Origin: Flavobacteriales bacterium
GTDB taxonomy: Bacteria > Bacteroidota > Bacteroidia > Flavobacteriales_F > PHOS-HE28
DNA length: 64,000 bases
Assembly: GCA_016703005.1 (NCBI GenBank)
Contig: JADJCX010000018.1
Coordinates: 3,794-67,793, forward strand
Reading direction: 5' to 3'
Made by a program: the position numbers and the translations under genes. The notes beneath the pieces are model-generated. The model was not told where the DNA came from. It searched no databases and saw only the letters and a program-made list of their open reading frames with translations. Positions 1 to 64,000 of this stretch are shown one piece after another; positions within the stretch are counted from its first letter, which is position 1, and the number at the start of each line of letters is the position of its first letter.

Positions 1-19
1 GGGGAAGTAGAGAACGGCC

Positions 20-568
20 ATGCAAGCCGACCGCCGCACGCTGCTCTGGGTCTTCGCCATCAACGCGGGCTTCTTCATGGCGGAGTCCGTGGCTGGCTGG
101 CTGGCGCGCAGTATGGGCCTAGTAGCCGATGGACTGGACATGCTGGCCGATGCCTTCGTGTATGGCCTCGCGCTGGCGGCCATAGGCAAGGCCGTGGAAC
201 ACAAGCGACGGGTGGCGCACATCAGCGGCTACATCCAGCTGGGGTTGGCGATGCTGGGCTTTGCCGAAGTGTTGCGCCGCACTTTCCTGCATGAGGCGAT
301 GCCTGAACCATTGACGATGCTGGTGGTATCGCTCTGCGCGCTGTCGGGCAACCTTGTGTGCCTGTACCTGCTGCGCAAGGCAAAGGGTGGCGAAGCGCAC
401 ATGCAAGCCTCCTGGATCTTCACCAGCACCGATGCGAAAGTGAACGTGGGCGTGATGGTGGCAGCAGGGCTCGTTGCGCTTACCGGCACCCATTGGCCTG
501 ATCTTGTCGTAGGCACCGTGGTGTTCGCCTTGGTGTTGCGCGGGGCTGTGCGGATACTCAGGCTGTGA
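20..568 (+). CDS. CDF-like cation efflux transporter core (6-TM region only, no C-terminal cytoplasmic domain)
   Basis: 182-aa hydrophobic ORF. N-terminus MQADRRTLLWVFAINAGFFMAE resembles TM1 of CzcD/CDF proteins. The ORF stops right after the last predicted TM. It sits next to copper genes. Confidence 0.5.
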   Translation: MQADRRTLLWVFAINAGFFMAESVAGWLARSMGLVADGLDMLADAFVYGLALAAIGKAVEHKRRVAHISGYIQLGLAMLGFAEVLRRTFLHEAMPEPLTMLVVSLCALSGNLVCLYLLRKAKGGEAHMQASWIFTSTDAKVNVGVMVAAGLVALTGTHWPDLVVGTVVFALVLRGAVRILRL

Positions 569-748
569 GCACCGGACCAATGTCATCCGGGACAGCGAGG
601 ACCTTGCACGTGGATAGGACCCTCCGTAGGAATGCGGATACAATGTCCGATGAGAAGAACACAGGGTCTGGGTTGGGACGCCGCAAGCCACCACGATCGT
701 GATGGATTGCGGCGTCCACGTTTTGTGTTCAGCCGTTCAGCTCCGCCC

Positions 749-1384
749 TCACTTGGCCTTCACCGGTGTAAGCGCCATGCTGCATTTGCTGCACTTGTCG
801 CCTGCCTTGCCCGTCACTTCCGGGTGCATGGTGCAAGCGTGCGTCGCGGTCGCCGGTGCTTTCACCTCGGTCATGGCCATACCGCATTTGGTGCATTTGT
901 CACCTTTCTTGCCCGTCACGGTCGGGTGCATGGGGCAGGCATGAAGCGTTGCGTGCTGGGTCATCGCCATTCCACAATGCGCGCACTTGGCGTCCTTGGC
1001 GCCCATTGTCTCCGGGTGCATGGGGCAGCAGTACATGGCCTTGGTCATGGCCATGCCGCAATGCGGGCACTTGGCATCCTTGGCACCCATCGCCTCCGGG
1101 TGCATCGGACAACAGTGCATACCCATGCCCACAACGGCCGCATCCTTGGGCGCCACCAGGGCCATTTTGCATTTGCTGCACAGGTCGCCCTTTTTGCCCG
1201 TCACCTCCGGGTGCATGGGGCAACTGTACACCGGATCTTGTGGCATCGCAGTGGTAGCCGTGTGTGGATGGTCATGTTGCGCCAGAGCGCGCGATGTCCA
1301 TGGGTTCATGGTGATGAGCGCGAGCGTTAGCGAGGCACCCAGCATTGAGGTTGAAAAGGTCTTCATGGTTCGTTGGGGTTGCAT
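749..1384 (-). CDS. secreted heavy-metal-binding protein with 5 tandem CPMHPEV-TGK-GD-C-KCGM repeats (HMBD / YHYH-C-type metal-binding domain)
   Basis: 211-aa ORF with a signal-peptide-like N-terminus (alternative start MKTFSTSML near 1366). Five repeats of C-P-M-H-P-E-x-x-G-x-K-x-D-x-C-x-K-C-G-M-A are visible in the translation, matched by roughly 100 to 130-nt DNA repeats between 780 and 1260. Confidence 0.7.
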   Translation of the reverse strand: MQPQRTMKTFSTSMLGASLTLALITMNPWTSRALAQHDHPHTATTAMPQDPVYSCPMHPEVTGKKGDLCSKCKMALVAPKDAAVVGMGMHCCPMHPEAMGAKDAKCPHCGMAMTKAMYCCPMHPETMGAKDAKCAHCGMAMTQHATLHACPMHPTVTGKKGDKCTKCGMAMTEVKAPATATHACTMHPEVTGKAGDKCSKCSMALTPVKAK

Positions 1385-1446
1385 TGTTCGTGTAATACCT
1401 GCCCATGCGCTCCCATCAATGGACAGGAGCGCGAGGCATGGTCGGT

Positions 1447-1806
1447 TCAGTTGTGGGCCATTTCAGCAACGCCCATTTCGCGGCACGCTTTGGCGCAAGC
1501 CTCGCAGGCTTCAGCGCAACGTTTGCAATGCTCGTTGTTGTGCTTGCGGCACTCCTTGGCGCATTGGTCGCACACCTCGGCACAGAGGGCGCAGAGGCGG
1601 TGGGCGATGCTGTCGCCGATCTTGTCATCAGCGCGCGCCATGAAGGCGGCGGCCATGCGGCACAGGTCGGCGCAATAGCGGTCCAACTGGATGCAATCGG
1701 CCATCATCTTCACGTCGGCTTCGCTCAAGCAGGCGGTGGCGCAGTGTTCGCATTCGTTGGCACAGGTCTGGCAGGCCTGAATGCAGTCGTTGTGTTCCTT
1801 ATGCAT
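1447..1806 (-). CDS. Cys-rich four-helix-bundle copper storage-like protein (Csp3 / DUF326-like), cytosolic
   Basis: 119-aa ORF with about 18 Cys in repeated C-x2-C-x3-C-x2-C spacing (CIQACQTCANECEHCATAC ... CAEACEACAKAC). No signal peptide. Adjacent to metal genes. Confidence 0.65.
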   Translation of the reverse strand: MHKEHNDCIQACQTCANECEHCATACLSEADVKMMADCIQLDRYCADLCRMAAAFMARADDKIGDSIAHRLCALCAEVCDQCAKECRKHNNEHCKRCAEACEACAKACREMGVAEMAHN

Positions 1807-2533
1807 GGTGCACGGGTTGGTTGGTTTTCTTCTACCAAGGCAACGAGAACCAAGCCACCTTATTCGGGAAGTTCAGATAGCTACCGTCCCACTCACTTGC
1901 ACGTGACTGGACCCTGATCAGCGCACGTACTAACGGGGTAGATAGACCCCAAACCGGGATGTTGCGAGCCATGCCTTTGCCTTGCAAGGATCAACGGCTT
2001 TGGTCGCGTCGGCGCGCCAATGGATGGCCTTACGTTTGGCGCACCATGTCCCTTAACCGCGTTGAACGAGTGCGTCGCAGCTTTGCGATGGGACTTATTG
2101 CGTTGGTTGCGTGGAGCGCGTTGATGCCTGTGCTGTATCGCATGGATTGCCTGAGCAGCGGCCGGAGCGTTACGTCTTGGTTCACACCGGTCAACTGTCC
2201 TGGCACCGATGTCCCTGCCGGTGACCGCCCCTGTATCACGCCGAATTGCTGCGTGTTCATGAGCGCTTCGGTGGATCAACTGCTCTTCAATCCGGATAAA
2301 ACCGTGCCCGTTCCGTCGGTGCCGGAATTGGCGTGGACCCCTGCCGTTTGTGTTGTTCCGGCGCTCGGCCCGTTGCCCACCACTGGGCACTTCGTTGATC
2401 GAGGGCCGCCTAAGGCGCGATCGACCGACCTCGTTTTTATTGGAAGCCTGAGGATCTGAGATCCCCAGTAGAGTGCGCCCGATGCTTCCCGGCATCGGGC
2501 TGTGTCGTTTTCCAATAAACCCCGGTTGTTGTC

Positions 2534-3262
2534 ATGTCAAAGGATCCCGAATTCGGTTTGAACAATTTGCCCGGTACCGCTCGATGGGTGATGTCGCCAT
2601 GGGTGAGCTATATGAACAAGTTGCTCGCCAAGCTCCGTTCGCCCGTCGATATCAAGAAACGCTTCAACCACCGCGAGGATATGGTGAGCTTGGAGCAGAT
2701 CGGGAACTTCGAATTGCTCATTACCGATCTGATCGATCGCGATGTACAGGGCGACTTCGTGGAATTGGGTTGTTACAGCGGCAGCACCTCAGCGGTCTTC
2801 GGAAGTCTTCTGCATCGGCTGGCGCCTGAGCGCAGGTTCTTGGTGTACGATCGGTTCGATATGGAGTTGGGCAGTACCAGAAACATCCGTAGCCAGTTCG
2901 AGCAGCGCATGAAGGATTGCGGGCTGCCGATGCCGATCGTGCACGAGGGCGACCTCTTTGCGCTGCTGCCCGCACAGCTCCCCGCATCCATTGCGTTCGC
3001 GCACATCGATCTCGGGACCGGGGGCGGGGTATACCAGCATGCCGAGTTGCTTGTACATTCACTGAAGCACGTTTATCCGCGCCTGTCAAGCGGTGCAATA
3101 CTGATCCTTATGGACTACCATGTTCCCGATGTTACGATCCACGGCAACGATTCCAATCCTGCGGTACGCCTCGTGGCCGATACATTCTTCGAAGACAAGC
3201 CGGAGAAGATGCGCGTGCTCTATGGTGGTCCATGTTCCCATGCCTATATCCGAAAAAATTGA
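2534..3262 (+). CDS. class I SAM-dependent O-methyltransferase, macrocin-O-methyltransferase (TylF)-like
   Basis: 242-aa ORF. FVELGCYSGSTS glycine-rich SAM-binding motif. N-terminal region typical of the TylF family. Confidence 0.55.
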   Translation: MSKDPEFGLNNLPGTARWVMSPWVSYMNKLLAKLRSPVDIKKRFNHREDMVSLEQIGNFELLITDLIDRDVQGDFVELGCYSGSTSAVFGSLLHRLAPERRFLVYDRFDMELGSTRNIRSQFEQRMKDCGLPMPIVHEGDLFALLPAQLPASIAFAHIDLGTGGGVYQHAELLVHSLKHVYPRLSSGAILILMDYHVPDVTIHGNDSNPAVRLVADTFFEDKPEKMRVLYGGPCSHAYIRKN

Positions 3263-3268
3263 ACCATT

Positions 3269-4984
3269 ATGACCCGTGCCTCAGTTTGTACATCGCTCAT
3301 CATCGGGTGCATTTGGGCCCAAGCGCAGACGCCGCTCCCCATTCCCGATACGTTAACCGGTCCATTGATCCAACTGGCGCTGCAAGAAGGCACGCAGGAG
3401 TTCCATCCCGGCGAGGTGGTGGCCACGTACGGCTATAATGGCGATCTGCTCGGCCCCACCTTGATCCTCCAGCAGGGCGAACCCATCACTTTGAACGTCA
3501 CCAATACGCTGCCCGACCTGACCACCACGCATTGGCATGGCCTGCATGTGAGCCCCGCGAACGACGGTGGGCCGCATTCGGTGATCCTGCCCAACACAAC
3601 ATGGTCGCCATCGTTCACGGTGATGGATCGCGCTTCAACATTCTGGTACCACCCGCACGGCCATGGCCTTACCGACTACCAGGTGAGTTTAGGTGCCGCC
3701 GGTATGATCATCGTTCGCGATGCGCAGGAGGCGGCCCTCGACTTGCCCAGGACATACGGGGTCGATGACATACCGTTGATCCTTCAAACGAAGGCGATCG
3801 TTAGCGGCCAAGTCGCGTTGCACACCGGCTTGGACAGCGTAGTGCTGGCCAATGGTGTGCGCAATGCGTGGAAGGAATTGCCCGCCCAAGTGGTGCGCTT
3901 GCGCTGCTTGAACGGTTCCAGTGAGCGCACCTTCTTGTTGGGTTTCAGTAACGCACTTCAGTTCCATGTCATTGGCACGGATGGTGGGTTGCTGGCTGCA
4001 CCTGTCACCTTGAACCGCCTACAGTTGATGCCCGGGGAACGGGCTGAACTGCTTGTGGACCTTGGAGGGCAGCAAGGACAGTCGTTCCAGTTGATGAGTT
4101 ACGGGAGCGAGTTGCCCGACGACATCATTGGCGCCGCGCAGGTCGGCAACGGTATGGCAACGCTCGATGGATATGACCTGAACGCACTGAACGGTGCGGA
4201 CTTCGCACTGGTCACCTTCGCCGTTGGAGCGCCCACTGGTGATGGCACACTCGTTGTGCCCACAGCACTCGTGCCCACCAATGCATTCAACACGGCCGAT
4301 GTGGATGTAACGCGTCCGTTCAACATTGAACCGGAAAGCATGGGGGCCATGCAAATGATCGAAGGCCCTTTCGAGATCAATGGCGCGCTGATGGACATGG
4401 ATGTGATCAACGAAGTTGTGCAATTGGGCAGCACCGAGATCTGGGAGTTCATCAATAACACAATGGTGGGCCACCCGATCCACATCCACGACATCCAGTT
4501 CAATATCCTCGATCGCAACGGCTTGCCGCCGGAGCCTTGGGAAAGCGGGTGGAAGGATGTGGTCTTCGTGCCTGCCATGGGCAGCGCGCGTGTGATCACG
4601 CGCTTCGATGATTTCGCCGATCCGGATATGCCGTACATGTACCACTGCCATCTGCTCATGCACGAGGACGAGGGTATGATGGGGCAATTCCTCGTGATCG
4701 ATCCCAATGCCGTTGGCGAACTGATGACCGATCAGGTCGGCTTGACCGTTTGGCCGCAACCGTACGCCGATGGCCCGCTTCGACTGCAAGCCGAAGGGCT
4801 CGAGGGCCGGTGCACGGTTGCGCTGGCTGATGCCTTGGGTCGCACGGTGCTTTTGGAACAAACCGTTTTCAGTGATGGTCGCGGTTCCATCGTGTTGCCG
4901 GTGGTCGCCCCGGGGCACTATGTCCTGCGCATCACCGCCCGCGGCCACGTGCCGCTGGCAACCACGCTGATCGTCCAACCTTGA
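3269..4984 (+). CDS. multicopper oxidase (laccase/CueO-like) with T9SS C-terminal sorting domain
   Basis: 571-aa ORF. Signal peptide. Copper-ligand motifs HWHGLHV, HPHGH, HIHDIQF and HCHLLMHEDEGMM. The last roughly 80 aa (PLRLQAEG ... GHYVLRITARG ... LIVQP) look like a T9SS CTD. Confidence 0.85.
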   Translation: MTRASVCTSLIIGCIWAQAQTPLPIPDTLTGPLIQLALQEGTQEFHPGEVVATYGYNGDLLGPTLILQQGEPITLNVTNTLPDLTTTHWHGLHVSPANDGGPHSVILPNTTWSPSFTVMDRASTFWYHPHGHGLTDYQVSLGAAGMIIVRDAQEAALDLPRTYGVDDIPLILQTKAIVSGQVALHTGLDSVVLANGVRNAWKELPAQVVRLRCLNGSSERTFLLGFSNALQFHVIGTDGGLLAAPVTLNRLQLMPGERAELLVDLGGQQGQSFQLMSYGSELPDDIIGAAQVGNGMATLDGYDLNALNGADFALVTFAVGAPTGDGTLVVPTALVPTNAFNTADVDVTRPFNIEPESMGAMQMIEGPFEINGALMDMDVINEVVQLGSTEIWEFINNTMVGHPIHIHDIQFNILDRNGLPPEPWESGWKDVVFVPAMGSARVITRFDDFADPDMPYMYHCHLLMHEDEGMMGQFLVIDPNAVGELMTDQVGLTVWPQPYADGPLRLQAEGLEGRCTVALADALGRTVLLEQTVFSDGRGSIVLPVVAPGHYVLRITARGHVPLATTLIVQP

Positions 4985-5054
4985 ACCACGGACACAAGAT
5001 TTTCGATACTGCCTTTCACTTCACATCACAACTGGAAACCAAAACAACGTTCAC

Positions 5055-5795
5055 ATGAAAAAGCTCTTCTCCGTTATTCTCGCATCTGCGTGCCTTGCTT
5101 CGGCAACCGCGCAAACCACTGCACTGGATTTCACCGCCAACGATTGCGATGGCGTGAGCCATAACCTCTTTACCGAACTCGAGGCCGGTGATGTGGTGAT
5201 CATCGAACTGGTAATGATGGGCTGCCAACCCTGCGTTACCGCCGGCAATAGTCTCAAGAACAATGTGCTGCCCAACGTGAGTGACCCAAGCCGTGTGAAG
5301 CTGTACAGCATTGGCTTCACCAACGGTATCAATTGCACCCAGATGAACGACTGGAAGAACACCAACGGGTTCACGCACACCGTGTTCGCAGGCATGAGCG
5401 CACAAACAACGCACTACGGTGGTATGGGCATGCCGACCATCGCGGTGGTAGGTGGTGCGGCGCACGATGTGTTCTACAGCGAACAAGGTCATAGCGACAG
5501 TGATAACCCCGATATCCTCGCCGCCATAGAAGCAGCGCTCGTTGCGGGTGTTGGCATCAATGAGGTGAACTCAACGGATGTGGTCATTCACCCGAACCCT
5601 GTTGTCGATATCCTCAACTTCGATAAGGCCGATTGGACCAACGCCCGCATCCTCGACCTGCAAGGTCGTGAAGTGATGAATGTGCAACTCGTGGCAGGCA
5701 AGCTGGACGTGTCGCTGCTACAACCCGGCATGTTCGTGCTGCAATTGACCAATGCAACGGGTGCGCTGGGTACTACGCGCTTCGAGAAGAAGTGA
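5055..5795 (+). CDS. thioredoxin-fold (TlpA/ResA-like, CQPC motif) protein with T9SS C-terminal sorting domain
   Basis: 246-aa ORF. Signal peptide MKKLFSVILASACLASATAQ. A CxxC motif (MMGCQPCV) plus a downstream cis-Pro-like GMPTIAVVGG. C-terminus VVIHPNPVVDILNF ... GMFVLQLTNATG is CTD-like. Confidence 0.55.
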   Translation: MKKLFSVILASACLASATAQTTALDFTANDCDGVSHNLFTELEAGDVVIIELVMMGCQPCVTAGNSLKNNVLPNVSDPSRVKLYSIGFTNGINCTQMNDWKNTNGFTHTVFAGMSAQTTHYGGMGMPTIAVVGGAAHDVFYSEQGHSDSDNPDILAAIEAALVAGVGINEVNSTDVVIHPNPVVDILNFDKADWTNARILDLQGREVMNVQLVAGKLDVSLLQPGMFVLQLTNATGALGTTRFEKK

Positions 5796-5882
5796 TCAGG
5801 AGTGATGGTCGGAGCAGGCGGAGAGCCTGCTCCGATGTTGCACCTTCATGGAGACAGTAACACTGCTGAACCGCAACACAAC

Positions 5883-7319
5883 ATGAAGTTTTACGCCGTT
5901 GGTATGCTCGCACTGCTCGCCGCGGTGCAAGGCACTGCACAAACAACCGCCGTCTCATGGACAGCCCCGCTCGATTGCAATGCCGCTGGTGAGGGTGCGC
6001 TAAGGCCGCGCATTGCCATCAATGGCGATGGCAACCCCGTGGTGTTGTGGGGCGACTATTCACCCAACAGCAATCATGTTGCGGTGGGCAACGGTGCCGC
6101 TTTTCTTTCCCCGGTGGAGGTGAGTGCGCCCGGTTGCGTGCCTGCGGTGGCCGACTGGATGGGCAGCAGTATTGCTGCCGCGGGCAACACAGTGTGGGTG
6201 GTGATGAAAGGCACTCCCGAGGAAAGCAAACCCGTTTATGTGCGGCGCTCGGACGACGGTGGCTACACGTGGGGTGACACACTGCGGGTGGAGCCGTATG
6301 ACGGGCTTGTCTCGCGCTTCCCCTCTATTGCGCTCGATGACCCTGATGCCCCATTGGTGCAGTACATGCAGTTCGACAGCGGCTACTTCGGTGCCCGCCA
6401 AGTGGTATCACATATGATGGGAGGCGGCTTCATGTCTCCTGTGCAGGTGAGCACCCCGTTCGCACCCGGCGATGTATGCGATTGCTGTCCCAACCAAGTG
6501 GTGGTGCAAGGCAGCAACGTGGTCGCTCTGTACCGCAACGCCGGTCCGAATATCCGGGTCATGTGGGGCGCATCGTCCGGTGATGGCGGCGCCACATTCC
6601 CGGTTGGAACCGAGATCGATACTACAGGGTGGCCGCTGAACTCTTGCCCGAGCAGTGGCCCCGATGGCTACCTCGATGGCGACTCCTTGCGCTATGTGTG
6701 GATGAGCGGTGCGAACAACGGCACGAAGGTGTACGTCGGTAATGCTCTTGCGTCTGACCTATCGCTGGGTGCTCAGTGGAACGTGCACCCCGGCCAGATG
6801 CAGATGTTGCAACAGAACTTCCCAAGGATAGCAGGAAGCGGTGATACGCTTGGAATAGTATGGCAGCAGAGCATGGGTGGACAGCACGAGATACTCTTCA
6901 GTTGGAGCGTTACCGGTCCCATTGGGCTGAGCGCACCGGATACGGTGAACCTTGATGCCACGGGTGCCCAGAAGACGCCTGACATCGCATATGCTGACGG
7001 AGCCTTCCACATTGTTTGGAGCGAACTGGCTACGGGTCAGGTGCGCTACAGAAAGGCAACACTTACCAACGATGTTGGCGTGCAAGCATTCACTCCGGAG
7101 GCCATGCGCATTTTCCCGGATCCGGTCAGCGACCACTTGTTCATTGAAGGCATCATAGTAGGCTTGGCAGAGGTTGTCGACCTGCACGGTCGTGTGCATC
7201 TCTCGGTTGCTCTTAGTGCTTCGCAACTGGATGTTCGTGCGCTTGCGCCAGCGCCGTATCTGCTGCGTATTACCGATGCGAACGGCCAACAACGGACAGC
7301 GCGTTTCACGAAGAGGTGA
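5883..7319 (+). CDS. BNR/Asp-box repeat (sialidase-like beta-propeller) protein with T9SS C-terminal sorting domain
   Basis: Signal peptide MKFYAVGMLALLAAVQGTAQ at 5883 (the ORF opens at 5802). Asp-box motifs SDDGGYTW and SSGDGGATF. C-terminal PDPVSDHLFIEG ... PYLLRITDANG is CTD-like. Confidence 0.6.
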   Translation: MKFYAVGMLALLAAVQGTAQTTAVSWTAPLDCNAAGEGALRPRIAINGDGNPVVLWGDYSPNSNHVAVGNGAAFLSPVEVSAPGCVPAVADWMGSSIAAAGNTVWVVMKGTPEESKPVYVRRSDDGGYTWGDTLRVEPYDGLVSRFPSIALDDPDAPLVQYMQFDSGYFGARQVVSHMMGGGFMSPVQVSTPFAPGDVCDCCPNQVVVQGSNVVALYRNAGPNIRVMWGASSGDGGATFPVGTEIDTTGWPLNSCPSSGPDGYLDGDSLRYVWMSGANNGTKVYVGNALASDLSLGAQWNVHPGQMQMLQQNFPRIAGSGDTLGIVWQQSMGGQHEILFSWSVTGPIGLSAPDTVNLDATGAQKTPDIAYADGAFHIVWSELATGQVRYRKATLTNDVGVQAFTPEAMRIFPDPVSDHLFIEGIIVGLAEVVDLHGRVHLSVALSASQLDVRALAPAPYLLRITDANGQQRTARFTKR

Positions 7320-7328
7320 GTGCGGTGC

Positions 7329-7904
7329 ATGGGTCCCTTACTTACCATCCGCAACATGGTCTGCGACCGGTGCAAGTCGGCCGTGGCGCGTGTGTTCGAT
7401 GGGCAGCACTTGCCGGTGAAGCGCATCGAACTCGGAGAGGTGGAACTGCTCCGCGAACCTTTGACCGACGAGCTGGATGCCTTACGCGGCGCGTTGCGGG
7501 TGGAAGGCTTCGAACTGGTGGATGATCGCGACGCCGTGACCATCGCCCGCATCAAGGCGGCGATCGTGAAGCTGGTGCACCACGATGGCGATATGCAGGG
7601 CCGGGTGAAACTGGGCGATCATCTCAGTGCGTTACTGCACAAGGAATACTCTGGTCTCACAGCGCTCTTCACGCAGGTGGAAGGCATCACCATCGAGCAG
7701 TTCTTCCTCTTGCAGCGCCTTGAGCGCGTGAAGGAGCTGATCAAGTACGATGAGCTCACACTGAGCGAGATCGCGGACCGCACGGGCTTCAGCAGTGTTG
7801 CCCACTTGAGCGCACAGTTCAAGAAGCTCACCGGCATGACGCCGACCGCTTTCAAGCAACTAGGCTTGGCGCGTACCCCATTGGACAGGGTGGGCCCGAT
7901 GTAA
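7329..7904 (+). CDS. AraC-family transcriptional regulator with N-terminal HMA-like (MxCxxC) metal-binding domain, a candidate copper-responsive regulator
   Basis: N-terminus LLTIRNMVCDRCKSAVARVF is a canonical HMA motif. C-terminus ITIEQFFLLQRLERVKELI ... LSEIADRTGFSSVAHLSAQFKKLTGMTPTAFK is an AraC-type HTH. It lies immediately upstream of the copZ-like and copA genes. Confidence 0.7.
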   Translation: MGPLLTIRNMVCDRCKSAVARVFDGQHLPVKRIELGEVELLREPLTDELDALRGALRVEGFELVDDRDAVTIARIKAAIVKLVHHDGDMQGRVKLGDHLSALLHKEYSGLTALFTQVEGITIEQFFLLQRLERVKELIKYDELTLSEIADRTGFSSVAHLSAQFKKLTGMTPTAFKQLGLARTPLDRVGPM

Positions 7905-7976
7905 ACTCTTCCGGTCAGGATGTAACGCCTACGGTCCTTTGTCGCCGGTGCTTTGTACCGTCAAGAACGAACGACC

Positions 7977-8405
7977 ATGGACAACACGAACATCACCCTT
8001 CCGCTGCTCGACGTGAACAGCCCGCATTGCGCGCTGCGCGTTGAGAAAGCCATCCGCACGGTACCCGCTATCGCCGGCGCCGAAGTGGACCTGAACGCAC
8101 ATATGGCCCACCTGACCAGCACCGCACCGGCTACCGCAGTGCGCGAGGCGGTGGCCGCCATACGCAAAGCAGGCTACAACGTGGCCACCGAAGCGCACCG
8201 CTTCACCACCACCGGTGTCACCTGCGCCGGTTGCGCGAAAAGCGTGGGCACCATCCTGAACAAGCTGCCCGGCGTGATAAGTGCGCGCGTGGACCATGTG
8301 GAGAAGACGGCCGAGATCGAAGTGGTGAAGGGCACGTTATCGATCGATGATCTGCTGAACGCCCTCAAACCCGCTGGCTACGGCCTTATCGCACAAGCCG
8401 CATAA
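7977..8405 (+). CDS. tandem HMA-domain protein (CopZ-like copper chaperone with two domains)
   Basis: Domain 1 carries a degenerate motif, DVNSPHCALRVEKAI. Domain 2 is canonical, GVTCAGCAKSV. Each domain is about 65 aa. Confidence 0.7.
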   Translation: MDNTNITLPLLDVNSPHCALRVEKAIRTVPAIAGAEVDLNAHMAHLTSTAPATAVREAVAAIRKAGYNVATEAHRFTTTGVTCAGCAKSVGTILNKLPGVISARVDHVEKTAEIEVVKGTLSIDDLLNALKPAGYGLIAQAA

Positions 8406-8411
8406 ACACCA

Positions 8412-10848
8412 ATGGCCATGACTGCCGAGACAAGCACTCTGGTGCTGCCCGTGGAGAACATGGACAGCGAGCACTGCGCGCTGATCGTGGACAAGGCCCT
8501 GGCCACCGTTCCATCGGTGACCGCCCACCATGTGGAGCTGGACAACCGCAGCGCGGTGATCGAGAGCACCACGCCCGTGGAGGCCGTGCGCGATGTGGTG
8601 AAGGCCATCCGCGACAACGGGTACGATGTACCCACCCTGAGGCGCACTTTTCCCGTGACCGGCATGACCTGCGCGAGCTGCGTGAGCAGCGTGGAGAGCA
8701 TGCTGCTTGCCCAGCCCGGTGTGATGAACGCCGCCGTGAACCTGGCCACCAACACCGTGCAGGTGGAGTATGTACCCGGTGTGATCGATGAACGCCGCAT
8801 GCGCGCGGTGGTGCAGAGCATCGGCTACGACCTGCTCATCAGCGAAGAGCGCGAGGCGACCGCCGACCTGGAGGCGATCCAGCGCGCACGCATGACCTCG
8901 CTGAAGCAACGCCTGTGGGCCTCCATCGCACTGAGCACACCGCTGGTGGTCATCGGCATGTTCGTCATGCACGAGCCGTGGGCCAACTTCGTGATGTGGG
9001 CCTTGAGCACACCGGTGGTGCTCGTCTTCGGCCGCTCCTTCTTCATCAACGCATGGAAGCAGGCGAAACACCGCAGCGCCAACATGGACACGCTGGTCGC
9101 CCTGAGCACGGGCGTGGCCTATGTTTTCAGCGTCTTCAACACCACCTACCCTTCGTTCTGGACCAGCCGCGGGCTGATGCCCCACGTCTACTTCGAGGCG
9201 GCGGCGGTGGTCATCACCTTCATCCTGCTCGGCAAGTTCCTGGAGGAACGCGCCAAGGCCGGGACCAGCAGCGCCATCAAGAAACTGATGGGCCTGCGCC
9301 CCAGCACCGTGCTGCGCGAAGGGAGCAACGGTCAGACCAGTGAAGTGCCCATCGCCGATGTCAACGTGGACGACATCCTGGTGGTGCGTCCGGGCGAGAG
9401 CATAGCGGTGGACGGGGAGGTGATCGGCGGCGAGAGCTACGTGGACGAAAGCATGCTCAGCGGTGAGCCGGTGCCCGTGGCGAAGCTCGTGGGCGCGCAG
9501 GTGCTGGCCGGCACCATCAACCAGAAGGGCAGCTTGCGCATGAAGGCCCGCAAGGTCGGTGCCGCCACATTGCTGGCGCAGATCGTGCGCACCGTGCAGG
9601 ACGCACAGGGCAGCAAGGCGCCCGTGCAGAAGCTCGTGGACAAGATCGCGGGCGTCTTCGTGCCCATCGTCATCGGCATCGCGCTTCTCAGCGCCATCGT
9701 GTGGTGGGTCTTCGGAGGCGAGCATGCGTTCACCCAAGGACTGTTGGCCATGGTCACCGTGCTGGTGATCGCCTGCCCGTGCGCACTGGGTCTTGCCACG
9801 CCCACCGCCATCATGGCCGGCATGGGCAAGGGCGCCGAGAACGGGATCCTCATCAAGGACGCCGAAAGCCTGGAGCGCGCACGCAAGATCACCGCCATCG
9901 TGCTGGACAAGACCGGCACCATCACCGAAGGCAAGCCGGATGTGGTGGAGGCCGTAGGCCTCGACGACCAGGAAGCCGCCGCAGCGCTGCTCGCCATCGA
10001 GTCCCGATCGGAGCATCCCCTTGGCGGAAGCGGTGACACGCCACCTGCACACCATCGGCATTCATCAAGCACCAGAGGTAACCGGCTTCGAAAGCCTCAC
10101 CGGCAAGGGCGTGAAAGCCACGGTGAACGGAACCATCTGGTACGTCGGCAACGAGCGCTTGCTCGAAGAGAACGGCATCGTTGTCGAGGGTGCCTACCGC
10201 GAACGGGAGCGGACCTGGCAGGAAGCCGCGCACACCGTGATCTGGTTCGCCGATGCGAAAGAAGTGCGTGCCGCCGTGGCCATCGCAGACCGCATCAAGC
10301 CCAGCGCGATTCAGGCCATCGCCCGGCTGAAAGAGGCCGGTGTGAAGGTCTTCATGCAGACCGGCGATTCGCGGCGCACCGCTCAGGCGGTGGCAAAGGC
10401 AGTGGGCATCGATGACTTCCGCAGCGAAGTGCTGCCCTCAGACAAGGCCGCTTTCGTTACCGCCCTGCAGCAACAAGGCCATGTGGTGGCCATGGTGGGC
10501 GACGGCATCAACGACAGCGAAGCGCTCGCCAAGGCGGACGTGAGCATCGCCATGGGCCAAGGCAGCGACATCGCCATGGACGTGGCGCGCATGACACTCA
10601 TCAGTACCGACCTCAACGCCATCCCACGCGCGATCACGCTCTCGCGCAAGACCGTCAACCTCATCCGCCAGAACCTCTTCTGGGCATTCATCTACAATGT
10701 GTTGGGCATCCCGATCGCGGCCGGTATCCTGTATCCCATCAACGGCTTCCTGCTGAACCCCATGATCGCCGGTGCGGCCATGGCCTTCAGCAGCGTGAGC
10801 GTGGTGAGCAACAGCCTGCGCCTCCGTTGGGCCCGGCTCGACAATTGA
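8412..10848 (+). CDS. copA: copper-translocating P1B-type ATPase (CopA), interrupted by a single-base frameshift near 10017 to 10020 (C4 run)
   Basis: Two N-terminal HMA domains (first degenerate SEHCAL, second [12 protein letters not shown]). CPC motif [20 protein letters not shown] phosphorylation site. The first ORF breaks after SEHPL. The continuation AEAVTRHL ... [11 protein letters not shown] ... resumes in the +1 frame from 10021. An intact gene would have ccc where cccc is seen. Confidence 0.85.
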
Positions 10849-10874
10849 CCGAACGACCTATACCTCCAACGATC

Positions 10875-11768
10875 ATGAAAACCCTCCTCTCCCTCATCGC
10901 GCTACCAGCGCTGCTGTTCTTCAGCAGTTGCAGCGCGCAGATCAAGAACGCGCAGAGCACCATCGTGCGCATCACCGGTAATTGCGGCATGTGCGAGAAG
11001 ACCATCGAGAAGGTCGCCTACGTGAAGGGCGAAGCGGAAGCTGATTGGGATGTGGACGCCAAGACCGCGCGCATCACCTTCGACAGCACACGCACCAGCA
11101 TGGATGCCGTGCTGCAACGCATCGCCTACGCGGGTTATGACAGCGAACGCTACCTCGCTCCCGATGCCGCCTATGCCGCGCTGCCCGGTTGCTGCCAATA
11201 CGTGCGCACGTTCAAGAAGGCGCCGTTGACCACGACTCCGGTCGAACATGCCGGGCATGAAGGCATGGGCACGGACCATGCGCAACATGGCAGCACTTCC
11301 CCCGATACGCTTGCGGCGCAAGTACCGGCGAACCCAAAGTCCGATCAGTTCAATGGTCTCTTCACCGCCTATTTCGCTCTGAAGGACGCGCTCGTGGCTT
11401 CGGATGCGAAGAAGGCTGCGGCCCATGCTTCCGAATTGTCCGCTGCCGTGAAGGCCGTGAAGATGGAACGCATGGGACCCGAGCTACATGGTGTTTGGAT
11501 GCAAGTGATGGAGCCGCTCGCGAACATCAGCGCGGGCATCGCTTCGAAGACGGATATCGAGGCGCAGCGCAAGGCCTTCGCCGAACTTTCAGCACCCATC
11601 CTCGCGCTGGTGAAGGTCGCGCCGCGCCCGGAGCCGGTCTATTACGACCACTGCCCCATGTACGAGGGCGGCGCGGACTGGCTGAGCCAGGAGAAAGGCA
11701 TCAAGAACCCGTTCTATGGTTCGATGATGCTCACCTGTGGCAGCTTGAAGGAGACCATCACGAAGTAA
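10875..11768 (+). CDS. lipoprotein with N-terminal HMA-like domain and DUF3347-like C-terminal region ending in a CPM metal motif
   Basis: Signal and lipobox MKTLLSLIALPALLFFSSC. HMA-like ITGNCGMCEKTIEK. C-terminus YYDHCPMYEGGADWLSQ ... MLTCGS. Copper context. Confidence 0.55.
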   Translation: MKTLLSLIALPALLFFSSCSAQIKNAQSTIVRITGNCGMCEKTIEKVAYVKGEAEADWDVDAKTARITFDSTRTSMDAVLQRIAYAGYDSERYLAPDAAYAALPGCCQYVRTFKKAPLTTTPVEHAGHEGMGTDHAQHGSTSPDTLAAQVPANPKSDQFNGLFTAYFALKDALVASDAKKAAAHASELSAAVKAVKMERMGPELHGVWMQVMEPLANISAGIASKTDIEAQRKAFAELSAPILALVKVAPRPEPVYYDHCPMYEGGADWLSQEKGIKNPFYGSMMLTCGSLKETITK

Positions 11769-11786
11769 TGCCCGCGATCACGCCCC

Positions 11787-14089
11787 ATGGACCTGCTTCG
11801 CTTCCTCCGCATCGCGATCCAGTTGATCGCCCTGTTGATCTTCCTGCTGAGCGGAGACTTGGCCACTGCGCAGGACGGATATGGTACACGCGCATTGGGC
11901 ACCTCGGTGCCGAGCGGCGACTTCACTCCGCGCACTAACCGCTATGACCTCACCATCCGGGATACCATCGTCAACTACACGGGCAAGGCGCGCAAGGCCT
12001 TCACGGTGAACGGGCAGATGCCCATGCCCACCCTCACCTTCACCGAAGGCGATACGGCAGAGATCGTGGTGCACAACGCCATGGAAAAGGAGGAGACCTC
12101 CTTGCACTGGCACGGCATCATCCTGCCGTATCAGCTGGACGGCGTACCCTACCTGACCACGGCCCCTATAAAGGCCGGTGAAACACAGGTGTACAAGTTC
12201 CCCCTTTTGCAGAGCGGCACCTACTGGTACCACTCGCACACCAAGTTGCAAGAGCAGAACGGCATGCACGGCGCGCTCATCATCCACAAGCGGAATGTGG
12301 AGCCCATGCCCGAGCAAGTGCTTATCCTGAGCGAGTGGACGGACATGAAGCCCTTCGAGGTGCACCGCCGCCTGCACAGCGCGAACGATTGGAGCGCCAT
12401 CAAAAGCACCGGATCCGGCCGGGCACCGTGCAGAGCTACAGCGATGCCATCAAGGACGGTGCGCTCGGCGTGAAGCTCACCAACGAGTGGAAGCGCATGA
12501 ACGCCATGGACGTGAGCGATGTCTACTACGACCTCCTTTTCGCCAACGGCAAACCCGTGGACGAAGCGCCGCGGTTCAAGGCCGGTGAGCGTGTGCGCGT
12601 GCGGCTGATCAACGGCGGGGCGAGCAGCTACTTCTGGATCACTTATGCCGGTGGGAAGATGACCGTGGTGGCCAGCGACGGCATCGATGTGGAACCGGTG
12701 GAGGTCGACCGCTTCATCATGGGCATCGCCGAGACCTACGACATCATCGTGACCATACCGGCGGACAGCACGGCCTATGAACTGGTGGCCACCAGCGAGG
12801 ATCGGGTACGCTCCACCTCCCTGTGGCTCGGCAGCGGCATCCGGCAGCTCGCCGCACCGCTCCAGCCGCTGAAGTACTTCGCCGGTATGGAGATGATGAA
12901 CGACATGATGAAGATGAACGGCGACCTCGATGACATGGGCATGAACATGAGCCTCCAGCAGATGGACATGAACGTGGTGATGTACCCGAGATCACCGGCG
13001 CGAAAGCGACACCCGTTGAAGGTGCAGGACATTCCCATGGTGGTGACGAATACAACAGCAATGCGCTGTCCAACATCGTCACGCTCAACTACGCCATGTT
13101 GCGTTCACCCACCAGCACCGCGCTGCCGCCCGGGCCCGTAAAGGAGATGCGCTTCGAGCTCACCGGCAACATGAACCGCTACCTCTGGGCCATCGACAAC
13201 AAGACCGTTTCGGAGACGGACCGCATCCTGATCCGCAAGGGCGAGAACGTGCGCATCATCCTCTACAACAACAGCATGATGCGGCACCCGATGCACCTGC
13301 ACGGCCACTTCTTCCGGGTGGTGAACGGTCAGGGAGACCACTCGCCGCTGAAGAACGTGCTCGACATCATGCCCATGGAGACGGACACCATCGAGTTCGC
13401 CGCCACCGAAACGGGCGACTGGTTCTTCCACTGCCACATCCTCTACCACATGATGAGCGGCATGGGCCGTGTGTTCACTTACGAAGGGACCGGCGCCGAA
13501 CCCGCAACTGCCCGATGTGAAGAAAGCCGCGCGCCTGTTCTCCCGCGACGACAAGGAATGGCACTTCATGGTACAGAACGACTTCGCCACGAACGGCAAC
13601 GACGGCGAGGCCATGTACATGAACAAGCGCTGGAACCTGCAGAGCGAATGGCGCTTGGGCTACATGGAGGAACACGGCCAGGAAGTGGAGACCCACTTCG
13701 GTCGCTACTTCGGCAAGATGCAATGGCTGTTCGTGAACGTGGGCCTGGACTGGCGCACACGCGAAGGACACGGCGGCAACGATCCGGAGGATAACCTCTT
13801 CGGGCAGACCAATACCAAGAACAGCCGGAGCGTGGGGCATATCGGATTCCAGTACACCCTGCCGATGCTCCTGGTCCTTGACGTGCGCATCGACACCGAT
13901 GGCCAACTGCGGTCACAACTGATGCGTGAGGACATCCCGCTAACGCCCCGGATGCGGATGGACCTGATGTACAACACCGATCTGGAGTACATGGCCGGCC
14001 TGCGCTATGTGCTGGACAAGACGTGGGCGATAAGGGCGCACTACGATAGTGACATGGGCTTGGGCGTGGGCATGACGATGAGCTACTGA
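11787..14089 (+). CDS. multicopper oxidase (CopA/PcoA-like) fused to a CopB-like C-terminal region; reading frame broken 3 times (about 12425, 12988, 13503)
   Basis: Four consecutive overlapping ORFs are collinear with a single roughly 765-aa protein. Cupredoxin motifs HWHGIILP, WYHSHT, HPMHLHGH, HCHILYHMMSGM. The final roughly 200 aa (EWHFMVQNDFATNG ... GLDWRTREG ... YDSDMGLGVGM) resemble the outer-membrane CopB family. The breaks sit at CCGGAG read as CCGAG, at a C run, and in a GC-rich run. Confidence 0.75.
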
Positions 14090-14134
14090 GGTCTGTCCGT
14101 TTGAGGGTGCATTCCATTGCGCGATCTTGGCGGC

Positions 14135-15346
14135 ATGAAACACATCTTGCTCTTCATGGTGATCATGGCGGTCGGGTCAACATCCGCCCAGAACCCGGTC
14201 ATACAGATCGTCCTTGACGCAGTGAGCACCGACAGTTTGGTCAGCTATGTCAGTCAACTCAGCGGCGAAACGACCGTGGATGTGGGCAACGGACCCGAGA
14301 TGATCGTAAGCCGCCACAAGTTGAACGCTGGTAATGCTGTTGCCCAAGCATGGCTGCAGCAGAAGCTCACCGAATTCGGTTATGCGCCGACAACGCAATC
14401 GTTCAGCGCAACCGGGTTCAATGTGCTTGCCGAAAAAACCGGTGCGCTCCATCCCGATAGCAGGGTGATCATTTGCGGCCACTACGATGCCATGCCCGGC
14501 GGCATAGCCGCTGCACCGGCTGCCGATGACGATGGCAGCGGAACGTGTAGTGTGCTTGAAGCTGCACGGATCCTTGCACCGTACACCTTCGAACACACCA
14601 TCGTATTCGCTCTATGGGATGAGGAGGAACAAGGGAAGATCGGCAGCCTCTTCTACGCTGGGGTTTCCGCCGCCAACGACGATACGATCCATGCCGTGGT
14701 GAATATGGATGCCATTGCTTATGATGGCAACGGCGACGGACTTGCACGCATCCACACGCGACCGGTCGCGAACAGCCTTGCCATCAAGGACACGGCGCTT
14801 GCGGTCAATACTGATTACGGCCTCAACATCAACTTGGCCATCAATAACCCGGGCGCCACGTATAGCGATCACGCCAGTTTCTGGACCGAAGGTTACGGCG
14901 CCATCCTTGTCATCGAGGATTTCGATAACGACGGCAACCCGCACTATCACACACCGACCGACCTGCTGCAGTACCTCACCCAAAGCATGTGGAGCGACCT
15001 CACCAAGTTGAGCATCGGTACGGTGGCCACCCTTGCCATACCGTACAACAACAACTTGGCCTTAGTTGAAAGAGCTGCACCTACCGCCCAGCTCTTCGCT
15101 TTTCCTGTGCCGTCGGAAGGAGATGCGCGTGTTTGGGTGGAGAGCCGCACCGCAGGAAGGGCGAGGTTGGAATTGGTTGACGCTATGGGTCGCACCATGT
15201 ACCTATTGCACGAAGGCCCGCTCGCACAGGGCAAGCAGGCCTTCGACGTACCGTTGGGCGATCTGGCGCCCGGGAGCTATCGCGCCGTTCTCACCTCTTC
15301 GGACGGAACCAAGAGTTCCGTTGCACTGGTGCGCACGGCGCAGTGA
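14135..15346 (+). CDS. M28-family zinc aminopeptidase with T9SS C-terminal sorting domain
   Basis: Signal peptide MKHILLFMVIMAVGSTSAQ. HYDAMPGG ... DDDGSGTCSVLEAARIL and DHASF motifs. C-terminal roughly 90 aa is CTD-like (LFAFPVPSEG ... GSYRAVL). Confidence 0.7.
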   Translation: MKHILLFMVIMAVGSTSAQNPVIQIVLDAVSTDSLVSYVSQLSGETTVDVGNGPEMIVSRHKLNAGNAVAQAWLQQKLTEFGYAPTTQSFSATGFNVLAEKTGALHPDSRVIICGHYDAMPGGIAAAPAADDDGSGTCSVLEAARILAPYTFEHTIVFALWDEEEQGKIGSLFYAGVSAANDDTIHAVVNMDAIAYDGNGDGLARIHTRPVANSLAIKDTALAVNTDYGLNINLAINNPGATYSDHASFWTEGYGAILVIEDFDNDGNPHYHTPTDLLQYLTQSMWSDLTKLSIGTVATLAIPYNNNLALVERAAPTAQLFAFPVPSEGDARVWVESRTAGRARLELVDAMGRTMYLLHEGPLAQGKQAFDVPLGDLAPGSYRAVLTSSDGTKSSVALVRTAQ

Positions 15347-15985
15347 TCACAGTTTCACGAACGGCTTGATGACAGCGCGACGACCGCGGTCCATCACCAA
15401 GTAGTACTGTCCCGAAGGCAGGCCAACGAGGTTCACGGTGTTCACCCGATTGTCCTGAACCGCCTGGGTGCGGAGCAGTCGGCCGTCGGCGCCTAGGATG
15501 TCGACGGATACCACGCCGGTGCAACCCTTCAGCGAAAGCATCACTTTCTCGTCCGCGGGCACCGGGTACAATGAAATGGCCTTGCTACCTGCCACGGGTG
15601 CAACACTGTTCGGGTCCAAAACGGTGATCGTACCGAATTGGGTGGTGGAGTGGAAGGCCCCATTGAACTCGCCGGTGCAGTGGTAATCCCAAACGCCTGC
15701 GGCATTGAAGGTGTGCGAGAAGGTCCAAGGTGAATTCACGGTGATGCCGCTATTGCTGAACCCATCCGGATTGTCAGGGAACATGTCCAACTGGGCATAC
15801 ACGTTATGCGAACCACTGATACAGTTCCACTGCACGATGTCGCCGATGTTGATCGTAATGAACTGTTGATCGTAGTAGGGGAGGTTGTTGGGGTCGAGCA
15901 ATGACCCGCCAACTTCAACCTGGTGGGTGACTTGCGCGGCAACCGCCAACGGTGCCAAAGCGAAAAGCGTAACGAGTTTCATCAT
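15347..15985 (-). CDS. cupredoxin-like (possible type-1 blue copper) protein with T9SS C-terminal sorting domain
   Basis: Signal peptide MMKLVTLFALAPLAVAAQ. Candidate copper ligands GSHNV, YHC, AFH. C-terminus ISLYPVPADEKV ... GQYYLVMD is CTD-like. Confidence 0.45.
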   Translation of the reverse strand: MMKLVTLFALAPLAVAAQVTHQVEVGGSLLDPNNLPYYDQQFITINIGDIVQWNCISGSHNVYAQLDMFPDNPDGFSNSGITVNSPWTFSHTFNAAGVWDYHCTGEFNGAFHSTTQFGTITVLDPNSVAPVAGSKAISLYPVPADEKVMLSLKGCTGVVSVDILGADGRLLRTQAVQDNRVNTVNLVGLPSGQYYLVMDRGRRAVIKPFVKL

Positions 15986-16086
15986 GGAATGATCGGTTAT
16001 CTGGTTGTTCGCAAAGGAAGGGGCTGCTGGTCCCCGTTGGTGGCAAAGAAATCGGTCGGGCTGGGAAAGCCTCAGCGTCGTATTGG

Positions 16087-18273
16087 TCACTTCTTCATAC
16101 CCAGGCCCGCATCAATATGGTCCAGCACCTTGGTCATTAGGTGCAGGCGGTCCTTACCGCGCACGTTGTGGGCATGTCCGGGATACTCGAAGTAGTCCAC
16201 CTGGACACCCTTATCCACGCAGTTTTTCACGAAGGTCAGGCTGTGCTCGCGGAGCACCGTATCGTCCATGGTTCCATGTATCAAGAGCAAGTCGCCCTTG
16301 AGCTGATCGGCTTTGTCCGTGAGCATGCTCGTCGCGTAACCCTCCGGATTTTCCGCTGGTGTGTCCATGTACCGCTCGGTATACATCACTTCGTACATCC
16401 CCCAATCCATTACCGGGCCGCCAGCGACCCCCACTTTGAACAGGCCGGGCTTCTTCAGCATCAAGCTTGTTGTCATGAAACCACCATAGCTCCAGCCGTG
16501 TATCGCCATGCGTTCGCCGTCCACGTATGGAAGCGTCTTTAAGTACTCGGCACCCGCGACTTGGTCATCGACTTCCACAGCCCCTAAGCGGCGATGGACC
16601 ATCTGTTCGAACGCCAGACCGCGATGTTCGCTGCCATGTCCATCCACAGTGAACACCAGATATCCTCGGTTGGCGGCATGCAGCATCCAGGGCGAAGCTC
16701 CACCGAGGAACGAGTTGCTGACCAGTTGCACGTGCGGTCCATTGTATACGTAAACGATCACAGGGTATTTCTTCGCTGGGTCGAAGCCGCTTGGCTTGAT
16801 CAACCGAGCGTTCAAGCGATCGCCGTTGGCGCCGGGTATGGTGAACAGTTCCGTTGCCCCGATGGAAAATCCAGCGTAGGGGTTCCTGCTGTCCAACAGG
16901 ATCTTCAAAACCTGCCCGCTGCGCGCATCTACAAGTTGGGTCCTGCTCGAAACGCTGGTGCTGCTCCACTGGTCGATCACGCGGCCGTCGTCCACTTGGC
17001 ACAAATGGGTGCCGGCTTCCTGGGTGATGCGTTCGGTTTTTCCGGTCGACAGTTCTACCTTAAAGAGATGCAGTTCGCAGCTACCCATGTCGCCTAGCGC
17101 GGTGCCGGGTCCATCTTCGGCAGTGCCTTGGATGTACACGTATTCCTCTTTCTCATCGGTGCCGAGAAGGTCCGTCACCGCCCAAGCACCCTTGGTCAAC
17201 TGGCGCAAGAGGCCGTTCTTGAGGTCATACAGGTAGAGGTGCTGCCAGCCATCGCGCACGCTCCACCAGATGTATTGCCCTCCTTTCTTTTCGAGGATGT
17301 GCGCGGGATGCAGCGGCTCCAGCCACTTGTCGTTTTTCTCCTCCAGAAGTGTCTTCACCGGCGCACCGGTTTTCACATCGTACTGCACCAGACGAAGGTG
17401 ATCGGTAGCCCTGTTCAGGTGTGTGATATACACGAATTGCCCACTGTGGTCCCAAGCGATGTTGGTGAGGTACTGATCCCGGGGCTCGCCGGTTACCAAG
17501 AAGGTGGTCTTGCGTGTGCGCACATCGAACACCCCGAGTGTTACGTGATGGCTCGTTTGTCCGGCCATCGGATAGCGCAGTTTGTTGAACGTGCTCGGCT
17601 TGGTGCTGATGTCTTCCACGTAGTATGGCGTCACCATGCTTTCGTCCATGCGATAGAATGCGAGCAGATCCCCGCTCGGACTCCAGAACGTCCCTTTCGT
17701 AATGCCGTATTCCTGGCGGTGAACACTTTGCCCATTCACGACCCCGTCCACCGTGTCGGCTGTAACAGCAATGTTCTCTTTCTGTCCCGGCTGTGCGATG
17801 TAGAGGTTCTGGCCGACGGTATAGGCAACTTGGTGTTGCTTCTCATCGGTGTCCTGGTTCGCGGCTTCCGGCAGCATGCGCAAGCGCTCGCTGAGCTTGC
17901 TGCTTTTGCGATCCCACACGAACACGCGATCGTTGTGCATGAAGCTGAATTGCGTGCTGCCTTCCCAGACCACACCCGGGAACCGCTTCAATTGCGCATC
18001 CTCCGCCAGACCTGCATTCAGGTCGGCCAGTTTCACCATGGGTGCATCAGCGCTCTTGCCGATGGTGCCCGACCAAAGGGTATCGCCCTTGATGTGGCAA
18101 TAGGTGCCGGTGCCGGGTATCCATTGCAGACCACGTAGTCGTTGCGGTGCCAGATCGGTGCCGGCCTTCAATATTGCATCGGACAAGGTGAGCGGCTTGA
18201 GCCTCTCCTGTGCACGGAGTTGGCAAGAGGATGCAATGAGCAATACGGCAAGGAAAACACGCGAACGGAGCAT
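16087..18273 (-). CDS. dipeptidyl-peptidase IV (S9B family)
   Basis: 728 aa. Signal peptide. N-terminal beta-propeller region. Catalytic GWSYGG motif with downstream Asp and His (HGTMDD ... GHAH). Confidence 0.85.
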   Translation of the reverse strand: MLRSRVFLAVLLIASSCQLRAQERLKPLTLSDAILKAGTDLAPQRLRGLQWIPGTGTYCHIKGDTLWSGTIGKSADAPMVKLADLNAGLAEDAQLKRFPGVVWEGSTQFSFMHNDRVFVWDRKSSKLSERLRMLPEAANQDTDEKQHQVAYTVGQNLYIAQPGQKENIAVTADTVDGVVNGQSVHRQEYGITKGTFWSPSGDLLAFYRMDESMVTPYYVEDISTKPSTFNKLRYPMAGQTSHHVTLGVFDVRTRKTTFLVTGEPRDQYLTNIAWDHSGQFVYITHLNRATDHLRLVQYDVKTGAPVKTLLEEKNDKWLEPLHPAHILEKKGGQYIWWSVRDGWQHLYLYDLKNGLLRQLTKGAWAVTDLLGTDEKEEYVYIQGTAEDGPGTALGDMGSCELHLFKVELSTGKTERITQEAGTHLCQVDDGRVIDQWSSTSVSSRTQLVDARSGQVLKILLDSRNPYAGFSIGATELFTIPGANGDRLNARLIKPSGFDPAKKYPVIVYVYNGPHVQLVSNSFLGGASPWMLHAANRGYLVFTVDGHGSEHRGLAFEQMVHRRLGAVEVDDQVAGAEYLKTLPYVDGERMAIHGWSYGGFMTTSLMLKKPGLFKVGVAGGPVMDWGMYEVMYTERYMDTPAENPEGYATSMLTDKADQLKGDLLLIHGTMDDTVLREHSLTFVKNCVDKGVQVDYFEYPGHAHNVRGKDRLHLMTKVLDHIDAGLGMKK

Positions 18274-18339
18274 GGACTGTTGATAAGGTGGGCAAAGATG
18301 CGCGGCCGCCTTACACCAGCGGCGCGCCAGAAAAAATCC

Positions 18340-19350
18340 CTACAGGATGTTCACCTCGCGTTCCAGTTCCACACCGAAGCGCTCCTGGATGTCCGCGAGA
18401 ATGTGCGTGCTCAGTTCAAAGATGTCTTTGCCAGCAGCTCCACCATGGTTCACGAGCACCAAGGCCTGCGCGGCATGCACGCCGAATGCCCCTTCGCGGT
18501 AGCCCTTCCAGCCGGCCTTCTCGATCAACCACCCTGCGGCCAATTTCACCAAACCATCGCCGGTCGGGTAACCAGGCATGTCGGCATATTCAGCTCTGAT
18601 ACGCTGCGCGACTTCCGCAGACACCACGGGGTTCTTGAAGAAGCTCCCCGCGTTGCCGATCACCGCCGGATCCGGCAGTTTGCTTTGGCGTATGGCGATC
18701 ACGGCTTCGCTTACATCCACGAGGCTAGGAGTGCTGACACCGCGCCTTTCCAGTTCCTGCTTGATGTTGCCATAGCTGGTGTTCAGGACCGGATGCTTGC
18801 TCAATCGCAGGGTGACGTTCAGTATCACGAACCGGTCCTTCCCTGCGCGCTTGAAGAAGCTTTCCCGATATCCGAACGCACAGGCGACCTTGTCGAAGTG
18901 TACGACCTCTCCGTCGTCTACGCGCAGTGCCTCCAGTTCATGGAAAACGTCCTTCAGTTCAACCCCGTATGCCCCTATGTTCTGCATGGGTGCTGCGCCC
19001 ACTTTTCCCGGGATCAGCGACATGTTCTCGACGCCGCCCCATCCGCGCTGCACGAAATAGAGCACCAGGTCGTGCCACACGATACCTGCTCCAGCTTTCA
19101 CCCAAACATGATCGGCGTCTTCGCGCACCAGTTCGATCCCGGATATCCCGTTCATCAGCACAACGCCATGGAAGTCCTGCGTCAGCAGAATATTGCTGCC
19201 GCCACCGAGGATCAAACGCTGGAGTCCATCAGTGGCCTTTAGCATCTCGCGCAGCGTCGATACATCCCCGAAACGGCCCAACGCATCGGCCCTGGCGTGA
19301 ATGCCGAAGGTGTTGAAGGGCTTGAGATCGATATCCCTTTCGAGGTGCAT
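18340..19350 (-). CDS. murB: UDP-N-acetylenolpyruvoylglucosamine reductase
   Basis: 336 aa. FAD-binding N-terminus LILGGGSNILL. MurB C-terminal domain GNAGSFFKNP ... AGWLIE. Confidence 0.85.
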   Translation of the reverse strand: MHLERDIDLKPFNTFGIHARADALGRFGDVSTLREMLKATDGLQRLILGGGSNILLTQDFHGVVLMNGISGIELVREDADHVWVKAGAGIVWHDLVLYFVQRGWGGVENMSLIPGKVGAAPMQNIGAYGVELKDVFHELEALRVDDGEVVHFDKVACAFGYRESFFKRAGKDRFVILNVTLRLSKHPVLNTSYGNIKQELERRGVSTPSLVDVSEAVIAIRQSKLPDPAVIGNAGSFFKNPVVSAEVAQRIRAEYADMPGYPTGDGLVKLAAGWLIEKAGWKGYREGAFGVHAAQALVLVNHGGAAGKDIFELSTHILADIQERFGVELEREVNIL

Positions 19351-19413
19351 GCGTTCTGTGCGGATTTACCGGGAGTGCAAGGTTACCGATGCCGCCGCGT
19401 TTACTTTGACCGC

Positions 19414-20559
19414 ATGCCTGCCGCGCATCAACGTGCCATTGTGAGTGTGACCAACGATCTGGCCACCGACAATCGTGTGCACCGCACGTGCACGGTGCTT
19501 CAGGAGCTCGGCTACGAAGTGCTGCTGCTGGGCCGCATGTTGCCGGGCAGCCCTGCGCTCGATCGCCCGTATGGCACAAGGCGCATGCGCTTGCTCTTCA
19601 ACAAGGGGCCACTTTTCTATGCCGAGTACAACCTGCGGCTATTCTTCTTCCTCCTCTTCTCGCGCGGTGATCTGTTGATCGCGAACGACCTTGACACGTT
19701 GTTGGCCAACAGACTGGCAGCATGGCTGCGCGGAAAGGTGCTTGTCTATGACACGCACGAGTTCTACACCGAGGTCCCTGAACTGGTTGGGCGACCCCTT
19801 GTTCGCAAGGCATGGTTGGCGATCGAGCGTTGGATCTTCCCCAAGCTCCGGAATGTGATCACCGTGAACCGGAGCATTGCGGAGGCTTATCGCGATCGGT
19901 ATGGTGTTGAAGTGAGGGTCATTCGCAACATTCCCATGAAAAGGGAGCTTGGTCCGAAGCCTTCGCGAAGCGCATTGGGACTTCCGAACGACAGGTTCAT
20001 CCTCATCCTGCAGGGCGCCGGCATCAATGTTCAACGTGGTGCGGAGGAAGCTGTCCTTGCCATGAAGGAACTGCCGGAGTGTTTGCTCCTGATCATCGGG
20101 AGCGGCGATGCGTGGTCAACGATCGAGCGTATGGTAATGGAACATGGACTTGATGATCGGGTGCGCATGTTCGATCGCATGCCGTATGGGCGCATGATGG
20201 ACTACACGCGGAACGCTGATCTGGGCTTGACGCTCGACAAGGACACCAACCTCAACTATCGCTTCAGCCTGCCCAACAAATTGTTCGATTACTTGAACGC
20301 TGGTATACCCGTACTAGCCACCGACTTGCCCGAAGTCGCGGGTATCGTGCGTCAGTATGATGCCGGGGTCGTGCTGCCGACCGCTGATCCCGGTGTCATC
20401 ACCGCTGCCGTTCGCGCTTTGATCGCCGATGGCGAACGCCTGAAGGCACTTGCACGGAACGCTACTTTCGCCGCCGCTTCGTTGGATGGCGGGGCCGAGA
20501 AGGAAAAGTTGAAAGAGTTGCTGGAAGGCTTTGGCCGGAACACACATACATATCGTTAG
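19414..20559 (+). CDS. glycosyltransferase family 4
   Basis: GT-B fold with an EX7E-like region (FDRMPYGRMMDY ... PNKLFDYLNAGIPVLATD). The start at 19414 avoids the murB overlap. Confidence 0.7.
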   Translation: MPAAHQRAIVSVTNDLATDNRVHRTCTVLQELGYEVLLLGRMLPGSPALDRPYGTRRMRLLFNKGPLFYAEYNLRLFFFLLFSRGDLLIANDLDTLLANRLAAWLRGKVLVYDTHEFYTEVPELVGRPLVRKAWLAIERWIFPKLRNVITVNRSIAEAYRDRYGVEVRVIRNIPMKRELGPKPSRSALGLPNDRFILILQGAGINVQRGAEEAVLAMKELPECLLLIIGSGDAWSTIERMVMEHGLDDRVRMFDRMPYGRMMDYTRNADLGLTLDKDTNLNYRFSLPNKLFDYLNAGIPVLATDLPEVAGIVRQYDAGVVLPTADPGVITAAVRALIADGERLKALARNATFAAASLDGGAEKEKLKELLEGFGRNTHTYR

Positions 20560-21673
20560 CCTCGACGTGCCATGGCCGCCTGATTATGGCGGTGTGATCG
20601 ATGTGTTCCACAAAGTGAAGGCACTGCACGGCATTGGTGTTCATGTGCATTTGCACTGCTTCGAGTATGGTCGTGGAAAACAGAAGGAATTGGACCGGTA
20701 CTGTACCAGTGTGCAGTACTACAAGCGGCAAATGGGCAAGTTGCAGTTGCTCAGCAGCTTGCCGTATGTGGTGGTGAGCCGCCGTAGCGATGAACTGGTT
20801 GACAGGTTGCTGAAGGATGACCACCCGATCCTGTTCGAGGGGCTGCACAGTTGTTACCACCTGGGCGATCCGCGCTTGCACGGCCGCAAGCGCTTGGTGC
20901 GTGCGCACAACGTGGAGCACGACTATTACAGCGCTCTCGCGAAAGTCGAATCAAGCCCCTTCAAGCGCAGTTACTTCAACAGCGAAGCCGCGAAACTGAA
21001 GCGCTATGAGCCGGTGCTGAGCGAGGCCGATGCCGTGCTCGCCATTTCACCGAAGGATGCCGCATACTTCAACCAGCACTTCCGTAACGTGGTGCATGTG
21101 CCTGCGTTCCACGCCTGCGAAAAGGTCGATGTGCCCGATGGTCTTGGTGATTTTGCCTTGTACCATGGAGCGCTCGGAGTAGCAGATAACAACAAGGCAG
21201 CGCTTTGGTTGTTGCGTGAGGTGTTCAACGGGCTCAATGTGAAGCTGGTGATCGCCGGTAGTGATGCCAGCAGCGAGTTGAAGGCGGAAGTGGCGAAGCA
21301 CCCGAATGCCGAATTGCTGGAGGGTATTTCCACGGAGCGTATCCATGAATTGGTGCGTACCGCTCAGGTCCATGTGTTACCGACGTTCCAAGCCACGGGC
21401 ATCAAATTGAAACTGCTGCTCTGCTTGTTCATGGGTCGTCACGTGGTCTGCAACTCACCCATGGTGGAAGGCACGGGATTGGAAGATCTCTGTCACATCC
21501 ACGATGACCCCGCGTCCATGCGCCTGAGCATTCAAGGCTGCATGGCCCGACCCGCGAACGGTAGCACGTTGGAAAAACGCGCGGTGATCCTCGAAGAGCG
21601 ATTCAGCAACGAGCGGAACGCCCAACGTATCGTAGACCTGCTCCAACCTCAACGAACAGAGCGGGAGGGCTGA
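20531..21673 (+). CDS. glycosyltransferase (GT4-like)
   Basis: 380 aa. N-terminus HIVSLDVPWPPDYGGVIDVFHKVKAL is typical of GT4-type enzymes. The exact start is uncertain. Confidence 0.6.
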   Translation: MAGTHIHIVSLDVPWPPDYGGVIDVFHKVKALHGIGVHVHLHCFEYGRGKQKELDRYCTSVQYYKRQMGKLQLLSSLPYVVVSRRSDELVDRLLKDDHPILFEGLHSCYHLGDPRLHGRKRLVRAHNVEHDYYSALAKVESSPFKRSYFNSEAAKLKRYEPVLSEADAVLAISPKDAAYFNQHFRNVVHVPAFHACEKVDVPDGLGDFALYHGALGVADNNKAALWLLREVFNGLNVKLVIAGSDASSELKAEVAKHPNAELLEGISTERIHELVRTAQVHVLPTFQATGIKLKLLLCLFMGRHVVCNSPMVEGTGLEDLCHIHDDPASMRLSIQGCMARPANGSTLEKRAVILEERFSNERNAQRIVDLLQPQRTEREG

Positions 21674-21676
21674 ACC

Positions 21677-22363
21677 TTACCCTGCGACGGCACTCAGTTC
21701 CAACAGCCGTCCTTCTTCGCACTTCACCACGCGACTTCCGAATTTCTTCATGTGGGTGTAGTCGTGCGTGGCCATCAGCACCGCACGCCCGCTGCGGCTG
21801 ATCTCGATCATCAGGTCAAGGATCTCTCCAGTGGTCTCGGGGTCCAGATTCCCTGTCGGTTCGTCGGCAAGGATGAGTTCAGGGTCGTTCACCAATGCAC
21901 GCGCAATGCTCACACGTTGTTGCTCGCCACCGCTCAACTCATGCGGCAACTTGTAACCCTTGTTGCCAAGGCCCACTTTGTCCAATACCTCTTGGATGCG
22001 CGCATCGATCTTCTTGCTTTCCGTCCAGCCTGTGGCCTTCATCACGAATTCCAAGTTGGCTTTCACGTTCCTGTCCGTGAGCAACTGGAAATCCTGGAAG
22101 ACGATGCCGATCTTCCGTCGGAGGTAGGGCACTTGTGTGCGTTTCAGTTTCCGTAGGTCGAACCCGCAGCTATGGCCTTCGCCTTCCGTCAAGGGGAGGT
22201 CGCCGTACAGTATGCGCATCAGCGTGCTCTTTCCTGTGCCCGTGCGGCCGATCAAGTAGATGAACTCGCCTTTGTAAATGGTGAGGTCCACATTGTTCAG
22301 TACAAGGTTCTCGCGTTGGAAAATGCGCGCACCGTGCAGTTCGATAATGGGTTCTGCAGCCAT
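21677..22363 (-). CDS. ftsE: cell-division ABC transporter ATP-binding protein FtsE
   Basis: Walker A GRTGTGKST. ABC signature LSGGEQQRVSIARAL. Walker B ILADEPTGNLD. 228 aa. Confidence 0.85.
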   Translation of the reverse strand: MAAEPIIELHGARIFQRENLVLNNVDLTIYKGEFIYLIGRTGTGKSTLMRILYGDLPLTEGEGHSCGFDLRKLKRTQVPYLRRKIGIVFQDFQLLTDRNVKANLEFVMKATGWTESKKIDARIQEVLDKVGLGNKGYKLPHELSGGEQQRVSIARALVNDPELILADEPTGNLDPETTGEILDLMIEISRSGRAVLMATHDYTHMKKFGSRVVKCEEGRLLELSAVAG

Positions 22364-22554
22364 GGGGTCAAGATTACGATGGCATCAATTCACCTTGACA
22401 TTTTGATGGACAAAGCTGCGAGCAGGCACACGTTGACAGGCACGGTCTTCGTTAGTGTACTGGCGTTCCTGTTCCCCGCGTCCACACATCGGCGTGCAAA
22501 AGTCAACCGCTTCACGGACAAGTCCCGCGTACGTGCGCGTTCACCTTTGAGACC

Positions 22555-25500
22555 TTGATCATGATCATGCAGCGATCCGTCCTTTCCGCAATCGGCCTGG
22601 TGTTGGCGGCTGTGTTGTGCGCCCAGCGTCCCGCGCACTTCGAACACCGTAATGCCGATCTGGTGCATGCGCTCGAACTGTTCGACAAAGCGAAGTACGG
22701 TGCTGCGCAGACCGAGCTCGAACGTGTTACTGCCCGCATCAGCGACCCACACGATGGCACACGCGTGGAAAGCGAGTTCTGGAGCGCGTTGTGCGCGGTG
22801 CGCCTCTTCCACAACGATGCGCCGTTGCGTATGCTCGGGTTCATCGAGGCGCACCCGGAAAGCCAGCACGTACCAGCTGTGCGGCTCGAATTGTTCAGGC
22901 ACTATTTCGCCCAGAAACGCTGGGAGGATTGCTTGGCTTGGGGTACGAAAGTGGAGCCGCTGGCCCTTGAGGTGAAGGACCAAGAGGAGTACTACTTCAA
23001 GCGGGGCTATGCCAACTTCATGGAGGACAAGCCCGATGCGGCCATGAACGATTTCACGCGTGTGAAGGACGGTAGCGCTGGTCTCCCCGGAAGTCCCGGC
23101 AATTATGTCTCGCCAGCCACCTACTACTCAGCGCACATCAACTACGAGCGCGGCCAATTCGAGACGGCTCTACTGGGCTTCGAGAAGTTGAAAGGGGATG
23201 AGGCTTTCGGCGATGTGGTGCCGCACTACATCAGCGAGATCCTCTTCCTGCAAGGCAAGTACGATCAATTGGATGCGTACGCGAAGCCGATCGTAGAGGA
23301 TCCGAAGGGCGAACGGCGCATTGGCGAAATGAACCGCTTGTTGGGCGAAAGCAACTACCGTCAAGGGAAGTATGCCGAGGCAATTCCCCACTTGGAGAAG
23401 AGCGTGCAACGCACGGGGGTAACGCGCGAGGATCGCTATGTGCTGGGACATGCCTATTACATGACCGGCAATTGCGAGAAGGCCATGGTGCAGCTGACGA
23501 CCGTGGCCAACGGTACCGATAGTCTGGCACAGGCGGCCGCCTACCACATGGGCGATTGCTACATGAAGCTGGACCAGAAGAACTACGCCAGAACGGCCTT
23601 CAAAAAAGCCTACGACCTGAAACAGGATCCGAAGGTGACCGAGGACGCGCTCTTCAACTACGCCAAGCTTGCCTACGAACTGAGCTTTGATCCATACAAC
23701 GAAGCGATCATCGCCCTGCGGAATTACCTCAAGGCCTATCCCGATTCACCGAAACGCGACGACGCCTACACTTTCCTGCTCAATGTCTACTTGAAGACCC
23801 GCAACTACGAGGCGGCGTTGGAAGCACTGGACAAGATCCAGCAGAAGGACATCGCCATGCAGGAGGCTTACCAGAAGTTGGCGTTCGATCGCGGCGTGGA
23901 ACTGTACGACGGTCGGAAGTTCAAGGACGCTGCGTTGTTCTTCGATCGCGCGCTGAAGTATCCGGTGAACAAGGACCTCAACGCGCAATGCCACTACTGG
24001 ACGGCCGAGTGCTTCTATGCCGAAGAAGACTACGCGGCCGCTTTGCGGAAGTACGATGTGCTGCGCAACGGTAGCGGGGCATACGCCACCGATCTGTACG
24101 AGCAAGCCGGCTATAGCCAAGGCTATTGCTACTTCAAGATGAAGGACTATGCCGATGCCGCGACCAGCTTCCGGCGTTTCGTTGGTACCAACGCTGGAAA
24201 CGCCGACCAACGCGCTGATGCCAAGCTGCGTATTGCGGACAGCTATTTCGTTACGAAGGATCCTGCCCAAGCGATCACGTGGTATGATGATGCCTTGCGG
24301 AGCGGTACCAAAGACCGCGACTATGCACTTTTCCAGAAGGGTCTCTGCCAAGGGTTGGCGGGCAACCACAATGGCAAGATCGAAACGCTGAAGAAGCTAT
24401 TAGCCGATAGCAAGAACTCGCGCTTTGCGCCCGATGCAAAGTACCAACTGGGTGAATCATACATCCGCTTGGACAATGACGCGCAGGCGCTCACCTATTA
24501 CCAACAGGTGATCAACGACCACAGCGAGTGTCCGTTCGTGCACAAGAGCATGCTGCAGAGTGCGCTGATCCGTAAGCGCGAAGGCAACAACGAGCAGGCC
24601 TTGGCCGACTTCAAGGCGATCGTTGCCAAGTACCCGACACGCGAAGCCAGCGCCGATGCGTTGGCCAGTATCGAAGCGATCTACGTGGAGACCGGGCGTG
24701 TAGGTGAGTGGGAGACGTACGTGGGAGGCCTGTCGTTCGTGGACCAAGGGTCGTTGAACTTGGATGAGAACTACTACCGCAGCGCGGAACTGTTGTACAA
24801 CAACGACAAATGCGCTGAGGCCATTGGTGCATTCGGTAGCTACTTGGCGAAGTACCCGAACGGCGGTTACGCGTTGAACGCCCACTTCTACAAAGGCGAT
24901 TGCGAATACCGCGCGGGCCAAAGCGAAGCCGCGCTCGAGGACCTTGAAGAAGTGGTGAAGGTCCCCGGCAACGCCTTCATGGAAAGTGCGCTCTTCGGAA
25001 CGAGCGATCTGCTCTTCCGCGATAAACGCTGGGAAGGCGCACTGGAGCGATTTGAGCAGTTGGAGAAAGTCGCTACCTCACCGGACAATACGTTGGCGGC
25101 ACAGGTGGGTCGCATGCGTTGCGAGCGGGAGTTGGGCCGACCGAAGGAAGCGGCCACTGCTGCACATGTCGTGGTGGCAAACACCCACAACAAGGACCTG
25201 CTGGTGAAGGCAGAGGCGAACCTGTTGATCGCCAATCACTCGTTGGACAACGACGACAAGGACGGTGCCTACGGACTGTACAAAACCATTGCAGCGGGCA
25301 AGCACGGCGCCTTGAGCGCTGAGGCCAAATACCGCATGGCGTACATCCGCCATTTGCAAGGCCGGTATAAGGATGCCGAGAAGGAGGTCTTCGCGATGGC
25401 GAACGACTTCAGTGGCCACCAGCACTGGATCAGCATGGGCTTCATACTGCTGGGTGATGTGTATGTGCAGCTCAACGACCGCTTCCAAGCCAAAGCTGCG

Positions 25501-25629
25501 TTGCAAGGTGTGATCGACAACAGTGAAGAACCCGAATTGGTGGCCGATGCGCAGGCACGCCTCAACATTCTGCTGAACGAGGAACAGCAACTAGCACCGC
25601 AGGAAGGTGGAGAAGGGGACGGTAACTGA
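22555..25629 (+). CDS. large TPR-repeat protein with signal peptide (SprE/PorW-like candidate)
   Basis: 1024 aa. Many TPR-like repeats (A-x3-Y-x-KLAYE ..., YYQQVINDH ...). Confidence 0.55.
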   Translation: MIMIMQRSVLSAIGLVLAAVLCAQRPAHFEHRNADLVHALELFDKAKYGAAQTELERVTARISDPHDGTRVESEFWSALCAVRLFHNDAPLRMLGFIEAHPESQHVPAVRLELFRHYFAQKRWEDCLAWGTKVEPLALEVKDQEEYYFKRGYANFMEDKPDAAMNDFTRVKDGSAGLPGSPGNYVSPATYYSAHINYERGQFETALLGFEKLKGDEAFGDVVPHYISEILFLQGKYDQLDAYAKPIVEDPKGERRIGEMNRLLGESNYRQGKYAEAIPHLEKSVQRTGVTREDRYVLGHAYYMTGNCEKAMVQLTTVANGTDSLAQAAAYHMGDCYMKLDQKNYARTAFKKAYDLKQDPKVTEDALFNYAKLAYELSFDPYNEAIIALRNYLKAYPDSPKRDDAYTFLLNVYLKTRNYEAALEALDKIQQKDIAMQEAYQKLAFDRGVELYDGRKFKDAALFFDRALKYPVNKDLNAQCHYWTAECFYAEEDYAAALRKYDVLRNGSGAYATDLYEQAGYSQGYCYFKMKDYADAATSFRRFVGTNAGNADQRADAKLRIADSYFVTKDPAQAITWYDDALRSGTKDRDYALFQKGLCQGLAGNHNGKIETLKKLLADSKNSRFAPDAKYQLGESYIRLDNDAQALTYYQQVINDHSECPFVHKSMLQSALIRKREGNNEQALADFKAIVAKYPTREASADALASIEAIYVETGRVGEWETYVGGLSFVDQGSLNLDENYYRSAELLYNNDKCAEAIGAFGSYLAKYPNGGYALNAHFYKGDCEYRAGQSEAALEDLEEVVKVPGNAFMESALFGTSDLLFRDKRWEGALERFEQLEKVATSPDNTLAAQVGRMRCERELGRPKEAATAAHVVVANTHNKDLLVKAEANLLIANHSLDNDDKDGAYGLYKTIAAGKHGALSAEAKYRMAYIRHLQGRYKDAEKEVFAMANDFSGHQHWISMGFILLGDVYVQLNDRFQAKAALQGVIDNSEEPELVADAQARLNILLNEEQQLAPQEGGEGDGN

Positions 25630-25648
25630 TCGCCACAACACGAGATCC

Positions 25649-27400
25649 ATGAACAAGCACATTCCGATCAGCGTTGCACTTTTCGCGCTGATCATAGCGA
25701 GTAAGGCGAAGGCGCAAACCGATACCACCTCCGGCATTGGTGGGAGCTATACGATCCAAGGGGAATACAACCCGACGATCGCTGATGCAAAAAAGTACGA
25801 TCTGCGTCCGCAGCTGATCGATACCATCCTCCCGATCGCACCTGTGGAGTACCACTTGATCACCGTGCAAGGGCACGTGCCTGCGCGCGTGGACAGCATT
25901 GCTGCGGTCAGTCTTAAGGTCACATCGATGCAACCGAAACTCTACAAAGGCTACACGAAAGCCGGATTCGGACTGTACTCAACACCGCTGTTCGAACTGT
26001 ACTACGACCAGACCCGCAGTCGGGAGAATGCGTGGGGCGTGCATTACAAACACCTCAGCAGCAACGGCGGTATCGATGATATGGGCGAGAGCCAATACAG
26101 CTTCAACGCCATGGATGGTCACTATACCCACTACCTGAAGAAGCATGAGGTAGGAGGATATATCGGCTTCGACCGCAGGCGCATCAGCTACTACGGTGGC
26201 ACCGACGAACTCGCTTTGGCCGCCTTCGACGCCAGCAATGTGCCCGAGGACAGGCTGAAGCAGATCTACAACGACCTCGGGTTCGGGGTGCGGGTGAAGA
26301 GCCTGTACAAGGACAGCGCGTTATTGGCCCATGACGTGCGGCTGGAGGTGCACCAGTACAACAACACCAGCGGCAGCAAAGAGACGAACGTGAAGTTGAC
26401 CACGGATCTGGAGATGGAGAACGGCAGCGAGACCTACGGCGGCCGCATCCTCATCGACAACAACACCTACCGCGCCAAGCTGGGCGAACTCGATTTCAAG
26501 CAAGGCGGTTTCCTGCTGGGCCTTCTTCCGCAGGTGAGCACGCGAAGCGACAATTACCTGGTGCAGGTGGGCGTGGGCATCTATCTGGATGCGGCCAGCA
26601 CCGATGTGGAGGTGCTCGATGAGCGTGCCTCCAAGACCTCGGTGCACTTCTTCCCAAGGGCCTACCTGAGCTACAGCTTGTTCGACGACATCCTGGTCCC
26701 CTATGTGGGGGTTGATGGCGCCCGTGAGCGGAACAGCCTGCGCAGCCTTACCCGCGAGAACCCGTGGCTCATGGGTTCGCCCGTGCTCAGCAACACCAGC
26801 AAGATGTACGACATCTACGGTGGTATTCGTGGAAGCGTCAGCAGCCGTCTCGGGTTCGATGTGCGGGTGAGCACCAGCAAGTGGAAAGACAAGATGTTGT
26901 TCCTGTCCCAGACCGATACGATTCTTGGTGATCGCTTCTTCGCTGTGTATGACGATGTCAGTATTCTGGATATCAGCGGCGAACTCATGTACAGCGCGGG
27001 CGAGAACGTCAAGTTGACCGGTCGCGTGGATGTGTTCACCAATGAGGCATTCGCCCAAGCTGAGGCCTGGTACCTGCCCAACTACCGTTTTGCGCTCGGG
27101 GGCGTGTACGATGTGCGCGACAAGCTGATCCTGAAGGCTGAAGTTGAAATGTTGGGCGCCCGCTATGCCGGGAGCATACCCGGCAATGAGCCGGTCTTCG
27201 ATACGGGCACTTCGTTGGCCTTGGAAACCAAGGAACTGGATAGCTACTTCGACCTGTATCTGGGGGTTGAGTACCGCTACACCAAGCGGTTCAGCGTATG
27301 GCTGGACATGAGCAACCTCAGCGCCAGCAAGTACGAGCGCTGGTTGAACCAACCCGTGCAGCGCACCTTGGTCATGGCGGGTCTCACATTGTCGTTCTAA
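25649..27400 (+). CDS. outer-membrane beta-barrel protein (uncharacterized)
   Basis: Signal peptide MNKHIPISVALFALIIASKAKAQ. Alternating amphipathic beta-strand pattern. C-terminal LTLSF with terminal aromatic residue. Confidence 0.5.
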   Translation: MNKHIPISVALFALIIASKAKAQTDTTSGIGGSYTIQGEYNPTIADAKKYDLRPQLIDTILPIAPVEYHLITVQGHVPARVDSIAAVSLKVTSMQPKLYKGYTKAGFGLYSTPLFELYYDQTRSRENAWGVHYKHLSSNGGIDDMGESQYSFNAMDGHYTHYLKKHEVGGYIGFDRRRISYYGGTDELALAAFDASNVPEDRLKQIYNDLGFGVRVKSLYKDSALLAHDVRLEVHQYNNTSGSKETNVKLTTDLEMENGSETYGGRILIDNNTYRAKLGELDFKQGGFLLGLLPQVSTRSDNYLVQVGVGIYLDAASTDVEVLDERASKTSVHFFPRAYLSYSLFDDILVPYVGVDGARERNSLRSLTRENPWLMGSPVLSNTSKMYDIYGGIRGSVSSRLGFDVRVSTSKWKDKMLFLSQTDTILGDRFFAVYDDVSILDISGELMYSAGENVKLTGRVDVFTNEAFAQAEAWYLPNYRFALGGVYDVRDKLILKAEVEMLGARYAGSIPGNEPVFDTGTSLALETKELDSYFDLYLGVEYRYTKRFSVWLDMSNLSASKYERWLNQPVQRTLVMAGLTLSF

Positions 27401-27563
27401 GGCAGGGGTCACCTTTTTGAGGGCGCCCCATCAACCGGGCAACGAGGGGCGTTCACACTGCATCTTGGTGCCGTGACGAACCGCGCTGAAGCACGAAAGC
27501 CTATTTAGCTACATTCGCCACCACCGAAAACGACCCTGAGCAGCGGGCAAACACGAACTACAC

Positions 27564-29583
27564 ATGAGCACGAGGAAGATCCTGGCCTTCTTGTCCGTAA
27601 CCCCTCTATTCGCGGGTTCCGCCGTGGCACAAAGCAAGCTGGCCAAAGAGGCGGACGATGCCTTCAGGGAAGGCTACTACTACAACGCGACCGAGTTGTA
27701 CAAGAAAGCCTTCGTTACGGAGAGCAAGATGGCCGTGAAGAGCGAGCCTGATCTTCAAAGTCGGCGAGTGTTACCGCATGCTCGGTGACGCCCAGCAGGC
27801 CGAAGTGTGGTACGAAAAGGCCAACAAGGCGCAGTACCCCGACCCTATCACCTACTACTACATCGGCGAAGCGCTGAAGGAGCAAGGCAAATACTCCGAG
27901 GCCATCGTGAGCTACAACAAGTTCAAGGAGAAGAAGCCCGGCGATATGAAGGCCGATGCCGGTATTGCCGCCTGCACCCAAGCCCAGAAGTGGAAGGATG
28001 ATCCCAGCCGCTACAGCGTTGACCCGGAAGTGTTGCTGAACACCCAGCAGTGGGATTGGGCAACCGGCTACGCCGACAAGAAGAACGAGGACTTGGTCTT
28101 CTCCAGCAGCCGTCCAGCCGCTACGGGTACGGAAACGGAGCAGCACATTGGCGAGAGCTTCAACGACCTTTTCTTCAGTAGCCGCGACAAACTGGGCAAG
28201 TGGAGCGAGCCGGTGAAACTGCCGATCCAGGTGAACACCCCAGCGCACGAAGCAGCTCCCGTTTTCAATGCCAAGCGCACGGTGATGTACTTCACCCGTT
28301 GCGAAATGGACAAGAAGAAGCAGTTCGGTTGCGATATCTGGATGAGCAAGAAGGTGGGCAGCAACTACAGCGAGCCCGAGAAGCTGGTGTTGGCACCTGA
28401 GCGCGCGAAGGAGGATTCAGTGAGCATCACTGTAGGCCACCCTGCCTTGAGCGCCGATGACCTGACGTTGGTGTTCGCCAGCAACATGGCCGGCAACCAC
28501 CGCAACAAGGACCTCTACCAAGTAAAGTTGGACAAGGACGGCAAGCCGACGGGCAAGGTCACGAGTTTGGGTTCGGCGATCAACACCCCGAAGGATGAGG
28601 TATTCCCCTTCCTGCGTCAGGACGGTACCCTGTACTTCAGCACCGATGGCCGTCCTGGCATGGGTGGAATGGACATTTTCCGCGCTGCCAAAACCGGCGA
28701 GAGCTGGTCCGAGCCGGAGAACATGAAGTTCCCGATCAACAGCAGCATGGACGATGTTGCCATCTGCTTCGAGGGCACGGAAGAGCGTGGGTTCTTCACC
28801 AGCAACCGACCAGGAGGTAAAGGCCAAATGGACATCTGGCGTTTCTACATGCCGAACTTGGAGTTCGCTTTGCAAGGCACGGTGTACAACAAGTCCACCA
28901 ACTCGCCGATGCCCGGCGTAACGATCACCGTGGCCGGTACGGACGGAAGCAACTACACCGCCCTCACGGATGAGAACGGTGGATTCAAGTTCGCCGAGAA
29001 CGGCAAAGACCGGTTCATCAAGGAGAACACCACCTACAGCATCCAAGCCAGCATGGACAAGTTCCTTGTGGTGAAGGACCAGATCACCACGGTGGGCCTC
29101 AATGAGAGCACAACCTTCGTGAAGGAGTACTTCCTGCAGCCCACGGGCGAAGGCACCATCCGCTTGCCTGAGGTCCAGTATGCGATCGACTCGTACGAGA
29201 TCCTCGACGCTGGCAAGGATTCACTGGAATTCCTGTACAACGTGCTGGTGGACAACCCAACGATCACCATCGAACTGCAGGCGCATACCGATTCGCGCAA
29301 GACCCGCAAGTACAAAGGCGGAAACCAAGAGTTGTCACAGCTTCGTGCTCAGAGCTGCGTGAACTATCTCGTTACCCGTGGCATCGACCCAGTGCGCATG
29401 ACACCGAAGGGTTATGGTCCAAGCGTGCCACGTATCACCGACGCCGAGTACGCCAAGATGGCCACCAAGGAAGAGAAGGAAGCAGCACACCAGAAGAACC
29501 GTCGTACGGAGATGAAGGTGCTGACCTATGACTACGTGCCGAAGGAAAGCCAAGTGCCACAGACCCCGGTACCACAGAACTAG
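27564..29583 (+). CDS. OmpA-family protein with N-terminal TPR, TolB-like PD40 repeats and C-terminal OmpA domain; one frameshift near 27742
   Basis: A 74-aa ORF plus a 601-aa ORF are collinear (... KKAFVTESK / ASLIFKVGECYRMLG). C-terminus TIELQAHTDSRKT ... LSQLRAQSCVNYLVTRGI is an OmpA-like domain. PD40-like repeats in the middle. Confidence 0.7.
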
Positions 29584-29601
29584 CTTGAACACCTTGAAGA
29601 A

Positions 29602-29635
29602 GCACCTCGACTTGTCGGGGTGCTTTTTCTTTTTA
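29602..29635 (+). terminator. rho-independent terminator after OmpA-family gene
   Basis: gcacctcgac-tt-gtcggggtgc stem (one mismatch) followed by tttttcttttt. Confidence 0.6.
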
Positions 29636-29655
29636 CGCGCTACTGCAACGGGAGG

Positions 29656-30825
29656 ATGAGCCAAAGCCGCTACGAGCAACGAGGGGTCAGTGCCACCAAG
29701 GATGATGTCCACAAGGCCATCGCCGGGCTGGACAAGGGCCTGTTCCCGCGCGCGTTCTGCAAAGTGGTGCCTGATCATTTGGCCGGCAGCCCAGAGCACT
29801 GTGTTGTTATGCACGCCGATGGTGCAGGCACCAAGAGTTCACTTGCCTACGCTTATTGGAAAGAGACAGGCGACATCAGCGTGTGGCATGGCATCGCGCA
29901 GGATGCGATCGTGATGAACCTCGATGATCTGCTCTGTGTGGGTGCTATCGACAACATCCTGCTCAGCAGCACCATCGGCCGCAACAAGCGGCTCATCCCC
30001 GGTGAGGTGATCAGCGCGATCATTGAAGGCACGGAGATCTTCTTGGAAAAAATGCGCAGCCACGGCATCGGCATCCGCAGTACGGGTGGCGAGACGGCCG
30101 ATGTCGGGGACTTGGTGCGCACGATCATCGTGGACAGCACTGTCACCTGCCGCATGAAGCGCACAGACGTGATCGACAACGCGCGGATCCAAGCCGGTGA
30201 CGTGATCATAGGTCTGGCGAGCTTCGGCCAAGCCACCTACGAGGAGAGCTATAACGCCGGCATGGGCAGCAATGGACTGACGAGCGCCCGCCACGATGTG
30301 TTCAACAAGGCCTTGGGAGTGGCCTTTCCGGAGACGTACGACGCGGGAACTCCCGAAGCGTTCGTGTACAGCGGCGCAGCGCGATTGACCGACCGCTTGG
30401 AAGGCACTCCGCTGGACTATGGCAAGGCCGTGCTCTCGCCAACGCGCACATACGCTCCCGTGATCCGCGAAGTGCTTTCCCGAATGCACGCTGACATCCA
30501 CGGTATGGTGCATTGCAGTGGTGGGGCACAGGCCAAGGTGCTGCATTTCATTGAAAACGTTCGCGTGGTGAAGGACAATCTCTTCCCAACGCCGCCGCTC
30601 TTTGCCGCCATACAGCGCATGAGCGGTACGGAGTGGAAGGAGATGTACCGCGTGTTCAACATGGGGCATCGCATGGAACTCTACGTACCCGAAGCACGAG
30701 CGAAGGAGATCATCGCGATCAGTGAGAGCTTTGGTATTGACGCCCGTGTGGCGGGACGAGTGGAAAAGGCTCCCGCCAAGGAAGTTCTGTTAAAGAGCGA
30801 ACACGGGGAATTCAGCTACACCTGA
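29656..30825 (+). CDS. AIR synthase-related (PurM-like) protein
   Basis: PurM-like N- and C-domains (DAIVMNLDDLLCVGA, GGETADVGDL). Roughly 390 aa. Confidence 0.6.
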   Translation: MSQSRYEQRGVSATKDDVHKAIAGLDKGLFPRAFCKVVPDHLAGSPEHCVVMHADGAGTKSSLAYAYWKETGDISVWHGIAQDAIVMNLDDLLCVGAIDNILLSSTIGRNKRLIPGEVISAIIEGTEIFLEKMRSHGIGIRSTGGETADVGDLVRTIIVDSTVTCRMKRTDVIDNARIQAGDVIIGLASFGQATYEESYNAGMGSNGLTSARHDVFNKALGVAFPETYDAGTPEAFVYSGAARLTDRLEGTPLDYGKAVLSPTRTYAPVIREVLSRMHADIHGMVHCSGGAQAKVLHFIENVRVVKDNLFPTPPLFAAIQRMSGTEWKEMYRVFNMGHRMELYVPEARAKEIIAISESFGIDARVAGRVEKAPAKEVLLKSEHGEFSYT

Positions 30826-30826
30826 G

Positions 30827-31911
30827 ATGAGTTCGCTGCTGGAGAAACTGCGCGCCGTGCACGAACGCCGCGCTGAAGTGGAGAAGAGCCTGGCCGACCC
30901 GAGATCGTTATCGCGGACCAGAAGCGGTTCAGGGAACTGAGCCGGAGCTACAAGGACCTGGAGCCGATCGACAATGCCTTCAGGCGCTACGACAAACTGA
31001 CGAGCGAATTGGTCGGTACCAACGAAATGCTGAAGTCCGAGAAGGACTCCGACGTGCTGTCGATGGTCCGTGAGGAGCATGACGCGCTTCGGACGCGGAT
31101 CGAAGCAATGGAGGAGGAGGTGCGCATGTTATTGGTGCCCAAGGACCCCAACGACGACCGCAACTGCACCATGGAAATACGCGCAGGCACCGGTGGCGAC
31201 GAGGCGAGCATTTTCGCCGGGGATCTGTACCGCATGTACACCCGCTACTGCGAACGCCTCGGTTGGAAAGTCGAGGTTGCCGATATCAGCGAAGGCAGTG
31301 CCGGTGGCTTCAAGGAGGTCATCATCAACGTTACCGGCGAAGGGGTCTATGGCGTGCTGAAGTATGAGGCCGGTGTACACCGCGTGCAACGTGTGCCGCA
31401 GACCGAAGCCCAAGGCCGTATCCACACCAGCGCAGCAACCGTCACCGTGCTTCCGGAGGCGGAAGAGTTCGATGTGGAAGTGAAGGAGAGCGATGTGAAG
31501 ATGGAGACCGCCCGCAGCGGTGGGGCCGGTGGCCAGAACGTGAACAAGGTGGAAACGAAGGTGCGCCTCACGCACATCCCCACCGGCATCGTGGTGATGT
31601 GCCAGACCGACCGCAGCCAGTTGGGCAACCGGTTGAAAGCGATGCAAATGCTGCGCACCAAGCTCTATGACGAAGGCTTGCGCAAAGTGCAGGAAGCCGA
31701 GGCCACCCACCGTAAGAGCCAGGTGAGCAGCGGCGACCGTAGTGCCAAGATCCGCACCTACAACTATCCACAAAGCCGCATCACCGATCACCGCATCGAG
31801 TTCACTGCGCACAATCTGCCTGCGGTGATGAACGGCGATCTTCAGGATATCATTGATGCGTTGCAACTGGCCGACCGGACAGAGAAACTGAAAGAGAGCG
31901 CAAGCGCATGA
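30827..31911 (+). CDS. prfA: peptide chain release factor 1; N-terminal 25 codons in another frame (frameshift near 30900)
   Basis: GGQNVNK motif. PQT tripeptide (RF1-type PxT) in [21 protein letters not shown]. An ATG at 30827 gives [25 protein letters not shown]. It then needs one extra nucleotide (CCGGAG read as CCGAG) to join ... [13 protein letters not shown] ... NEMLKSEKD. Confidence 0.8.
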
Positions 31912-32741
31912 CCCGCACCGAACTCGTCTCCATAATCAAGCGCAAGCGCAGCCTGCTGTGTGTGGGTCTCGATACAGAAGCCCATTTGGTGCCTGAGCAA
32001 TTCCGCCGTGCCGCCGACCCGGTGCTCGCCTTCAACGAAGCCATCGTCGATGCCACGCATCAGGTGACGGTCGCGTACAAGTTGAACATTGCGTTCTATG
32101 AAGCGCTTGGCGTATCGGGCTGGACCAGCTTGGAGCGTACGGTAGCTGCGATCCGTGCAAAGGGCGATTGTTTCATCATCGCCGATGCCAAGCGCGGCGA
32201 TATCGGTAACACCGCGCGCAAGTATGCCGAAGCCTTCTACGACAAGCTCGGGTTCGATGCGGTAACGCTCTCACCGTACATGGGCAACGATAGCGTTACC
32301 CCGTTCCTCGGGCGCCCCGGCAAGTGGGCCATTGTGCTGGGCGTCACCAGCAACGAAGGCGCCATGGATTTCCAGTTCCTGCCTGTCGATGACAAGCAAC
32401 ACCTGCTCTTTGAACGGGTAATGACCAAGGTGGCGGAATGGGGCTCACCCGGTGACACCATGTTCGTGGTCGGTGCAACGCGCACCGATGTGCTGGCCCA
32501 AGCGCGTGCTGCGGCGCCCGGCCATTTCTTCCTCGTTCCCGGTGTCGGTGCACAGGGTGGCGACCTGAACGCCGTGCTCGACACATGTATGACCAGTGAT
32601 GGTGGCTTGCTGATCAACAGCTCCCGCGGGATCCTTTATGCGGGCAAGGGCGAGGCTGCGATCCTGCCTGCCGCTAAGGCCGCTGAAGAACTGCAACAGC
32701 AGATGGCTGCCGGGTTGCAGCGCGCAGGGATCCTCAGCTAG
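31908..32741 (+). CDS. pyrF: orotidine 5'-phosphate decarboxylase (long type 2)
   Basis: 277 aa. [10 protein letters not shown] active-site motif. Confidence 0.8.
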
Positions 32742-32824
32742 GATTTTCAACTCTTCGTTCTGTTCACCATCTTGGCAAGGATGGTCCCGACAATTTTCCG
32801 TCAACACTGGCCGAGCCACCGCGT

Positions 32825-34120
32825 TTGGCCTCCTTTCCGCACGGCGAGGATCTGTTGCAGTTCATCTGGGAGCAGCAACTGTTCACGCGTGAAGCCTTGC
32901 GCACGGTGGAGGGACATACATTGGAGATCGTGAAACCCGGAAGGCTGCAACCGAACTCCGGTCCCGACTTCCACGATGGTCGCGTTCGGTTCGATGATCA
33001 ATTGCTGGTGGGCAACATCGAGATCCACGTGCAGGCGAGCGAGTGGTTCGCGCACCGTCACCATGAGGACCCGGCATACGACAACGTGATCTTGCACGTG
33101 GTACACACCCACGATATGGATGTGCGCACGAGCAAGGGTGGCCGTGTACCCACGCTTGCGATCGGCGAACGCATCAGTGGCAGCAGCTTGGCCGCATACG
33201 AGCAATTGATGCGCAACAAGGCTTGGGTGCCTTGCGCCAACAGCATCGCTCAGGTTGATCGGCAGCGCATTGGGTTTTGGTTGGAACGCTTGCTCGTGGA
33301 GCGGTTGGAACGCAAGACCAAGGACGTGGAGGCCTTGTTCAAGCACCTCGGGAACGATGAAGCTGAAACATTCTACCAGCAGTTGGCCGGTGGTTTCGGT
33401 TTCAAGGTGAATGCGGAACCCTTCGGTCAACTGGCGCGCACACTTCCATTGAAGACCCTGTTGAAGTACCGCGACGACCCGTTCCGGACGGAAGCCTTGG
33501 TGCTCGGCCAAGCAGGCCTGCTGCAAGTGGATTTTGTTGATGCTCATCCGCGTGCCTTGCAGGAAGAATTCAAGGCCATGGCTGTTCTGCACGAACTGAA
33601 GCCACTTTCTCCCGCGATCTGGAAATTCGGCCGCTTGCGTCCGGCCAACTTCCCAACGGTGCGGCTGGTGCAGTTCGCTCGTTTGTTCACCCACCTCGAT
33701 GGAGCCTTCGGGAAACTGCTCGAATGCGATCGTATTGCCGATCTGTTCCCGCTGTTCGATGTGGAATCCGCTGACTACTGGCGAGACCATTGGATGCTGG
33801 ACGCGCCTTCCGAACCAACGACTAAGCGGCTCGGTCGCACGGCGGCAGAGTTGCTCATCATCAATGTGGTGGTGCCCTTCCTCTTCGCCATGGGTCGCGT
33901 GCGTGGTAGGGAGGAATTGGTGGAGCGGGCAATGGGACTGTTGGAGCAGCTGCCCGCCGAAGCCAATGTGATCACCCGTGGCTGGGAGAAGCTGGGCATC
34001 CCCGCCACCGCCGCCGCACGCTCGCAAGCCCTTATTGAACTGAAGAACGGTTACTGCGGGCAACGCCGTTGCCTACATTGCGTCATCGGGGCTGAACTGC
34101 TCAAACGCACCAACCAATGA
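32825..34120 (+). CDS. DUF2851-family protein
   Basis: 431 aa. N-terminus LLQFIWEQQLF ... L-x-G-x-L-x-I-x-PG ... N-x-G-PDF is characteristic of the Bacteroidota DUF2851 family. Confidence 0.55.
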   Translation: MASFPHGEDLLQFIWEQQLFTREALRTVEGHTLEIVKPGRLQPNSGPDFHDGRVRFDDQLLVGNIEIHVQASEWFAHRHHEDPAYDNVILHVVHTHDMDVRTSKGGRVPTLAIGERISGSSLAAYEQLMRNKAWVPCANSIAQVDRQRIGFWLERLLVERLERKTKDVEALFKHLGNDEAETFYQQLAGGFGFKVNAEPFGQLARTLPLKTLLKYRDDPFRTEALVLGQAGLLQVDFVDAHPRALQEEFKAMAVLHELKPLSPAIWKFGRLRPANFPTVRLVQFARLFTHLDGAFGKLLECDRIADLFPLFDVESADYWRDHWMLDAPSEPTTKRLGRTAAELLIINVVVPFLFAMGRVRGREELVERAMGLLEQLPAEANVITRGWEKLGIPATAAARSQALIELKNGYCGQRRCLHCVIGAELLKRTNQ

Positions 34121-34347
34121 CCGCACGTCTCAAGACTTTCCTCGAACGCCAAGCCTTCGGCGTTTGCGCGTGGTGGGGCGACAAGCTCAACATCAAGCCG
34201 GAGCAGGTGCGCCTCAGCTTCATCTACCTCGGCTGCATTACCGCAGGCTTGCACCTCGTCGTCTATCTGGTAATGGCCTTCGTGCTCCAGCATAAGGAGC
34301 GTATCAAACGGCCCTTCAGCAAGCGGAGCACGGTTTGGGAGTTGTGA
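34117..34347 (+). CDS. PspC-domain protein (small membrane protein)
   Basis: 76 aa. FLERQAFGVCAWWGDKLNIKPEQVRLSFIYLG matches the PspC domain consensus. One TM segment. Confidence 0.65.
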   Translation: MTARLKTFLERQAFGVCAWWGDKLNIKPEQVRLSFIYLGCITAGLHLVVYLVMAFVLQHKERIKRPFSKRSTVWEL

Positions 34348-34373
34348 CCCCTCGCTGGAATTCATAGTGGCTC

Positions 34374-34516
34374 GGGGGGGGGGGGGGGGGGGGGGGGGGG
34401 CCGGGGGGGGGGTTGGGGGGGGGGGGGGGGGGGGGGGGGGGGCCGGGGGGGTTTTTTTTTTTGGGGGGGGTTTTTTTTTTTTGGTTTTGGGTTTTTGTGG
34501 GGTTTGGGGGGGGGGG
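34374..34516. repeat. extreme low-complexity tract made almost only of long G runs and T runs (G~37 CC G~10 TT G~38 CC G7 T11 G8 T12 ... G11)
   Basis: Directly visible between the PspC gene and the oxidoreductase. No A, and only isolated CC pairs, over about 145 nt. Antisense translation gives poly-Pro and poly-Lys nonsense. Confidence 0.9.
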
Positions 34517-34620
34517 CGGTGAATGATTACGGTCGACATCGCCCTTGTTCGGGAAAGGCTCCTGGCAGTCCATCTCCGTTTCTTAGCAGGACCTTTTGCA
34601 CTGCTCACATCCAGGGTCGC

Positions 34621-36348
34621 TTAAAAGCTCTGGGAGATCGAACAACAACTAGCAGGGGAGCTATTGCGGACACCATCATCATAGGCTCAGGCGCTGGCCA
34701 TTTGTCGGGGGGCCGCGACATCGGCCCCTGGCGGCTTTCGGCACGCGCTGGCAAGAAGGTGTTGGTGTTGGAGCAACACTACGTCCCCGGCGGCTGGTGC
34801 CACAGCTTCTTCCTCAATGGTCATCGCTTCAGTCCGGGTGTACACTACATCGGTATGATGGGCGAGGGGGAGAGCACGCGCGAGTTGTACGAAGGCCTTG
34901 ACATCGCCAACGATCTAGTCTTCTTCCGCATGAACCCTGCGGCCTATGAGCACTGCTGGATCGGCGAGCACCGCATTGATATGCCGGCCGGTATCGACAA
35001 CCTGTACGAGCACTTGGCGCAGCGCTTTCCGCACGAGCGTAAAGGCTTGAAGCGCTACCTCACCACTGTGCGCAACGTGAGCGACCAGTTGCAACTGATC
35101 CACCGCATGAGCGGCTTCCTGGATCACCTCACGATCCCCTTCCGCACGCGGCACTTGGGCAAGTACGGCCTCTTCAGTTTGAAGCGCGTGATCGACTGGC
35201 ACATCAAGGATCCCTTGCTGAAGAAGGTGCTCAACGTGCAATGCGGCGATCACGGGTTGCCGCCCAGCCTGGCACCCTTTCCCGTGCATGCTGCCGTGAT
35301 GCAGCACTACTTCGATGGCGGTTACTATCCCATGGGCGGTGGCGCTGGTATCGTGAAGGCGATGACCACGGCGATCAAGAAGCACGGCGGCGTGGTGCGC
35401 ACCGATGCCGGTGTGAAGCGCATTCTATTGGAAGGCGATGGCAAAGCGAAGCGTGCCGTTGGCGTGGAACTCATGAACGGGGAGCGCATCAACGCGTCAA
35501 CGATCGTCTCCAATGCCGACCCGCACAAGACGTACATCGGCATGGTGGGGAAGGAGCACTTGGACAACAAGGTGTTGAAGAAGTTGGCGGCCACCCGGTA
35601 CAGCGTCACCAGCATCATGCTCTTCGTTACCGTGGACATGGATGTGCGCGCGGCGGGTCTCGATTCCGGCAACATCTGGATGCTGCGCAACGTGGACATG
35701 GAAGAACTCTTCCGCGACATGTCGCGCACCGACATCCTCACCGATGATGAGTTCCCCGGGGCCTTCATCAGTTGCCCCACGCTGAAGGATCCCACCAGCT
35801 TCAATGGGCGTTACCACGACATCGAGATGGTGACCTACCTCGACTACAAGGCCTTCGAACCGTTCGAAGGGCTCGGCGAGCGCACGGCCGAGTATGGCAC
35901 GTGGAAGGAGCGCATCAAGGAGAAGATGCTGAACGGGTTGGAGCGTGTGCTCCCCGGTGTGCGAGCGCGCATCGTGCAAGCCGAGATCGGAACGCCCATC
36001 ACCAACGAGCACTACGTGCAGAGCACACGCGGTAGCGTCTATGGCACCGAGAAGACGTTGAAGCATGTCGGCCCGTTCGCGTTCGGTGTGAAAGCGCCGA
36101 TCGAAGGCTTGTACCTCACCGGGGCCAGCACGCTGACGCATGGCGTGGCGGGTGCATCCATCTCAGGCGTGATCACCGCGGCGGCCGTATTGGGTTGCAC
36201 TAAGGACGACCTGTTGAAGCCCGACCCATCGCAGCGTCTGCGTATCCACGATGCTGAGGATGAAACGACGTGGCCCGAGTGGGTGTGGGTGAAACGTGCC
36301 GACAAACGCAGGCGGTTCAAGCCCGTCGCCGTTCGTGCTGCAACGTGA
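34621..36348 (+). CDS. FAD-dependent oxidoreductase, phytoene desaturase (CrtI)-like / retinol-saturase-like; start codon not identifiable
   Basis: Rossmann motif IIIGSGAGHLSGG from about 34672. LVLEQHYVPGGWCHSF motif. Roughly 560 aa. No in-frame ATG, GTG or TTG exists between the low-complexity tract and the Rossmann motif. Confidence 0.6.
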   Translation, partial: LKALGDRTTTSRGAIADTIIIGSGAGHLSGGRDIGPWRLSARAGKKVLVLEQHYVPGGWCHSFFLNGHRFSPGVHYIGMMGEGESTRELYEGLDIANDLVFFRMNPAAYEHCWIGEHRIDMPAGIDNLYEHLAQRFPHERKGLKRYLTTVRNVSDQLQLIHRMSGFLDHLTIPFRTRHLGKYGLFSLKRVIDWHIKDPLLKKVLNVQCGDHGLPPSLAPFPVHAAVMQHYFDGGYYPMGGGAGIVKAMTTAIKKHGGVVRTDAGVKRILLEGDGKAKRAVGVELMNGERINASTIVSNADPHKTYIGMVGKEHLDNKVLKKLAATRYSVTSIMLFVTVDMDVRAAGLDSGNIWMLRNVDMEELFRDMSRTDILTDDEFPGAFISCPTLKDPTSFNGRYHDIEMVTYLDYKAFEPFEGLGERTAEYGTWKERIKEKMLNGLERVLPGVRARIVQAEIGTPITNEHYVQSTRGSVYGTEKTLKHVGPFAFGVKAPIEGLYLTGASTLTHGVAGASISGVITAAAVLGCTKDDLLKPDPSQRLRIHDAEDETTWPEWVWVKRADKRRRFKPVAVRAAT

Positions 36349-36407
36349 AAGAGCCGCCCATTTCTGGACGGCCCTCTCGTCACCACTCCTTTCGGAGCCA
36401 CGTCAGA

Positions 36408-37004
36408 TCATTCGCACAGCGGGGTGGGAGGAGCGGCTTGCACGCTCCAGCACATGTAGGTTGAAGCAAGGGCATGGGCGGTCCATATGCCACCAGCACC
36501 ACTGCAAGTGAACCACGATTGACCGGCGGGCAGCGCTGGCAATACACCGCGCTTGATCCGCAGTTTCAAGCACTGTCCGTTGTTGCCGCTTTTGCGCGGT
36601 GTCAGGTAATATGTGGCGCCACAGGTAGCTGCGTTGGCACCTTTGGTCATGCGGAACCCGCCTTGGTTCGGCACCTCGCCATCGCAAATGCCTACCGGGT
36701 AGTTGCCACCATCACCCACGCGCAACGATGTTGCGTTCTCGGTGCGTATGGTCGACCGTCCAGTGTTGTCGATGTTCGCTTCGAACTCGCCCAGTTCGGC
36801 GGCGACGTTGCTTACATCGAAACTGTCCCATCCGTTCAAGCCATTGATGAATCGCCCACCCACGGCCTTTGCCATACCATCGTCTCCCACGGTGTTGGTC
36901 GTGAGTTCATCCTGCAGATCTTCCTTGTTGCAACCCACAAGGCTTGCACTTACCGCCGCAACACCCAATAGGATAGCTGCGGTCATCGTCCACTTCGTTC
37001 TCAT
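36408..37004 (-). CDS. hypothetical lipoprotein
   Basis: MRTKWTMTAAILLGVAAVSASLVGC signal and lipobox. Gly/Asn-rich mature part. No recognisable domain. Confidence 0.45.
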   Translation of the reverse strand: MRTKWTMTAAILLGVAAVSASLVGCNKEDLQDELTTNTVGDDGMAKAVGGRFINGLNGWDSFDVSNVAAELGEFEANIDNTGRSTIRTENATSLRVGDGGNYPVGICDGEVPNQGGFRMTKGANAATCGATYYLTPRKSGNNGQCLKLRIKRGVLPALPAGQSWFTCSGAGGIWTAHALASTYMCWSVQAAPPTPLCE

Positions 37005-37206
37005 CGTCTCTCGGTTTTGTTCTGCCAGGCTCCTCCCGGCACAGGGCACTCGTTCATCGAGTGCGGAACAAACCTCACCGCAACGTCCAGGATGGCATCA
37101 TTGGATCCACTCATCCGGTTGTTGGTACCGATGAAATGGGAGACCGACGATGCCGAACCGGAATGAAGACACTCTTTTATTCGCCCGGTTGCGGCATCTT
37201 CGCCAC

Positions 37207-38112
37207 ATGCGCGTCCTCGTTACAGGCAGCAACGGCCTGCTCGGTCAGAAACTCGTTTCCGCGATGCGGAGTGACAAGGATGTGAAGCTCATCGCCACTT
37301 CCCGCGGTGAGGATCGTACGCCGGATCCCGGCGACTATCTCTATTTGTCGCTGGATTGCACCGATGCCGCCGCAGTGAACCGTTGTTTCGACGAAGTGCA
37401 TCCGGATGTGGTGATCCACACCGCCGCGATGACGAACGTTGACGCGTGCGAATTGGATCCGATGAACTGCCAACTGCAGAACGTTACCGCCACCAAGAAC
37501 CTCGTGGACGCATCGGTGGTGTGCGGCGCGCACTTCATCCACCTCAGCACCGATTTCATATTCGATGGTGAGGCCGGGCCATACAACGAAGACGACGAGC
37601 CGAAGCCATTGAGCATCTACGGCCAGAGTAAGCTCGATGCGGAGCACGTTGTCATGAACGCCGGTTTGGCGAAGTGGGCCATAGCGCGGACGATCATCGT
37701 CTATGGCGTGGCTCCTGGCCTTAGTCGTAGCAACGTGGTGTTGTGGGCGAAGAGCGCGCTGGAGAAAGGCCAGCCCATCAAAGTGGTGCACGATCAATGG
37801 CGCATGCCGACGTTGGCAGAAGATCTTGCCGATGGTTGCATCCGCATTGCCACGCGCGGCGCAACGGGCATCTTCAACCTGTGCGGTCCCGATGGCATGA
37901 GCATCCTTGAACTTGTGCAACGTGTTGGCGCATACTTCAAACTCGACACCTCAGTGATCACCGCGATCGACAGTGCGAGCCTGAACCAACCCGCCAAGCG
38001 TCCACCGAAGACAGGCTTCGTTCTGGACAAGTCGCGCCGGGTGTTGGGTTATGCACCGCGCGGCTTCGAGGCCGGGCTTAATGTGTTGGAACAGCAACTC
38101 CAACAACGCTAA
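37207..38112 (+). CDS. dTDP-4-dehydrorhamnose reductase-like NAD(P)-dependent SDR
   Basis: MRVLVTGSNGLLG Rossmann N-terminus. YGQSK catalytic motif. Roughly 300 aa. Confidence 0.65.
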   Translation: MRVLVTGSNGLLGQKLVSAMRSDKDVKLIATSRGEDRTPDPGDYLYLSLDCTDAAAVNRCFDEVHPDVVIHTAAMTNVDACELDPMNCQLQNVTATKNLVDASVVCGAHFIHLSTDFIFDGEAGPYNEDDEPKPLSIYGQSKLDAEHVVMNAGLAKWAIARTIIVYGVAPGLSRSNVVLWAKSALEKGQPIKVVHDQWRMPTLAEDLADGCIRIATRGATGIFNLCGPDGMSILELVQRVGAYFKLDTSVITAIDSASLNQPAKRPPKTGFVLDKSRRVLGYAPRGFEAGLNVLEQQLQQR

Positions 38113-38113
38113 C

Positions 38114-39181
38114 ATGCTCCGTGATATGCCCACCCGAGCGAAGCGCGCTTCCAGTTCCTGGTTCAAGCGTTGGTTCGGTTCGGGCAACGCCAAGCCTCAG
38201 CAACCGCAAGACAGTTTCCTCGCCGACCGGCGATCAACGAAAGAAGGAGTGAAGGACCTTCTGAGCCTGCACCGGGGCGAGCGTGGCGCGTTCGGTTTGG
38301 CCGCTGTGGTGTTGCTCACTGTAACCGCGTGGCTCGGCTATCAGCAGTGGTTTCTTCCGCCTGCCCCGATCGATCTCGGCCCGATGACCGTTGAGGTGCA
38401 AGCCTTCGTTACCGAGGAACAGCAGTATGCGTCATCGAAGAAGGAAACACGGATCGCCGCCGACCTTCAACCCTTCGATCCCAACGCGCTCGACCAAGCC
38501 GGTTGGATAGCGCTCGGATTGAGCGAGCGACAAGCTGCCGGCATCATGCGTTATGTGGATCGTGGCGGTCGCTTCCGTTCGAAAGCCGATGTCGCGAAGA
38601 TGTACAGCATCCAACCCGATCAGTTCGCGCAACTGGAGCCGTTCATATTGCTGCCGGACAGTGCTGCACCGCGTTCCCGCGAGCGAGAGAACAAGCAGTG
38701 GCCAACGCACGAACGATGGGAGAGCAGCGACAGCAGCGATCGGCGGTACGCTGAGCGAAAGGAGGCCGTAGTGGTCGAAGTGAACACCGCTGACACTCTG
38801 CTGCTGGCGGAGGTAAGGGGCATCGGTCCTGCGTTCGCGCGAGGCATTGTGAAGTACCGCGAAAAACTCGGCGGCTATGTGAGCCTCGATCAGCTCAGCG
38901 AGGTCTTCGTGTTGAAGGACAAGCCCGATGCCGTTGCCAAGTTGAAAGACCAACTAGTGCTGGATCCTCTGATGGTGCGCCGCATCAACATCAACACCTG
39001 TTCGGAAGAGGAACTCAGCAGCCACCCGTACATGTGGAAGAAGTGGAGCATCGCCAGAGCCATCATCGCCTATCGCACGTTGCATGGCACCTTCGCCACG
39101 GTTGAAGGCGTGAAAGCCTGTTTGGTGGTGGATGAGGAACTCTACCGGAAGTTGGCGCCGTATCTCACCGTAGGCGAGTAG
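38114..39181 (+). CDS. ComEA-like helix-hairpin-helix DNA-binding protein with N-terminal TM segment
   Basis: Two HhH motifs (VNTADTLLLAEVRGIGPAFARGIVKYREKLGGYVSLDQL and a second degenerate copy). One TM helix near the N-terminus. Confidence 0.55.
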   Translation: MLRDMPTRAKRASSSWFKRWFGSGNAKPQQPQDSFLADRRSTKEGVKDLLSLHRGERGAFGLAAVVLLTVTAWLGYQQWFLPPAPIDLGPMTVEVQAFVTEEQQYASSKKETRIAADLQPFDPNALDQAGWIALGLSERQAAGIMRYVDRGGRFRSKADVAKMYSIQPDQFAQLEPFILLPDSAAPRSRERENKQWPTHERWESSDSSDRRYAERKEAVVVEVNTADTLLLAEVRGIGPAFARGIVKYREKLGGYVSLDQLSEVFVLKDKPDAVAKLKDQLVLDPLMVRRININTCSEEELSSHPYMWKKWSIARAIIAYRTLHGTFATVEGVKACLVVDEELYRKLAPYLTVGE

Positions 39182-39229
39182 CGCGAGTGGCTTTCTCGCC
39201 CACACCGGCTAAACTTGCGCCCCCGTTCC

Positions 39230-39769
39230 ATGTCCACCGTCGATCTCGAAACTCGCCTGCGCACTGCCATCCGCGCCGTGCCCGATTTCCCGAAGCCGGG
39301 TATCCTCTTCCGCGACATCACACCGGTAATGGAGGACCCTGTGCTCAGCAACGCGGTGCTCGATGGATTGATCATTGGACTGAAAGGCCAGCGCATCGAC
39401 GCGATCGCGGGCATCGAAAGCCGCGGCTTCCTCTTCGGGATGCCCCTGGCCATGCGCCTCGGCGTGCCCTTCATCACCGTGCGCAAGAAGGGCAAGCTGC
39501 CGTGGAAAACGGTGGCTTACAAATACGACTTGGAGTACGGCAGTGCCGAGATCGAAATGCACACTGGCGTGGTGCAACCCGGTATGCGAGTGTTGGTGCA
39601 CGATGATCTGCTGGCTACTGGCGGCACGGCGGCTGCGGCTGCCGAGCTGGTGCGCATGCAAGGCGGCACGGTTGCCGGTTTCAACTTCCTCATTGAATTG
39701 TCCTTCCTCAACGGCGCGCAGCGCCTCGTACCTTATGGCGCGGACATCATCCGCCTTGTCACATACTGA
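39230..39769 (+). CDS. apt: adenine phosphoribosyltransferase
   Basis: PRTase motif VLVHDDLLATGGTAAA. Roughly 180 aa. FPKPGILFRDITP is the APRT signature. Confidence 0.85.
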   Translation: MSTVDLETRLRTAIRAVPDFPKPGILFRDITPVMEDPVLSNAVLDGLIIGLKGQRIDAIAGIESRGFLFGMPLAMRLGVPFITVRKKGKLPWKTVAYKYDLEYGSAEIEMHTGVVQPGMRVLVHDDLLATGGTAAAAAELVRMQGGTVAGFNFLIELSFLNGAQRLVPYGADIIRLVTY

Positions 39770-39772
39770 ACC

Positions 39773-40918
39773 ATGCAATTCACCACTTCCGAGAACCAGG
39801 TCATGATCGCGCAAGCGGTGCGCGACCTCTGCGAACGCAAGATCCGTCCGAACATCATGGAGTTGGACGAGAGTCAGCACTTCCCCAAGAAGCTCTTCAC
39901 CGATCACTTCGGCCCTGCGGGCATGCTCGGTGTGTTCGTGCCGGAGGAGTATGGCGGCGCGGGTTTGGGTTATCACGAGTACGTGGACACCATTGTGGAA
40001 GTCTCGCGCATCTGCGGCAGTATCGGCCTCAGCGTGGCCGCGCACAACAGCTTGGCTACCGGCCACATCAACTATTTCGGCAACCACGAGCAGAAGAAAA
40101 AGTGGCTCACCAAACTCGCCACCGGCGAATGGCTGGGCGCGTGGGCGCTCACCGAGCCCAACACCGGCAGCGACGCCATGCGCATGAAGTGCACGGCGAA
40201 GAAAGACGGCAAGGATTGGGTGATCAACGGCACCAAGTGCTGGATCACGCACGGCATCAGCAGCGATGTGATGGTGGCTATTGTACGCACCGGCGAACTG
40301 CTCGATAGCAAGGGCATGACGGCATTCGTCATCGAACGCGGCACACCCGGGTCGAAGGCCGGCAAGAAGGAGAACAAGCTCGGCATGCGTGCCAGCGAAA
40401 CAGCCGAAGTGATCTTCGAGGATTGCCGCGTCTCTGAGGACAACGTGCTCGGCAACGTGGGCGAAGGCTTCCAGCAAGCCATGAAGGTGCTCGATGGTGG
40501 TCGCATCAGCATTGCCGCCCTCAGCCTCGGCATTGCCAAAGGCGCCTTCGATGCCAGCGTGAAGTACGCCAAGGAGCGCCAGCAGTTCGGGCAGCCCATT
40601 GCCAACTTCCAGGGCATCAGCTTCAAACTGGCCGACATGGCCACGCGCATCGAAGCCGCCGAGCTGCTCATCCGCCAAGCCAGCGACATGAAGAACGCCG
40701 GCAAGAAGATGACCAAGGAGAGCGCCATGGCCAAGTATTACGCCAGCGAGGTAGCGGTGTACTGCGGCAACGAGGGCGTGCAGATCTTCGGCGGCTACGG
40801 CTACACCAAGGACTTCCCCGTGGAGAAGTTCTACCGCGACAGCAAGCTCTGCACCATTGGTGAGGGTACCAGTGAGGTGCAGAAGATGGTGATCGGTAGG
40901 GAGGTGTTGAAGGGGTAG
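39773..40918 (+). CDS. acyl-CoA dehydrogenase
   Basis: 381 aa. GAWALTEPNTGSDA and QIFGGYGYTKDFPVEKFYRDSK motifs typical of ACAD. Confidence 0.85.
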   Translation: MQFTTSENQVMIAQAVRDLCERKIRPNIMELDESQHFPKKLFTDHFGPAGMLGVFVPEEYGGAGLGYHEYVDTIVEVSRICGSIGLSVAAHNSLATGHINYFGNHEQKKKWLTKLATGEWLGAWALTEPNTGSDAMRMKCTAKKDGKDWVINGTKCWITHGISSDVMVAIVRTGELLDSKGMTAFVIERGTPGSKAGKKENKLGMRASETAEVIFEDCRVSEDNVLGNVGEGFQQAMKVLDGGRISIAALSLGIAKGAFDASVKYAKERQQFGQPIANFQGISFKLADMATRIEAAELLIRQASDMKNAGKKMTKESAMAKYYASEVAVYCGNEGVQIFGGYGYTKDFPVEKFYRDSKLCTIGEGTSEVQKMVIGREVLKG

Positions 40919-41007
40919 GTGGGGGCTGAGAGACGATTCTTCAATGTGCAATTGCCCGGATCAATCCCCCGCCTATATTTGCCGCCCCATTACAGAAAAC
41001 GACGCGC

Positions 41008-41199
41008 ATGCTGATCATCCCGGTAAAGGAAGGCGAGGCCATCGACAAGGCCCTCAAGAAATTCAAGAAGAAGTACGAGAAAACCGGCGTGCTTCGTGCG
41101 TTGCGCAAGCGCAAGGCCTACGTAAAGCCCAGCGTGGAACGTCGCAAGGAGATCATCCGCGCGGTGTACAAGACCGAGATGTTCCGCAACGAGGAATAG
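41008..41199 (+). CDS. rpsU: 30S ribosomal protein S21
   Basis: 63 aa. MLIIPVKEGEAIDKALKKFKKKYEKTG ... matches Bacteroidota S21. Confidence 0.85.
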   Translation: MLIIPVKEGEAIDKALKKFKKKYEKTGVLRALRKRKAYVKPSVERRKEIIRAVYKTEMFRNEE

Positions 41200-41257
41200 T
41201 ACCAACCTGTGAGCTGTCAATATGTTGCAAGTCCCGTTGAAGGGGACAAGGCCAGCC

Positions 41258-42178
41258 ATGGTCTTGTCCCCTTCTTTGTTTTCCATGCTGTTGCAGCGCT
41301 TCATAGAGCACCTTACCTACGAGCGGCGCAGCAGTCCGCACACCGTATTGGCCTACCAGCGCGATCTGGGGCAACTGGCGGCTTACATCAAAGAGAAGAC
41401 CGGCAAGGAAGGGGCGGAGCATGCCGATGACCGCACCGTGCGGTCGTGGATGATGCACCTGCTGGAGCGCGGCGATTCGGCGCGTACCGTCAACCGGAAA
41501 CTCAGTGCTGTGCGGGCGTTCTTCCGCTTTGCCCGCACCGTGGGCAGTGCGGATAGCGATCCCACGGCGCTCATTGAGCCGCCGAAGACCCCTAAGCGCT
41601 TACCGGAATTCATTGAGGAAGGGCGCATGGCTGCTGTGTTCACGGGAGATGAAGCCGCGCTCACCTTCAAAGGCCTTACGGACCGCACCGTGCTCGAACT
41701 GCTCTATGGCACCGGCATGCGTTTGGCCGAGCTCTTGGGCCTGCGTCCGGGCGATGTGGACACGGCCTCGCGCACCTTGCGGGTACTGGGCAAACGGAAC
41801 AAGGAACGCATCATTCCGCTCAGCGACCACTTGGCCCATGTGTTGATAACCTACCTGAATGCCCGGAAAGTCGCTCTGGGTGGGGAGTCTGTTGCATTGC
41901 CCCTGTTGGTATCCGAAACCGGTGAACCCGTGGCAAGAAGAAGCGTACAACGTACCGTGGAACGCTACCTTAGCAGGGCCACCACGCAACGAAAACGCAG
42001 TCCGCACGTTTTGAGACACACCTTCGCAACACACCTTCTGAACAACGGCGCCGATCTGAACGCCGTGAAGGAATTGCTGGGGCACGCCAACCTCGCTGCA
42101 ACGCAGGTGTACACGCACAACACTGTGGAGAAACTGCGCAACGCACACCGGAAGGCCCACCCGCGCGGTGGCGAATGA
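41258..42178 (+). CDS. tyrosine site-specific recombinase XerD/XerC-like
   Basis: N-terminal SAM-like domain (FIEHLTYERRSSPHTVLAYQRDL). Catalytic motifs R ... HVLRHTFATHLL ... GHANLAATQVYTH. The conserved rpsU-xer arrangement. The start is uncertain (41222 to 41282). Confidence 0.75.
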   Translation: MVLSPSLFSMLLQRFIEHLTYERRSSPHTVLAYQRDLGQLAAYIKEKTGKEGAEHADDRTVRSWMMHLLERGDSARTVNRKLSAVRAFFRFARTVGSADSDPTALIEPPKTPKRLPEFIEEGRMAAVFTGDEAALTFKGLTDRTVLELLYGTGMRLAELLGLRPGDVDTASRTLRVLGKRNKERIIPLSDHLAHVLITYLNARKVALGGESVALPLLVSETGEPVARRSVQRTVERYLSRATTQRKRSPHVLRHTFATHLLNNGADLNAVKELLGHANLAATQVYTHNTVEKLRNAHRKAHPRGGE

Positions 42179-42209
42179 CCACGACACAACGAACCAAATT
42201 TCCCAGAAC

Positions 42210-42518
42210 ATGAACGTGCAAGTCCAGTCCATCCATTTCGATGCCGACCAGAAGCTCATCGCCTTCATCCAGGAAAAACTCGGCAAACTCACCCTCTTCC
42301 ACGACCGGATTATGAATGCGGAGGTCTTCCTGAAGATCGACAAGGACACCAGTAATCGGGAGAACAAAGTGGCCGAACTGCGGTTGACCGTGCCCGGTCG
42401 CGATTTGTTCAGCCAGCGTCGCAGCAAGACTTTCGAAGAAGCCGTGGACCAAGCTACAGAGGCGCTGCGGCGCCAGATGGAGCGCACCAAAGCGGTGCTG
42501 TTGCGCAAGGCTTCTTAA
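42210..42518 (+). CDS. hpf: ribosome hibernation promoting factor (HPF/RaiA)
   Basis: MNVQVQSIHFDADQKLIAFIQEKLGKL ... is the sigma-54 modulation / S30EA family signature. Roughly 100 aa. Confidence 0.75.
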   Translation: MNVQVQSIHFDADQKLIAFIQEKLGKLTLFHDRIMNAEVFLKIDKDTSNRENKVAELRLTVPGRDLFSQRRSKTFEEAVDQATEALRRQMERTKAVLLRKAS

Positions 42519-42551
42519 CGAGCACTTTTGCCGGTGGAACACCGGCTGGAA

Positions 42552-42580
42552 CGACGGCCAAGGAATTTCCTTGGCCGTCG
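42552..42580 (+). terminator. long perfect hairpin after hpf (terminator-like)
   Basis: cgacggccaaggaa / ttccttggccgtcg inverted repeat with a weak downstream T tract. Confidence 0.4.
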
Positions 42581-42673
42581 GCGTTTGGTGCAACCGAACT
42601 AATCCTACATTTGCAGTCCTTTTTCCGGACGAGTGCCCGGATGAAGGGCTGTAGTTCTTTCTCTTGCTGTACC

Positions 42674-42747
42674 TGCCAATGTAGCTCAGCCGGCTAGAGC
42701 AGCTGATTTGTAATCAGCAGGTCGTGGGTTCGAGTCCCTCCATTGGC
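42674..42747 (+). tRNA. tRNA-Thr (anticodon TGT)
   Basis: Acceptor stem gccaatg/cattggc. Anticodon loop tttgtaa. T-loop ggttcgagtcc. Confidence 0.85.
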
Positions 42748-42762
42748 TCCTTGCGCCGATCA

Positions 42763-42848
42763 AGGGGAGATACCCAAGTGGCCAACGGGGGCAGACTGTA
42801 AATCTGCTGCTTCACAGCTTCACAGGTTCGAATCCTGTTCTCCCCACC
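42763..42848 (+). tRNA. tRNA-Tyr (anticodon GTA) with long variable arm, CCA encoded
   Basis: Acceptor ggggaga/tctcccc. Anticodon loop gactgtaaatc. Long extra arm. 3' acca. Confidence 0.85.
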
Positions 42849-42903
42849 ACAAGGAGCCACACCTCTTTGGGACGACCGGCCGGATATGGGCGAATGGATC
42901 AAC

Positions 42904-42979
42904 GCGGGAGTAGCTCAGTTGGTAGAGCATCAGCCTTCCAAGCTGAATGTCGCGGGTTCGAATCTCGTCTCCCGCTCCA
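42904..42979 (+). tRNA. tRNA-Gly (anticodon TCC), CCA encoded
   Basis: Acceptor gcgggag/ctcccgc. Anticodon loop cttccaa. T-loop ggttcgaatc. Confidence 0.85.
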
Positions 42980-43073
42980 ATCCGCAGAAGTGCGCCGTAA
43001 GGCGTACGAAAGTGGATCGCGATGAAAGACCGGGCGCATGGGCGCACGGTCAATGGAAAGAAAGGAAGGATCG

Positions 43074-43145
<72 letters not shown>

Positions 43146-43276
43146 CAATCGGCAGAAACGCAATTCCCCGAGGATCGGTGGAAGTGCAGGTACAGTAGTA
43201 GAACGCGCACAGCGATCAGGCACCGCAACATCAACAACAAATCAACCCGATAGGTTCGGGAGCAAACACCGAGATC

Positions 43277-44464
43277 ATGGCAAAGGAGACTTTCAAGAGG
43301 GACAAACCCCACGTGAACGTGGGCACCATCGGCCACGTTGACCACGGCAAGACAACGTTGACAGCAGCGATCACCACCGTGCTGGCCTCCAAGGGCCTCA
43401 GCGAGGTGCGCAGCTTCGACTCGATCGACAATGCTCCTGAGGAGAAAGAGCGTGGTATTACCATCAATACCGCACACGTAGAGTACTCAACAGCCAACCG
43501 TCACTACGCGCACGTTGACTGCCCAGGCCACGCTGACTATGTGAAGAACATGGTTACGGGTGCCGCCCAGATGGACGGTGCCATCCTGGTGGTTGCCGCT
43601 ACGGACGGCCCTATGCCGCAGACCCGTGAGCACATTCTGCTCGGCCGCCAAGTAGGTGTGCCCCGCATCGTGGTGTTCATGAACAAGGTGGATATGGTGG
43701 ACGACGTCGAGTTGCTCGACCTCGTTGAAATGGAGATCCGCGAGTTGCTGTCGTTCTACAGCTACGACGGCGACAACACGCCTATCATCCGTGGTAGCGC
43801 TCTCGGCGCCCTCAATGGCGAAGCCAAGTGGGTGGACGAGCTGATGAAGCTGATGGATGCTGTTGATACCTACATCGAACTGCCTGTTCGTGCGGTGGAC
43901 AAGCCTTTCCTGATGAGCGTGGAGGACGTGTTCTCCATCACCGGTCGTGGTACGGTTGCAACCGGCCGTATCGAAGCAGGTGTGATCAACACCGGCGACG
44001 AAGTGGACATCATCGGCATGATGAGCGAGAAACTCAAGAGCACCTGCACGGGTGTGGAGATGTTCCGCAAGATTCTGGATCGTGGCGAGGCTGGCGACAA
44101 CGTCGGTATCCTCCTCCGCGGTATTGAAAAAGACCAGATCCGTCGCGGTATGGTTATCGCCAAGCCGGGCAGCATCACCCCGCACTTGCACTTCAAAGCC
44201 GAGGTTTACGTGCTGAAGAAGGAAGAGGGTGGCCGTCACACGCCGTTCCACAACAAGTACCGTCCGCAGTTCTATTTCCGCACCACCGACGTAACCGGCG
44301 AGATCACGCTGGAAGCCGGTCGCGAAATGGTGATGCCGGGCGATAACGTAACGATCGACGTAAGCCTGATCCAACCGATCGCCATGGACAAGGGCCTCCG
44401 CTTCGCTATCCGCGAAGGTGGCCGTACCGTGGGTGCCGGTCAGGTAACCGAGATCCTGAAGTAA
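43277..44464 (+). CDS. tuf: elongation factor Tu
   Basis: 395 aa. [17 protein letters not shown] and NKVD GTPase motifs. Confidence 0.95.
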
Positions 44465-44481
44465 CAACCACCATTGGTAGT

Positions 44482-44505
44482 GGGGGCCCGACTTGTCGGG
44501 CCCCC
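44482..44505 (+). promoter_or_regulatory. GC-rich hairpin between tuf and tRNA-Trp (processing/terminator-like, no T tract)
   Basis: gggggcccg-acttgt-cgggccccc perfect 9-bp stem. Confidence 0.35.
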
Positions 44506-44534
44506 TGCTACCGAAGGCTAACCAACAAGAACGA

Positions 44535-44610
44535 ACGGGTGTAGCTCAATTGGTAGAGCGACGGTCTCCAAAACCGTAGGCTGCGGGTTCGATTCCTGCC
44601 ACCCGTGCCA
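44535..44610 (+). tRNA. tRNA-Trp (anticodon CCA), CCA encoded
   Basis: Acceptor acgggtg/cacccgt. Anticodon loop tctccaaaacc. Conserved position between tuf and secE. Confidence 0.85.
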
Positions 44611-44633
44611 AGCACCCATCACCGAACATCAAC

Positions 44634-44867
44634 GTGGCCAACTTCAAGACATACCTCGAAGAGTCCTACAACGAGCTGGTCAACAAAGTCAGTTGGCCTA
44701 CGTGGAAGGAACTGCAGGGCAGCGCCATCGTGGTGCTCGTATCGGCCATGATCCTTGCGTTGCTGGTGTTCGTCATGGACTACATCTTCGGCGCCCAGAA
44801 CATGGGCCAAGGCAATACGGCCTTCTGGAAAGGAATGGTCGGGTTCATTTACACTCTGTTCCAATAG
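44634..44867 (+). CDS. secE: preprotein translocase subunit SecE
   Basis: 77 aa. Single C-terminal TM segment. Position before nusG. Confidence 0.8.
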   Translation: MANFKTYLEESYNELVNKVSWPTWKELQGSAIVVLVSAMILALLVFVMDYIFGAQNMGQGNTAFWKGMVGFIYTLFQ

Positions 44868-44874
44868 TCCCAAA

Positions 44875-45429
44875 ATGGCAGAGGTAGCAACGAAGAAGTG
44901 GTACGTGGTCCGCGCCATCTCCGGTAAGGAGAAGAAGGTGAAGGAGATGATCGATCTGGAAGTGAAGCGTTCCAACATGGGGACGTACATCAGCCAGGTG
45001 CTCATCCCCATGGAGAAGTTCTACCAGATCCGCGAGGGCAAGAAGGTGAGCAAAGAGCGCAACTTCTTCCCGGGTTACGTGCTGATCGAAGCGGACCTCA
45101 CCGGCGAGATCGCACACACCTTGAAGCAACTGCCCAACGTGATCGGTTTCCTCGGCAGCGAAAAGGGCGGCGATGCCGTTCCCTTGCGCATGAGCGAAGT
45201 GAACCGGATCCTCGGAAAGGTGGATGAACTGGCTGAGAGCACTGAAGCGAACAACAACCCTTACCACGTTGGTGAAGGTGTGAAGGTGATCGATGGTCCC
45301 TTCAATGGCTTCAACGGCGTGATCGAGGAGATCAACGAAGAGAAGAAGAAACTGAAAGTGATGGTGAAGATCTTCGGGCGTAAGACCCCGCTGGAACTGA
45401 GCTTCATGCAAGTTGAGAAAGAATCGTAA
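44875..45429 (+). CDS. nusG: transcription termination/antitermination factor NusG
   Basis: KKWYVVRAISGKEKKV NGN domain. C-terminal KOW (GEGVKVIDGPFNGFNGVIEEI). Confidence 0.9.
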   Translation: MAEVATKKWYVVRAISGKEKKVKEMIDLEVKRSNMGTYISQVLIPMEKFYQIREGKKVSKERNFFPGYVLIEADLTGEIAHTLKQLPNVIGFLGSEKGGDAVPLRMSEVNRILGKVDELAESTEANNNPYHVGEGVKVIDGPFNGFNGVIEEINEEKKKLKVMVKIFGRKTPLELSFMQVEKES

Positions 45430-45523
45430 GGGCGACGTTCACGTCGCCCACTTTGAAAGGATAGAGAAAGGAAACCCGTCCGAGCCCTGACCAAGGGCGC
45501 TAGAGGACACAAATTCGAAAGCA

Positions 45524-45970
45524 ATGGCAAAGGAGATCGGAGCTCTGGTGAAGCTCCAAGTAAAAGGAGGGGCGGCGAACCCCTCACCGCCCATCGGCCC
45601 GGCATTGGGTGCGAAAGGCGTTAACATCATGGAGTTCTGCAAGCAGTTCAATGCTCGCACGCAGGACAAGGCAGGCAAAGTCCTCCCCGTGGTGATCACC
45701 GTGTACGTCGACAAGTCGTTCGACTTCGTGATCAAAACACCGCCCGCCGCGGTGCAGATCATCGATGCAGCCAAGATCAAAGGCGGCAGCGGAACCCCGA
45801 ACAGCAAGAAGGTGGGTACCATCAACTGGGAGCAGGTGAAAGCCATTGCCCTCGACAAGATGCCCGACCTGAACTGCTTCACCGAGGAAAGCGCAATGCG
45901 CATGGTGGCCGGTACGGCCCGCAGCATGGGCGTTACGGTTACCGGTGCAAACCCATTCGAAAAAGCCTGA
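45524..45970 (+). CDS. rplK: 50S ribosomal protein L11
   Basis: 148 aa. [34 protein letters not shown]. Confidence 0.95.
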
Positions 45971-45974
45971 ACCC

Positions 45975-46671
45975 ATGCCGACCCTGAGCAAGAAGCGCAA
46001 GGCCGCCATGGCCAAGTTCGATAGCACGAAGAGCTACAACCTCGCAGAGGCCACCAGCATCGTGAAGCAAGTGAGCACCACCAAGTTCGATGCAACGGTC
46101 GATATCGCCGTGCGCCTTGGTGTTGATCCGAAGAAAAGCACCGAAATGGTGCGTGGTACGGTGAGCCTGCCCCATGGCACCGGCCGTACTGTGAAGGTGC
46201 TGGTGCTCGCTGACCCCGCCAAGTGCGAGGAGGCGATGGCCGCTGGTGCCGACATGGCCGGATTGGACGAGTACGTGGAGAAGATCAAGGGCGGTTGGAC
46301 CAATGTGGATGTGATCATCTGCACGCCCGCCGTGATGGCCAAAGTGGGAGCGCTGGGCCGTGTGCTCGGTCCCCGTGGCCTGATGCCCAAACCCAAAGAC
46401 CGGTACCGTTACCATGGACGTGGCCAAGGCCGTGAAAGAGGTGAAGGCCGGTAAGATCGACTTCAAGGTGGACAAGGCCGGCATCATCCACGCGGTGATC
46501 GGCAAGGCCAGCTTCGACGCCGTGAAACTGAGCGAGAACGCGAACGAACTGTTGCAGACCCTGCTGAAGCTGAAGCCCAGCACCAGCAAAGGGGTTTACA
46601 TCAGGAGCATTTGCATCAGCAGCACCATGAGCCCTGGTGTTCTTGTGGACGCAAGGACCGTAGCCAACTAA
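45975..46671 (+). CDS. rplA: 50S ribosomal protein L1; reading frame broken near 46397
   Basis: Two collinear ORFs (... [10 protein letters not shown] / [26 protein letters not shown] ...). The junction lies at cccaaagaccggtacc. Confidence 0.85.
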
Positions 46672-46713
46672 ACATGTACGGGCCGATGATCATCGGCCCC
46701 AACGATCTTCCAC

Positions 46714-47247
46714 ATGAACCGCACAGAGAAAGACAGCATGATCAATGAGCTCGTAGGTGAGCTCAGCGAGGCCAACGTGTTCTACCTCACCGATAGCTCG
46801 GCCATGACGGCCGAACAGACCAGCAAGCTGCGTCGCGCCATGTTCACCAGCGGCATCCGTATGCGCGTTGTGAAGAACACGCTGCTGCGCAAAGCACTGG
46901 AGCGCGTAGAAGGCAAGGACTACAGCGAACTGTACCCCACACTCGTTGGCCAAACGGCACTGCTCTTCGCACAGAAGGGTAATGCACCGGCCAAAGTGAT
47001 CTCCGATTTCCGCAGGAAGAGCCCCAAGCCCGTGCTGAAAAGCGCGTGGATCGATGAGGCCATCTTCGTTGGCGACGACCAATTGGCCATCCTCACCGCC
47101 TTGAAGGGCAAAGAGGAGCTGATCGGCGACATCATTGCATTGCTCCAAAGCCCGCTCAAGAACGTTATCAGCGCCCTGCAAGGCGGTGGTGGCCACAAGA
47201 TCGCAGGCTTGGTAAAATCATTGGAAGAACGCGCAGCAAAAGCCTGA
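46714..47247 (+). CDS. rplJ: 50S ribosomal protein L10
   Basis: 177 aa. Position between rplA and rpl[21 protein letters not shown]. Confidence 0.9.
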
Positions 47248-47305
47248 CGCACTTCCTGAACCCGTTACGCACTTCCACACAAGAAATCTCAACAACCCGA
47301 ATAAC

Positions 47306-47683
47306 ATGGCAGACGTGAAATCACTGGGCGACACCCTCGTGGGCCTCACCGTGAAAGAGGTGAGCGAACTCGCTCAATACCTGAAGGATACTTATGGCAT
47401 CGAGCCTGCTGCTGCTGCTGTTGCAGTTGCTGCTGGTGGTGGTGCTGGCGGTGGCGAAGCCGCTGCAGCCAAGACCAGCTTCGACGTGATCCTGAAGTCA
47501 GGTGGCCAGAGCAAACTGGCCGTGGTGAAGCTCGTGAAGGAGCTTACCGGCCTGGGCCTGAAGGAGGCAAAAGACCTCGTTGACGGTGCTCCGAAGCCGC
47601 TGAAGGAAGGTGTTTCCAAAGAGGAAGCCGAGAGCCTGAAGCAGCAACTGACGGAAGCCGGCGCCGAAGTTGAGGTTAAGTAA
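47306..47683 (+). CDS. rplL: 50S ribosomal protein L7/L12
   Basis: 125 aa. Ala-rich hinge. C-terminal domain [35 protein letters not shown]. Confidence 0.95.
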
Positions 47684-47712
47684 GCACCTCCGCGCCAAGC
47701 ATTGAGCAGGCC

Positions 47713-47733
47713 GGACCGCTGAAGGAGCGGTCC
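47713..47733 (+). promoter_or_regulatory. rplL-rpoB intergenic hairpin (partial terminator/attenuator)
   Basis: ggaccgct-gaagg-agcggtcc 8-bp stem. No strong T tract. Lies in the classical attenuator position. Confidence 0.4.
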
Positions 47734-47800
47734 GTGCCTGCCTGCGGCGTTTATGCCGTACCACGTATTTCCTCCTTCACTTCAACCCCGATCGCATCCC

Positions 47801-50800
47801 ATGGCCCAGGCGAAGACCAGCACCACCAAGAAGAACAAGCGCATCGATTTCGGGTCGAACTTGCTCTCGAAAGACTACCCCGACTTCCTTGATATCCAGC
47901 TCAAGAGCTTCGAGGAGTTTTTCCAGATCGAGACCCTCCCGGAGAACCGTTCGCACGAAGGTCTTTTCAAGACTTTCCAAGAGAACTTCCCCATTACCGA
48001 TACGCGCAACCAGTTCGTACTGGAATTCCTCGATTATTTCATCGACCCGCCCCGGTATAGCATCGATGAGTGCATCGAGCGTGGTCTTACCTACAGCGTT
48101 CCGCTGAAGGCCAAGCTGAAGCTGTACTGCACCGATCCCGAACACGAGGATTTCGAAACCATCGTGCAGGACGTTTATCTGGGCCAGATCCCCTACATGA
48201 CCCCCAAGGGCTCGTTCGTTGTGAACGGGGCCGAGCGTGTGGTCGTTAGCCAATTGCACCGTAGCCCGGGCGTGTTCTTCGGCCAAAGCCGCCACGCCAA
48301 CGGCACCAAACTGTACAGCGCCCGTGTCATCCCTTTCAAAGGGTCGTGGATCGAATTCGCCACGGACATCAACGGCGTGATGTACGCATACATCGATCGT
48401 AAGAAGAAGTTGCCGGTGACCACGCTGTTGCGTGCCATCGGTTTTGAGAGTGATAAACAGATCCTGGAGATCTTCGGCTTGGCCGATGAGATCAAGGTGA
48501 CCAAGGCCGCGCTGAAGGAAAGCGTGGGCCGCAAGCTGGCTGCTCGTGTATTGAAGACCTGGGTAGAGGACTTCGTGGACGAGGACACCGGCGAGGTGGT
48601 GAGCATTGAGCGGAACGAAGTGCTGATCGATCGTGAAACGATCATCGAAGAGCACCACGTGGAGATGATCGCGGAGAGCGGTGCCAAAACCGTGATCCTG
48701 CACAAGAAGGAGATCAACGCCGCCGACTACGCGCTGATCTATAACACCCTGCAAAAGGACACCTCGAACAGCGAGAAAGAAGCTGTGGAAGTGATCTACC
48801 GCCAATTGCGGAATGCGGAACCACCCGATATCGAAACAGCCCGCGGCGTGATCGACAAACTGTTCTTCAGCGAACAGCGTTACGACCTCGGTGAAGTGGG
48901 TCGTTACCGGATCAATAAGAAACTCGGTCTCGAGAGCGAACTGAGCGTTCGCGTACTGACCAAAGAGGACATCATCAGCATCATCAAGTTCCTGATCGAA
49001 CTGGTGAACGTGAAGGCCGATGTGGACGATATCGACCACTTGAGCAACCGTCGGGTGCGTACCGTGGGCGAGCAGTTGCACGCACAGTTCGGCGTAGGCC
49101 TGGCCCGTATGGCCCGCACCATCCGCGAGCGCATGAACGTGCGCGACAACGAGGTGTTCACGCCGACCGATCTGATCAATGCCAAAACCCTGAGCTCGGT
49201 GATCAACTCGTTCTTCGGAACGAACCAGTTGAGCCAGTTCATGGACCAGACGAACCCACTGGCCGAGATCACCCACAAGCGTCGTATGTCGGCACTCGGG
49301 CCCGGAGGTCTGAGCCGCGAACGCGCCGGCTTCGAAGTACGTGACGTTCACTACACGCACTACGGCCGCCTCTGCACGATCGAGACGCCTGAAGGACCGA
49401 ACAACGGTTTGATCAGCAGCTTGTGCGTGTACAGCAAGATCAACAGCCTCGGCTTCATCGAGACGCCATATCGCCACGTGAAAGCGGGCAAGGTGGATCT
49501 GAAGAGCGAGGTGGTTTACCTCACCGCTGAGGAAGAGGACAACAAGATGATCGCTCAGGCCAACGCCTTGGTGAATGAAGATGGTACGTTCGAAGGGCAT
49601 CGGGTGAAAGCGCGCCTCATGGGCGACTTCCCTGTGGTGGAGCCTACCGAACTGCACTTGATGGACGTGGCGCCGAACCAGATCGCGTCGATCGCAGCGT
49701 CGTTGATCCCGTTCCTGGAGCACAACGATGCCAACCGTGCGCTCATGGGATCGAACATGATGCGTCAAGCCGTGCCGCTGCTGCGGCCCGAGGCCCCGAT
49801 CGTGGGTACCGGCTTGGAAGAACTGGTTGCACGCGACAGCCGTGTGCTATTGACCGCGGAAGGCGAAGGCACTGTGAAATACGTGGACAGCGATCGCATC
49901 CTGATCGAATACAAGCGTACCGAAGACCAACGCACCGTAAGCTTCGAAGGGGACGAGAAAGAGTACAAGCTCACCAAGTTCCTGAAGACCAACCAAAGCA
50001 CTTGCATGAACCTGCGCCCATTGGTGCGCAAGGGTGATAAGGTGACAGCGGGCCAGACGCTCTGCGAAGGCTACGGCACACAGGACGGTGAGCTGGCTAT
50101 CGGCCGGAACCTCGTTGTGGCGTTCATGCCATGGAAGGGGAACAACTTCGAGGATGCTATCGTGCTCAGCGAGCGCGTGAGCCGCGAGGACGTGTTCACC
50201 TCGATCCACATCGACGAGTACAACATGGAGGTGCGCGATACCAAGCGTGGCTTGGAGGAACTCACCGCCGATATCCCGAACGTTTCGGAAGAAGCGACGA
50301 AGGACCTCGACGAGAACGGCTTGATCCGCATCGGTGCCGAGATCAACGAAGGCGATATCCTCATCGGCAAGATCACACCGAAAGGGGAGACCGATCCAAG
50401 CCCGGAGGAAAAACTGCTCCGTGCCATCTTCGGTGATAAGGCTGGTGATGTGAAGGACGCTTCGATGAAAGCGCCTCCAAGCACCAAGGGTATTGTCATC
50501 GACAAGAAACTCTTCAGCCGCGCCATCAAGGACAAGAAGAGCAAGGGCAACGAGAAAGGAGTTCTGGAGGCCATCGACAAGGATTACGACAAGGAGCTCG
50601 CGACCTTGAAGGATCTCCTCGTGGAGAAGATGATGAAGTTCATGGGTGGTCTCACCTGCAACGGCATCTTCAACAAGTACAAGGAGGAGATGGTGAAGAA
50701 GGGAGCCAAGTTCACGGCCAAGGTGCTACAGGGCATCGACTACGTGACGGTGGACCCCACGGATTGGACGAGCGACAAGAAGACGAACGAACTCGCTCGT

Positions 50801-51646
50801 CAGCTCATCCACAACTACAACATCCGCTACAACGACATCGGTGGTGCTTACAAGCGGAAGAAATTCCAAGTGAGCATCGGCGACGAATTGCCAGCAGGTA
50901 TCGTGAAACTGGCGAAAGTCTATGTGGCCGCGAAGCGCAAGCTGAGCATCGGCGACAAGATGGCCGGACGTCACGGTAACAAGGGCATTGTGGCGCGTAT
51001 CGTTCGCGATGCCGACATGCCGTACATGGCCGACGGAACACCGGTGGATATCGTTCTGAACCCACTGGGTGTACCAAGCCGCATGAACTTGGGCCAGATC
51101 TATGAGACCGTGCTCGGATGGGCCGGAATGGTACTGGGTCGTAAGTATGCTACGCCGATCTTCGATGGTGCAACGATCGATGAGATCAACGCTGAAAGCG
51201 AGGAAGCCGGTCTGCCACGCAGCGGCAAGATGGACCTATACGATGGTGGTACCGGGGAACGGTTCCACCAGCCCGCTACCGTGGGCGTGATCTACATGCT
51301 GAAGCTCGCCCACATGGTGGATGACAAGATGCACGCGCGTTCCATCGGACCTTACTCGCTCATCACGCAGCAGCCGCTGGGTGGTAAGGCCCAGTTCGGT
51401 GGTCAGCGTTTCGGTGAAATGGAAGTGTGGGCGTTGGAGGCCTTCGGTGCCGCCAACATCCTGCAGGAGATCCTCACCGTGAAGAGCGATGACGTGCAGG
51501 GTCGTGCGAAGGCTTACGAGGCCATCGTCAAAGGCGAACCCATGCCGACCCCGGGTATCCCTGAATCCTTCAACGTGCTTCTCCACGAATTGCGTGGCCT
51601 CACGCTCAACGTGAGCTTGGAGAACACTGAAACCATCAATAACTGA
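47801..51646 (+). CDS. rpoB: DNA-directed RNA polymerase subunit beta
   Basis: Roughly 1280 aa. Many conserved blocks ([38 protein letters not shown], etc.). Confidence 0.95.
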
Positions 51647-51665
51647 TCGTTCAACAGCACCTACG

Positions 51666-54600
51666 ATGAAGAAGGATGTAAAGCTGACCAGCAACTTCAA
51701 CAAGATCGTCATCAGTCTTGCGAGCCCGGAATTGATCCTGGAGCGCAGCCCATGGTGGAGGTGATCAAGCCGGAGACGATCAACTACCGCACGTACAAGC
51801 CCGAACGCGATGGTTTGTTCTGCGAGCGGATCTTCGGTCCGGTAAAGGATTTCGAATGCCACTGCGGTAAGTACAAGCGTATCCGTTATAAGGGTATCGT
51901 GTGCGATCGCTGCGGTGTGGAAGTGACGGAGAAGAAGGTCCGCCGCGAGCGCATGGGACACATTTCGCTCACCGTTCCGGTGGCGCACATCTGGTACTTC
52001 CGCAGCCTGCCCAATAAGATCGGTTACTTGCTGGGCCTGCCCACCAAGAAGCTCGACCAGATCATCTACTACGAGCGCTATGTGGTTATCCAAGCCGGCA
52101 CCGGTACCGCAACGAACAAGGAGGGTGTTGCCATCCAATACCTCGACTTCCTCACGGAAGAAGAGTACCTCGACGCGCTCGAGCAATTGGGCAAGGACAA
52201 CCAGCACCTCGACGACAGTGACCCGAACAAGTTCATCGCCAAAATGGGCGCTGAAGCATTGAACGACCTGCTCCGTCGTTTGGACTTGGACACCTTGAGC
52301 TATGACCTGCGTCACAAGGCGAATACCGAGACCAGTCAGCAGCGCAAGAACGAAGCACTGAAGCGCCTCAACGTGGTGGAAGCCTTGCGTGAAGCCAACA
52401 CGCGCCGCGAGAACAAGCCCGAATGGATGATCGTGAAGGTGGTTCCGGTCATCCCGCCCGAGTTGCGCCCCCTGGTGCCCCTGGATGGTGGCCGTTTCGC
52501 CACCAGCGATCTGAACGATCTCTATCGCCGTGTGATCATCCGTAACAACCGCTTGAAGCGGTTGGTGGAGATCAAAGCACCTGAGGTGATCCTGCGCAAC
52601 GAAAAGCGCATGTTGCAGGAAGCCGTGGACAGCCTCTTCGACAACAGTCGCAAGAGCAGTGCGGTGAAGAGCGAGAGTAACCGTCCCTTGAAGTCATTGA
52701 GCGATTCGCTCAAGGGCAAGCAGGGCCGGTTCCGTCAGAACCTGCTCGGTAAGCGTGTCGACTACAGTGCACGTTCCGTGATCGTTGTAGGACCCGAACT
52801 GAAATTGCATGAATGCGGTTTGCCCAAGGGTATGGCTGCCGAGTTGTTCAAGCCGTTCATCATCCGCAAGCTCATCGAGCGGGGATTGTGAAGACGGTGA
52901 AGAGCGCCAAGAAGATCGTGGACAAGAAGGAGCCCGTGGTGTGGGACATTTTGGAGAGCGTGCTGAAGGGCCATCCTGTGCTCCTGAACCGCGCACCAAC
53001 GCTCCACCGTCTGGGTATCCAAGCTTTCCAGCCCAAGTTGATCGAGGGCAAGGCCATCCAGTTGCACCCGCTCGTTTGTACGGCGTTCAACGCTGACTTC
53101 GATGGTGACCAAATGGCCGTACACGTGCCCCTCGGACACGCTGCTATCCTGGAAGCCCAACTGCTCATGTTGGCCAGCCACAACATCCTGAACCCTGCCA
53201 ACGGTGCGCCTATCGCGGTGCCTAGCCAGGACATGGTGCTAGGGTTGTATTACATCACCAAAGGGCGGAAGAGCGAAAAGGACCATCCTGTGAAGGGTGA
53301 AGGCCGTACGTTCTACAGCCCTGAGGAGGTGGTTATCGCTTACAACGAGAACCGCGTGGACTTGCACGCTTGGATCAAGGTGCGTTGGACCGGTGTGGAT
53401 GGCAAGAGCCAGATCATCGAGACGACCGTTGGTCGTGTATTGTTCAATGATGTGGTGCCGGATGAGGCTGGCTACATCAACGAGCTGCTGACCAAAAAGG
53501 CTCTTCGCGATATCATCGGCCGTGTGCTGAAGACGGCTGGCACAGCTAAAGCCGCCAAGTTCCACGACGATATCAAAGAGATTGGCTTCAACATCGCCTT
53601 CAAGGGTGGTCTGTCCTTCAACTTGGAGGACGTGATCGTGCCAGACGAGAAGGAGAAGTTGGTGAAAGCAGCGCAGAAGGAAGTGGACGAAGTGATGGGC
53701 AACTACAACATGGGCCTGATCACCAACAATGAGCGTTACAACCAGGTCATCGACATCTGGACACACACGAATAGCCGTGTGACCAAAACGTTGATGGACC
53801 GCCTCGCAGCCGACCGTCAGGGCTTCAACTCCATCTTCATGATGATGGACAGTGGTGCTCGTGGTAGTAAAGAGCAGATCCGTCAGCTCAGCGGTATGCG
53901 GGGTCTTATGGCCAAGCCGCAGAAGAGCGGTGGTGGTGGTTCGCAGGACATTATCGAGAACCCCATCCTCTCGAACTTCAAAGAAGGACTTTCGATCCTT
54001 GAGTACTTCATCAGCACGCACGGTGCCCGTAAGGGTCTCGCCGATACCGCGCTGAAGACCGCTGACGCAGGTTACCTGACCCGCCGTCTAGTGGACGTTG
54101 CGCAGGACGTGGTGATCAACGCCGAGGACTGCGGAACGCTCCGTGGTCTGGTGGCAACGGCACTGAAAAAGAACGAGGAGATCGTGGAGTCGCTCCATGA
54201 TCGTATCCTTGGCCGTTGTGCGGTTCACGATGTCTATCACCCACAGACCGGCGAACTGATCGTGTCGAGCGGTGAGCAGATCACCGAGGATATTGCCACG
54301 ATCATCGGCGCCAGCCCGATCGAGGAGGTGGAGATCCGCAGCGTCCTGACGTGTGAGCAGAAGAAAGGCGTTTGCACCAAGTGCTACGGTCGCAACCTTG
54401 CGACAGGTCGTATGGTGCACATTGGTGAGGCTGTCGGCGTTATCGCCGCACAGTCCATCGGTGAACCAGGTACCCAGCTTACACTGCGTACGTTCCACGT
54501 AGGTGGTGTTGCAGGTAAGATCACCGAGGAAAGCGAGGTGAAAGCCAAATATGATGGCAAGCTCGAGATCGATGAGCTGCGCACTGTGAAGCGGAAGGAC

Positions 54601-55965
54601 CGCAAGGGCGATGATGCCGAGGTGGTCATCAGCCGCAGTACCGAGATGCGCATCGTTGACAGTAACACGGGCATTGTGCTCACCACGAGTGTGATCCCAT
54701 ACGGCGCCTTCCTGTATGCCAAGAACGGCAAGTCAGTGAAGAAGGGCGACGTGATCTGCACATGGGACCAGTACAACGCCGTCATCATCTCCGAATTGAG
54801 CGGTAAGCTCGAGTTCGAAAGCATCGAAGAGAGCGTCACCTACCGTGAGGAGATCGACGAACAAACCGGGTTCACCGAGAAAGTGATCGTGGAAAGTCGC
54901 GACAAGCGCAAGAACCCCACGATCAAGATCATGGACCTGAAGAGCAAGGAGGAAGTGAAGAGCTACTCGTTGCCCGTAGGTGCGCACATCATGGTGAAAG
55001 AGGGTGACAAGGTTGAAGCCGGCGACGTGCTGGTGAAGATCCCACGCACCAGTGGAAAGGGCGGTGATATCACCGGTGGTCTGCCACGTGTAACGGAACT
55101 GTTCGAAGCCCGTAACCCGAGCAACCCTGCAGTGGTCAGCGAGATCGACGGTATCATCTCTTACGGCAAGATCAAGCGCGGTAACCGCGAGATCAACGTG
55201 GAGAGCCGTACCGGCGAGCGCAAGACGTATCTGGTTCCCTTGAGCAAGCACATCCTCGTGCAGGAGAACGACTTCATCAAGGCGGGGGCTCCATTGAGCG
55301 ATGGTAGCATCAGCCCGATGGATATCCTCGACATCCAAGGCCCGACACGTGTGCAGGAGTACCTCGTTGATGAGGTACAAGAGGTTTATCGCATGCAGGG
55401 TGTGAAGATCAACGACAAGCACTTCGAGGTGATCGTACGCCAGATGATGCGCAAAGTTGAGATCGAGGATCCCGGGGATACCCGCTTCCTCGAGAAGCAG
55501 AGCGTTAACAAGTCCGAGTTCATGGGTGCCAACGACGGTATCTACGACCTGATGGTCGTTGTTGATGCTGGCGACAGCTCCAGCTTCAAGGAAGGCCAGA
55601 TCATTACCGCCCGCAAACTGCGCGATGAGAACAGCGCCCTGAAGCGGAAGGATGCGAAACCGGTTGAGGCCCGCCACGCGGCACCCGCAACCGCCCGCAC
55701 CATGTTGCAGGGTATTACGCGTGCCTCTTTGCAAACGGAGAGCTTCATGAGCGCCGCCTCGTTCCAAGAGACGACCAAGGTGTTGAACGAAGCTGCCGTG
55801 AGCGCGAAGGAGGATTTCCTTACTGGCTTGAAGGAGAACGTGATCGTTGGTCACTTGATCCCTGCCGGTACCGGCACGCGCCGTTTCCAGAAGAACATCG
55901 TGGGTAACAAAGACGATATGGAGCGGATGGCCGCTGAGCGTGTTGTTGCGGTTACGGAGGACTGA
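51666..55965 (+). CDS. rpoC: DNA-directed RNA polymerase subunit beta'; reading frame broken twice (about 51750 and about 52883)
   Basis: An ATG at 51666 gives [28 protein letters not shown]. The frame then shifts before [30 protein letters not shown] second break lies between ... [10 protein letters not shown] and [10 protein letters not shown] ... [16 protein letters not shown]4 run appears where a G5 run is needed to restore ERGIVKT. Confidence 0.9.
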
Positions 55966-55976
55966 ACCGAAGCACC

Positions 55977-56294
55977 ATGGCCGAGACCGAAAAACCCAAG
56001 GGCAACCAGCTGAACATTGAGATCAGCGAGGAGGTGGCTGATGGCATTTACAGTAACCTGGCCATCATCACCCACAGCAACTCGGAGTTCGTGCTCGATT
56101 TTGTGCGCGTTATGCCCGGTGTGCCCAAGGCGAAGGTGAGGGCTCGTGTGCTCCTCACTCCCCAGCATGCCAAACGGCTGATGCGTGCGCTTGCGGACAA
56201 CATCAGCAAGTTCGAGCAGGTACACGGCCAGATCAAGGACACCGAGATGCCCCAGATCCCGATGAACTTTGGCGGACCGGCCGCACAGGCCTGA
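55977..56294 (+). CDS. DUF3467-family protein (conserved downstream of rpoC in Bacteroidota)
   Basis: 105 aa. YSNLAIITHSNSEFVLDFVRVMPG core. Confidence 0.6.
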   Translation: MAETEKPKGNQLNIEISEEVADGIYSNLAIITHSNSEFVLDFVRVMPGVPKAKVRARVLLTPQHAKRLMRALADNISKFEQVHGQIKDTEMPQIPMNFGGPAAQA

Positions 56295-56313
56295 GCCAAC
56301 CTAACACAAGGCA

Positions 56314-56343
56314 CAGCCCCCGACGAAAGTCGGGGGCTGTTTG
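56314..56343 (+). terminator. rho-independent terminator of the rpoBC operon
   Basis: cagcccccgac-gaaa-gtcgggggctg followed by tttg. Confidence 0.75.
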
Positions 56344-56578
56344 CGTTAGCGCTAAGGCCAACGGAGCATGGCTTTGATCGGCCATGTTCTGCGGGGAAGG
56401 TTCATCATCGACAGGTGTTCGTCGCCCAATTATGTGGCTTTATTGGCCTTAAATCCCTGTTCGACGGGGCCGGGCTCTTGACAACCCTATTCCGCCTAAC
56501 CCACATTCGACCGTTCTTTTCAAGGATAGCCCCCCGGTTCTTGGATCTGATCTAAATCACCTAAAGACCGAACGCACC

Positions 56579-59500
56579 ATGAATCTCATGACTCCTTGGC
56601 TCTCTGTAATTCCGAATTGGGCCCGCCTCAGCCACCAAGCCTTACTGATGGTTGGTGCCTCGTTAGCCTTCCAGACGGGATATGCCCAATGCTTGACCTC
56701 TCCTGGCGGCGAGAATGGCACATTGACGCCAACATGCAATGGAACAACTCAAACAATTACGGTCTTGGGTCGGGCGCGGGAATACTCCACGGTCCAGCTC
56801 ACCGCAGGAAATACCTACACGTTCAGCATATCAGCCCCGGGTGAGTTCATCACTATCGCCACGACCGCACCCGCTGCGTTGGCTTGGGGTACCACGCCGC
56901 TCACTTATACTGCTGTGACCACGGGTCCGCATCGTTTCTATCATCACCTGAACGCGGCGTGCGGAACGCAAGGTGCGTTCAGTTTCGTGTTCAAGACGCG
57001 ATCGGTGAGTTGTGTTGAGCCCCCTTGCTCCGGCACGCCAGCCGCTGTTACTGTTAGCGGCACGAGCACACCCGTATGTGGTACTGCGGCGGCCCGCACC
57101 TACACCCGTACAGCTGGTTCGACCGGCTTCTCTGGTCTGTCATACCAATGGGCATACAGCCTTACACCCGGCGGGGCGCTCACCAACGTTGGTACGCTGA
57201 ATGCCCTGACGTATTCGACCACCGCTGGTGTTACACAAACCCGCTACTACAAGGTGGTCAGCACTTGCTCTAACGGCGGTGGTAGCGCGGTCTCGAACGA
57301 GATCCCCTATGTTGTGAATCCAGTGCCTTCGGCTACCGCAGGTGGCAACTCTCCGATTTGCGAGGGGGCAACGCTGAACCTCACGGGTACTACGGACATC
57401 GGGACCAGCCATTCTTGGACCGGGCCATCGGGGTTCATCAGCGGCGCGCAGAACCCAACACGGCCGCTTATGACGAGTGCTGATGCAGGTACATACACGT
57501 ACACGGCAACTGTGGCCGCAACAGGTTGTGCCAGCACCCCCAGCAACTATGCGGTAACGGTGAACCCGGGCTTGAGCATTCCGGTGATCACACCGTCCAG
57601 TGCCACCACTTGTGCAGGAGCGGGTCAGCTTTTGACGGCTGCGGCTACCTCCAATGCCACTGTGCCGTCATCGCCTTTCAATAGCACCGGGGGGCCGGCG
57701 ACCATTACGGTGACCAACGCGCAGAATGCCAGCATCTATCCGTGGAACCTTGTGATTAGTGGACTTCCGGCATCCGGGATCACTGTTGCTTCGGTCAACA
57801 TCAACGGTGTTGCGCACACCTTCCCTGATGATCTGGACATCCTGTTGCAATCGCCTACCGGAACCAACGTGGTCCTTATGTCGGACGCGGGTGGCAATAC
57901 CGACGTAACCGCCACGAACTGGACGTTCTCAACGGGTAGCCCGGCGATGTCCGACGCGGGAACGAATGGCTCCGGAACGTACAGTCCGACCAATATTGGA
58001 GCTAGCGATGACTTTCCAACGGCTCCCGGCCCAGGGAACGGATTCAGCCAAGCTTCTCCATCGTTGTCATTGTTCACCGGCAATTTCAATGGCACTTGGA
58101 AATTGCTGATCCGTGATGATGCCAATGGTGATGCCGGGTCGGTGACGAGTTGGAGCATCACATTCAGTCTTCCTGCCCCGGTCAGCTATACGTGGTCTCC
58201 CAACGTGGCATTGAGCGGCACGACCGGTCCATCGGTCACGGCTTCCCCTACAAACACACAGATGTACACGGTTACCGCTTCGCACGGGCCGAACGCCTGC
58301 ACCAGAAGCGCCGACGTGACGATCACAACAGTTGATCCGCCGAATGCCGGCACGGATGCAACGTTGACGATCTGTAGTAACGCAGCCGCCGCAAGCCTCG
58401 TCGCCCAGCTTGGTGGTGCTCCGGATGGCGGTGGTTCTTGGAGTGGTCCTAGTCCTGTCGTGGGGGTATGTACGATCCCACAACCATGAGCCCGGGTTCA
58501 TATCTGTATACCGTGAACGCATCGCCATGTGCGCCTGCTGTAGCAACCGTGACCGTCACCGAAGATCCCGCTACTGTCTGGTATGCCGATGCTGACAATG
58601 ACGGTGCGGGCGACCCGAACGTATCGTTGATGGCTTGCGCGCAACCATTGGGTTACGTGGCGAACGACAATGACGTTTGCCTCGGTGGGCCGGAACCTGG
58701 TCAAGCATGCAACGACGGTGACCCATGTACGATCAACGATGTGGTGAACGGCTCTTGCACGTGCTCCGGCACATTCGCTGGCGACAGTGACAACGATGGG
58801 ACCTGCGACCCCTTGGACGTCTGTCCGGGCTCACCCGAACCTGGCATGGTCTGCAACGATGGAAACCCGTTCACTACCGGGGATGTCGTGAACGGTGCTT
58901 GTGCCTGCGTTGGAACCCCTGTTCCCTGCACGGAGAACGTGGTGTTGGATCTTCACACGGACAATGCTGGCAGTGAGACCAGTTGGGAGATCAAGGACGC
59001 CAACTCTCCCTTTGTGGTTTGCTCGGGAAACTCATACTCCAGCAACTCAATGATCAGTTTGAACTGTTGTCTGGTACCGGGTTGTTATGTGCTGAACGTG
59101 TTCGACAGCTTCGGCGATGGTATGACCACCGGAGGCTACGTTCTGCGCACCGTGGATGGCGATCGGATCATCGACAATGAGAGCGATGGACAGTTCACCT
59201 TCCAGAGCTCCTCACCGCTCGGTTTCTGCGTGCCGATGGGAACGGATAAGCTCACCGTGTTCACTTGCGATCGCGAGGACCTGAGCGCAGGCAGCGTGAT
59301 CGTTGCCAGTGCGAATCCCGCAGTGGCTGGTGAGTTCGGGGTGGGTATCAATCGGATGATGGATACCAGTTCTGGATCTATGACCCCGATGGTTCGTACA
59401 GCCGTCGCATCTATAAGAGCCATGCTTCGCCCGGAGCGGGTGGTGCACCTGGCGCTGATGCCTGCGCCCACCTCAAGTTGAGCAGCATCGTCACGTCCCC

Positions 59501-60290
59501 TGTACCGGCCGACAAGCTGTTGAACGTGCGCGTGCGGAGCAAGGTCAACAACACGTTCGCGGAGTTCGGTCCTGCGTGCAGGATGATGGTCCTCAGCACC
59601 CCGATCGCCTGCCCGACCACGCAGCTTGACAACAACCCGCTGCATGTGGGTACCACCTTGAGCTGCGGTGCCACCGGCAAGGTGGTCGCTGCTTCGGGCA
59701 ACGCCGGTAAACTCTGGCCGAACCTCGTGCCGGGTGCCAACAAGTACCAGTACGAATTCGCGTTCTTGAGCGAGAACTACTTGCGCACGATCTCCCCGCC
59801 CACGGGCCAATACGCCCTGATGTTGGGCAACTGGGTCACCAACCCATTGCTCTGCGGCACGTTCGAATACGATGTGCGCGTGCGGGCCAGCTTCGACGGC
59901 GGTGCTACGTGGTGCCCTTGGGGACCCATGTGCACGGTGGAGATCACCAACAACCCGCCGAACAATTGCAGTGGCTTTGGCGGGTTCACCGGTGGAGGAG
60001 GGTTGAACAGCTTGGAAGAGCCAGAGACCGAGGTGTTGATGTTGCCGAACCCGGTTCGCGATGGTCACGTGCAATTGCAGCTCAAAGCGCTCTCAACCGA
60101 TGCTGCGGAAGTCACGATCGACATTTTCGACCTCTTCGGTAAGCGGGTCATGGCACGCACCATTGCTACTGAAGGTGCCGAGGAATTGACCACCGTGCTC
60201 GAACTGGAGACCAGCATGGCGAAGGGCCTCTACATGGTGAATATTACGATCGGGGACAAGTTGCACGTGCAACGCTTGGTGATAGAGTAG
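56579..60290 (+). CDS. large secreted protein with proprotein-convertase P-domain, Ig-like repeats and Cys-rich D-x-D-G-type repeats, plus T9SS C-terminal sorting domain; reading frame broken about 58465 and about 59340
   Basis: Three collinear ORFs. P-domain-like region ASIYPWNLVISGL ... DDLDILLQSPTGTNVVLMSDAGG ... GTWKLLIRDDANGDAGSVTSWSITF. Repeats C-N-D-G-[DN]-P-[CF]-T-x-[GN]-D-V-V-N-G-x-C-x-C. C-terminus LMLPNPVRDGHVQLQ ... GLYMVNITIGDK is CTD-like. Both breaks sit in G runs. Confidence 0.65.
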
Positions 60291-60382
60291 TGTTGGTTTG
60301 AAGGTGCGAACGCCCGCTTCCGGCAACGGAGGCGGGCGTTCGTGTTTATTATGCAAAGCGTCAGTGCCAGCCAAGAAATGGC

Positions 60383-62665
60383 TCACTCCTGCGCCCGTTG
60401 CGCGAAGATCACGTACCCGAAATTCAGGCTAACGGCCCATGGGTTCGGCAAGCCGTCGATGTAGCTGGTGTTGAACCACACCGGGCCGATGGGGCTTTGG
60501 TAGATGAGCGAGCCGCTGGCCAGGAAGTAGCGATCGGAGATCGCAGTGCCTTCCGTCGAACCGTCGTCCTCCGAGCGTTGGATCTTCTTGTAGGGTTGGA
60601 ACACGTAGCCCTCCAGCCGCAGGTCGAACTTGTTCTTGGCCACAGCAATGATGGTGCGCACGCCACCAGCGGCGTACTGGCTGGCCCGGAAATCCTCAAG
60701 AAAGTACGTCTTGCTTTCCGGCGTCGGTTGGAAGACCGGTGCGCGCGCAACGGTCGCGGTGTAATTGCTGAAGAATGGATAGCCACTATACACCCCTTCC
60801 AACAAGAAGCCGAACTTGAACACCCCACGCGGCAGGAAATATTTGTCCAGCGTGACTTTTGCCACGAGCCATTCGTGGTGATGGCCGATGGGTTCGCGGG
60901 AAGTTTCGCCAACGGTTCCCGGCGTTGTCACCTCATTGCCGCCAAAATACCGCAGTTCCGCCTTCAAGCACTCGCCGGCGTTCGCGTGCTGTTTCCGGTT
61001 GAGGCTGTTGCGTTCGAGCATCAGACCGGTGGTTACATAATTGAACTCGGTTACATCCGCCGTGTCGGTTGCGCTCCATTCCAGCGACTGGTAATAGCTG
61101 TCCCGGCTCTGCGCGTATTTGAAGTCGTAGCGCAGCAGGCCCTTGTTGCCAACGCTCAGCCCGGTGCTGACGCCGCCCCAACTCTCGCGCAGCACGATGT
61201 AACTCGGCCGCACTTCATCGAAGAACGTCGTGAAACTGCTGAAGTGATCCCAGCGATGGATCGTGAAGGCCGGCTCCACGTACAATGGGATATTCGTACT
61301 GAAGTCGATACGCAGTTTGGCTTGTCCCGCCGCGTAGAATTTCCCGAAATAGGAAAGCGCTTCCAAGCGCGCGCTGGCGCGACCGAAGATGTTGTACCGT
61401 AAGCCGACCATCCCGGTGTTGATCGGTCGGCTGCTGAAGATCCCCCCAAAGCGCACATCAAGTTTCTTTTCGCGCTTCACCAACAGCTCAAGATCATAGT
61501 TCCCGTTCAGCGGGTTGTAGGTGGCTTTCGGGTGCAGGCCGGCCACGTTGTTGTCCGCATATAGTCTGAAGTAGCGTGGCTTTAGCCCAGCCGTGGTCAG
61601 CGGCTGCGGATCGCGTCAAGCAGCGTGCGTTCCACATACTTCGACTGCTTCTTCGTCAATCCCTCAATGCGCACATCGCCGAACACGGGTGCATGCATCT
61701 TTCGCTTCCAATCCGCGCGTCGCACGCTGGTGTCTTCAGCAGTCTGGTATTTCGAGATCATCGCCTTGATCTCCGGCATTCGTGCCATGGTGGCCTTGTA
61801 GCCGTCCTCGATCGTGGTGGCCGGATCGCTGAAATCGAACAACGTCGTAGCGCTTTGCGGTAGCACGATCACGCTGTGCTCGCATGGAATGGTATAATCC
61901 GTTTGCTGCTGCATCATCGCGCGCAACTGGCTCATCAGGTCGTCCTCGTTGGGGGGGGCCATTGTTGCCCACGTTACTGCCAATGATCGCATCGGGCAGG
62001 AAGGCGTTGTACAACACATCGCTGGGGAAGTTGTTGAACAAGCCGCCGTCCATCATCAAATGCCCATCAACGCGGATGGGTTTGAAGTAGAACGGGTAAC
62101 TCATGCTGGCCCTGACGGCCTGCGCGAGATCGCCTTTTGAAAAGATGACCGGCCTGTTCGCCGTAATGTCGCTGGCCACGCAGCGGAACGGGACGAAAAG
62201 ACTGTCCATGTCGTACTTGGCCGCCGCGCTCGCAGGGGCGAAGCTCCGCATCTGTTCAAAGTCGATGAGCACCGGGCTGCGCAGGTTGGTGGGCAGACTT
62301 AACTGAATCGTGGTGTCGAGATCCAACTTGACGGTCACCAGAGAGGCATCGGGGGCGTCCTGTTTGAAGTAGTACATGTATTCATCCTCGATCCCACCCC
62401 TCGCCATCAGTTTGTTCAAGTCGGTATTGAACACCGAATCGATCTCACTGGGCGAGTACCCAGCAGCGTACATACCGCCGATCGGCGCCCCCATGCTGCT
62501 ACCGGCGATGCAATCAATGGGAATGTCGTTCTCCTCCAATGCCTTCAGTACACCGATGTGCACCATGCCCACGGCTCCGCCTCCGCTGAGCACTATGCCC
62601 ACGCGTTGCGCGTTGACGCTGAGCGCCAGCACAAGCAACAAGAACAGGGAAGGGATGCGGGGCAT
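60383..62665 (-). CDS. patatin-like phospholipase fused to a C-terminal Omp85/BamA-like beta-barrel; reading frame broken about 61955 (G8/C8 run) and about 61590
   Basis: Signal peptide. GIVLSGGGAVGMVHIGVLKALEE oxyanion motif, GSSMG nucleophile, MDGG Asp motif. The downstream ORFs are collinear (... IIGSNVGNNGPP / NEDDLMSQLR ... LLDAIRS / PQPLTTAGLKPRYFRLYADNNVAGLHPK ...). C-terminal roughly 390 aa is beta-strand rich. Confidence 0.65.
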
Positions 62666-62707
62666 CGGCGATGGGTGGGCGAAAGTACGTGCCCCCCAAC
62701 GCCCGCT

Positions 62708-63517
62708 TCAGGCCGATAGTGTGCTCAACAGACCGTTGAAATAAGCAGGCGCTTTGAGCAAACGACTGCCGTACCAACTGAACAATTCGCCGTCCACCAA
62801 ACGCACCGGAGTGCCCGGGCAGATCATGTTGAACGCAGCGATATGCTTTTCAGCGAACGGATAGGGCTCAGAGGGAAGCAGAATGATATCCGGATCCGCC
62901 TCGGCCACTTCGCGGGCAGTCAATTCTGGATATCGCGGATCGCCCTCATCGAACACGTTAACCAACCCGCAACGCTGAAGCATATCGTTGATGAAGGTGC
63001 CTTGACCCGCCGTCATAAAAGGTTCCCGCCAAATGAAGTACGCCACGGTCAAGGGCGGGTCTAATGGCCGAACCTCCGCGAAGCCTTTTCCAATGTTCGT
63101 GATCAGACTTTCCGCCTTGACCTGTGTGGCTGTGAGGTCGCCGAGACGGCGGATCATGTCAAGCGCCCCCGACAGGTCGCGCACGTCGCTCATCCATACC
63201 GGGAATTCCTTCTCCAACGCTTCGATGTCCTGCCGCTCGTTCTCTTCCTTGTTGCCGATGATGAGGTCCGGCTTCAACGCACGGAGCTTCACCATGTCCA
63301 CTTTCTTGGTGCCGCCCACACGGTGTTTCGTGCGGAACCACGTGTCAGGATGTATGCAGAACTTGGTGATTCCGACCACGCGCTCGCCCAAGCCGAGATC
63401 GTAGAGCAGTTCGGTTTGGGAGGGGACCAGGGAGATGATGCGTTGGGGCATCTCTGGCGCAAGAACCGATCGGCCCATCTGGTCGACCAGTGTAAGGTTG
63501 TTATTAGCGGAGTGCAT
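62708..63517 (-). CDS. periplasmic-binding-protein-fold protein (BtuF/FecB-like ABC substrate-binding or helical-backbone metal receptor family); no obvious signal peptide
   Basis: RIISLVPSQTELLYDLGLGERVVGIT ... PDLIIG ... motif typical of cluster A-2 SBPs. Start taken at MHSANNN (63517). Confidence 0.5.
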   Translation of the reverse strand: MHSANNNLTLVDQMGRSVLAPEMPQRIISLVPSQTELLYDLGLGERVVGITKFCIHPDTWFRTKHRVGGTKKVDMVKLRALKPDLIIGNKEENERQDIEALEKEFPVWMSDVRDLSGALDMIRRLGDLTATQVKAESLITNIGKGFAEVRPLDPPLTVAYFIWREPFMTAGQGTFINDMLQRCGLVNVFDEGDPRYPELTAREVAEADPDIILLPSEPYPFAEKHIAAFNMICPGTPVRLVDGELFSWYGSRLLKAPAYFNGLLSTLSA

Positions 63518-64000
63518 CCAGTGAATCGCGTTCGTTCGCCCGCTTGAGATGGCGACCGATCTCGTAGAGAAACTCATTCGCTCTGGAGCGTGTCTGGAGG
63601 TCACATTCGCCATTGGCTCGTGCCTCCACGCTAGCCCCATACTCCAAGAATGCCGACCAAGGGTCTTCCGAGTGCTCGATGAGGATCTCGCTAGCGATGG
63701 ACTTCGTCCACAACAACAGGCCTGGATGGCCATCACAGCCGTTCTCCCAACAACAAGAGAGCATGGAGCACGGTCGCTTCAACAGGTCTTCGCGCAGCGC
63801 CAACCCAAGTGGCTCAGCAAAGGCCCCATCAGCCTTGGTGATACTCCGCAGAAGAACAGCGGTGTAAAGGCGTGATGAGGCGACTGCTGAAAGCTGTCGT
63901 CCCGATGCCAACGAGGCATCGTCATCACTTAGGTCCCATGCCGCGTTGTCAGCAATGCGACGTGCCAAAGGAGAGGCCATTTTGTACCCTGCCATCATCC
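63504..64000 (-). CDS. hypothetical protein, N-terminus beyond window end
   Basis: Open frame on the minus strand running off the right edge. No recognisable motif. Confidence 0.3.
   Translation of the reverse strand, partial: MMAGYKMASPLARRIADNAAWDLSDDDASLASGRQLSAVASSRLYTAVLLRSITKADGAFAEPLGLALREDLLKRPCSMLSCCWENGCDGHPGLLLWTKSIASEILIEHSEDPWSAFLEYGASVEARANGECDLQTRSRANEFLYEIGRHLKRANERDSLDALR

Follow-up and report, generated by a model that had tools for sequence, protein, structure and literature searches.

Five secreted proteins of a Flavobacteriales bacterium from wastewater and activated sludge are encoded among genes for copper homeostasis, which raises the question of which of them take part in handling copper. 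The DNA considered here (the window) is 64,000 nucleotides long. The first-pass annotation had assigned all five proteins, each tagged for export by T9SS, to one cell-surface or secreted arm of copper detoxification. On our best reading, positions 1 to ~14.1 kb of the window are a flexible-genome copper-resistance island to the left of an M28-cupredoxin-DPP4-MurB backbone. The island is otherwise ordinary and contains a conserved, predicted T9SS-exported trio: a multicopper oxidase (MCO1), a thioredoxin-like protein (Trx-like) and a BNR propeller. With a probability of roughly one half, this trio would deal with copper at the outer membrane or outside it. We found no description of a link between T9SS and copper in the literature.

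Gene content of the island and its flank

The genes of the island and of the adjoining backbone are as follows (bit scores refer to profile searches; CTD, C-terminal sorting domain).

20..568, + strand: CDF-like transporter, 182 aa, six TM, transmembrane part only (PF01545 60.2 bits, cut-off 26.6)
749..1384, - strand: secreted protein with five HMBD (heavy metal binding domain) repeats (PF19335 100.1 bits)
1447..1806, - strand: putative Csp3-like cytosolic four-helix-bundle copper storage protein (DUF326 50.7 bits, cut-off 20.4)
1971..2459, + strand: small Cys-containing membrane protein of unknown family, kept upstream of the MCO1 block
2534..3262, + strand: TylF-like SAM methyltransferase (PF05711 27.3 bits, cut-off 23), with MCO1 starting 6 bp downstream
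3269..4984, + strand: MCO1, three-domain CueO-like multicopper oxidase with Sec signal peptide and T9SS type A CTD (Cu-oxidase_3, Cu-oxidase_2)
5055..5795, + strand: Trx-like, thioredoxin-fold (ResA/TlpA/DsbE-like) CxxC protein with signal peptide and T9SS CTD (TIGR04183 25.5 bits, cut-off 23)
5883..7319, + strand: BNR/sialidase-like beta-propeller with V-C-x-C-C-P and a further C-P motif, signal peptide and T9SS CTD (Asp-box motifs read from the sequence)
7329..7904, + strand: AraC-family regulator with N-terminal HMA-like MxCxxC domain, putative copper sensor (HTH_18 61 bits)
7977..8405, + strand: tandem-HMA CopZ-like metallochaperone (PF00403 77.6 bits, two stretches)
8418..10848, + strand: CopA, Cu(I)-exporting P1B-type ATPase (E1-E2_ATPase, HMA and Hydrolase domains; CPC, DKTGT and GDGIND motifs)
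10875..11768, + strand: HMA + DUF3347 lipoprotein (DUF3347 77.7 bits, HMA 20.6 bits)
11787..14089, + strand: MCO2, PcoA/CopA-type Met-rich multicopper oxidase with a ~200-aa beta-barrel-like C-terminal domain (Cu-oxidase_3, Cu-oxidase and Cu-oxidase_2 over three frames)
14135..15346, + strand: M28 aminopeptidase with T9SS CTD (Peptidase_M28 105.6 bits)
15347..15985, - strand: cupredoxin with His-Cys-His-Gln type-1 copper site and T9SS CTD (PF00127 18.7 bits, below 21.2; PF18962 24.5 bits)
16087-18273, - strand: DPP-IV family S9 peptidase, DPP4 (DPPIV_N and Peptidase_S9 domains)
18340-19350, - strand: MurB, backbone flank, with the order MurB-DPP4-cupredoxin/M28 kept

The copper genes read from the sequence within 16 kb, namely the CDF-like, HMBD and Csp3-like proteins, two multicopper oxidases, the AraC regulator, the CopZ-like protein, CopA and the lipoprotein, were borne out by domain searches. 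The CDF-like protein scores slightly under the TIGR01297 cut-off (75.9 bits against 82.35). The HMBD protein, whose sequence begins with a signal peptide, has five [YH]xC[PT]MHP...CxxCxMA repeats by regular expression, with 17 Cys and 23 Met, and the Csp3-like protein has 19 Cys in 119 aa and lacks a signal peptide. The small membrane protein has no match in Pfam or NCBIfam; in four related loci (L087, L090, L095 and L096) its homologues directly precede either MCO1 or the TylF-MCO1 pair, and a terminator-like hairpin (2477-2500) follows its gene. Of 14 aligned sequences of the AraC regulator, 12 have the motif I[KR]NMVC[DNS]RC, the others being one variant (NMCCSRC) and one N-terminally truncated protein; against the Pfam HMA model this N-terminus reaches only 12.4 bits. 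The CopZ-like protein is 39% identical to the N-terminus of CopA, and the DUF3347 protein has a lipobox, FFSSC, in its sequence.

The reading frame of CopA is broken by one extra C at ~10017, and that of MCO2 by at least three frameshifts, with homopolymer indels at ~12404, 12988-13006 and 13485-13491. An assembly with 95% identity (L003) has unbroken copies of the two genes; there CopA passes TIGR01511 (600.5 bits, cut-off 397) and MCO2, at 768 aa, scores 399.7 bits with TIGR01480, below the cut-off of 479. Since every shift coincides with a homopolymer run, and since rpoC, elsewhere in the window, is split as well, the broken frames of CopA and MCO2 reflect sequencing or assembly errors. MCO2 has 12 Met within a single 40-aa stretch and a weak OMP_b-brl match in its C-terminal part.

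The island is best read as three layers. The AraC regulator, the CopZ-like chaperone, CopA and the Csp3-like storage protein would form a cytoplasmic layer, with the CDF-like protein in the inner membrane; the HMBD protein, the HMA-DUF3347 lipoprotein and the MCO2 beta-barrel fusion would occupy the periplasm and outer membrane; and MCO1, the Trx-like protein with its CxxC flanked by conserved Met, and the Cys-rich BNR protein would be exported by T9SS. The right-hand boundary is marked by the M28 gene: the window and L091 share 80% identity in M28 and differ in everything to its left. The island region is variable among close relatives and adjoins restriction-modification and CBASS-like defence genes.

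Sorting domains and conservation of the predicted exported trio

Each of the five proteins (MCO1, Trx-like, BNR, M28 and the cupredoxin) begins with a signal peptide and ends in a T9SS type A CTD. With the single-sequence TIGR04183 model (cut-off 23) only the Trx-like protein passes, at 25.5 bits; the cupredoxin (21.1), BNR (17.9) and MCO1 (14.5 bits) stay below, and the whole M28 protein gives no match, its isolated tail reaching 13.3 bits against Pfam. The CTDs of these four were confirmed by profile-profile comparison, in which hhalign placed the five family tails with Pfam-validated CTDs at 95.2-97.9% probability (E 2.5e-8 to 4.7e-13; MCO1 97.4%, E 1.5e-11; BNR 97.0%; M28 95.2%, E 2.5e-8), as against 0.1-0.2% for two control tails. 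An independent CTD HMM run over all 535 ORFs of the window ranked these five and one other protein at the top, with every match at the extreme C-terminus, and PF18962 is matched directly by orthologues of MCO1, Trx, BNR and the cupredoxin. The tagging of all five genes, as first proposed, is upheld by the signal peptides, this ranking and the hhalign controls. Five CTD genes in 16 kb compare with 0.3-0.9 expected (Poisson P <= 0.0025), the background density being ~1 per 18 kb; elsewhere the window encodes a PorE-like component of T9SS and one more protein with a strong CTD.

The CTD of MCO1 spans about residues 495-571, and 62 of 80 MCO1 homologues have one. All four copper motifs are intact, and among solved structures the best match is Ochrobactrum CueO (6evg). 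MCO1 scores 372.6 bits with the CueO equivalog model, below the cut-off of 525, lacks the Met-rich insert of CueO, and has T398 and V400 in place of the substrate-copper ligands D439 and M441; a role as a dedicated cuprous oxidase is therefore unsupported by its sequence. The AF2 model of the Trx-like protein (pLDDT 80) has as its top Foldseek matches 3kcm, ResA, DsbE and TlpA (TM ~0.75), with the TlpA structures 4txo, 1jfu and 4txv among the matches. M54-x-x-C57-x-x-C60, M126-P127 and C31/C94 are kept in this family, which comprises 353 clusters at 50% identity (E<=1e-10). PF18962 is found in 21 of 21 Trx homologues and in 38 of 43 representatives retrieved with the Trx core domain alone. Among six BNR homologues, BNR_2 is found in three and PF18962 in five; C199, C201, C202 and C255 are invariant, and these four cysteines of a secreted propeller could simply form two disulfides.

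Across 80 species-level genomes anchored on MCO1, MCO1 and Trx are an adjacent pair in 17, from several Bacteroidota orders and in both gene orders. Trx lies beside 17 of the 62 CTD-bearing oxidases, as against none of the 18 that lack a CTD, and the pair is adjacent in all seven Trx-carrying loci reached through Trx or cupredoxin homologues. BNR follows the pair in the clade of the window, its orthologues coming immediately after Trx in L090, L095, L096 and L097; in three more distant genomes it is in the same loci as the pair, adjoining MCO1 in L024 only. The gene found most often next to the pair encodes the HMA-like AraC regulator: it is there in 11 of 17 loci, in six of which CopA is missing from the flank. 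CopA, DUF3347 and PcoA-type oxidase genes are also frequent. A near-identical island order is seen in L024, L029, L037, L087, L095, L096 and L097. Among the 31 loci in which MCO1 is flanked by 8 kb or more on each side, copper genes lie nearby in 13 (42%) and none in 16; they accompany MCO1 in seven of nine loci with Trx versus six of 22 without (Fisher p = 0.017). No recognisable copper gene lies within 10 kb of the pair in L031, L039 and L088/L089.

Proposed roles of the exported proteins and competing explanations

The secreted copper arm of the first-pass annotation is retained for MCO1, Trx and BNR, as a pair or trio recurring near copper genes, and given up for M28 and the cupredoxin, which belong to the backbone. 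In the island as we read it, cytoplasmic Cu(I) would be sensed by the AraC regulator, which would switch on the co-directional gene array, and Cu(I) would pass through CopZ and CopA to the periplasm, there to be handled by MCO2 and the metal-binding proteins. The trio would be exported by Sec, folded and metallated in the periplasm, and carried by T9SS to the cell surface or medium, where MCO1 may turn over Cu(I) or copper-reducing phenolics. The Trx-like protein would be a dedicated partner of MCO1, most likely binding or delivering Cu(I) through a Cys2Met2-type site and less likely keeping thiols in the right redox state. A point against this reading is that no electron donor is known for a thiol reductase outside the outer membrane. 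We infer this sequence of steps, the position at the cell surface and the parts played by Trx and BNR from the ResA/TlpA-like fold, the conserved M-x-x-C-x-x-C, M-P and His residues, and the VCxCC motif.

A serious though distinctly less probable explanation is that the trio, possibly together with the TylF-like methyltransferase, forms an extracellular copper-requiring oxidase module (laccase, bilirubin-oxidase-like or Mn-oxidase-like) whose substrates would be organic compounds or metals. Copper would then matter for cofactor supply and co-regulation rather than for detoxification: the oxidase has to receive four coppers in the periplasm before it leaves through T9SS, which would account for its placement beside CopA and the regulator. 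The thioredoxin-fold protein would be a maturation factor, much as TlpA and Sco are for CuA sites. This explanation gains its weight from the missing Met-rich insert and substrate-copper ligands of MCO1, and fits the lignin activity of the Ochrobactrum enzyme, the source annotation of homologues as bilirubin oxidase and the pairs that lack copper-resistance genes. It also fits the methyltransferase gene upstream of MCO1 in three lineages, immediately adjoining in two: the orthologue in L096 adjoins MCO1 (E 1.5e-102), and that in L097 (E 4.4e-72) lies ~2 kb away, with a BNR paralogue and AraC between. The resemblance of the Trx fold to TlpA (4txo, 4txv) points the same way, as TlpA reduces ScoI and CoxB for copper insertion. 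Against an oxidase module, the recurrent partners are of resistance type (P1B-1 CopA with HMA domains, PcoA-type oxidase, Csp3, HMBD), the HMA-like AraC regulator is the commonest neighbour, and no conserved candidate substrate pathway or its genes appear among these partners.

It is improbable that the tagged genes are unrelated to copper and accumulated by coincidence in an accessory-gene hot spot of a lineage in which T9SS cargo is common. The variability of the region, the defence genes beside it, the background of CTD genes and the unrelated T9SS proteins in islands of relatives (226 aa in L088; 295 aa and 750 aa in L096) would agree with such accretion. However, MCO1, Trx and the HMA-like AraC regulator remain neighbours in different bacterial orders, even where the gene order has changed, and the 42% of full-flank loci with copper genes compares with ~1% by chance, a rough estimate that was not computed and assumes 1-2 copper loci per ~4 Mb genome. 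A distant BNR homologue, a lipoprotein without CTD, also lies within a cop island (L046).

Least probable of all, and already contradicted by synteny, is a single secreted detoxification arm of all five proteins: the shared CTDs, the type-1 copper site of the cupredoxin (H60, C103, H112 and Q116 invariant across 13 homologues), the 45-bp gap between MCO2 and M28, which has no terminator-like hairpin and would permit read-through, and the HMA-MauE gene adjoining M28 in relatives speak for it, but M28 and the cupredoxin are absent from all 80 MCO1-anchored loci and from the complete or partial islands L087, L088, L095, L096 and L097. The cupredoxin is, moreover, on the opposite strand, downstream of DPP4, and stands alone beside BshC, an unrelated context, in L093/L094. 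The order MurB-DPP4-cupredoxin/M28 recurs in L090, L091 and L092, and L091/L092, a 77%-identical relative, keeps this backbone, with M28 (in L091) adjoining the cupredoxin, and lacks MCO1, Trx, BNR, AraC, CopA and MCO2. Conservation of tagged genes in relatives without the copper genes had been named beforehand as a sign of coincidental adjacency, and for M28 and the cupredoxin this is what is found. Both are real T9SS cargo but, judged by gene order, are not part of the island and are neighbours by position only.

Comparison with known systems

With the E. coli cue system (CueR, CopA, CueO) the island shares a Cu(I)-exporting P1B-ATPase with HMA domains and a three-domain CueO-like oxidase, CueO being the best NCBIfam and PDB relative of MCO1. 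The regulator here is AraC-type with an HMA-like MxCxxC, whereas CueR is MerR-type, and MCO1 differs from CueO in its Sec rather than Tat signal peptide, its T9SS CTD and the sub-threshold score, absent insert and replaced ligands described above.

MCO2 resembles the Met-rich CopA-type oxidases of the pco and Pseudomonas cop systems (PcoA/CopA + PcoB/CopB), again with a sub-threshold TIGR01480 score, and its outer-membrane beta-barrel-like C-terminal domain suggests that the A and B functions are joined in one chain, a fusion foreign to the classical system; even at E values as high as 10, that domain does not match the Pfam family of CopB. Unlike pco, the island lacks PcoC, PcoD, PcoE and PcoRS. 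As in Csp3, DUF326 matches the small Cys-lined protein in three stretches, and the signal peptide is missing; it differs from exported Csp1 (TIGR04401 29.5 against a cut-off of 100), and its copper binding is putative.

A T9SS cargo with a thioredoxin domain is known in HBP35 of Porphyromonas gingivalis (Shoji et al. 2010, PMC2907840, cited in PMC10202324). Like the Trx-like protein, HBP35 combines a thioredoxin-like domain with a type A CTD behind it and is exported by T9SS; it serves haem use and is not known to be linked to an oxidase or to copper. In a PDB profile search, the match to 5y1a was weak (E 0.12) and confined to its CTD part.

The TlpA-ScoI proteins of Bradyrhizobium and the Scs suppressor-of-copper-sensitivity proteins are envelope thioredoxin-fold proteins genetically tied to copper handling. 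The Trx-like protein shares with them an extracytoplasmic ResA/TlpA-like fold, CxxC and a cis-Pro loop, at an identity of 13-21% only; it has no membrane anchor, no DsbD/CcdA-type electron donor nearby and no Trp before CxxC, and its CxxC contrasts with the CxxxC+His of Sco. It is further set apart by conserved Met at -3 and before the cis-Pro, and by a T9SS CTD, which all 21 of its homologues have.

Gene content of the copper island

All of the copper-related genes named in the first-pass annotation were found in the window by domain and motif searches. They lie in an island that runs from the start of the window to about 14.1 kb.

Genes of the copper island and of the block that follows it (window coordinates)
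1971-2459, small Cys-containing membrane protein without family assignment, just upstream of MCO1
2534-3262, TylF-like methyltransferase, just upstream of MCO1
3269-4984, CueO-like multicopper oxidase (MCO1)
5055-5795, thioredoxin-fold CxxC protein (Trx)
5883-7319, BNR/sialidase-like putative propeller protein (BNR)
7977-8405, tandem-HMA CopZ-like protein, 39% identical to the two N-terminal HMA domains of the adjacent CopA
8418-10848, Cu(I) P1B-ATPase (CopA)
11787-14089, Met-rich multicopper oxidase of the PcoA/CopA type (MCO2)
Also in the island: a CDF-like protein (182 aa); a secreted protein with five HMBD repeats; a Csp3-like DUF326 protein (119 aa, 19 Cys, without a signal peptide); an HMA-DUF3347 lipoprotein; an HMA-like AraC regulator
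14135-15346, M28 peptidase
15347-15985 (-), cupredoxin-like protein
16087-18273 (-), DPP4
18340-19350 (-), MurB

The Csp3-like protein matches DUF326 in three stretches (50.7 bits, cut-off 20.4). CopA carries the motifs CPC, DKTGT and GDGIND at 453, 497 and 694, and its intact, 98%-identical orthologue in the related assembly L003, which has an N-terminal HMA domain, reaches 600.5 against a cut-off of 397 for TIGR01511. The first HMA domain lacks CxxC both in CopA and in the tandem-HMA protein. The regulator had been annotated as an HMA-AraC protein; the AraC part is borne out, and the HMA part is unsupported by Pfam (12.4 bits), yet an N-terminal MxCxxC loop, I[KR]NMVC[DNS]RC, is conserved in 12 of 14 aligned sequences.

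Three features had escaped the first-pass annotation. Two are the small membrane protein and the TylF-like methyltransferase, which are kept upstream of MCO1 in several relatives (L087, L090, L095, L096 and L097); the methyltransferase hints at a small-molecule substrate. The third is the continuation of MCO2 into a β-barrel-like domain of about 200 aa with a terminal Tyr (13469-14089). Oxidase and barrel-like domain form a single stop-to-stop ORF of 744-851 aa (called proteins 761-772 aa), which is kept in nine related loci (L003, L011, L014, L024, L029, L044, L087, L095 and L097). MCO2 may be a fusion of the PcoA-PcoB type, but its C-terminal domain has no match to the CopB Pfam family and only a weak one to OMP_b-brl.

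In the window itself CopA is read in two frames and MCO2 in several. A protein with 100% identity to MCO1 occurs in 'Flavobacteriales bacterium' MAGs recovered from wastewater and activated sludge, and three further assemblies (L001-L003), from the window's species or one very near to it, share 93-99% nucleotide identity with the window, with many small gaps. Alignment to L003 places every break in CopA and MCO2 at a short homopolymer run: one extra C in CCCC at about 10017 in CopA, AAAA at 12404, CCC or AAA runs at 12988-13006, and further indels at 13485-13491. In L003 both genes are unbroken (CopA 809 aa, MCO2 768 aa). The rpoC gene, part of the tuf-rpoB-rpoC region included in this stretch of 57-65% G+C, is likewise in two reading frames (51647-52891 and 52813-55965, the second containing the NADFDGD motif). 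Because the indels fall at homopolymers, the genes are whole in L003 and rpoC is split as well, the breaks are assembly indel errors, and the reading of CopA and MCO2 as pseudogenes is rejected. The assembly is error-prone in the style of long reads, and apparent pseudogenes in the window are to be distrusted. A large protein at 56453-60290, with a strong T9SS C-terminal sorting domain (CTD) at its end, also seems to be split across three frames.

The genes from 2534 to 14089 form a co-directional array. A terminator-like hairpin lies just upstream at 2477-2500, and none was found inside the array. Comparison of the intergenic regions for a shared operator returned one 20-21-nt element, CTTGCACGTG-N(3-4)-GGACCCT, which occurs twice in the island, 3' of the CDF gene (603-623) and in the divergent intergenic region between the Csp3-like and small-protein genes (1896-1915). 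Every assembly of the source species keeps it and 1.5 Mb of other loci contain no copy; it may be an operator. This sole shared element is species-specific and does not stand upstream of the T9SS genes; therefore there is no computational evidence for co-regulation. Scanning for sigma-70 promoters is uninformative for Bacteroidota. A tyrosine recombinase gene of the XerC/D-like integrase family lies at 41213-42178, some 27 kb from the island.

Sorting domains and conserved gene linkage

Five proteins, MCO1, Trx, BNR, the M28 peptidase and the cupredoxin, had been proposed to carry a CTD, a domain expected to span about 70-80 aa. Judged as single sequences, only Trx passes a curated cut-off. 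Against TIGR04183 (cut-off 23) Trx scores 25.5, the cupredoxin 21.1, BNR 17.9 and MCO1 14.5, and the whole M28 protein is unmatched; the Pfam model PF18962 (cut-off 27) gives 26.8, 24.5, 22.7 and 14.7 bits in the same order and 13.3 for the M28 tail alone. Since the curated models decide for Trx alone, they were supplemented with a CTD HMM of our own, seeded with the tails of 20 homologues of Trx that come from other genomes and each match PF18962. Among 535 six-frame ORFs of the window, its top six hits are the five named proteins and the protein at 59334-60290 (a further strong CTD, 35.4 bits), all six at the extreme C-terminus; the next-ranked ORF has an E-value of 1.5. When the last 95 aa of each family (window protein plus orthologues) were compared by hhalign with the seed alignment of this HMM, the probabilities were 95.2% for M28 (E 2.5e-8), 97.4% for MCO1, 97.0% for BNR and 97.9% for the cupredoxin, as against 0.1-0.2% for the C-termini of DPP4 and the methyltransferase, used as controls. 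Profile comparison thus supports the four sub-threshold tails as CTDs. PF18962 is matched directly by roughly half of the MCO1 orthologues, by nearly every Trx and every cupredoxin orthologue, and by five of six BNR homologues. In all five proteins the CTD match ends a few residues before the stop codon, and the translations begin with a hydrophobic Sec signal peptide ending A-Q or similar. Judged by the remainder of the window or by 1.16 Mb of related loci, 16 kb would be expected to hold 0.3-0.9 CTD genes, against the five observed (P <=0.0025). A PorE-like protein is encoded at 27739-29583; its TPR, PD40, CarboxypepD_reg and OmpA domains make up the arrangement known from PorE, a T9SS component.

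The same five genes had been read as copper components interleaved with the island, and comparison of gene order divides them. A scan by alignment to MCO1, with one genome per species, yielded 80 loci with 37-53% identity. The Trx core, with the CTD left out, is present in 17 of them, always as a neighbour of MCO1, and beside none of the 18 oxidases that lack a CTD. Trx usually lies directly upstream of MCO1, and directly downstream in the window's clade, so their adjacency has outlived a change of gene order. The gene most often found near it is that of the HMA-like AraC regulator, in 11 of the 17 loci (six of these without CopA in reach), other common neighbours being DUF3347, CopA and the PcoA-type oxidase. 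Nearly the whole gene order of the window is reproduced in L024, L029 and L037. Where MCO1 has at least 8 kb on each side, a recognizable copper gene is found in 13 of 31 loci, namely 7 of the 9 with Trx versus 6 of the 22 without it (Fisher p = 0.017). Trx orthologues from the clade of the window served as anchors for further loci (L087-L089 and L095-L097), and cupredoxin orthologues for others (L090, 80% identical; L091 and L092, 77%; L093 and L094, 62%).

Gene order in related loci
L087: small protein, MCO1, Trx, AraC, HMA, CopA, HMA, DUF3347, MCO2
L088, L089: MCO1, Trx, another T9SS protein; without CopA
L095: small protein, MCO1, Trx, BNR, second Trx, AraC, HMA-MauE, DUF3347, ATPase, MCO2
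L096: small protein, TylF, MCO1, T9SS protein, Trx, BNR, MbnP, T9SS protein, AraC, HMA-MauE, HMA, DUF3347
L097: TylF, BNR, AraC, MCO1, Trx, BNR, HMA2, CopA, DUF3347, MCO2
L090: MurB, DPP4, cupredoxin; then on the other strand M28, HMA-MauE, BNR, Trx, MCO1
L091, L092: MurB, DPP4, cupredoxin, M28; then only HMA-MauE, TylF paralogue, cupin, unrelated genes
L093, L094: cupredoxin alone, beside BshC

For MCO1, Trx and BNR, recurrent linkage to copper genes is therefore upheld. The M28 and cupredoxin genes belong to a backbone that exists without the island: in L091 and L092 their block with MurB and DPP4 is kept while MCO1, Trx, BNR, AraC, CopA and MCO2 are all absent, the very outcome that the first-pass annotation had set against its own claim. 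No M28 or cupredoxin homologue occurs in the 80 MCO1-anchored loci or in L087, L088, L095, L096 and L097. The proposed set of five interleaved components is thus two too large. The M28 proteins of the window and L091 are 80% identical, so the conserved backbone starts at M28. The TylF gene of L091 was rejected as a backbone marker, since it is only 33% identical to that of the window and hence a paralogue. By its sequence the cupredoxin is nevertheless probably a genuine type-1 copper protein: the His-Cys-His set with an axial Gln (H60, C103, H112, Q116) is unchanged across 13 homologues. The window protein scores 18.7, below the PF00127 cut-off of 21.2, and some orthologues are flagged PF00127.

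Several other genes attend these loci. The MbnP copper-binding protein gene of L096 (12212-13027) lies inside a T9SS block, and the HMA-MauE fusion recurs in L090-L092, L095 and L096. In relatives the island adjoins defence genes, an MmeI-type restriction-modification system with DUF3800 in L001 (1-6740) and CBASS-like genes in L095 (1-6213).

The putatively secreted oxidase and its thioredoxin-fold partner

MCO1 is a three-domain multicopper oxidase with all four copper-binding motifs, HWHG (88-91), WYHPH (126-130), HPIHIH (402-407) and HCHLLMHEDEGM (459-470), which are invariant in 16 homologues. It is closest to CueO proteins (277 bits to Ochrobactrum CueO, 6evg; about 235 bits to E. coli CueO) and falls below the CueO equivalog cut-off (NF008205; 372.6 versus 525 bits). 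CTDs are found on the MCO1 homologues of 62 of 80 representative genomes, and the bearers include Flavobacteriales, Chitinophagales, Saprospiraceae, Cytophagales-type MAGs, Rhodothermales and Ignavibacteria-like genomes. In Stygiobacter electus 09-Me (L014) and Flavobacteriaceae bacterium S0862 (L046) the CTD-tagged MCO1 lies within a cop island.

The main rival to a role in copper handling is that MCO1 is a secreted laccase-like enzyme, whose link to copper genes would reflect the supply of its cofactor. In its favor, CueO-specific features are missing. MCO1 has no Met-rich stretch of the kind inserted over the T1 site in CueO, and its residues 286-360 are unaligned with CueO; T398 and V400 align at the places of the CueO substrate-copper ligands D439 and M441; and the N-terminus, MTRASVCTSLIIGCIWAQAQ, lacks the twin-arginine motif of a Tat signal. 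Loci without resistance genes also exist. On the other side stands the company that MCO1 keeps when Trx is present, including the HMA-like AraC regulator.

Members of the Trx-like family carry no annotation beyond 'T9SS type A sorting domain-containing protein' or 'hypothetical'. The window protein shows no match at E<=0.01 to the thioredoxin-type Pfam families AhpC-TSA, Redoxin and Thioredoxin_8, and only 7 of 21 homologues match AhpC-TSA, weakly. A profile of these 21 homologues matches solved CTDs (8glk_D, 3e-9, in a PDB profile search) and also PG_2175 (2m72, 4e-5) and DsbE (3gl3). The AlphaFold (AF2) model (pLDDT 80) retrieves 3kcm, ResA, DsbE, Etrx2 and TlpA in Foldseek, with probability 1.0 and target-normalized TM scores of 0.70-0.79, and has the CxxC at the N-terminus of helix 1 and the cis-Pro loop of a ResA/TlpA/DsbE-like fold. 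Conserved residues are C31 and C94, which probably form a structural disulfide, M54-x-x-C57-x-x-C60, Y121 and M126-P127 of the cis-Pro loop. His137 is largely conserved in the 21 homologues and falls below 90% in the wider family. Identity with the Sco/SenC chaperones was rejected, as the motif is CxxC and not CxxxC and the Sco-like 3me7 ranks lower (TM 0.59).

For Trx we favor, from these sequence features, a Cu(I)-binding or delivery role, because its Met-framed CxxC looks less like a WCxxC redox site than like a metal site and because a reductase beyond the outer membrane would be without an electron donor. The core domain retrieves 491 clusters at 50% identity, or 353 when E<=1e-10 is required, with members nearly all of 250-265 aa and a domain start at residue 20-27. 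Among 43 sampled members PF18962 is present in 38, and one has a type B CHU_C signal.

BNR has two Asp-box-like motifs, SDDGGYTW and SGDGGATF, and V-C-x-C-C-P and C-P motifs that are invariant among its homologues. BNR_2 is matched by three of six homologues (best 1.1e-9) and not by the window protein; similarity to sialidases in the PDB profile search is weak (E 0.2-0.7). A distant homologue in L046 is a lipoprotein without a CTD that also lies within a cop island.

A candidate extracellular module and known copper systems

From the observed gene content, sorting domains, conserved linkage and island boundary, a tentative pathway can be drawn. The HMA-like AraC regulator would sense Cu(I) and switch on the co-directional array 2534-14089. 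Cu(I) would be exported via CopZ and CopA, MCO2 and the HMBD and DUF3347 proteins would work in the periplasm and outer membrane, and MCO1, Trx and BNR would leave through the T9SS and act at the cell surface. We consider it possible, at odds of roughly three in ten, that this represents a widespread, undescribed extracellular copper-handling module of Bacteroidota and their relatives, made up of a T9SS-exported CueO-like oxidase, a dedicated Trx-fold Cu(I)-binding partner that is likewise T9SS-exported and has CxxC and conserved Met, and in many cases a propeller rich in Cys, with an HMA-AraC regulator that senses copper in control.

In that case copper defence, or oxidation that depends on copper, would reach past the outer membrane, and copper would join the functions of the T9SS. 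Should the module be copper-regulated and located at the surface, it would be a new metal-defence arm in a phylum dominant in wastewater, in soil and on marine particles, and two uncharacterized families would gain functions. Should MCO1 instead be a secreted laccase with a maturation factor, the finding would bear on lignin and pollutant oxidation and on the loading of cuproenzymes before T9SS export. The T9SS-tagged Trx-fold proteins that serve as dedicated partner of the CueO-like oxidase make up no fewer than 353 clusters at 50% identity.

Models of Gram-negative copper homeostasis (cue, cus and pco/cop) end at the periplasm and outer membrane. No description of a T9SS-tagged oxidase with a Trx partner was found in the searchable full-text literature, where 'type IX secretion' and 'multicopper oxidase' are co-mentioned only as separate matters. 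Titles and abstracts retrieved with 'T9SS' and 'copper resistance' indicate no such link, and neither copper nor oxidases come up in a 2023 review of T9SS effectors. The nearest precedent is HBP35 of P. gingivalis, a T9SS cargo with a thioredoxin domain, which differs in serving haem use. In comparison with known systems, the island mixes cue-like with pco/cop-like parts, adds Csp3 and has a regulator that is not of the MerR type. The copper island itself is ordinary, and it is the conserved T9SS-tagged module inside it, with its two uncharacterized families, that is undescribed in the literature searched.

Follow-up and report, generated by a model that had tools for sequence, protein, structure and literature searches.

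A putative copper sensor of Bacteroidota: an AraC-type regulator with a divergent HMA domain encoded upstream of copZ and copA

The regulator locus and its copper genes

The window analysed here, by which we mean the whole 64-kb stretch of Flavobacteriales DNA, contains a tightly packed cluster of co-directional genes at approximately 2534-15346. These encode, in order, a methyltransferase, a multicopper oxidase, two proteins with T9SS sorting tails, an AraC-type regulator, a CopZ-like protein, CopA, an HMA/DUF3347 protein, a second multicopper oxidase and an M28 peptidase, with housekeeping genes past about 15.3 kb. The features that concern us are the regulator, the sequences immediately to its right, and the genes that it is predicted to control:

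7329..7904 (+), regulator gene, 191 aa
7329..7532 (+), residues 1-68 of the regulator, divergent HMA domain and putative sensor
7533..7871 (+), residues 69-181 of the regulator, AraC/XylS bipartite helix-turn-helix DNA-binding domain
7898..7925 (+), predicted operator, a direct repeat GATGTAA-N14-GATGTAA of 21-bp period
7948..7955 (+), predicted Bacteroidota-type -7 box, GTGCTTTG
7977..8405 (+), CopZ-like protein with two HMA domains (SPHC in the first, CAGC in the second), first gene of the predicted target operon
8412..10848 (+), CopA, a P1B-1-type Cu(I) ATPase
10875..11768 (+), exported HMA and DUF3347 protein, co-directional and probably in the same operon
11787..14089 (+), multicopper oxidase, split over several frames

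The regulator reading frame is intact and was listed as a GTG-initiated ORF at 7320-7904 (+), but we place its start at the ATG at 7329 because 22 homologues (69-96% identity) all align from the methionine of MGPLL...; this start is 10 bp past the stop of the preceding gene (5802-7319). Membership of the AraC/XylS class requires a C-terminal domain of about 100 aa with two helix-turn-helix motifs above the Pfam threshold, and this is fulfilled by matches to HTH_18 at residues 101-177 (E 1.3e-16, 61.1 bits against a cutoff of 33.6) and to HTH_AraC (E 6.4e-9, 36.2 bits against 26.6). The only PDB sequences matched by the single regulator sequence are AraC-type DNA-binding domains, and AlphaFold2 predicts seven helices in this part of a full-length model with a pLDDT of 80.8. 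No MerR/CueR, CsoR or CopY domain was found in the regulator at E≤0.1 with Pfam or NCBIfam, and an NCBIfam scan yielded no equivalog, the helix-turn-helix part matching only unrelated AraC equivalogs, all far under their cutoffs. A periplasmic sensor with a signal peptide was considered and dropped, as the regulator sequence has no such feature.

The gene to the right of the regulator is readily recognized as CopZ-like (Pfam HMA, 9.3e-22; NCBIfam CopZ family, 1.8e-20), and its ATG at 7977 is kept in the alignment of intergenic regions. CopA is identified by Pfam and NCBIfam, with an E1-E2_ATPase match at 6.5e-53 and two HMA domains, and contains the motifs CPC, DKTGT, NX6YNX4P and MX2SSX5N; CPC, NX6YNX4P and MX2SSX5N together form the P1B-1 (Cu+/Ag+) signature in Arguello's classification. 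The next gene product matches DUF3347 (1.4e-21) and HMA (6e-4) and is found in this position in more than 25 loci, and the second multicopper oxidase is represented by Cu-oxidase_3, Cu-oxidase and Cu-oxidase_2 domains on three ORF fragments.

Two of these genes are interrupted. Compared with locus L001, in which the regulator protein is 96% identical and copA is intact at 812 aa, one additional C in a run of Cs disrupts the copA frame of the window near 10017, and the multicopper oxidase contains indels of 1-3 nt at 12404, 12988, 13005 and 13493. These have the appearance of assembly errors, and we cannot rule out that the genes are real pseudogenes.

A divergent HMA domain fused to an AraC-type DNA-binding domain

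An earlier note on this stretch, made without database searches, described the regulator as AraC-type with a canonical N-terminal HMA domain, and regarded the absence of an HMA model match, as would be seen if the MxCxxC motif were fortuitous, as grounds for refutation. By the letter that condition is met. A Pfam scan finds the helix-turn-helix domains, but the HMA model (PF00403) does not match the regulator at E≤0.1 and its gathering threshold of 24.8 bits is not reached, either by the regulator or by any of 50 diverse members of its family. When these 50 are scanned singly there are sub-threshold HMA matches in 21 (best E 1.6e-4), and HMA is the sole recurrent Pfam family among them beside the two helix-turn-helix models.

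A profile constructed from 20 close N-terminal domains matches the CopZ of 6ff2 (2e-4), the CopA metal-binding domain of 3fry (3.5e-3) and Bacillus subtilis CopZ (7e-3), with the alignments running end to end and the CxxC in register. A broader profile of 49 diverse N-terminal domains (34-75% identity), compared with the PDB sequences, matches ATP7B (2e-11), its metal-binding domains 5-6 (5.5e-7), the metal-binding domains of B. subtilis CopA (3.7e-6) and CopZ (6e-6), again with the CxxC in register; nearly all of its 45 matches are HMA proteins, and the best are Cu(I) domains. Alignment with hhalign of the regulator N-terminal domain to the five HMA domains encoded elsewhere in the window gives a probability of 88% and an E-value of 3e-6.

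The predicted structure is in agreement. AlphaFold2 modelling of the N-terminal domain alignment (pLDDT 85.6) gives the order beta(4-8)-alpha(13-25)-beta(30-34)-beta(37-40)-alpha(46-58)-beta(62-64), the ferredoxin-like beta-alpha-beta-beta-alpha-beta arrangement expected of an HMA domain. Foldseek searches of the PDB with this model recover TTHA1718, Atx1, HAH1, CsoZ, CopZ, MerP, GolB and HMA7 with probabilities of 0.97-1.0 and TM scores of 0.56-0.67. Their E-values, from 5e-3 to 7e-2, are no better than modest, which is to be expected of a ferredoxin-like domain of 70 residues. The best matches are mostly HMA proteins, with ACT and UreE domains further down the list. The model puts C12 where the beta1-alpha1 loop ends and C15 in the first turn of the helix after it, which is the classical HMA metal site.

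The motif N-M-V-C-D-R-C occupies residues 9-15 (7353-7373), with C12 encoded at 7362-7364 and C15 at 7371-7373, and these two are the only cysteines in the 191 residues; the M-x-C-x-x-C of HMA domains is therefore present in the beta1-alpha1 loop as M10-V-C12-D-R-C15. Searching 1.84 billion cluster representatives with residues 1-95 (phmmer) identifies 756 clusters (50% identity) at E≤1e-3, nearly all of them AraC fusions of about 185-195 aa or fragments thereof, and x-M-V-C-x-R-C is present in 128 of the best 150, most of the remainder being truncated at their N-termini. Among 50 diverse full-length members (34-83% identity) M10, R14 and C15 never vary, and all but one (49 of 50) keep C12. 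The CxxC is thus nearly invariant across the family and is not fortuitous. We note that the loop sequence N-M-V-C-x-R-C differs from G-M-T-C-x-x-C and that the invariant arginine is unusual; a paralogue in locus L081 has the variant GMCCERC. An Ada-like Zn(Cys)4 site was also considered and dropped, since the regulator has only two cysteines and an HMA fold.

On the basis of profile, fold, motif and family-level tests we conclude that the N-terminal domain is a genuine but divergent member of the HMA group, and we do not take the Pfam failure as refuting this because the profile, fold and family-level evidence opposes it. Of the claims in the earlier note, the AraC-type assignment at 7329-7904 therefore holds (ORF, ATG start, HTH_18/HTH_AraC), HMA homology and fold hold but the description of the domain as canonical does not, and a chance occurrence of MxCxxC is ruled out. 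Metal binding by this domain is nonetheless an inference, and HMA sequence similarity does not settle metal specificity.

Distribution, synteny and a conserved operator

The family to which the regulator belongs is very large. A profile search of a 5.8-billion-protein collection scored 8,000 candidates, 7,986 of them at E≤1e-10, and the named sources include Dysgonomonas, Prevotella, Sphingobacterium, Taibaiella, Epilithonimonas, Polluticoccus, Marivirga and Mangrovibacterium. The members fall within Flavobacteriia, Sphingobacteriia, Bacteroidia, Cytophagia and Ignavibacteria, come from gut, soil and water, and may be plasmid- or ICE-borne; database labels call them AraC or helix-turn-helix proteins only, and no precomputed HMA domain is attached to any of them. 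Among 72,556 plasmids searched with tblastn, 34 records contain the regulator, all from Bacteroidota (Hymenobacter, Runella, Spirosoma, Adhaeribacter and others). For genomic context a scan of GTDB species genomes gave 402 relatives, and we retained 80 loci, from metagenome-assembled genomes of Flavobacteriales and other Bacteroidota together with two Ignavibacteria; several genomes contain two paralogues. This set is biased towards the close Flavobacteriales clade, which is offset by the look-ups of distant members and the plasmid search.

In 37 of the 80 loci copZ and/or copA lies within 400 bp 3′ of the regulator on the same strand, and 60 loci have one or more copper genes within 6 kb; about 20 have no metal gene within that distance, their neighbours including MacB/FtsX permeases, R-M enzymes and helicases. 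The distant members whose loci could be read, at 45-50% identity, come from Sphingobacterium, Dysgonomonas, Epilithonimonas, 'Prevotella sp. 10(H)' and Mangrovibacterium, and all five sit 85-340 bp upstream of an HMA-P1B ATPase that is usually followed by a small HMA protein; the Sphingobacterium locus is within a conjugative element. Three of the 34 plasmid records were opened, and the neighbours were a multicopper oxidase and an RND pump in one, a P1B ATPase and a cupredoxin in another, and a 'bilirubin oxidase' in the third. The order of regulator followed by P1B-ATPase, CopZ or multicopper oxidase genes is therefore kept from Flavobacteriales metagenome-assembled genomes to Sphingobacterium, Dysgonomonas, Epilithonimonas, Mangrovibacterium, Runella, Hymenobacter and Spirosoma, and the family is genomically and regulatorily linked to genes of Cu(I) efflux or detoxification. 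As a separate observation, some paralogues adjoin MacB/FtsX permeases.

Alignment of the spacers between regulator and copZ in 38 loci first revealed a conserved element, and in the window this contains the direct repeat GATGTAA-N14-GATGTAA. It is the only exact match in the 64 kb; nine further GATGTAA heptamers in the window have no partner repeat in the expected register, and we find neither a second operator nor a regulator paralogue there. The first repeat overlaps the TAA stop codon of the regulator (7902-7904), and the operator thus begins within the last codons of the gene. The strict pattern AT[GA]TAA-N14-16-AT[GA]TAA occurs at 35 sites in 34 of the 80 loci, compared with about 0.15 in shuffled loci, and every site is on the strand of the regulator, right after its stop; the 21-bp period is invariant wherever both repeats can be recognized.

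To the right of the repeats is a conserved GTGCTTTGTA box (7948-7957 in the window). Bacteroidetes promoters have a -7 element, TAnnTTTG, and a -33 TTG about 19-21 bp upstream of it. From the published Bacteroidetes consensus we take the TTTG at 7952-7955 to be the -7 element, an assignment that rests on the consensus only. In 38 loci, among them two of Dysgonomonas type whose regulators show 45% protein identity, the TGTAA of the second repeat is exactly 31 bp upstream of TTTG. When repeat 1 (at ≥4/6), repeat 2, N26 and TTTG are combined in a composite pattern, 50 sites are recovered in 47 of the 80 loci, all on the regulator strand, and none in 20 shuffles; the pattern is absent from the other 33 loci. 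Sphingobacterium and Epilithonimonas contain half-sites of the form (T/C)ACAA(A/T) that by eye have the same offsets and are not scored by the pattern used. In loci L031, L036, L037, L040, L042 and L063 the element precedes a copA located away from the regulator.

There is no TTG at the expected -33 position upstream of the TTTG box, and we infer that the second repeat occupies or abuts that position; because the TTG is missing and a repeat is in its place, the promoter looks activator-dependent. A sigma-70 promoter and terminator scan, which is uninformative for Bacteroidota sequence, gave 3 promoter-like sites where 4.0 are expected, and Rfam has no match in 7000-8600. While the geometry of the operator is clearly conserved and rigidly spaced, binding of the regulator to it is inferred, and the only support for DNA binding and transcriptional control by the regulator is indirect, resting from sequence alone on a conserved tandem repeat at a fixed distance from a promoter-like box. 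Spacing that is exact to the base pair across genera argues for contact between a protein and polymerase over simple occlusion.

Several proposals in the earlier note can be evaluated against these data. The regulator is indeed directly upstream of copZ-like and copA genes on the same strand (7977-8405 and 8412-10848), and the occurrence of the fusion next to copA in Bacteroidota is borne out by the 37 of 80 loci and by all five distant members. Two intergenic segments had been put forward as DNA for binding tests, of which 8406-8411 fails, as a 6-bp gap is too small for a site, and 7905-7976 begins too far to the right, since the operator starts at 7898. The suggestion of a sensor for the whole island must be narrowed to the copZ-copA(-HMA/DUF3347-MCO) unit because the operator at 7898-7925 is the only one in the window. 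The proposal of a one-component Cu(I) sensor is supported by every computational test that was run, with metal binding and metal-dependent regulation remaining inferences.

A model for copper-responsive activation and its alternatives

What the analysis shows is the domain architecture, the relationship of the N-terminal domain to HMA domains in sequence and fold, the conservation of its CxxC, the copper synteny and the operator and promoter geometry. We think it likely that the regulator, as an AraC-type activator, turns on copZ-copA in response to Cu(I), and that it probably represents a cytoplasmic copper sensor of Bacteroidota that has so far gone uncharacterised, although the metal response, the choice of Cu(I) as ligand, activation as the direction of control and the switch itself are all inferred. 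In this model two protomers would occupy GATGTAA-N14-GATGTAA (7898-7925) as a 21-bp tandem resembling AraC I1-I2, with the promoter-proximal repeat abutting the missing -33 position, 31 bp from the -7-like TTTG. Cu(I) would reach the CxxC on its own or be handed over by the CopZ-like chaperone through ligand exchange; such exchange is conceivable because the sensor resembles a pump metal-binding domain, but it is speculative. The loaded regulator would then activate copZ-copA, and probably also the HMA/DUF3347 and multicopper oxidase genes. The switch may consist of Cu(I)-bridged dimerisation of the HMA domains, leading to cooperative occupancy of both repeats, for which the CopZ and ATOX1 dimer structures (2qif and 1fee, both among the Foldseek matches) provide a precedent of copper-bridged dimerisation; alternatively, an inhibitory contact between the HMA and helix-turn-helix domains may be relieved. 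Points that count against this model are the Pfam HMA miss, the atypical metal loop with its invariant arginine, the roughly 20 of 80 loci without a metal gene, the 33 of 80 without a composite site, and the frameshifts in copA and the oxidase.

The same parts could be used by a repressor, in which the apo-protein on the repeat at -33 would block RNA polymerase and Cu(I) would release it, following the logic of CopY and CsoR. The location of the second repeat at the would-be -33 position suits occlusion as well, and most known copper sensors besides CueR act by de-repression. We nevertheless regard a repressor as unlikely, because the absence of a TTG at the proper distance makes the promoter look activator-dependent, and the exact 31-bp distance to the -7 box across distant genera is expected for polymerase contact and is not needed for occlusion; moreover, AraC/XylS proteins with tandem 21-bp repeats beside -35 are typically activators. 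It also seems improbable that the protein senses another thiophilic metal (Ag, Zn, Cd or Hg) or thiol oxidation through a disulfide switch, with the copper genes forming only part of a wider thiol and metal-stress regulon. In favour of this are the several metals bound by HMA domains (ZntA, MerP and GolB are among the matches), the paralogue pairs of some genomes, the MacB/FtsX neighbours, the GMCCERC variant in L081, and a metallothionein-like target (described below) that would also suit Zn or Cd. Against it, the controlled genes in the window and at most loci are copper-specific (P1B-1 signature, CopZ and multicopper oxidases), and the top profile matches of the N-terminal domain are Cu(I) domains.

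The least attractive alternative is that the N-terminal domain is merely a structural or dimerisation module with a relic CxxC, attached to an AraC regulator that is constitutive or otherwise controlled. The Pfam HMA miss and the lack of biochemical data leave room for this, but we consider it very improbable, as M10, C12, R14 and C15 remain invariant or nearly so even in members of only 34% identity, in a domain that otherwise varies, and the fold places the cysteine pair exactly at the HMA metal loop.

The activator that we favour has partial counterparts in several known systems. The closest in function is CueR (MerR family, of Escherichia coli and other Proteobacteria), which also works in the cytoplasm as a one-component activator, has copA and a multicopper oxidase as targets and binds Cu(I) through two cysteines, but it is built from a MerR winged helix and a coiled coil, has no domain in common with the regulator, and acts by distorting DNA at a palindrome between -35 and -10 rather than from tandem direct repeats upstream of and abutting -33. 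In the CopZ to CopY pathway of Enterococcus hirae an HMA-type domain also brings the copper signal to a transcription factor of copZ- and copA-type genes; there, however, the chaperone is a separate protein and CopY, a repressor of the winged-helix type, has a CxCxxxxCxC Zn/Cu site, whereas here the HMA domain is fused to an AraC domain. The AraC/XylS family shares the C-terminal bipartite helix-turn-helix. In AraC itself the I1-I2 half-sites are in tandem with a 21-bp period, the proximal one overlapping or next to -35, and a cupin sugar-binding and dimerisation domain takes the place of the HMA-like sensor. Ada similarly carries an N-terminal Cys-metal domain before an AraC-type helix-turn-helix, but that domain is a Zn(Cys)4 methyl acceptor without the HMA fold. 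The HMA chaperones and ATPase metal-binding domains (CopZ, Atx1/ATOX1, CopA/ATP7B) have the same fold and the M-x-C-x-x-C in the beta1-alpha1 loop, with profile E-values of 2e-11 to 6e-6; they differ in that the regulator domain is under the Pfam threshold, has N-M-V-C-x-R-C with its invariant arginine, and is fused to a DNA-binding domain instead of being free or attached to a pump. YbtA is an AraC-type regulator that responds to Cu-yersiniabactin and thus ties this family to a copper response (PMC8725597), but it senses a metal-siderophore complex through a different N-terminal domain, has no HMA or CxxC, and does not regulate copA.

We have found no description of an HMA-AraC regulator in the open-access literature and preprints searched in full text, although we cannot exclude that one exists elsewhere. 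Reviews of bacterial metal sensing name MerR, CsoR, CopY, ArsR, Fur and related families, and the word 'AraC' is absent from the text of them that we examined, one having been covered in part; a survey of a few genomes of marine bacteria lists only two-component and ECF systems as the copper systems of Bacteroidota. One-component metalloregulators as such are already known, and what is new is the operator together with the combination of an HMA-like sensor and an AraC scaffold. If the family is the cytoplasmic copper sensor of Bacteroidota, then the copper and silver resistance islands of the phylum could be properly annotated, its very numerous members being named only 'AraC family regulator' in databases at present; it would also represent a new way to couple an HMA domain to transcription and a compact copper biosensor part for Bacteroidota with a defined 58-bp operator and promoter. 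The copper-sensor prediction is directly testable in cultured carriers.

A bolder reading, which we put forward only as a possibility, is that these proteins constitute a phylum-wide and undescribed group of metalloregulators on an AraC scaffold with a chaperone-type HMA sensor. Through ligand exchange between their HMA domain and that of the CopZ-like protein under their control, they would gauge the Cu(I) pool bound to the chaperone; they would be switched on by Cu(I)-bridged dimerisation on the 21-bp repeat, and their regulon would include unannotated 43-aa metallothionein-like peptides. The evidence for such peptides, which also counts in favour of the activator model above, comes from nine loci without a cop gene after the regulator, where there is instead an ORF of 43-47 aa with 9-12 cysteines, for example MKIPMKPVDQTNASCGNANCTCTICMCGPICPSTECGCGCAAK, in a conserved cysteine pattern. 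The peptide matches no Pfam family, and the protein collection yielded no homologue of it; a metallothionein-like target would suit a regulon for thiophilic metals, as judged from sequence alone. In all nine the operator and promoter element is about 50 bp upstream of the cysteine-rich ORF; MacB/FtsX permease genes come after this ORF in three loci and a multicopper oxidase gene in two, and in other loci the same element precedes a multicopper oxidase.

Composition of the copper cluster

Similarity between the window and the related locus L001 (CADECG010000044.1) is mosaic, with 99.8% identity across window positions 2001-5802 as against 96.2% across 6334-13872, a disparity that points to recombination inside the cluster of copper genes. 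Relative to L001, copA and the downstream multicopper oxidase gene are split into several frames by single-base or 1-3-nt indels (at window 10017, and at 12404, 12988, 13005 and 13493), at least some of which lie in short homopolymer runs. The question is not settled, but we lean towards assembly errors rather than pseudogenes as the source of these interruptions.

The first HMA domains of the CopZ-like protein (window 7977-8405) and of CopA (from window 8412) both have S-x-H-C in place of C-x-x-C (SPHC at residue 15 and SEHC at residue 19, respectively), and the second HMA domain of each has an ordinary CxxC. The gene at 10875-11768 encodes an exported product with a DUF3347 domain and a weak HMA match (loop G-N-C-G-M-C); its role is unknown, and its position between copA and the multicopper oxidase gene is kept in more than 25 loci.

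Upstream of the candidate Cu(I)-responsive regulator is a trio of genes:

Window 3269-7319: multicopper oxidase (571 aa), CQPC protein (246 aa; thioredoxin-like motif and T9SS sorting tail), and 505-aa protein (weak T9SS-tail match)

Across many loci the trio accompanies the regulator (L001, L003, L004, L027, L028 and, with a different gene order, L011); on a Runella plasmid the order is regulator, multicopper oxidase, 'sialidase family protein' and RND pump.

GATGTAA repeats and a cysteine-rich reading frame

GATGTAA occurs 11 times in the window against 3.2 expected, a count reached by none of 100 shuffles. The only tandem pair is that at 7898 and 7919; none of the other nine sites (4304, 46596, 51675 and 61196 among them) has a partner repeat at the expected register.

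In related loci, a metallothionein-like ORF of 43-47 aa with 9-12 Cys, in which the spacing C-x4-C-x-C-x2-C-x-C-x3-C-x4-C-x-C-x-C is kept, immediately follows a predicted operator/promoter of the regulator's type. None of the listed copies falls in the window:

L002: 6648-6779
L005: 4744-4872 and 7998-8126 (two copies)
L012: 6660-6788
L016: 2388-2516
L019: 6659-6787
L021: 6647-6778
L023: 6645-6785
L038: 6642-6746
L045: 6645-6776

Since it has neither a Pfam family nor a homologue in the protein collection, the ORF may be both uncalled and undescribed.

A second regulator paralogue in Sphingobacterium spiritivorum

The conjugative element at L081 encodes two HMA-like/AraC paralogues a few kb apart, the first preceding a P1B ATPase. 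The second (L081:9336-9941; 201 aa), followed by a DUF8199 protein gene, carries G-M-C-C-E-R-C as its loop, which may point to diversification of ligand or target.

Follow-up and report, generated by a model that had tools for sequence, protein, structure and literature searches.

Single-base frame breaks in the copA and multicopper oxidase genes of a Flavobacteriales bacterium are very probably consensus errors

The window analysed here, a 64-kb stretch (64,000 nucleotides) of a contig assigned to a Flavobacteriales bacterium, contains the genes of a P1B-type copper ATPase (copA) and of a multicopper oxidase (MCO), both of which are interrupted by changes of the reading frame (Table 1). The list of open reading frames, together with a codon-usage frame model, placed the change in copA near 10002-10021 and the changes in the MCO gene near 12413, 12988 and 13499. 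The Pfam search assigned two HMA domains and an E1-E2_ATPase domain to the first piece of copA and a HAD hydrolase domain to the second. The CPC, DKTGT and GDGINDS motifs are found in the restored CopA sequence, and the N-terminal HMA, E1-E2 ATPase and HAD domains, along with the CPC, DKTGT and SEHPL motifs, identify the protein as a copper ATPase of the P1B type.

The three domains of the MCO, Cu-oxidase_3, Cu-oxidase and Cu-oxidase_2, lie each on consecutive pieces of the gene. Over 100 homologues are full length (733-794 aa), the best of them being P0001 (768 aa, 98% identical). The protein is an MCO, but its close homologue P0001 scored 399.7 bits, below the 478.95-bit cut-off of the subfamily TIGR01480 (copper_res_A). 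The C-terminal part had been labelled ‘CopB’ in the original prediction, a name that found no Pfam match to CopB behind it. At E-values up to 10 the C-terminus matched only OMP_b-brl in Pfam, with a sub-threshold score of 17.4 bits (E = 0.005), and NCBIfam gave no match. The description of the gene as a ‘CopB fusion’, unsupported by the Pfam and NCBIfam searches, was rejected.

Table 1. Copper genes, private indels and artefactual stretches in the window
Feature	Position	Strand	Description
copA, P1B-type copper ATPase	8412..10848	+	two frames: 8412-10019 and 10021-10848
copA +1 insertion	10017..10021	+	CCCCT; one base fewer in relatives
MCO, three-domain, with conserved C-terminal extension of ~200 aa	11787..14089	+	four frames
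MCO -1 deletion	12401..12404	+	A5 read as A4
MCO -1 deletion	12986..12988	+	CCCGGAG to CCCGAG; GG in all four relatives
MCO +1 insertion	13490..13491	+	GGGACGG to GGGACCGG (C read as CC)
TPR/OmpA-family gene, 671 aa	27747	+	private +1 (C read as CC), splits the gene
prfA (RF1, 360 aa in relatives)	30904..30905	+	private +2 ‘AT’, codon 25-26
DUF2851 gene	32793	+	private -1 (T5 read as T4), six codons in
poly-G/poly-T junk, 145 nt, few Cs	34374-34518	.	runs G27, G28, T11, T12
junk and degraded stretch with several indels	34374..34735	.	harms the start of a FAD-dependent oxidoreductase gene
rpsU-xerC intergenic region	41214..41227	.	two private -1 deletions
intergenic, 25 nt past tRNA-Thr	43171	.	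private -1 (G3 read as G2)
rplA (231 aa in relatives)	46386..46389	+	private +1
rpoC	51749..52880	+	+1 at 51749, +1 at 51757, -1 at 52880 (G5 read as G4)
T9SS-secreted protein, 1237 aa	58461..59348	+	private -1 at 58461 (G6 to G5), -1 at 59348 (CC to C); three ORFs
patatin-family gene, 761 aa	61616..61958	-	private -1 (61616), -2 (61952, G run)
hypothetical gene, 225 aa	63865..63900	-	private -1 (A4 read as A3) and +1, 35 nt apart

Five assemblies, each from the same species or one closely related to it and 92-99% identical to the window, served for comparison. The MCO sites were covered by four of them, L001 (GCA_902825795.1), L002 (GCA_016718415.1), L096 (GCA_016706435.1) and L097 (GCA_963851765.1), and the copA site was compared with L001 and L002 only; nucleotide identity at the copper sites was 92-98%. 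A search of the genome contigs with RpoB returned only relatives with amino acid identity of 89% or less, which served to locate breaks by protein and were too distant for indel counts. Contigs of another species (80-89% nucleotide identity), found by a protein search with acyl-CoA dehydrogenase, were also left out of the counting. Exact-sequence look-ups of five proteins of the window (the DUF3347 protein, the M28 peptidase, EF-Tu, a 246-aa T9SS protein and the HMA protein) gave no match. As the comparison proposed in the original prediction has now revealed, the four indels in the copper genes are missing from every assembly that covers them, four for the MCO gene and two for copA. The copper cluster is syntenic with the intact clusters of L001, L002 and L097; CopA is intact in L001 (809 aa), and the MCO gene encodes an uninterrupted protein of 768 aa in L001, 766 aa in L002 and 763 aa in L097.

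The intact CopA of L001 aligns to two frames of the window. In the three-way MAFFT alignment of the site the window reads CATCCCCTTGG, L001 reads CATCCCT-TGG and L002 reads CATCCGC-TGG. Removal of one C brings back SEHPLAEAV and yields an ORF of 811 aa, which aligns without gaps and is 98.4% identical to the relatives. The predicted break at a run of four Cs, where three would restore SEHPLAEAV, was located correctly, as both the alignment and the repair show.

The breaks of the MCO gene needed partial relocation. The first had been predicted at about 12425, in the palindrome ccggatccggccgg, which in fact reads properly downstream of the break as H-R-I-R-P-G, corresponding to KKHRIRPG of the relatives. 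The multi-assembly DNA alignment places the deletion at 12401-12404, where the nearest relatives (L096 and L097) have ATCAAAAAGCAC against ATCAAAAGCAC in the window, aligned as ATC-AAAAGCAC; L001 and L002 carry AAGAA at this site. The second break, proposed at about 12988 as CCGGAG read as CCGAG, was borne out by the alignments. The third had been attributed to a C run at about 13503, which is the correctly read N-P downstream of the actual insertion, as the protein alignment EGT|APNPQ at that insertion illustrates. The two misplaced positions were 13-20 nt off. The repaired MCO comprises 767 aa and is 98.4% identical to the relatives. Altogether, four single-base edits leave copA and the MCO gene with no internal stops and no larger lesions.

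Similar private changes occur across the window. About 20 private indels of 1-2 nt were found in 62.2 kb (approximately 0.32 per kb), so the number of errors implied by the original prediction (seven) was too low. Their privacy was judged in alignments of three or four sequences, each region of the window being set against two or three relatives from among the five assemblies. Outside copA and the MCO gene they affect rpoC (three indels), rplA, prfA, five further genes and three sites between genes. The earlier reported breaks in rpoC, rplA and prfA are real, but they are not all single homopolymer changes: rpoC contains three indels, which spread the 1432-aa RpoC of the relatives over three frames, and prfA has gained the dinucleotide ‘AT’. 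A repair of prfA as CCGGAG read as CCGAG, the context of position 12987, was rejected because comparison with the relatives reveals an insertion of ‘AT’ (2 nt) instead; for this reason, the idea of an 11-mer error context shared by the two genes was dropped. The deletion in the DUF2851 gene puts its ATG start out of frame with the remaining gene, and the two deletions in the patatin-family gene jointly restore the frame, leaving about 112 garbled codons. An Illumina contig (L090) aligned over 37446-41603 differs from the window at two gap positions only. The stretch of poly-G and poly-T is missing from three assemblies of the same species (L086, L087 and L088). The rpoC, rplA, prfA, TPR/OmpA, DUF2851, T9SS, patatin and 225-aa genes are all intact in GCA_963851765.1, the assembly of the best quality, which has no private indels within genes.

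Seventeen of the 20 indels are within genes and three are intergenic, approximately as expected at random given the dense gene packing, and the frameshifting indels show no depletion in coding DNA. Half of the deletions (6 of 12) occurred in runs of four or more identical bases, in which only 2.7% of bases lie. Several errors, the ‘AT’ insertion in prfA and the insertions of a second C among them, are unlike the classic long-homopolymer type. The original prediction spoke of four clustered breaks: all four are present in the sequence, but their clustering is no more than chance would give. Since at least four indels fall within 3.47 kb in 75% of random placements of 20 indels over 62.2 kb, the cluster is not significant. 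The density in copA and the MCO gene is about threefold that elsewhere (four in 4.74 kb, or 0.84 per kb, vs 0.28 per kb), with a binomial P of 0.06 for 4 of 20. No disruption specific to the island and above the background was found by either measure (scan P = 0.75; binomial P = 0.06). The notion of the copper genes as an error hot-spot, being without statistical support, was discarded.

The breaks in copA and the MCO gene very likely arose as consensus errors in an error-prone assembly. Since they are four of about 20 indels private to it, both genes can almost certainly be taken as intact in the living bacterium. The original prediction of systematic indel error and probably intact copper genes is thus upheld, with the four indels private and essential genes likewise affected. 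Among essential single-copy genes, rpoC (three times), rplA and prfA carry such indels, at a frequency resembling that in dispensable genes. The most likely source is an incompletely polished long-read (nanopore-type) MAG of an activated-sludge Flavobacteriales bacterium. The approximately 20 length errors of the window are scattered over coding and non-coding DNA, four of them lying by chance within the 4.7 kb of copA and the MCO gene. The actual products would be a copper ATPase of the P1B type, about 810 aa long, and an MCO of about 767 aa, probably encoded in an ordinary copper-resistance cluster of an AraC regulator, an HMA chaperone, CopA, a DUF3347 protein and the MCO.

Nanopore homopolymer indels in consensus sequences are a documented source of frameshifted gene calls (PMC9262707). 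The window resembles nanopore R9-type consensus and MAG sequences (Sereika et al. 2022, PMC9262707; Singleton et al. 2021, PMC8012365) in its approximately 32 private 1-2 nt errors per 100 kb, in the enrichment of deletions in homopolymers and in fragmented gene calls that include essential genes. It differs from them by several events that change one base to two or two to one, or insert a dinucleotide, and are thereby unlike long-homopolymer errors; the poly-G/poly-T junk is an extra kind of artefact. One of the sister MAGs, GCA_016706435.1, was assembled with CANU from nanopore reads and polished with racon, medaka and Illumina-based racon (Singleton et al. 2021, PMC8012365). The sister MAGs of the nanopore study (PMC8012365) display the same error behaviour at other sites: GCA_016718415.1 and GCA_016706435.1 have private indels of their own in copA, the MCO gene, prfA and the gene of an M28 peptidase. 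The acyl-CoA dehydrogenase gene also seems to be broken in the sister MAGs, judging from a missing gene call. Among themselves, the better assemblies differ mostly by in-frame indels (3, 6, 15 and 21 nt) or by intergenic ones.

A variant of the artefact, in which the errors stem mainly from the collapse of co-occurring strains or of a horizontally shared copper island in consensus polishing, over and above homopolymer miscalling, appears unlikely. The metal-resistance region has a higher GC content (62% vs 58%), and within it the identity to L001 rises to 99.84% over 1375-5802 from about 92% elsewhere, which suggests recent exchange. Several indel sites adjoin polymorphic positions (10021, 13490, 46386 and 63900), and in the sister MAG L002 four of the five indels of a 22-kb region sit at 8.3-14.5 kb. 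However, most private indels of the window occur in housekeeping regions that are 98-99% identical to the relatives, and the share of deletions in homopolymer runs and the non-significance of the copper cluster also speak against this variant.

Copper-resistance genes are dispensable and frequently decay. A real and recent pseudogenisation, with at least one indel of the copper genes genuine and the breaks in essential genes elsewhere being sequencing errors, would agree with this and with the raised local density of indels; another MCO gene is also split in the sister MAG L002. Nevertheless, we regard it as very improbable. All four indels are private and of the same size class as those of rpoC, rplA and further genes, the excess of density is non-significant, and the sister MAGs are broken at other sites, as expected of independent errors. 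Once the four single-base errors are set aside, the two genes show neither in-frame stops nor any larger lesion, and synonymous changes predominate: synonymous to non-synonymous differences number 35:13 in copA and 71:11, 62:19 and 98:33 in the MCO gene, where the codon changes private to the window comprise six synonymous and two non-synonymous ones. The search for extra stops, larger deletions or a non-synonymous excess in copA and the MCO gene gave no sign of relaxed selection, although its power for very recent events is low. In the sequence, a genuine frameshift of very recent origin in a copper gene that is not essential would be indistinguishable from such an error. If the pseudogenisation were true, copper resistance would be in the course of loss in an activated-sludge Flavobacteriales lineage, masked by sequencing errors.

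Programmed frameshifts are known in E. coli copA (-1) and prfB (+1), and copA and release-factor genes have such frameshifts in some bacteria. The breaks of the window affect the same families, and that of prfA (codon 25-26) is near the position of the prfB shift; the position, direction and conservation are different, and the orthologues here are unshifted. Programmed frameshifting or other recoding across the breaks is exceedingly improbable. The orthologues are single ORFs (CopA 809, MCO 763-768, RF1 360, L1 231 and RpoC 1432 aa), and the relatives have no shift site at the homologous positions. The copA break lies at codon 536, within the conserved SEHPL motif rather than behind the first metal-binding domain. 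The release factor is of the RF1 type, its PxT tripeptide being PQT, and the break in its gene is a 2-nt insertion private to the window, at which no stop codon lies in frame. No common signal is possible for about twenty sites of varied context, with shifts of +1, +2, -1 and -2 and three of them intergenic. Given the intact orthologues and the intergenic events, translation through all these breaks by an unusual mechanism is effectively excluded.

With consensus error as the preferred reading, the repaired genes are similar to the Bacteroidota copper-resistance cluster of CopA and a PcoA/CopA-like MCO. The repaired CopA has the same two HMA domains, E1-E2 and HAD domains and motifs, and the MCO has a Met/His-rich loop in addition to its three cupredoxin domains; it differs from that cluster in scoring below the TIGR01480 cut-off and in its C-terminal extension of about 200 aa, which is not Pfam CopB. 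At least eleven genes of the window are damaged by consensus errors: eight are split, including rpoC, rplA and prfA, two are garbled and one has a damaged start. The finding is of value as a quality flag, and pseudogene calls, gene counts and metabolic inference from this assembly are unreliable before polishing. For the copper-resistance cluster we recommend an annotation as intact, or else as ‘frameshifted; probable sequencing error’, and advise against calling it decayed.

The ORF map and a reading-frame model, built from the codon usage of the long genes of the window, confirm that two genes of the copper-resistance cluster change frame as the original prediction claimed. The frame of copA, starting at 8412, changes once, near 10002-10021, and that of the multicopper oxidase (MCO) gene, starting at 11787, changes near 12413, 12988 and 13499. 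Together, the two copA pieces encode a P1B-type copper ATPase.

With the stitched MCO as the query, a search returned over 100 full-length homologues (733-794 aa), each encoded by a single ORF; the closest were the proteins P0001 (768 aa, 98% identity) and P0002 (766 aa, 96%), encoded in contigs that are syntenic with the window. L001, a locus of GCA_902825795.1, carries both genes intact (CopA, 809 aa; MCO, 768 aa), and L002, a locus of GCA_016718415.1 that shares 96.6% nucleotide identity with the window over 22 kb, encodes the MCO intact and has its own set of other split genes. Exact-match look-ups of rpsU, an FtsE-like ATPase and a DUF3467 protein added further same-species loci, including a 3.43-Mb contig of GCA_963851765.1 (97.7-99.2% identical; L097, L088 and L103 cover 11.7-64 kb of the window), GCA_016706435.1 (L096, L086), GCA_017989535.1 (L101) and additional loci of GCA_016718415.1 (L087, L102) and GCA_902825795.1 (L089, L104). 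In this comparison with related genomes, the check proposed originally, copA and the MCO gene are single ORFs in L001, and the indels of the window are private.

Multi-way MAFFT alignments gave the exact break positions. The copA break is a +1 insertion at 10017-10021 (CATCCCCTTGG in the window, CATCCCT-TGG in L001 and CATCCGC-TGG in L002); as predicted, it lies at a C run and its repair restores SEHPLAEAV. The first MCO break is the shortening of A5 to A4 at 12401-12404 (ATC-AAAAGCAC in the window, ATCAAAAAGCAC in L096 and L097). It had been placed at a palindrome near 12425, but this palindrome (12410-12423) is ruled out because the downstream frame reads it correctly as H-R-I-R-P-G, matching KKHRIRPG of all relatives. 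The second, CCCGGAG to CCCGAG at 12986-12988, is exactly the predicted reading of ccg-gag as ccgag. The third, GGGACGG to GGGACCGG, is located at 13490-13491 and not in the C run near 13503, which is correctly read as Asn-Pro in the downstream frame. After four single-base edits in silico, copA becomes an 811-aa ORF that is 98.4% identical to L001 CopA with zero gaps, and the MCO gene a 767-aa ORF that is 98.4% identical to P0001 and free of internal stops. The MCO loop after the Met-rich stretch (13005-13035) differs in length among the relatives (in-frame indels; -3, -6 and -15 nt), which looks like natural variation and not error.

Copper cluster genes and private indels in the window
Feature	Position	Change (nt)	Annotation	Basis
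AraC-family regulator	7320-7904		neighbour of copA/MCO	
Two-HMA protein	7953-8405		neighbour of copA/MCO	
copA, piece 1	8412-10016		two HMA, E1-E2_ATPase	Pfam
copA, piece 2	10021-10845		HAD hydrolase domain	Pfam
DUF3347/HMA protein	10827-11768		neighbour of copA/MCO	
MCO, three consecutive pieces	from 11787		Cu-oxidase_3, Cu-oxidase, Cu-oxidase_2, respectively	Pfam
MCO, fourth piece	13499-14086		no match	Pfam
M28 peptidase	14117-15346		neighbour of copA/MCO	
copA indel	10021	+1		alignment
MCO indels	12401, 12987, 13490	-1, -1, +1		alignment
TPR/OmpA gene indel	27747	+1		alignment
prfA indel	30904	+2		alignment
DUF2851 gene indel	32793	-1		alignment
Intergenic indels	41214, 41227, 43171	-1, -1, -1		alignment
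rplA indel	46386	+1		alignment
rpoC indels	51749, 51757, 52880	+1, +1, -1		alignment
T9SS protein gene indels	58461, 59348	-1, -1		alignment
Patatin gene indels	61616, 61952	-1, -2		alignment
225-aa gene indels	63865, 63900	-1, +1		alignment

The alignments with relatives revealed 20 small private indels in about 62 kb of the window. Sixteen of them, 1-2 nt long, lie outside the copper genes, where eight more genes are broken or garbled and three indels are intergenic. When intact proteins of relatives were mapped on the window by tblastn, RpoC (1432 aa) and the T9SS protein (1237 aa) each fell into three pieces, and L1 (231 aa), RF1 (360 aa), the TPR/OmpA protein (671 aa), CopA and MCO each occupied at least two frames. 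The patatin and 225-aa genes each contain a compensating indel pair with a garbled stretch in between, and the ATG of the DUF2851 gene is out of frame with the gene body. The breaks predicted in rpoC, rplA and prfA are thus all present, although that of prfA is a 2-nt insertion. Since the window is densely coding, the share of indels in genes (17/20, with 3/20 intergenic) is approximately that expected under random placement, and it gives no sign of selection against frameshifts. Unlike these indels, those between the better assemblies are mostly in-frame (3, 6, 15, 21 nt) or intergenic.

The concentration of breaks in the copper genes, on which the original prediction remarked, is not significant. 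When 20 events were placed randomly in 62.2 kb, at least four fell within 3.47 kb in 75% of simulations, and the binomial probability of at least 4/20 events in the 4.74 kb of copA and MCO is 0.06. Another such group occupies 61.6-63.9 kb, and three indels lie within 1.13 kb in rpoC alone. Genuine pseudogenisation at individual sites of the copper genes is improbable, and nothing favours it: the lesions are private, essential genes carry lesions of the same class, and extra stops or larger lesions are absent. Synonymous changes outnumber non-synonymous ones (35:13 in copA; 71:11, 62:19 and 98:33 in MCO), and the window-private codon changes in MCO are six synonymous and two non-synonymous. Programmed frameshifting, by which the breaks would be read through, is rejected because every orthologue is a single ORF, the copA break falls at codon 536 within the SEHPL motif, a PxT tripeptide (PQT) marks the release factor as RF1-type and its break is a private 2-nt insertion, and the 20 sites, three of them intergenic, vary in direction and context.

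Half of the deletions (6/12) lie in homopolymer runs of at least 4 (A5, T5, G5, G6, A4 and one G run), which hold only 2.7% of the bases of the window; most of the other indels add or remove one base in a run of 1-3. An unmistakable assembly artefact was found at 34374-34735, where 145 nt of G and T runs with few Cs (34374-34518; including G27, G28, T11 and T12) precede about 200 nt of degraded sequence. The stretch is absent from all three same-species assemblies covering the locus, damages the 5' end of a gene for a 556-aa FAD-dependent oxidoreductase and looks like a read end or a misjoin.

Sister assemblies have comparable defects, but at other sites than the window. GCA_016718415.1 has about 16 private small indels over the same 62 kb (L002, L087, L102), with split genes for the CueO-like MCO, the HMA protein, CopA, the M28 peptidase and the T9SS protein; a missing gene call suggests that its acyl-CoA dehydrogenase is broken too. 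In GCA_016706435.1 (L096, L086), private indels correspond to window positions 13286 (MCO), 30932 (prfA) and 35479. The annotations of the indel-bearing genes of both assemblies are also unreliable. In the same alignments, GCA_963851765.1 and GCA_017989535.1 have zero private indels in genes. GCA_016706435.1 (JADJJQ) is the MAG Ejby_18-Q3-R6-50_MAXAC.161 (Flavobacteriales, family PHOS-HE28; Singleton et al. 2021, supplementary data, PMC8012365), from a study in which CANU assemblies of nanopore reads were polished by racon, medaka and Illumina racon. Homopolymer indels remain in nanopore consensus and lead to frameshift errors in gene calling (Sereika et al. 2022, PMC9262707). The window, too, most likely comes from a nanopore-type long-read assembly. 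Collapse of strains or islands during polishing possibly contributes, as a variant of the artefact reading and not an alternative to it: the metal-resistance region has a higher GC content, identity to L001 reaches 99.84% in 1375-5802 but about 92% elsewhere, and some indel sites adjoin polymorphisms.

The label MCO-CopB was not borne out. The C-terminal 196 aa of MCO are conserved in every full-length homologue, and the extension of about 200 aa (13499-14089; P0001 residues ~570-768) recurs in over 100 Bacteroidota homologues (733-794 aa) and has an aromatic residue at its end. No CopB family match was obtained for it: Pfam gave one weak similarity, to OMP_b-brl (E=0.005), and NCBIfam nothing. 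The oxidase part scores under the TIGR01480 cut-off. The protein is better read as a three-domain MCO with an uncharacterised, possibly beta-barrel-like C-terminal extension, which may be an outer-membrane anchor.

The stretch 1375-5802 (L001 1-4428) contains a methyltransferase-like gene, a CueO-like MCO with a T9SS tail and a T9SS protein. Its 99.84% identity to GCA_902825795.1, with only about 92% in the adjoining 18 kb, points to a recent event, horizontal exchange or recombination, that affected part of the metal-resistance region. The copper cluster is preceded by a cation-efflux-like ORF (20-568) and two Cys-rich ORFs on the minus strand (752-1216 and 1450-1821), one with repeated MHPE..GKKGD.C.KC.M motifs and the other encoding a CxxxC-rich helical protein; these ORFs suggest a larger metal-resistance region at ~0-14 kb. 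The original observation is confirmed in part: all four breaks exist, two of them had been misplaced, and their clustering is not significant. The preferred original reading, systematic indel error, is supported by the spread of private indels to rpoC, rplA and prfA, and the near-identity of the repaired products to those of relatives supports intact copper genes in the organism; the four breaks are almost certainly errors of an error-prone assembly and not a biological feature.

Follow-up and report, generated by a model that had tools for sequence, protein, structure and literature searches.

The window, as the whole stretch of 64,000 nt of Flavobacteriales DNA analysed here will be called, contains broken reading frames in both essential and accessory genes, which raises the question of whether the breaks belong to the organism or to its assembly. 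A preliminary description had taken them for artefacts and not pseudogenes. This reading holds, as the genes are intact in four same-species assemblies and are repaired by reversion. Judged from sequence comparison, the frame breaks are with a probability of roughly 0.93 consensus errors private to one draft assembly, most likely an under-polished long-read (Nanopore-type) consensus. The yardstick for error was provided by strains 1–2 % divergent rather than by DNA of the same sample.

Window-private changes were counted by nucleotide multiple alignment against the same-species assemblies GCA_963851765.1, GCA_017989535.1, GCA_016718415.1 and GCA_016706435.1. The census took in ~60 kb of the window; the stretch 1–4.1 kb, where there is no same-species reference, lies outside it. 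Each site is covered by 1 to 4 of the comparators, which are collinear with the window, share 98–99 % nucleotide identity with it over 24–64 kb and 96 % on average over 4–25 kb, and have intact copies of all the genes broken in the window. The breaks listed in the preliminary description were checked by translation and then by the multiple alignment; all of them exist, with the positions given there lying within about 25 nt of the lesions.

Twenty small indels are private to the window, 17 of them coding and 3 intergenic, besides one junk stretch of ~370 nt (34374–34740). The preliminary description had counted at least 13 frame breaks; the number is higher, with 17 frame-shifting coding indels in addition to the junk insertion and the three intergenic changes, and users of the contig must reckon with about 0.33 indel errors per kb. 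Eight of the small indels are insertions and 12 are deletions, two are 2 nt changes (AT gained in prfA at 30904, two bases lost in the patatin gene at 61955), and frame shifts of +1, −1, +2 and −2 all occur at the break sites. The same breaks were looked for in independent sequence: none of the 20 small indels, nor the junk stretch, occurs in any comparator covering it, up to four assemblies. The frame is broken by 17/17 coding window-private indels vs 0/4 other coding indels (Fisher P = 1.7e-4); the latter are all 3 or 6 nt long, and only one is common to several assemblies. The private indels are seen directly to be scattered regardless of gene essentiality or reading frame. They bear no imprint of selection, with essential rpoC (three times), rplA and prfA among the genes struck.

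Two breaks had been described in rpoC, on the forward strand; the alignment gives three indels. The position of the first, at about 51750, stands, yet it resolves into two 1 nt insertions (+C at 51749, +G at 51757) in codons 28–31. The second, where G5 instead of G4 had been called for at about 52883, is borne out as a G5 to G4 deletion at 52880–52884, adjoined by a C to T change (GATC to GATT). The spacer at this site is 5 nt in 80/80 metagenome contigs and 4 nt in the window. With all three edits reverted, rpoC encodes 1432 aa, 1430/1432 identical. The rplA gene (forward strand) carries a +1 insertion with an adjoining substitution at 46386, inside gatgCccaaaccc, according to the alignment; its break had been recognized but placed at 46397, 11 nt downstream of the lesion, where the frame runs out. 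Reversion gives 231 aa, 230/231 identical.

In prfA (forward strand, 360 aa), AT is inserted at 30904–30905. The gene and the site, gacccgagatc (30898–30906), had been named correctly; the lesion is of two bases and not one. Once reverted, the product is again 360 aa, 359/360 identical, and the corresponding region in a sister species (L087) reads LADPSVIADQ. A release-factor gene whose reading frame changes close to the 5′ end (the break is at codon 26) is a superficial echo of the +1 frameshift of prfB (RF2), and programmed recoding, i.e. ribosomal frameshifting of the prfB or dnaX type, could in that way account for breaks without any error. This explanation can practically be discounted. 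By its PCRF and RF-1 domains as well as its sequence the gene encodes RF1, not RF2. The change is a private +2 insertion missing from four relatives, without an in-frame UGA or a Shine–Dalgarno-like stimulator, which rules out a natural prfB-type frameshift. Across the window, the break sites are kept in no orthologue and share no common slippery motif.

A copper P-type ATPase gene (forward strand; 809 aa in relatives) is split into ORFs 8412–10415 and 10021–10848 by a +1 insertion at 10021, seen as a tblastn frame switch from 3 to 1 against the L099 protein and in the alignment to L221. The multicopper oxidase gene (forward strand; 740–763 aa in relatives) has an A5 to A4 deletion at 12401–12404, a GG to G deletion at 12985–12993 that turns CCCGGAGATC into CCCGAGATC, and an inserted C at 13490 that is in neither L221 nor L222. 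An inserted C at 27747, not present in L084, L085 or L086, breaks the gene for an OmpA/PD40/TPR outer-membrane protein (forward strand), in agreement with the break reported at about 27742; reversion gives 671 aa. A DUF2851 gene (forward strand; 446 aa in other assemblies) has lost one T at about codon 5 (32793–32796), where the window has T4, two assemblies have T5 and L085 has CT4. The gene for a type IX secretion system (T9SS) cargo protein with a Por_Secre_tail domain (forward strand; 1237 aa, restored on reversion) has a G6 to G5 deletion at 58461–58465, as expected from the ggggg noted at 58465. Its second break is equally real; it had been assigned to gggg/ggg at 59340, however the base is lost at 59347–59348 (tat-caat), outside the G runs.

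On the reverse strand, the gene for a patatin-like phospholipase (761 aa, also after reversion) carries a CC to C deletion at 61616–61617 in the alignment and a 2 nt deletion that leaves a G8 run at 61951–61958, where other assemblies have G6CG3 and one has G3AG6. The two together return to frame, leaving about 110 codons out of frame. Both breaks had been noticed, the first at about 61590, for which the exact site is the C lost at 61616, and the second at a G8 run whose coordinates (61953–61960) need correction. A tblastn-based reading of the break as a plus-strand shadow ORF over an intact minus-strand gene was rejected, since translation places two compensating shifts in the minus-strand gene. 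A hypothetical gene of 225 aa, likewise on the reverse strand, loses one A of four at 63865 (A4 to A3) and gains one base at 63900, where the sequence is garbled (63865–63900); the two changes compensate each other.

Reverting the listed indels alone restores 6/6 tested genes to the exact reference length, with 98–100 % identity and no internal stops. The indels are thus directly observed to be private to the assembly, dependent on run length (see below) and sufficient, when reverted, for gene restoration. The underlying organism would accordingly be expected to have intact rpoC, rplA, prfA and the other broken genes. Real mutations would also produce such breaks, if the strain belonged to a lineage in decay or with a hypermutator phenotype and some of its frameshifts were rescued by transcriptional or translational slippage, and the multicopper oxidase, the T9SS cargo and the patatin are accessory and could in principle bear the loss. 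Several frameshifted genes per tens of kilobases are likewise found among the pseudogenes of reductive or decaying genomes. In the window, however, essential genes are struck as often as accessory ones; rpoC, rplA and prfA are essential and single-copy, and their repaired products are 99.6–99.9 % identical to same-species proteins. The correct frames contain no in-frame stops or other marks of decay, intact same-species copies exist and the private breaks differ in sibling draft assemblies. Nor is there a relaxed substitution pattern: window-private substitutions fall at codon position 3 in 46/69 and 25/42 cases, and 71/111 (63 %) are synonymous, which suggests that the lineage is under normal purifying selection and that the errors are chiefly of types other than substitution. 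That the substitutions themselves are random errors was dismissed on the same ground. The real-mutation explanation is very improbable and effectively refuted.

Runs of length 1, 5 and 6 have error rates of 1.4e-4, 5.9e-2 and 0.18 per run, respectively, an increase of about 1000-fold between run lengths 1 and 6, and runs of 5 nt or more are struck 327 times more often than shorter ones (Fisher P = 2e-11). Such a steep climb fits a homopolymer-sensitive platform. The single-base indels at short homopolymers of the preliminary description need some refinement: of 18 events assigned to runs, 5 lie in runs of at least 5 nt and 11 in runs of 1–2 nt, which barely count as homopolymers, and two of the small indels change 2 nt. 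This, together with the 8 insertions among 20 indels, runs counter to the textbook picture of deletion in long homopolymers. Apart from the patatin G8, runs at break sites are at most 6 nt long, and the G8 itself is interrupted (G6CG3 or G3AG6) in three other assemblies, unlike a phase-variable locus.

The indel errors may also be non-random in their sequence context, as regards proximity to GATC. Six of the 16 small private indels in 24–64 kb lie within 6 nt of this motif vs 13 % of background positions, and frame breaks coincide precisely with two of the three CCCGAGATC 9-mers of the window. For an assembly built from Nanopore reads, should this be one, the indel errors may be a footprint of GATC (Dam-type m6A) methylation; were this so, the error map would be an indirect readout of the methylome in an uncultured Flavobacteriales lineage. 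Preferential alteration of GATC 4-mers in the window was not found (10/309 vs 2.4 % overall), which weakens the idea and leaves indel proximity as its basis; a methylation footprint is improbable.

Private substitutions lie within a few nucleotides of the indels at 46386, 52880/52885, 59347, 63900 and 30893–30904. These could point to a consensus in which two or more co-occurring strains have been collapsed, with indels where the strains differ; the breaks would still be artefacts, with population heterogeneity as their cause. At least four strains 1–2 % apart exist in public data, and the copper island is 85–92 % identical to the reference whereas its flanks are ≥99 % identical. However, five events are pure length changes in runs of at least 5 nt with no variation nearby, the dependence on run length is very strong, and the private substitutions resemble real synonymous strain SNPs without any mosaic. 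The poly-G/poly-T block described below is impossible by that route. Collapsed strains are an unlikely source of the breaks.

The likely source of the consensus errors would be a Nanopore-type long-read metagenome assembly in which short-read polishing missed these positions. The platform and pipeline are suggested by the accession neighbourhood, and the link to a Nanopore project is circumstantial. RpoB of the window is identical to MBK6776382.1, encoded on a 71,598 bp contig of a Flavobacteriales MAG, and MBK6776382 shares a numeric accession block with proteins of same-species sibling MAGs (WGS JADJJQ, JADKDH). A more distant relative with a neighbouring accession (L003, JADJOG; about 89 % RpoB identity) has a Canu-style ‘tig’ contig name and the isolate name ‘Fred_18-Q3’. 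Names of this form recall the MAG IDs used by Singleton et al. 2021 (PMC8012365) and, with the accession block, would point to a pipeline of that type, namely Canu, Racon and medaka r941, then Illumina Racon with --include-unpolished, which keeps unpolished sequence on purpose. Membership of the window in that MAG set is suggested by accession neighbourhood only. According to Sereika et al. 2022 (PMC9262707), short-read polishing was required to remove homopolymer-derived indels from Nanopore assemblies. The window resembles these R9.4.1-era MAGs in its private frame-breaking indels in essential and accessory genes and in a rate that rises with homopolymer length; it differs in the many events in runs of 1–2 nt and in the poly-G/poly-T block, atypical of homopolymer error. 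Private indels of this kind are found in the same-species siblings GCA_016718415.1 and GCA_016706435.1 at other positions, e.g. 30932 in prfA and 58813 in the T9SS gene. These two sibling assemblies have contigs named ‘tig’ in the Canu style or WGS accessions close by.

The four other assemblies are concordant across the junk stretch at 34374–34740. In the window it opens with a 151 nt poly-G/poly-T block (34374–34530; G27 CC G10 TT G28 CC G7 T11 G8 T12 ...), in place of which 9 nt are present elsewhere. Some 210 nt of garbled sequence come next, with four more insertions of 6, 13, 20 and 18 nt. The 5′ end of a gene for an FAD-dependent oxidoreductase (556 aa in other assemblies) is wiped out. 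The block may be an uncorrected segment of a noisy read. HiSeq X instruments use four-colour chemistry. The short reads of the PMC8012365 project were HiSeq X, so a two-colour Illumina poly-G origin of the 34.4 kb block is less likely if the contig belongs to that project. The block is the largest artefact within the range of the preliminary description, from which it is absent.

The value of these observations is practical only, as a quality flag, and their biological interest is low. Gene, pseudogene, operon and novel small-ORF calls in the contig must allow for indels and for one or more blocks that are nothing but junk. Other findings from the window should be set aside if they depend on where ORFs begin or end or on the low-complexity sequence around 34.4 kb. 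Completeness and pseudogene statistics of the MAG would be distorted. Among proteins of the deposited contig, RpoB and the M28 peptidase are present in the public record and an RpoC protein was not found, which suggests that rpoC is already broken there, evidently because of the indel errors.

The intergenic changes comprise a TT to T deletion at 41214 and the loss of a single A at 41227 (41214–41227), between rpsU and a xerD-like gene, and a G3 to G2 deletion at 43171–43172, between tRNA-Thr and tuf. The best reference, GCA_963851765.1, has two split genes of its own in the copper island, both unbroken in the window.

Exact-protein look-ups yielded collinear DNA of four further assemblies of the window's species (GCA_963851765.1, a 3.43-Mb contig; GCA_017989535.1; GCA_016718415.1, JADKDH; and GCA_016706435.1, JADJJQ) and of a sister species, GCA_902825795.1. 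Nucleotide identity between the window and the same-species assemblies is 98.1–99.1 % over 24–64 kb and averages 96 % over 4–25 kb. Multiple alignments of the window with these assemblies revealed 20 small indels private to the window in ~60 kb (0.33 per kb), of which 17 fall in coding sequence and 8 are insertions; none of the five tRNA genes carries one. The P-type ATPase gene has gained 1 nt at 10021, and the multicopper oxidase gene is altered at 12401 (A5 to A4), 12987 (GG to G) and 13490 (added C). Single Cs have been inserted in the OmpA/PD40 gene (27747) and rpoC (51749), a G in rpoC (51757), AT in prfA (30904) and 1 nt in rplA (46386). A T run in the DUF2851 gene has lost one T to become T4 (32793), rpoC has G5 reduced to G4 (52880), and the T9SS protein gene has G6 reduced to G5 (58461) and 1 nt deleted (59347). 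The patatin gene has lost a C at 61616 and 2 nt at 61955 (G6CG3 to G8), and a 225-aa hypothetical protein gene is altered at 63865 (A4 to A3) and 63900 (1 nt inserted). Intergenic events are found at 41214 (T lost), 41227 (A lost) and 43171 (G3 to G2).

The same-species assemblies call the affected genes intact: rpoC at 1432 aa, rplA at 231, OmpA/PD40 at 671, patatin at 761 and prfA at 360, although prfA of GCA_016706435.1 lacks 1 nt at 30932, a deletion private to that assembly. Two assemblies have a T9SS protein of 1237 aa, and in GCA_016718415.1 it is split elsewhere (58813). When only the window's listed indels are reverted, six genes return to exactly the reference lengths, with identities of 1430/1432 (rpoC), 230/231 (rplA), 359/360 (prfA), 663/671 (OmpA/PD40), 1216/1237 (T9SS protein) and 752/761 (patatin). 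At the rpoC G run, 80 of 80 flank-matching metagenome contigs have a 5-nt spacer and the window alone has 4.

Translation places the break at cggggattg (52880–52884), where one frame ends in LIERGL and a stop and the rest of the protein continues in another, as the preliminary description had it. The N-terminal part of rpoC also meets a stop just before the ORF starting at 51752. The gene carries three indels rather than the two that had been counted. The frame switch in prfA is likewise evident on translation, the true frame being fixed by the sister-species reading LADPSVIADQ; the lesion is the 2-nt insertion and not a single-base change. The frame switches in rplA and rpoC were recovered when ORFs from three relatives whose RpoB is 88–89 % identical were used as tblastn queries. 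Breaks had also been proposed in rplA and at second sites in the T9SS and patatin genes; these exist, with the lesions 8–26 nt from the proposed positions and outside the runs named for them. The patatin gene, on the minus strand, is out of frame for ~110 codons between G8 (61951–61958) and ~61616, and this G8 results from the loss of 2 nt in an interrupted run, again not a single-base event. These corrections leave the conclusion that the breaks are artefacts unchanged.

All 17 coding indels private to the window break the frame, whereas the other coding indels are of 3 nt (29152) or 6 nt (29648, 13009 and 13029; Fisher P = 1.7e-4); the remaining, non-private 1-nt length differences in the alignments lie between genes (27405, 40944, 60361). 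Of the private substitutions, 63 % are synonymous and most affect the third codon position. The lineage is thus a real strain that differs slightly and evolves under ordinary purifying selection; the errors in the window are essentially indels. Genuine mutation and programmed frameshifting are excluded for practical purposes; the latter had already been judged implausible, and the release factor involved is RF1 (prfA) rather than RF2, with break sites conserved nowhere. The frame breaks are confirmed as observations, and their interpretation as artefacts, with no biological feature behind them, is supported. The finding is useful as a quality flag for all other calls made in the window.

Per run, the probability of an indel is 1.4e-4 at length 1, 0.06 at length 5 and 0.18 at length 6 (Fisher P = 2e-11), a rate trend that fits the attribution to homopolymers. 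The attribution does not describe most single events, since 11 of 18 run-assigned events are in runs of only 1–2 bases and 8 of all 20 are insertions. A consensus drawn from a mixture of strains may contribute, given that private substitutions adjoin several indels, but can explain neither the pure homopolymer length changes nor a junk block at 34374–34530. There, 151 nt made up almost wholly of long runs of G and T (G27 CC G10 TT G28 CC G7 T11 G8 T12 ..., including a G11) replace 9 nt agreed on by four other assemblies. The ~210 nt 3′ of the block are garbled by four more insertions totalling 57 extra bases, and the whole stretch (34374–34740) removes the start of the FAD oxidoreductase gene. 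A naive scan would take it for a striking low-complexity or G-quadruplex feature; it lies within the range covered by the preliminary description, which does not mention it.

The most likely source of the indels is an under-polished long-read consensus. The window carries the tuf-secE-nusG-rplKAJL-rpoBC cluster of a member of the Bacteroidota (Flavobacteriales; G+C ~58 %), and its RpoB, if residue 17 of the long ORF is taken as the first, matches MBK6776382.1 at each of 1281 aa. That protein is annotated ‘MAG: Flavobacteriales bacterium’ and is encoded on a contig of 71,598 bp, as is the M28 peptidase MBK6776352.1. The C-terminal part of RpoC, used as query, returned full-length RpoC (1432 aa) from siblings and none from the MBK6776382.1 contig; therefore, rpoC seems to lack an annotation, or to be a pseudogene, in the public record already. 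Protein accessions of JADJJQ and JADKDH fall in the same MBK block, and JADJOG010000004.1, of neighbouring accession, has a ‘tig...’ contig name and a ‘Fred_18-Q3-...’ type of isolate name resembling the MAG identifiers of Singleton et al. 2021 (PMC8012365). In that project Nanopore reads were assembled with Canu; Racon and medaka (r941 model) served for polishing, followed by a last Racon round that used Illumina HiSeq X reads and the option --include-unpolished (PMC8012365). The accession neighbourhood suggests that the window may belong to it. Correcting homopolymer-derived indels in such assemblies required short-read polishing, according to Sereika et al. 2022 (PMC9262707). On this reading the poly-G/poly-T block would be a noisy read segment, kept because no short reads could map there.

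Two sibling drafts carry their own private indels elsewhere. GCA_016706435.1 has a 120-nt deletion (window equivalent 25825) at the junction of a TPR protein gene and the next hypothetical gene, and a 1-nt deletion in the FAD oxidoreductase gene (35479). In JADJOG010000004.1, the contig of a more distant relative with a Canu-style name, rpoB lies in two overlapping ORFs (9932–13836), an artefact of the same kind in a further MAG.

In a weak secondary pattern, GATC lies within 6 nt of 6 of the 16 small private indels in 24–64 kb, the background being 13 % (P = 0.014; P = 0.003 in a stricter subset of 12), and no such enrichment is seen in the other assemblies. The window has three copies of the 9-mer CCCGAGATC, two exactly at breaks (12985–12993, 30898–30906) and one at 3008–3016 on the minus strand. 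Errors may be biased towards CCCGAGATC/GATC in a sequence-specific or methylation-linked way. GATC 4-mers are not preferentially altered in the window (10/309 versus 2.4 % overall), and methylation-linked base-calling bias as the cause of the pattern is possible but unsupported.

The 3.7-kb T9SS (Por_Secre_tail) cargo gene is missing from the sister species (10319–10459 of the GCA_902825795.1 DNA, compared with window 56295–60382), in which the patatin gene comes immediately after the DUF3467 gene. A copper-resistance island at 7000–14100 encodes an AraC regulator, an HMA protein, a P-type ATPase, DUF3347 and a multicopper oxidase; 4 of the 17 coding breaks fall in it. It is 85–92 % identical to GCA_963851765.1, with both flanks at 99 % or more, and its G+C is ~63 % versus 58 % for the window, which suggests a different, probably exchanged, allele. 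The otherwise clean GCA_963851765.1 has split genes of its own, the AraC-type regulator being broken into 134 + 73 aa (3204–3775 of the retrieved DNA) and DUF3347 called as 163 aa plus an antisense ORF (6778–7645), whereas the window equivalents (7320–7904 and 10827–11768) are intact; that assembly is therefore not error-free either.

Follow-up and report, generated by a model that had tools for sequence, protein, structure and literature searches.

A G/T-rich block and the noisy sequence behind it, between pspC and an oxidoreductase gene of a Flavobacteriales contig, as a probable assembly artefact

Comparison with related assemblies indicates that a tract made almost entirely of G and T, together with the 223 nt that follow it, is very probably (roughly 94%) an artefact of sequencing or assembly and would represent no biological feature. 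Throughout, the window is the whole 64-kb stretch of DNA that was analysed, and the patch in question lies between a pspC gene and the gene for an FAD/NAD(P) oxidoreductase. This reading is drawn from the absence of the patch in the relatives, from the persistence of collinear true sequence with in-register insertions, from the destruction of the start codon ATG and of the GxGxxG motif in a gene that is otherwise sound, and from further indels that shift the frame of other genes in the same contig. The original prediction had offered an artefact and a genuine G-quadruplex-forming or phase-variable tract as its two options, and ten tract-free relatives, order-preserved damage that consists of insertions only, and the other frameshifts of the contig all point to the former. 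The significance of the patch is for quality control only: it should be masked or re-polished, and neither the label of a pseudogene nor that of a gene without a start should be given to the oxidoreductase, its true ATG lying 122 nt downstream of pspC.

The G/T tract and the clean locus in related assemblies

The locus is made up of the following features, given in window coordinates.

34117..34347, + strand: PspC-domain gene, 76 aa, intact, part of the clean flank upstream of the patch
34374..34516, no strand assigned: probably spurious G/T block, between ...CATAGTGGCTC and the CGG... of the true spacer
34517..34739, + strand: noisy stretch of 223 nt, in which 72 inserted bases are mixed into the true spacer (122 nt) and the opening ~12 codons of the oxidoreductase
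34645..34652, + strand: remains of the split ATG (A 34645, T 34650 and G 34652 in one optimal alignment; the placement is non-unique)
34699..34739, + strand: corrupted dinucleotide-binding motif and helix, GSGAGHLSGGRDIGPWRLSARAGKK in the window versus GSGAGGLSAALCLARAGKK in the relatives
34740..36348, + strand: rest of the FAD/NAD(P) oxidoreductase gene, intact (retinol-saturase-like member of the CrtI superfamily; 556 aa in relatives)

Run-length encoding places the G/T-only block at 34374-34516 of the window, a length of 143 nt that includes only five C, with the runs G27 CC G10 TT G28 CC G7 T11 G8 T12 GG T4 G3 T5 G T G4 T3 G11. The location of the tract and its lack of a match elsewhere in the 64 kb agree with what had been described from the sequence, and the two longest G runs, first given as ~37 and ~38 nt, are corrected here to 27 and 28 nt. 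Outside the tract, the only homopolymer of at least 7 nt in the 64 kb is a single G8 at 61951. Uninterrupted stretches of G and T reach 72, 40 and 27 nt within the tract versus at most 15 nt elsewhere in the window, and by our own arithmetic the chance of a 72-nt G/T-only run is about 1e-22 per position, at G+T of about 0.49. TRF returned just two-copy pseudo-periods of 39, 19-20, 17 and 9 nt and no regular tandem unit of fixed period in the tract, and a scan for (TTTTGGGG)2 found matches there solely at 2 mismatches. As the tract has no regular repeat unit, its likeness to a telomere is superficial, and the earlier description of telomere-like TTTTGGGG/TTGGGG segments was dropped.

The relatives used for comparison are ten independent assemblies from the same Flavobacteriales population, wastewater or activated-sludge MAGs and contigs, with 91-99.5% nucleotide identity to the window. 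They are GCA_016718415.1 (L001/L005, a Flavobacteriales MAG and the source of protein P0001), RBC076 (L002/L007), JGI Ga0138256 (L003/L010), GCA_016706435.1 (L004), a 3.4-Mb contig of GCA_963851765.1 (L006), JGI Ga0673000_0023323 (L008, more distant, at about 92-95% identity), GCA_017989535.1 (L009), a Logan assembly (L011) and two ENA wastewater assemblies (L012 and L013). An exact 48-mer scan found RBC076 (L002) among genome contigs and a 4.3-kb JGI contig (L003) among metagenome contigs, and exact matches to the PspC protein were found in 23 contigs.

A G/T tract is present at this site in none of the ten related assemblies. Instead, the spacer between pspC and the oxidoreductase gene is a plain 122 nt followed by ATG (the spacer of L008 is longer), and the start of the gene reads MQPDTIIIGSGAGGLSAALCLARAG. 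A normal spacer of this kind, ending in an ATG, is the outcome of an orthologue comparison that the original prediction had named as confirming an artefact. The alignments of all relatives to the window break at exactly 34373 and restart at 34531. L001 is collinear with window positions 24464-46364 at 96.6-97.9% nucleotide identity; upstream of the patch, positions 34059-34373 match L012 and L013 at 100% identity, and downstream of it, from 34740 onward, identity to L001 and L004 is 98.4-99%. Within the spacer, 75 nt (aligned between window 34531-34612 and L001 9912-9986) show 100% identity between strains whose divergence reaches 9% elsewhere, which suggests a conserved promoter or regulatory element in this part of the sequence. 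The possibility that the true spacer holds a structured RNA or riboswitch was also considered and set aside, the clean orthologous locus having no Rfam match at E<=1.

Two of the relatives have particularities of their own at this locus. L008 carries a genuine extra ORF (1832-2122) for a 96-aa Cys-rich product between pspC and the oxidoreductase gene, and its spacer region, 412 nt versus 122 nt, is free of the G/T tract. L004 (3354-5083) has the clean spacer and the ATG but lacks a recorded oxidoreductase gene at this place; GSG is replaced by GPG in its sequence, with a possible frameshift farther downstream.

Anatomy of the damage and state of the oxidoreductase gene

Across window positions 34374-34739, 154 of the 158 orthologous bases are kept in order, as determined by the longest common subsequence (LCS) with the orthologous stretch from GTGGCTC| to |GGCACGCGC; the LCS for composition-matched shuffles is 118.8±2.5, with a maximum of 125. 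Traceback of the LCS assigns 212 extra bases to this interval, with approximately 140 of them in the G/T block and the other 72 (25 g, 19 a, 18 c and 10 t) dispersed through the 223 nt that follow; just 4 true bases are lost or changed. With the true bases kept and so many inserted, it follows that spurious bases were added to an intact sequence, none of which appears to have been overwritten or collapsed. Accordingly, the proposals that real sequence had been overwritten or lost here, or that a homopolymer had collapsed, do not hold, the damage being the opposite of a collapse. In BLAST alignment to L001, positions 34536-34739 contain 12 insertions and 0 deletions beside the big block, and indels are rare in the rest of the 21.6 kb aligned. 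An LCS of this kind, insertion-only and order-preserved against a close relative, is a simple diagnostic for telling read noise from real insertions.

At 34517 the true sequence picks up again in register, with neither loss nor duplication of a base at the junction. An example of the inserted noise is the change of CGGAGTAGGTCG into CGGtgAatGaTtAcGGTCGa. In the start region, CAATGCAAC has become CAAcaacTaGCAggggAgC, so that the ATG is split; the start of the orthologues reads CAACAATGCAACCGGACACC (M Q P D T). Farther on, the motif has changed from GGCGGTTTGTCGGCCGCGTTGTGCTT to GGCcaTTTGTCGGggggCCGCGacaTcggccccTGgcgGCTTtc, a net gain of 18 nt that stays in frame by chance, and the protein predicted from the window (...AIADTIIIGSGAGHLSGGRDIGPWRLSARAG) contains six extra residues within the GxGxxG helix, which is invariant in homologues.

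The genes upstream of the oxidoreductase are prfA, pyrF, a DUF2851 gene (32825-34120) and pspC. The oxidoreductase itself contains the Pfam domains Amino_oxidase and NAD_binding_8; the NAD_binding_8 match begins at profile position 13, and the family models match from residues at ~34669. Against the NCBIfam models TIGR02734 (crtI_fam) and TIGR02730 (carotenoid isomerase), it scores 140 and 153.8 bits, with cut-offs of 238.1 and 586.9, respectively. The gene, earlier labelled "CrtI-like", is a member of the wider Amino_oxidase/NAD_binding_8 superfamily and lies under the cut-offs of both crtI_fam and carotenoid isomerase. Its homologues carry the names 'NAD(P)/FAD-dependent oxidoreductase' or 'all-trans-retinol 13,14-reductase', and the best of them, P0001, is a protein of 556 aa that starts MQPDTIIMGSGAGGLSAALCLARAG and has 96-97% amino acid identity to the window product. 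In the protein alignment with P0001, the ~540 remaining codons of the oxidoreductase contain 0 stops and 0 frameshifts. As these codons are so nearly identical and are free of stops and frameshifts, there is no pseudogene decay, and real pseudogenisation was ruled out by the intact rest of the ORF.

It had been stated that this ORF has no ATG, GTG or TTG between the tract and its Rossmann motif. This is correct in that there is no ATG or plausible start near the motif, and it needs amending in that canonical in-frame starts do occur upstream, namely TTG at 34495 and TTG at 34504, both inside the tract, and a GTG at 34519-34521, 3 nt past the end of the tract. None of the alternative starts considered (TTG 34495, TTG 34504, GTG 34519 and the non-canonical ATT 34663) is the conserved ATG of the orthologues. 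Judging from the relatives, the true locus is pspC, the conserved 122-nt spacer and a 556-aa FAD oxidoreductase that begins at the ATG (MQPDTIIIGSGAGG...), and the clean sequence of the locus is predicted to read ...GTGGCTCCGGAGTAGGTCGCATCGCCC...CAACAATGCAACCGGACACC....

Other errors in the same contig

Several further genes of the window are interrupted.

51752-52891 and 52813-55965, + strand: rpoC (β' subunit), split into overlapping ORFs of 379 and 1050 aa
~30904, in the gene at 30828-31911: prfA split, +2 nt (AT) versus L001
32794: frameshift in the DUF2851 gene, seen in alignment with four relatives, T5 to T4 versus L004 and L006; L005 and L009 read CTTTT there
27747: TPR/OmpA-domain gene with its 5' end out of frame through +C (GAGCTG to GAGCCTG)
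8412-10848, + strand: copper P-type ATPase in two overlapping ORFs (HMA and E1-E2_ATPase, then Hydrolase)
11787-13794, + strand: multicopper oxidase in three pieces, from two sites (Cu-oxidase_3, Cu-oxidase, Cu-oxidase_2)

The two pieces of rpoC divide the Pfam domain RNA_pol_Rpb1_2 between them (positions 1-43 and 69-165), and as rpoC is essential, its frameshift is most likely a sequence error. Release factor 1, encoded by prfA, is reduced to an ORF of 300 aa in the window versus 360 aa in L001, and the true prfA sequence of the strain may be GACCCGGAGATCGTT with one G dropped. The DUF2851 gene has lost its first 15 codons, so that in the window it starts at a TTG and encodes 431 aa, versus 446 aa in six relatives, and the TPR/OmpA ORF is 601 aa long in the window versus 671 aa in L001. 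The splits in the copper ATPase (~10021-10415) and the multicopper oxidase (~12335-12473 and ~13096-13141) are probable frameshift errors. The region that holds these two genes has a GC content of 61-65%, above that of the rest of the window.

The density of frameshifts in the contig is about 1 per 8 kb. Homopolymer indels and frameshifts are documented in Nanopore MAGs, and frameshifts in essential genes at this density are characteristic of a long-read assembly that was polished imperfectly (PMC9262707). The contig looks like an imperfectly polished, error-prone assembly of the long-read type, resembling unpolished Nanopore MAGs (Sereika et al. 2022, PMC9262707) in that indels of 1-2 nt, one of them T5 to T4, split its genes, and differing from them at the patch, where a 143-nt insertion and a trail of 72 nt stand in place of errors of 1-2 nt. 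As the essential genes rpoC and prfA are both frameshifted, the deposited sequence is unreliable, and at about one frameshift per 8 kb any statistics on gene content, pseudogenes or G-quadruplexes taken from the contig would be misleading.

Two further differences from L001 lie downstream of the oxidoreductase gene. At ~16140 of L001 (window 40816), a C4 to C3 deletion in L001 hits the C-terminal part of an acyl-CoA dehydrogenase-like gene; the window has this gene intact, and L001 has no gene call there, so that homopolymer errors are present in both MAGs. At positions 41211-41224, directly downstream of rpsU (S21), the window has 14 nt (GAGCTGTCAATATG) more than L001, perhaps as natural intergenic variation.

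Proposed mechanism and competing explanations

As a mechanism, we propose that the contig consensus took up a low-quality 'junk' segment from a single-molecule long read, possibly one from Nanopore or PacBio sequencing that was stalled or noisy at this point. Such a segment would have kept nearly all true bases in order while a burst of 140-143 nt of G and T calls was added at one point, followed by a trail of over-called insertions of 1-12 nt across ~220 nt. Local coverage would have been too low for the noisy read to be outvoted, and short-read or consensus polishing would have failed at the patch because reads cannot align across ~210 extra bases. What speaks against an artefact is the rate of insertion, ~45% per true base with almost no deletions, which is above the typical average error of Nanopore or PacBio, so that the read segment would have to be aberrant locally and the coverage at this site very low. 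It has been reported that long-read errors cluster in low-quality 'junk' segments that give rise to large assembly indels, notably at metagenomic coverage (LaPierre et al. 2019, PMC6833143), and junk reads and glitches in long reads have been documented (Wick & Holt, PMC6966772). The patch is like these cases in being a local burst of error in good sequence, in its low-complexity content, in the large insertion left in the assembly and in its metagenome setting, in which coverage may be low; compared by sequence alone, it is more extreme than their average, being near-pure G/T and almost wholly insertional.

The same kind of read could have entered the contig by another route, as a bridge or gap-fill between two accurate contigs in hybrid assembly or scaffolding rather than through a failure of the consensus. 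The sharp boundaries of the patch (clean up to 34373 and from 34740) and its resemblance to a single raw read fit this, but the flanking sequence that would have to be accurate is also frameshifted many times, which speaks for a long-read origin of the whole contig, and we regard such a bridge as unlikely. Bridging by one raw long read would in any case be a variant of the main explanation and not a true alternative to it. The original prediction had named a two-colour poly-G or no-signal run; on this view, such tails from Illumina two-colour instruments (NextSeq/NovaSeq) would have been assembled into the contig or would have joined two contigs. In two-colour chemistry, G is a dark call and T a single-channel call, and the block does share with such tails a G-dominated run without biological counterpart, being mostly G with nearly all of the remainder T. 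However, a poly-G tail terminates a read and inserts nothing, whereas the true sequence here returns in register, with no base lost or duplicated at the junction, and the 72 inserted bases in the next 223 nt are indel noise foreign to sequencing-by-synthesis. The other errors of the contig, indels and frameshifts of 1-2 nt, are likewise typical of long reads rather than of Illumina. We therefore rejected the two-colour mechanism, on the in-register resumption and the indel-type noise, as very improbable.

There remain the explanations in which the patch is real DNA. A genuine G/T-rich insertion private to this strain, forming a G-quadruplex (G4) or varying in phase and inactivating the oxidoreductase, is suggested by the deposited tract itself, in which G runs of at least 3 nt are numerous enough for G4s; the site is a promoter or 5' region, the usual place of contingency tracts, and the relatives are other strains rather than the same DNA. 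Nevertheless, the element is missing from all of them: the 10 assemblies of related strains show neither a G/T tract at the site, as the phase-variable or G-quadruplex reading of the original prediction would have it, nor a length variant, and 75 nt of the spacer are fully conserved. Moreover, the rest of the oxidoreductase gene has not decayed, and the frameshifts in the essential rpoC and prfA mark the sequence itself as unreliable. To our knowledge, no mutational process scatters dozens of insertions of 1-12 nt over ~220 bp with the order of the bases preserved, as 72 such insertions over 220 nt would demand, and a strain-private insertion accordingly receives next to no weight from us. A very recent knock-out of the oxidoreductase by non-templated or slippage insertion of G and T along with scattered micro-insertions, for example through some novel process of error-prone repair or insertion, is just as far-fetched. 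Compared with known contingency tracts and promoter G-quadruplexes, the tract is alike in placing G runs upstream of a gene or in its 5' end, and unlike in being neither conserved nor variable in length among strains, in its 143 nt with T runs, and in the scattered insertions that wreck the start codon and the cofactor-binding motif.
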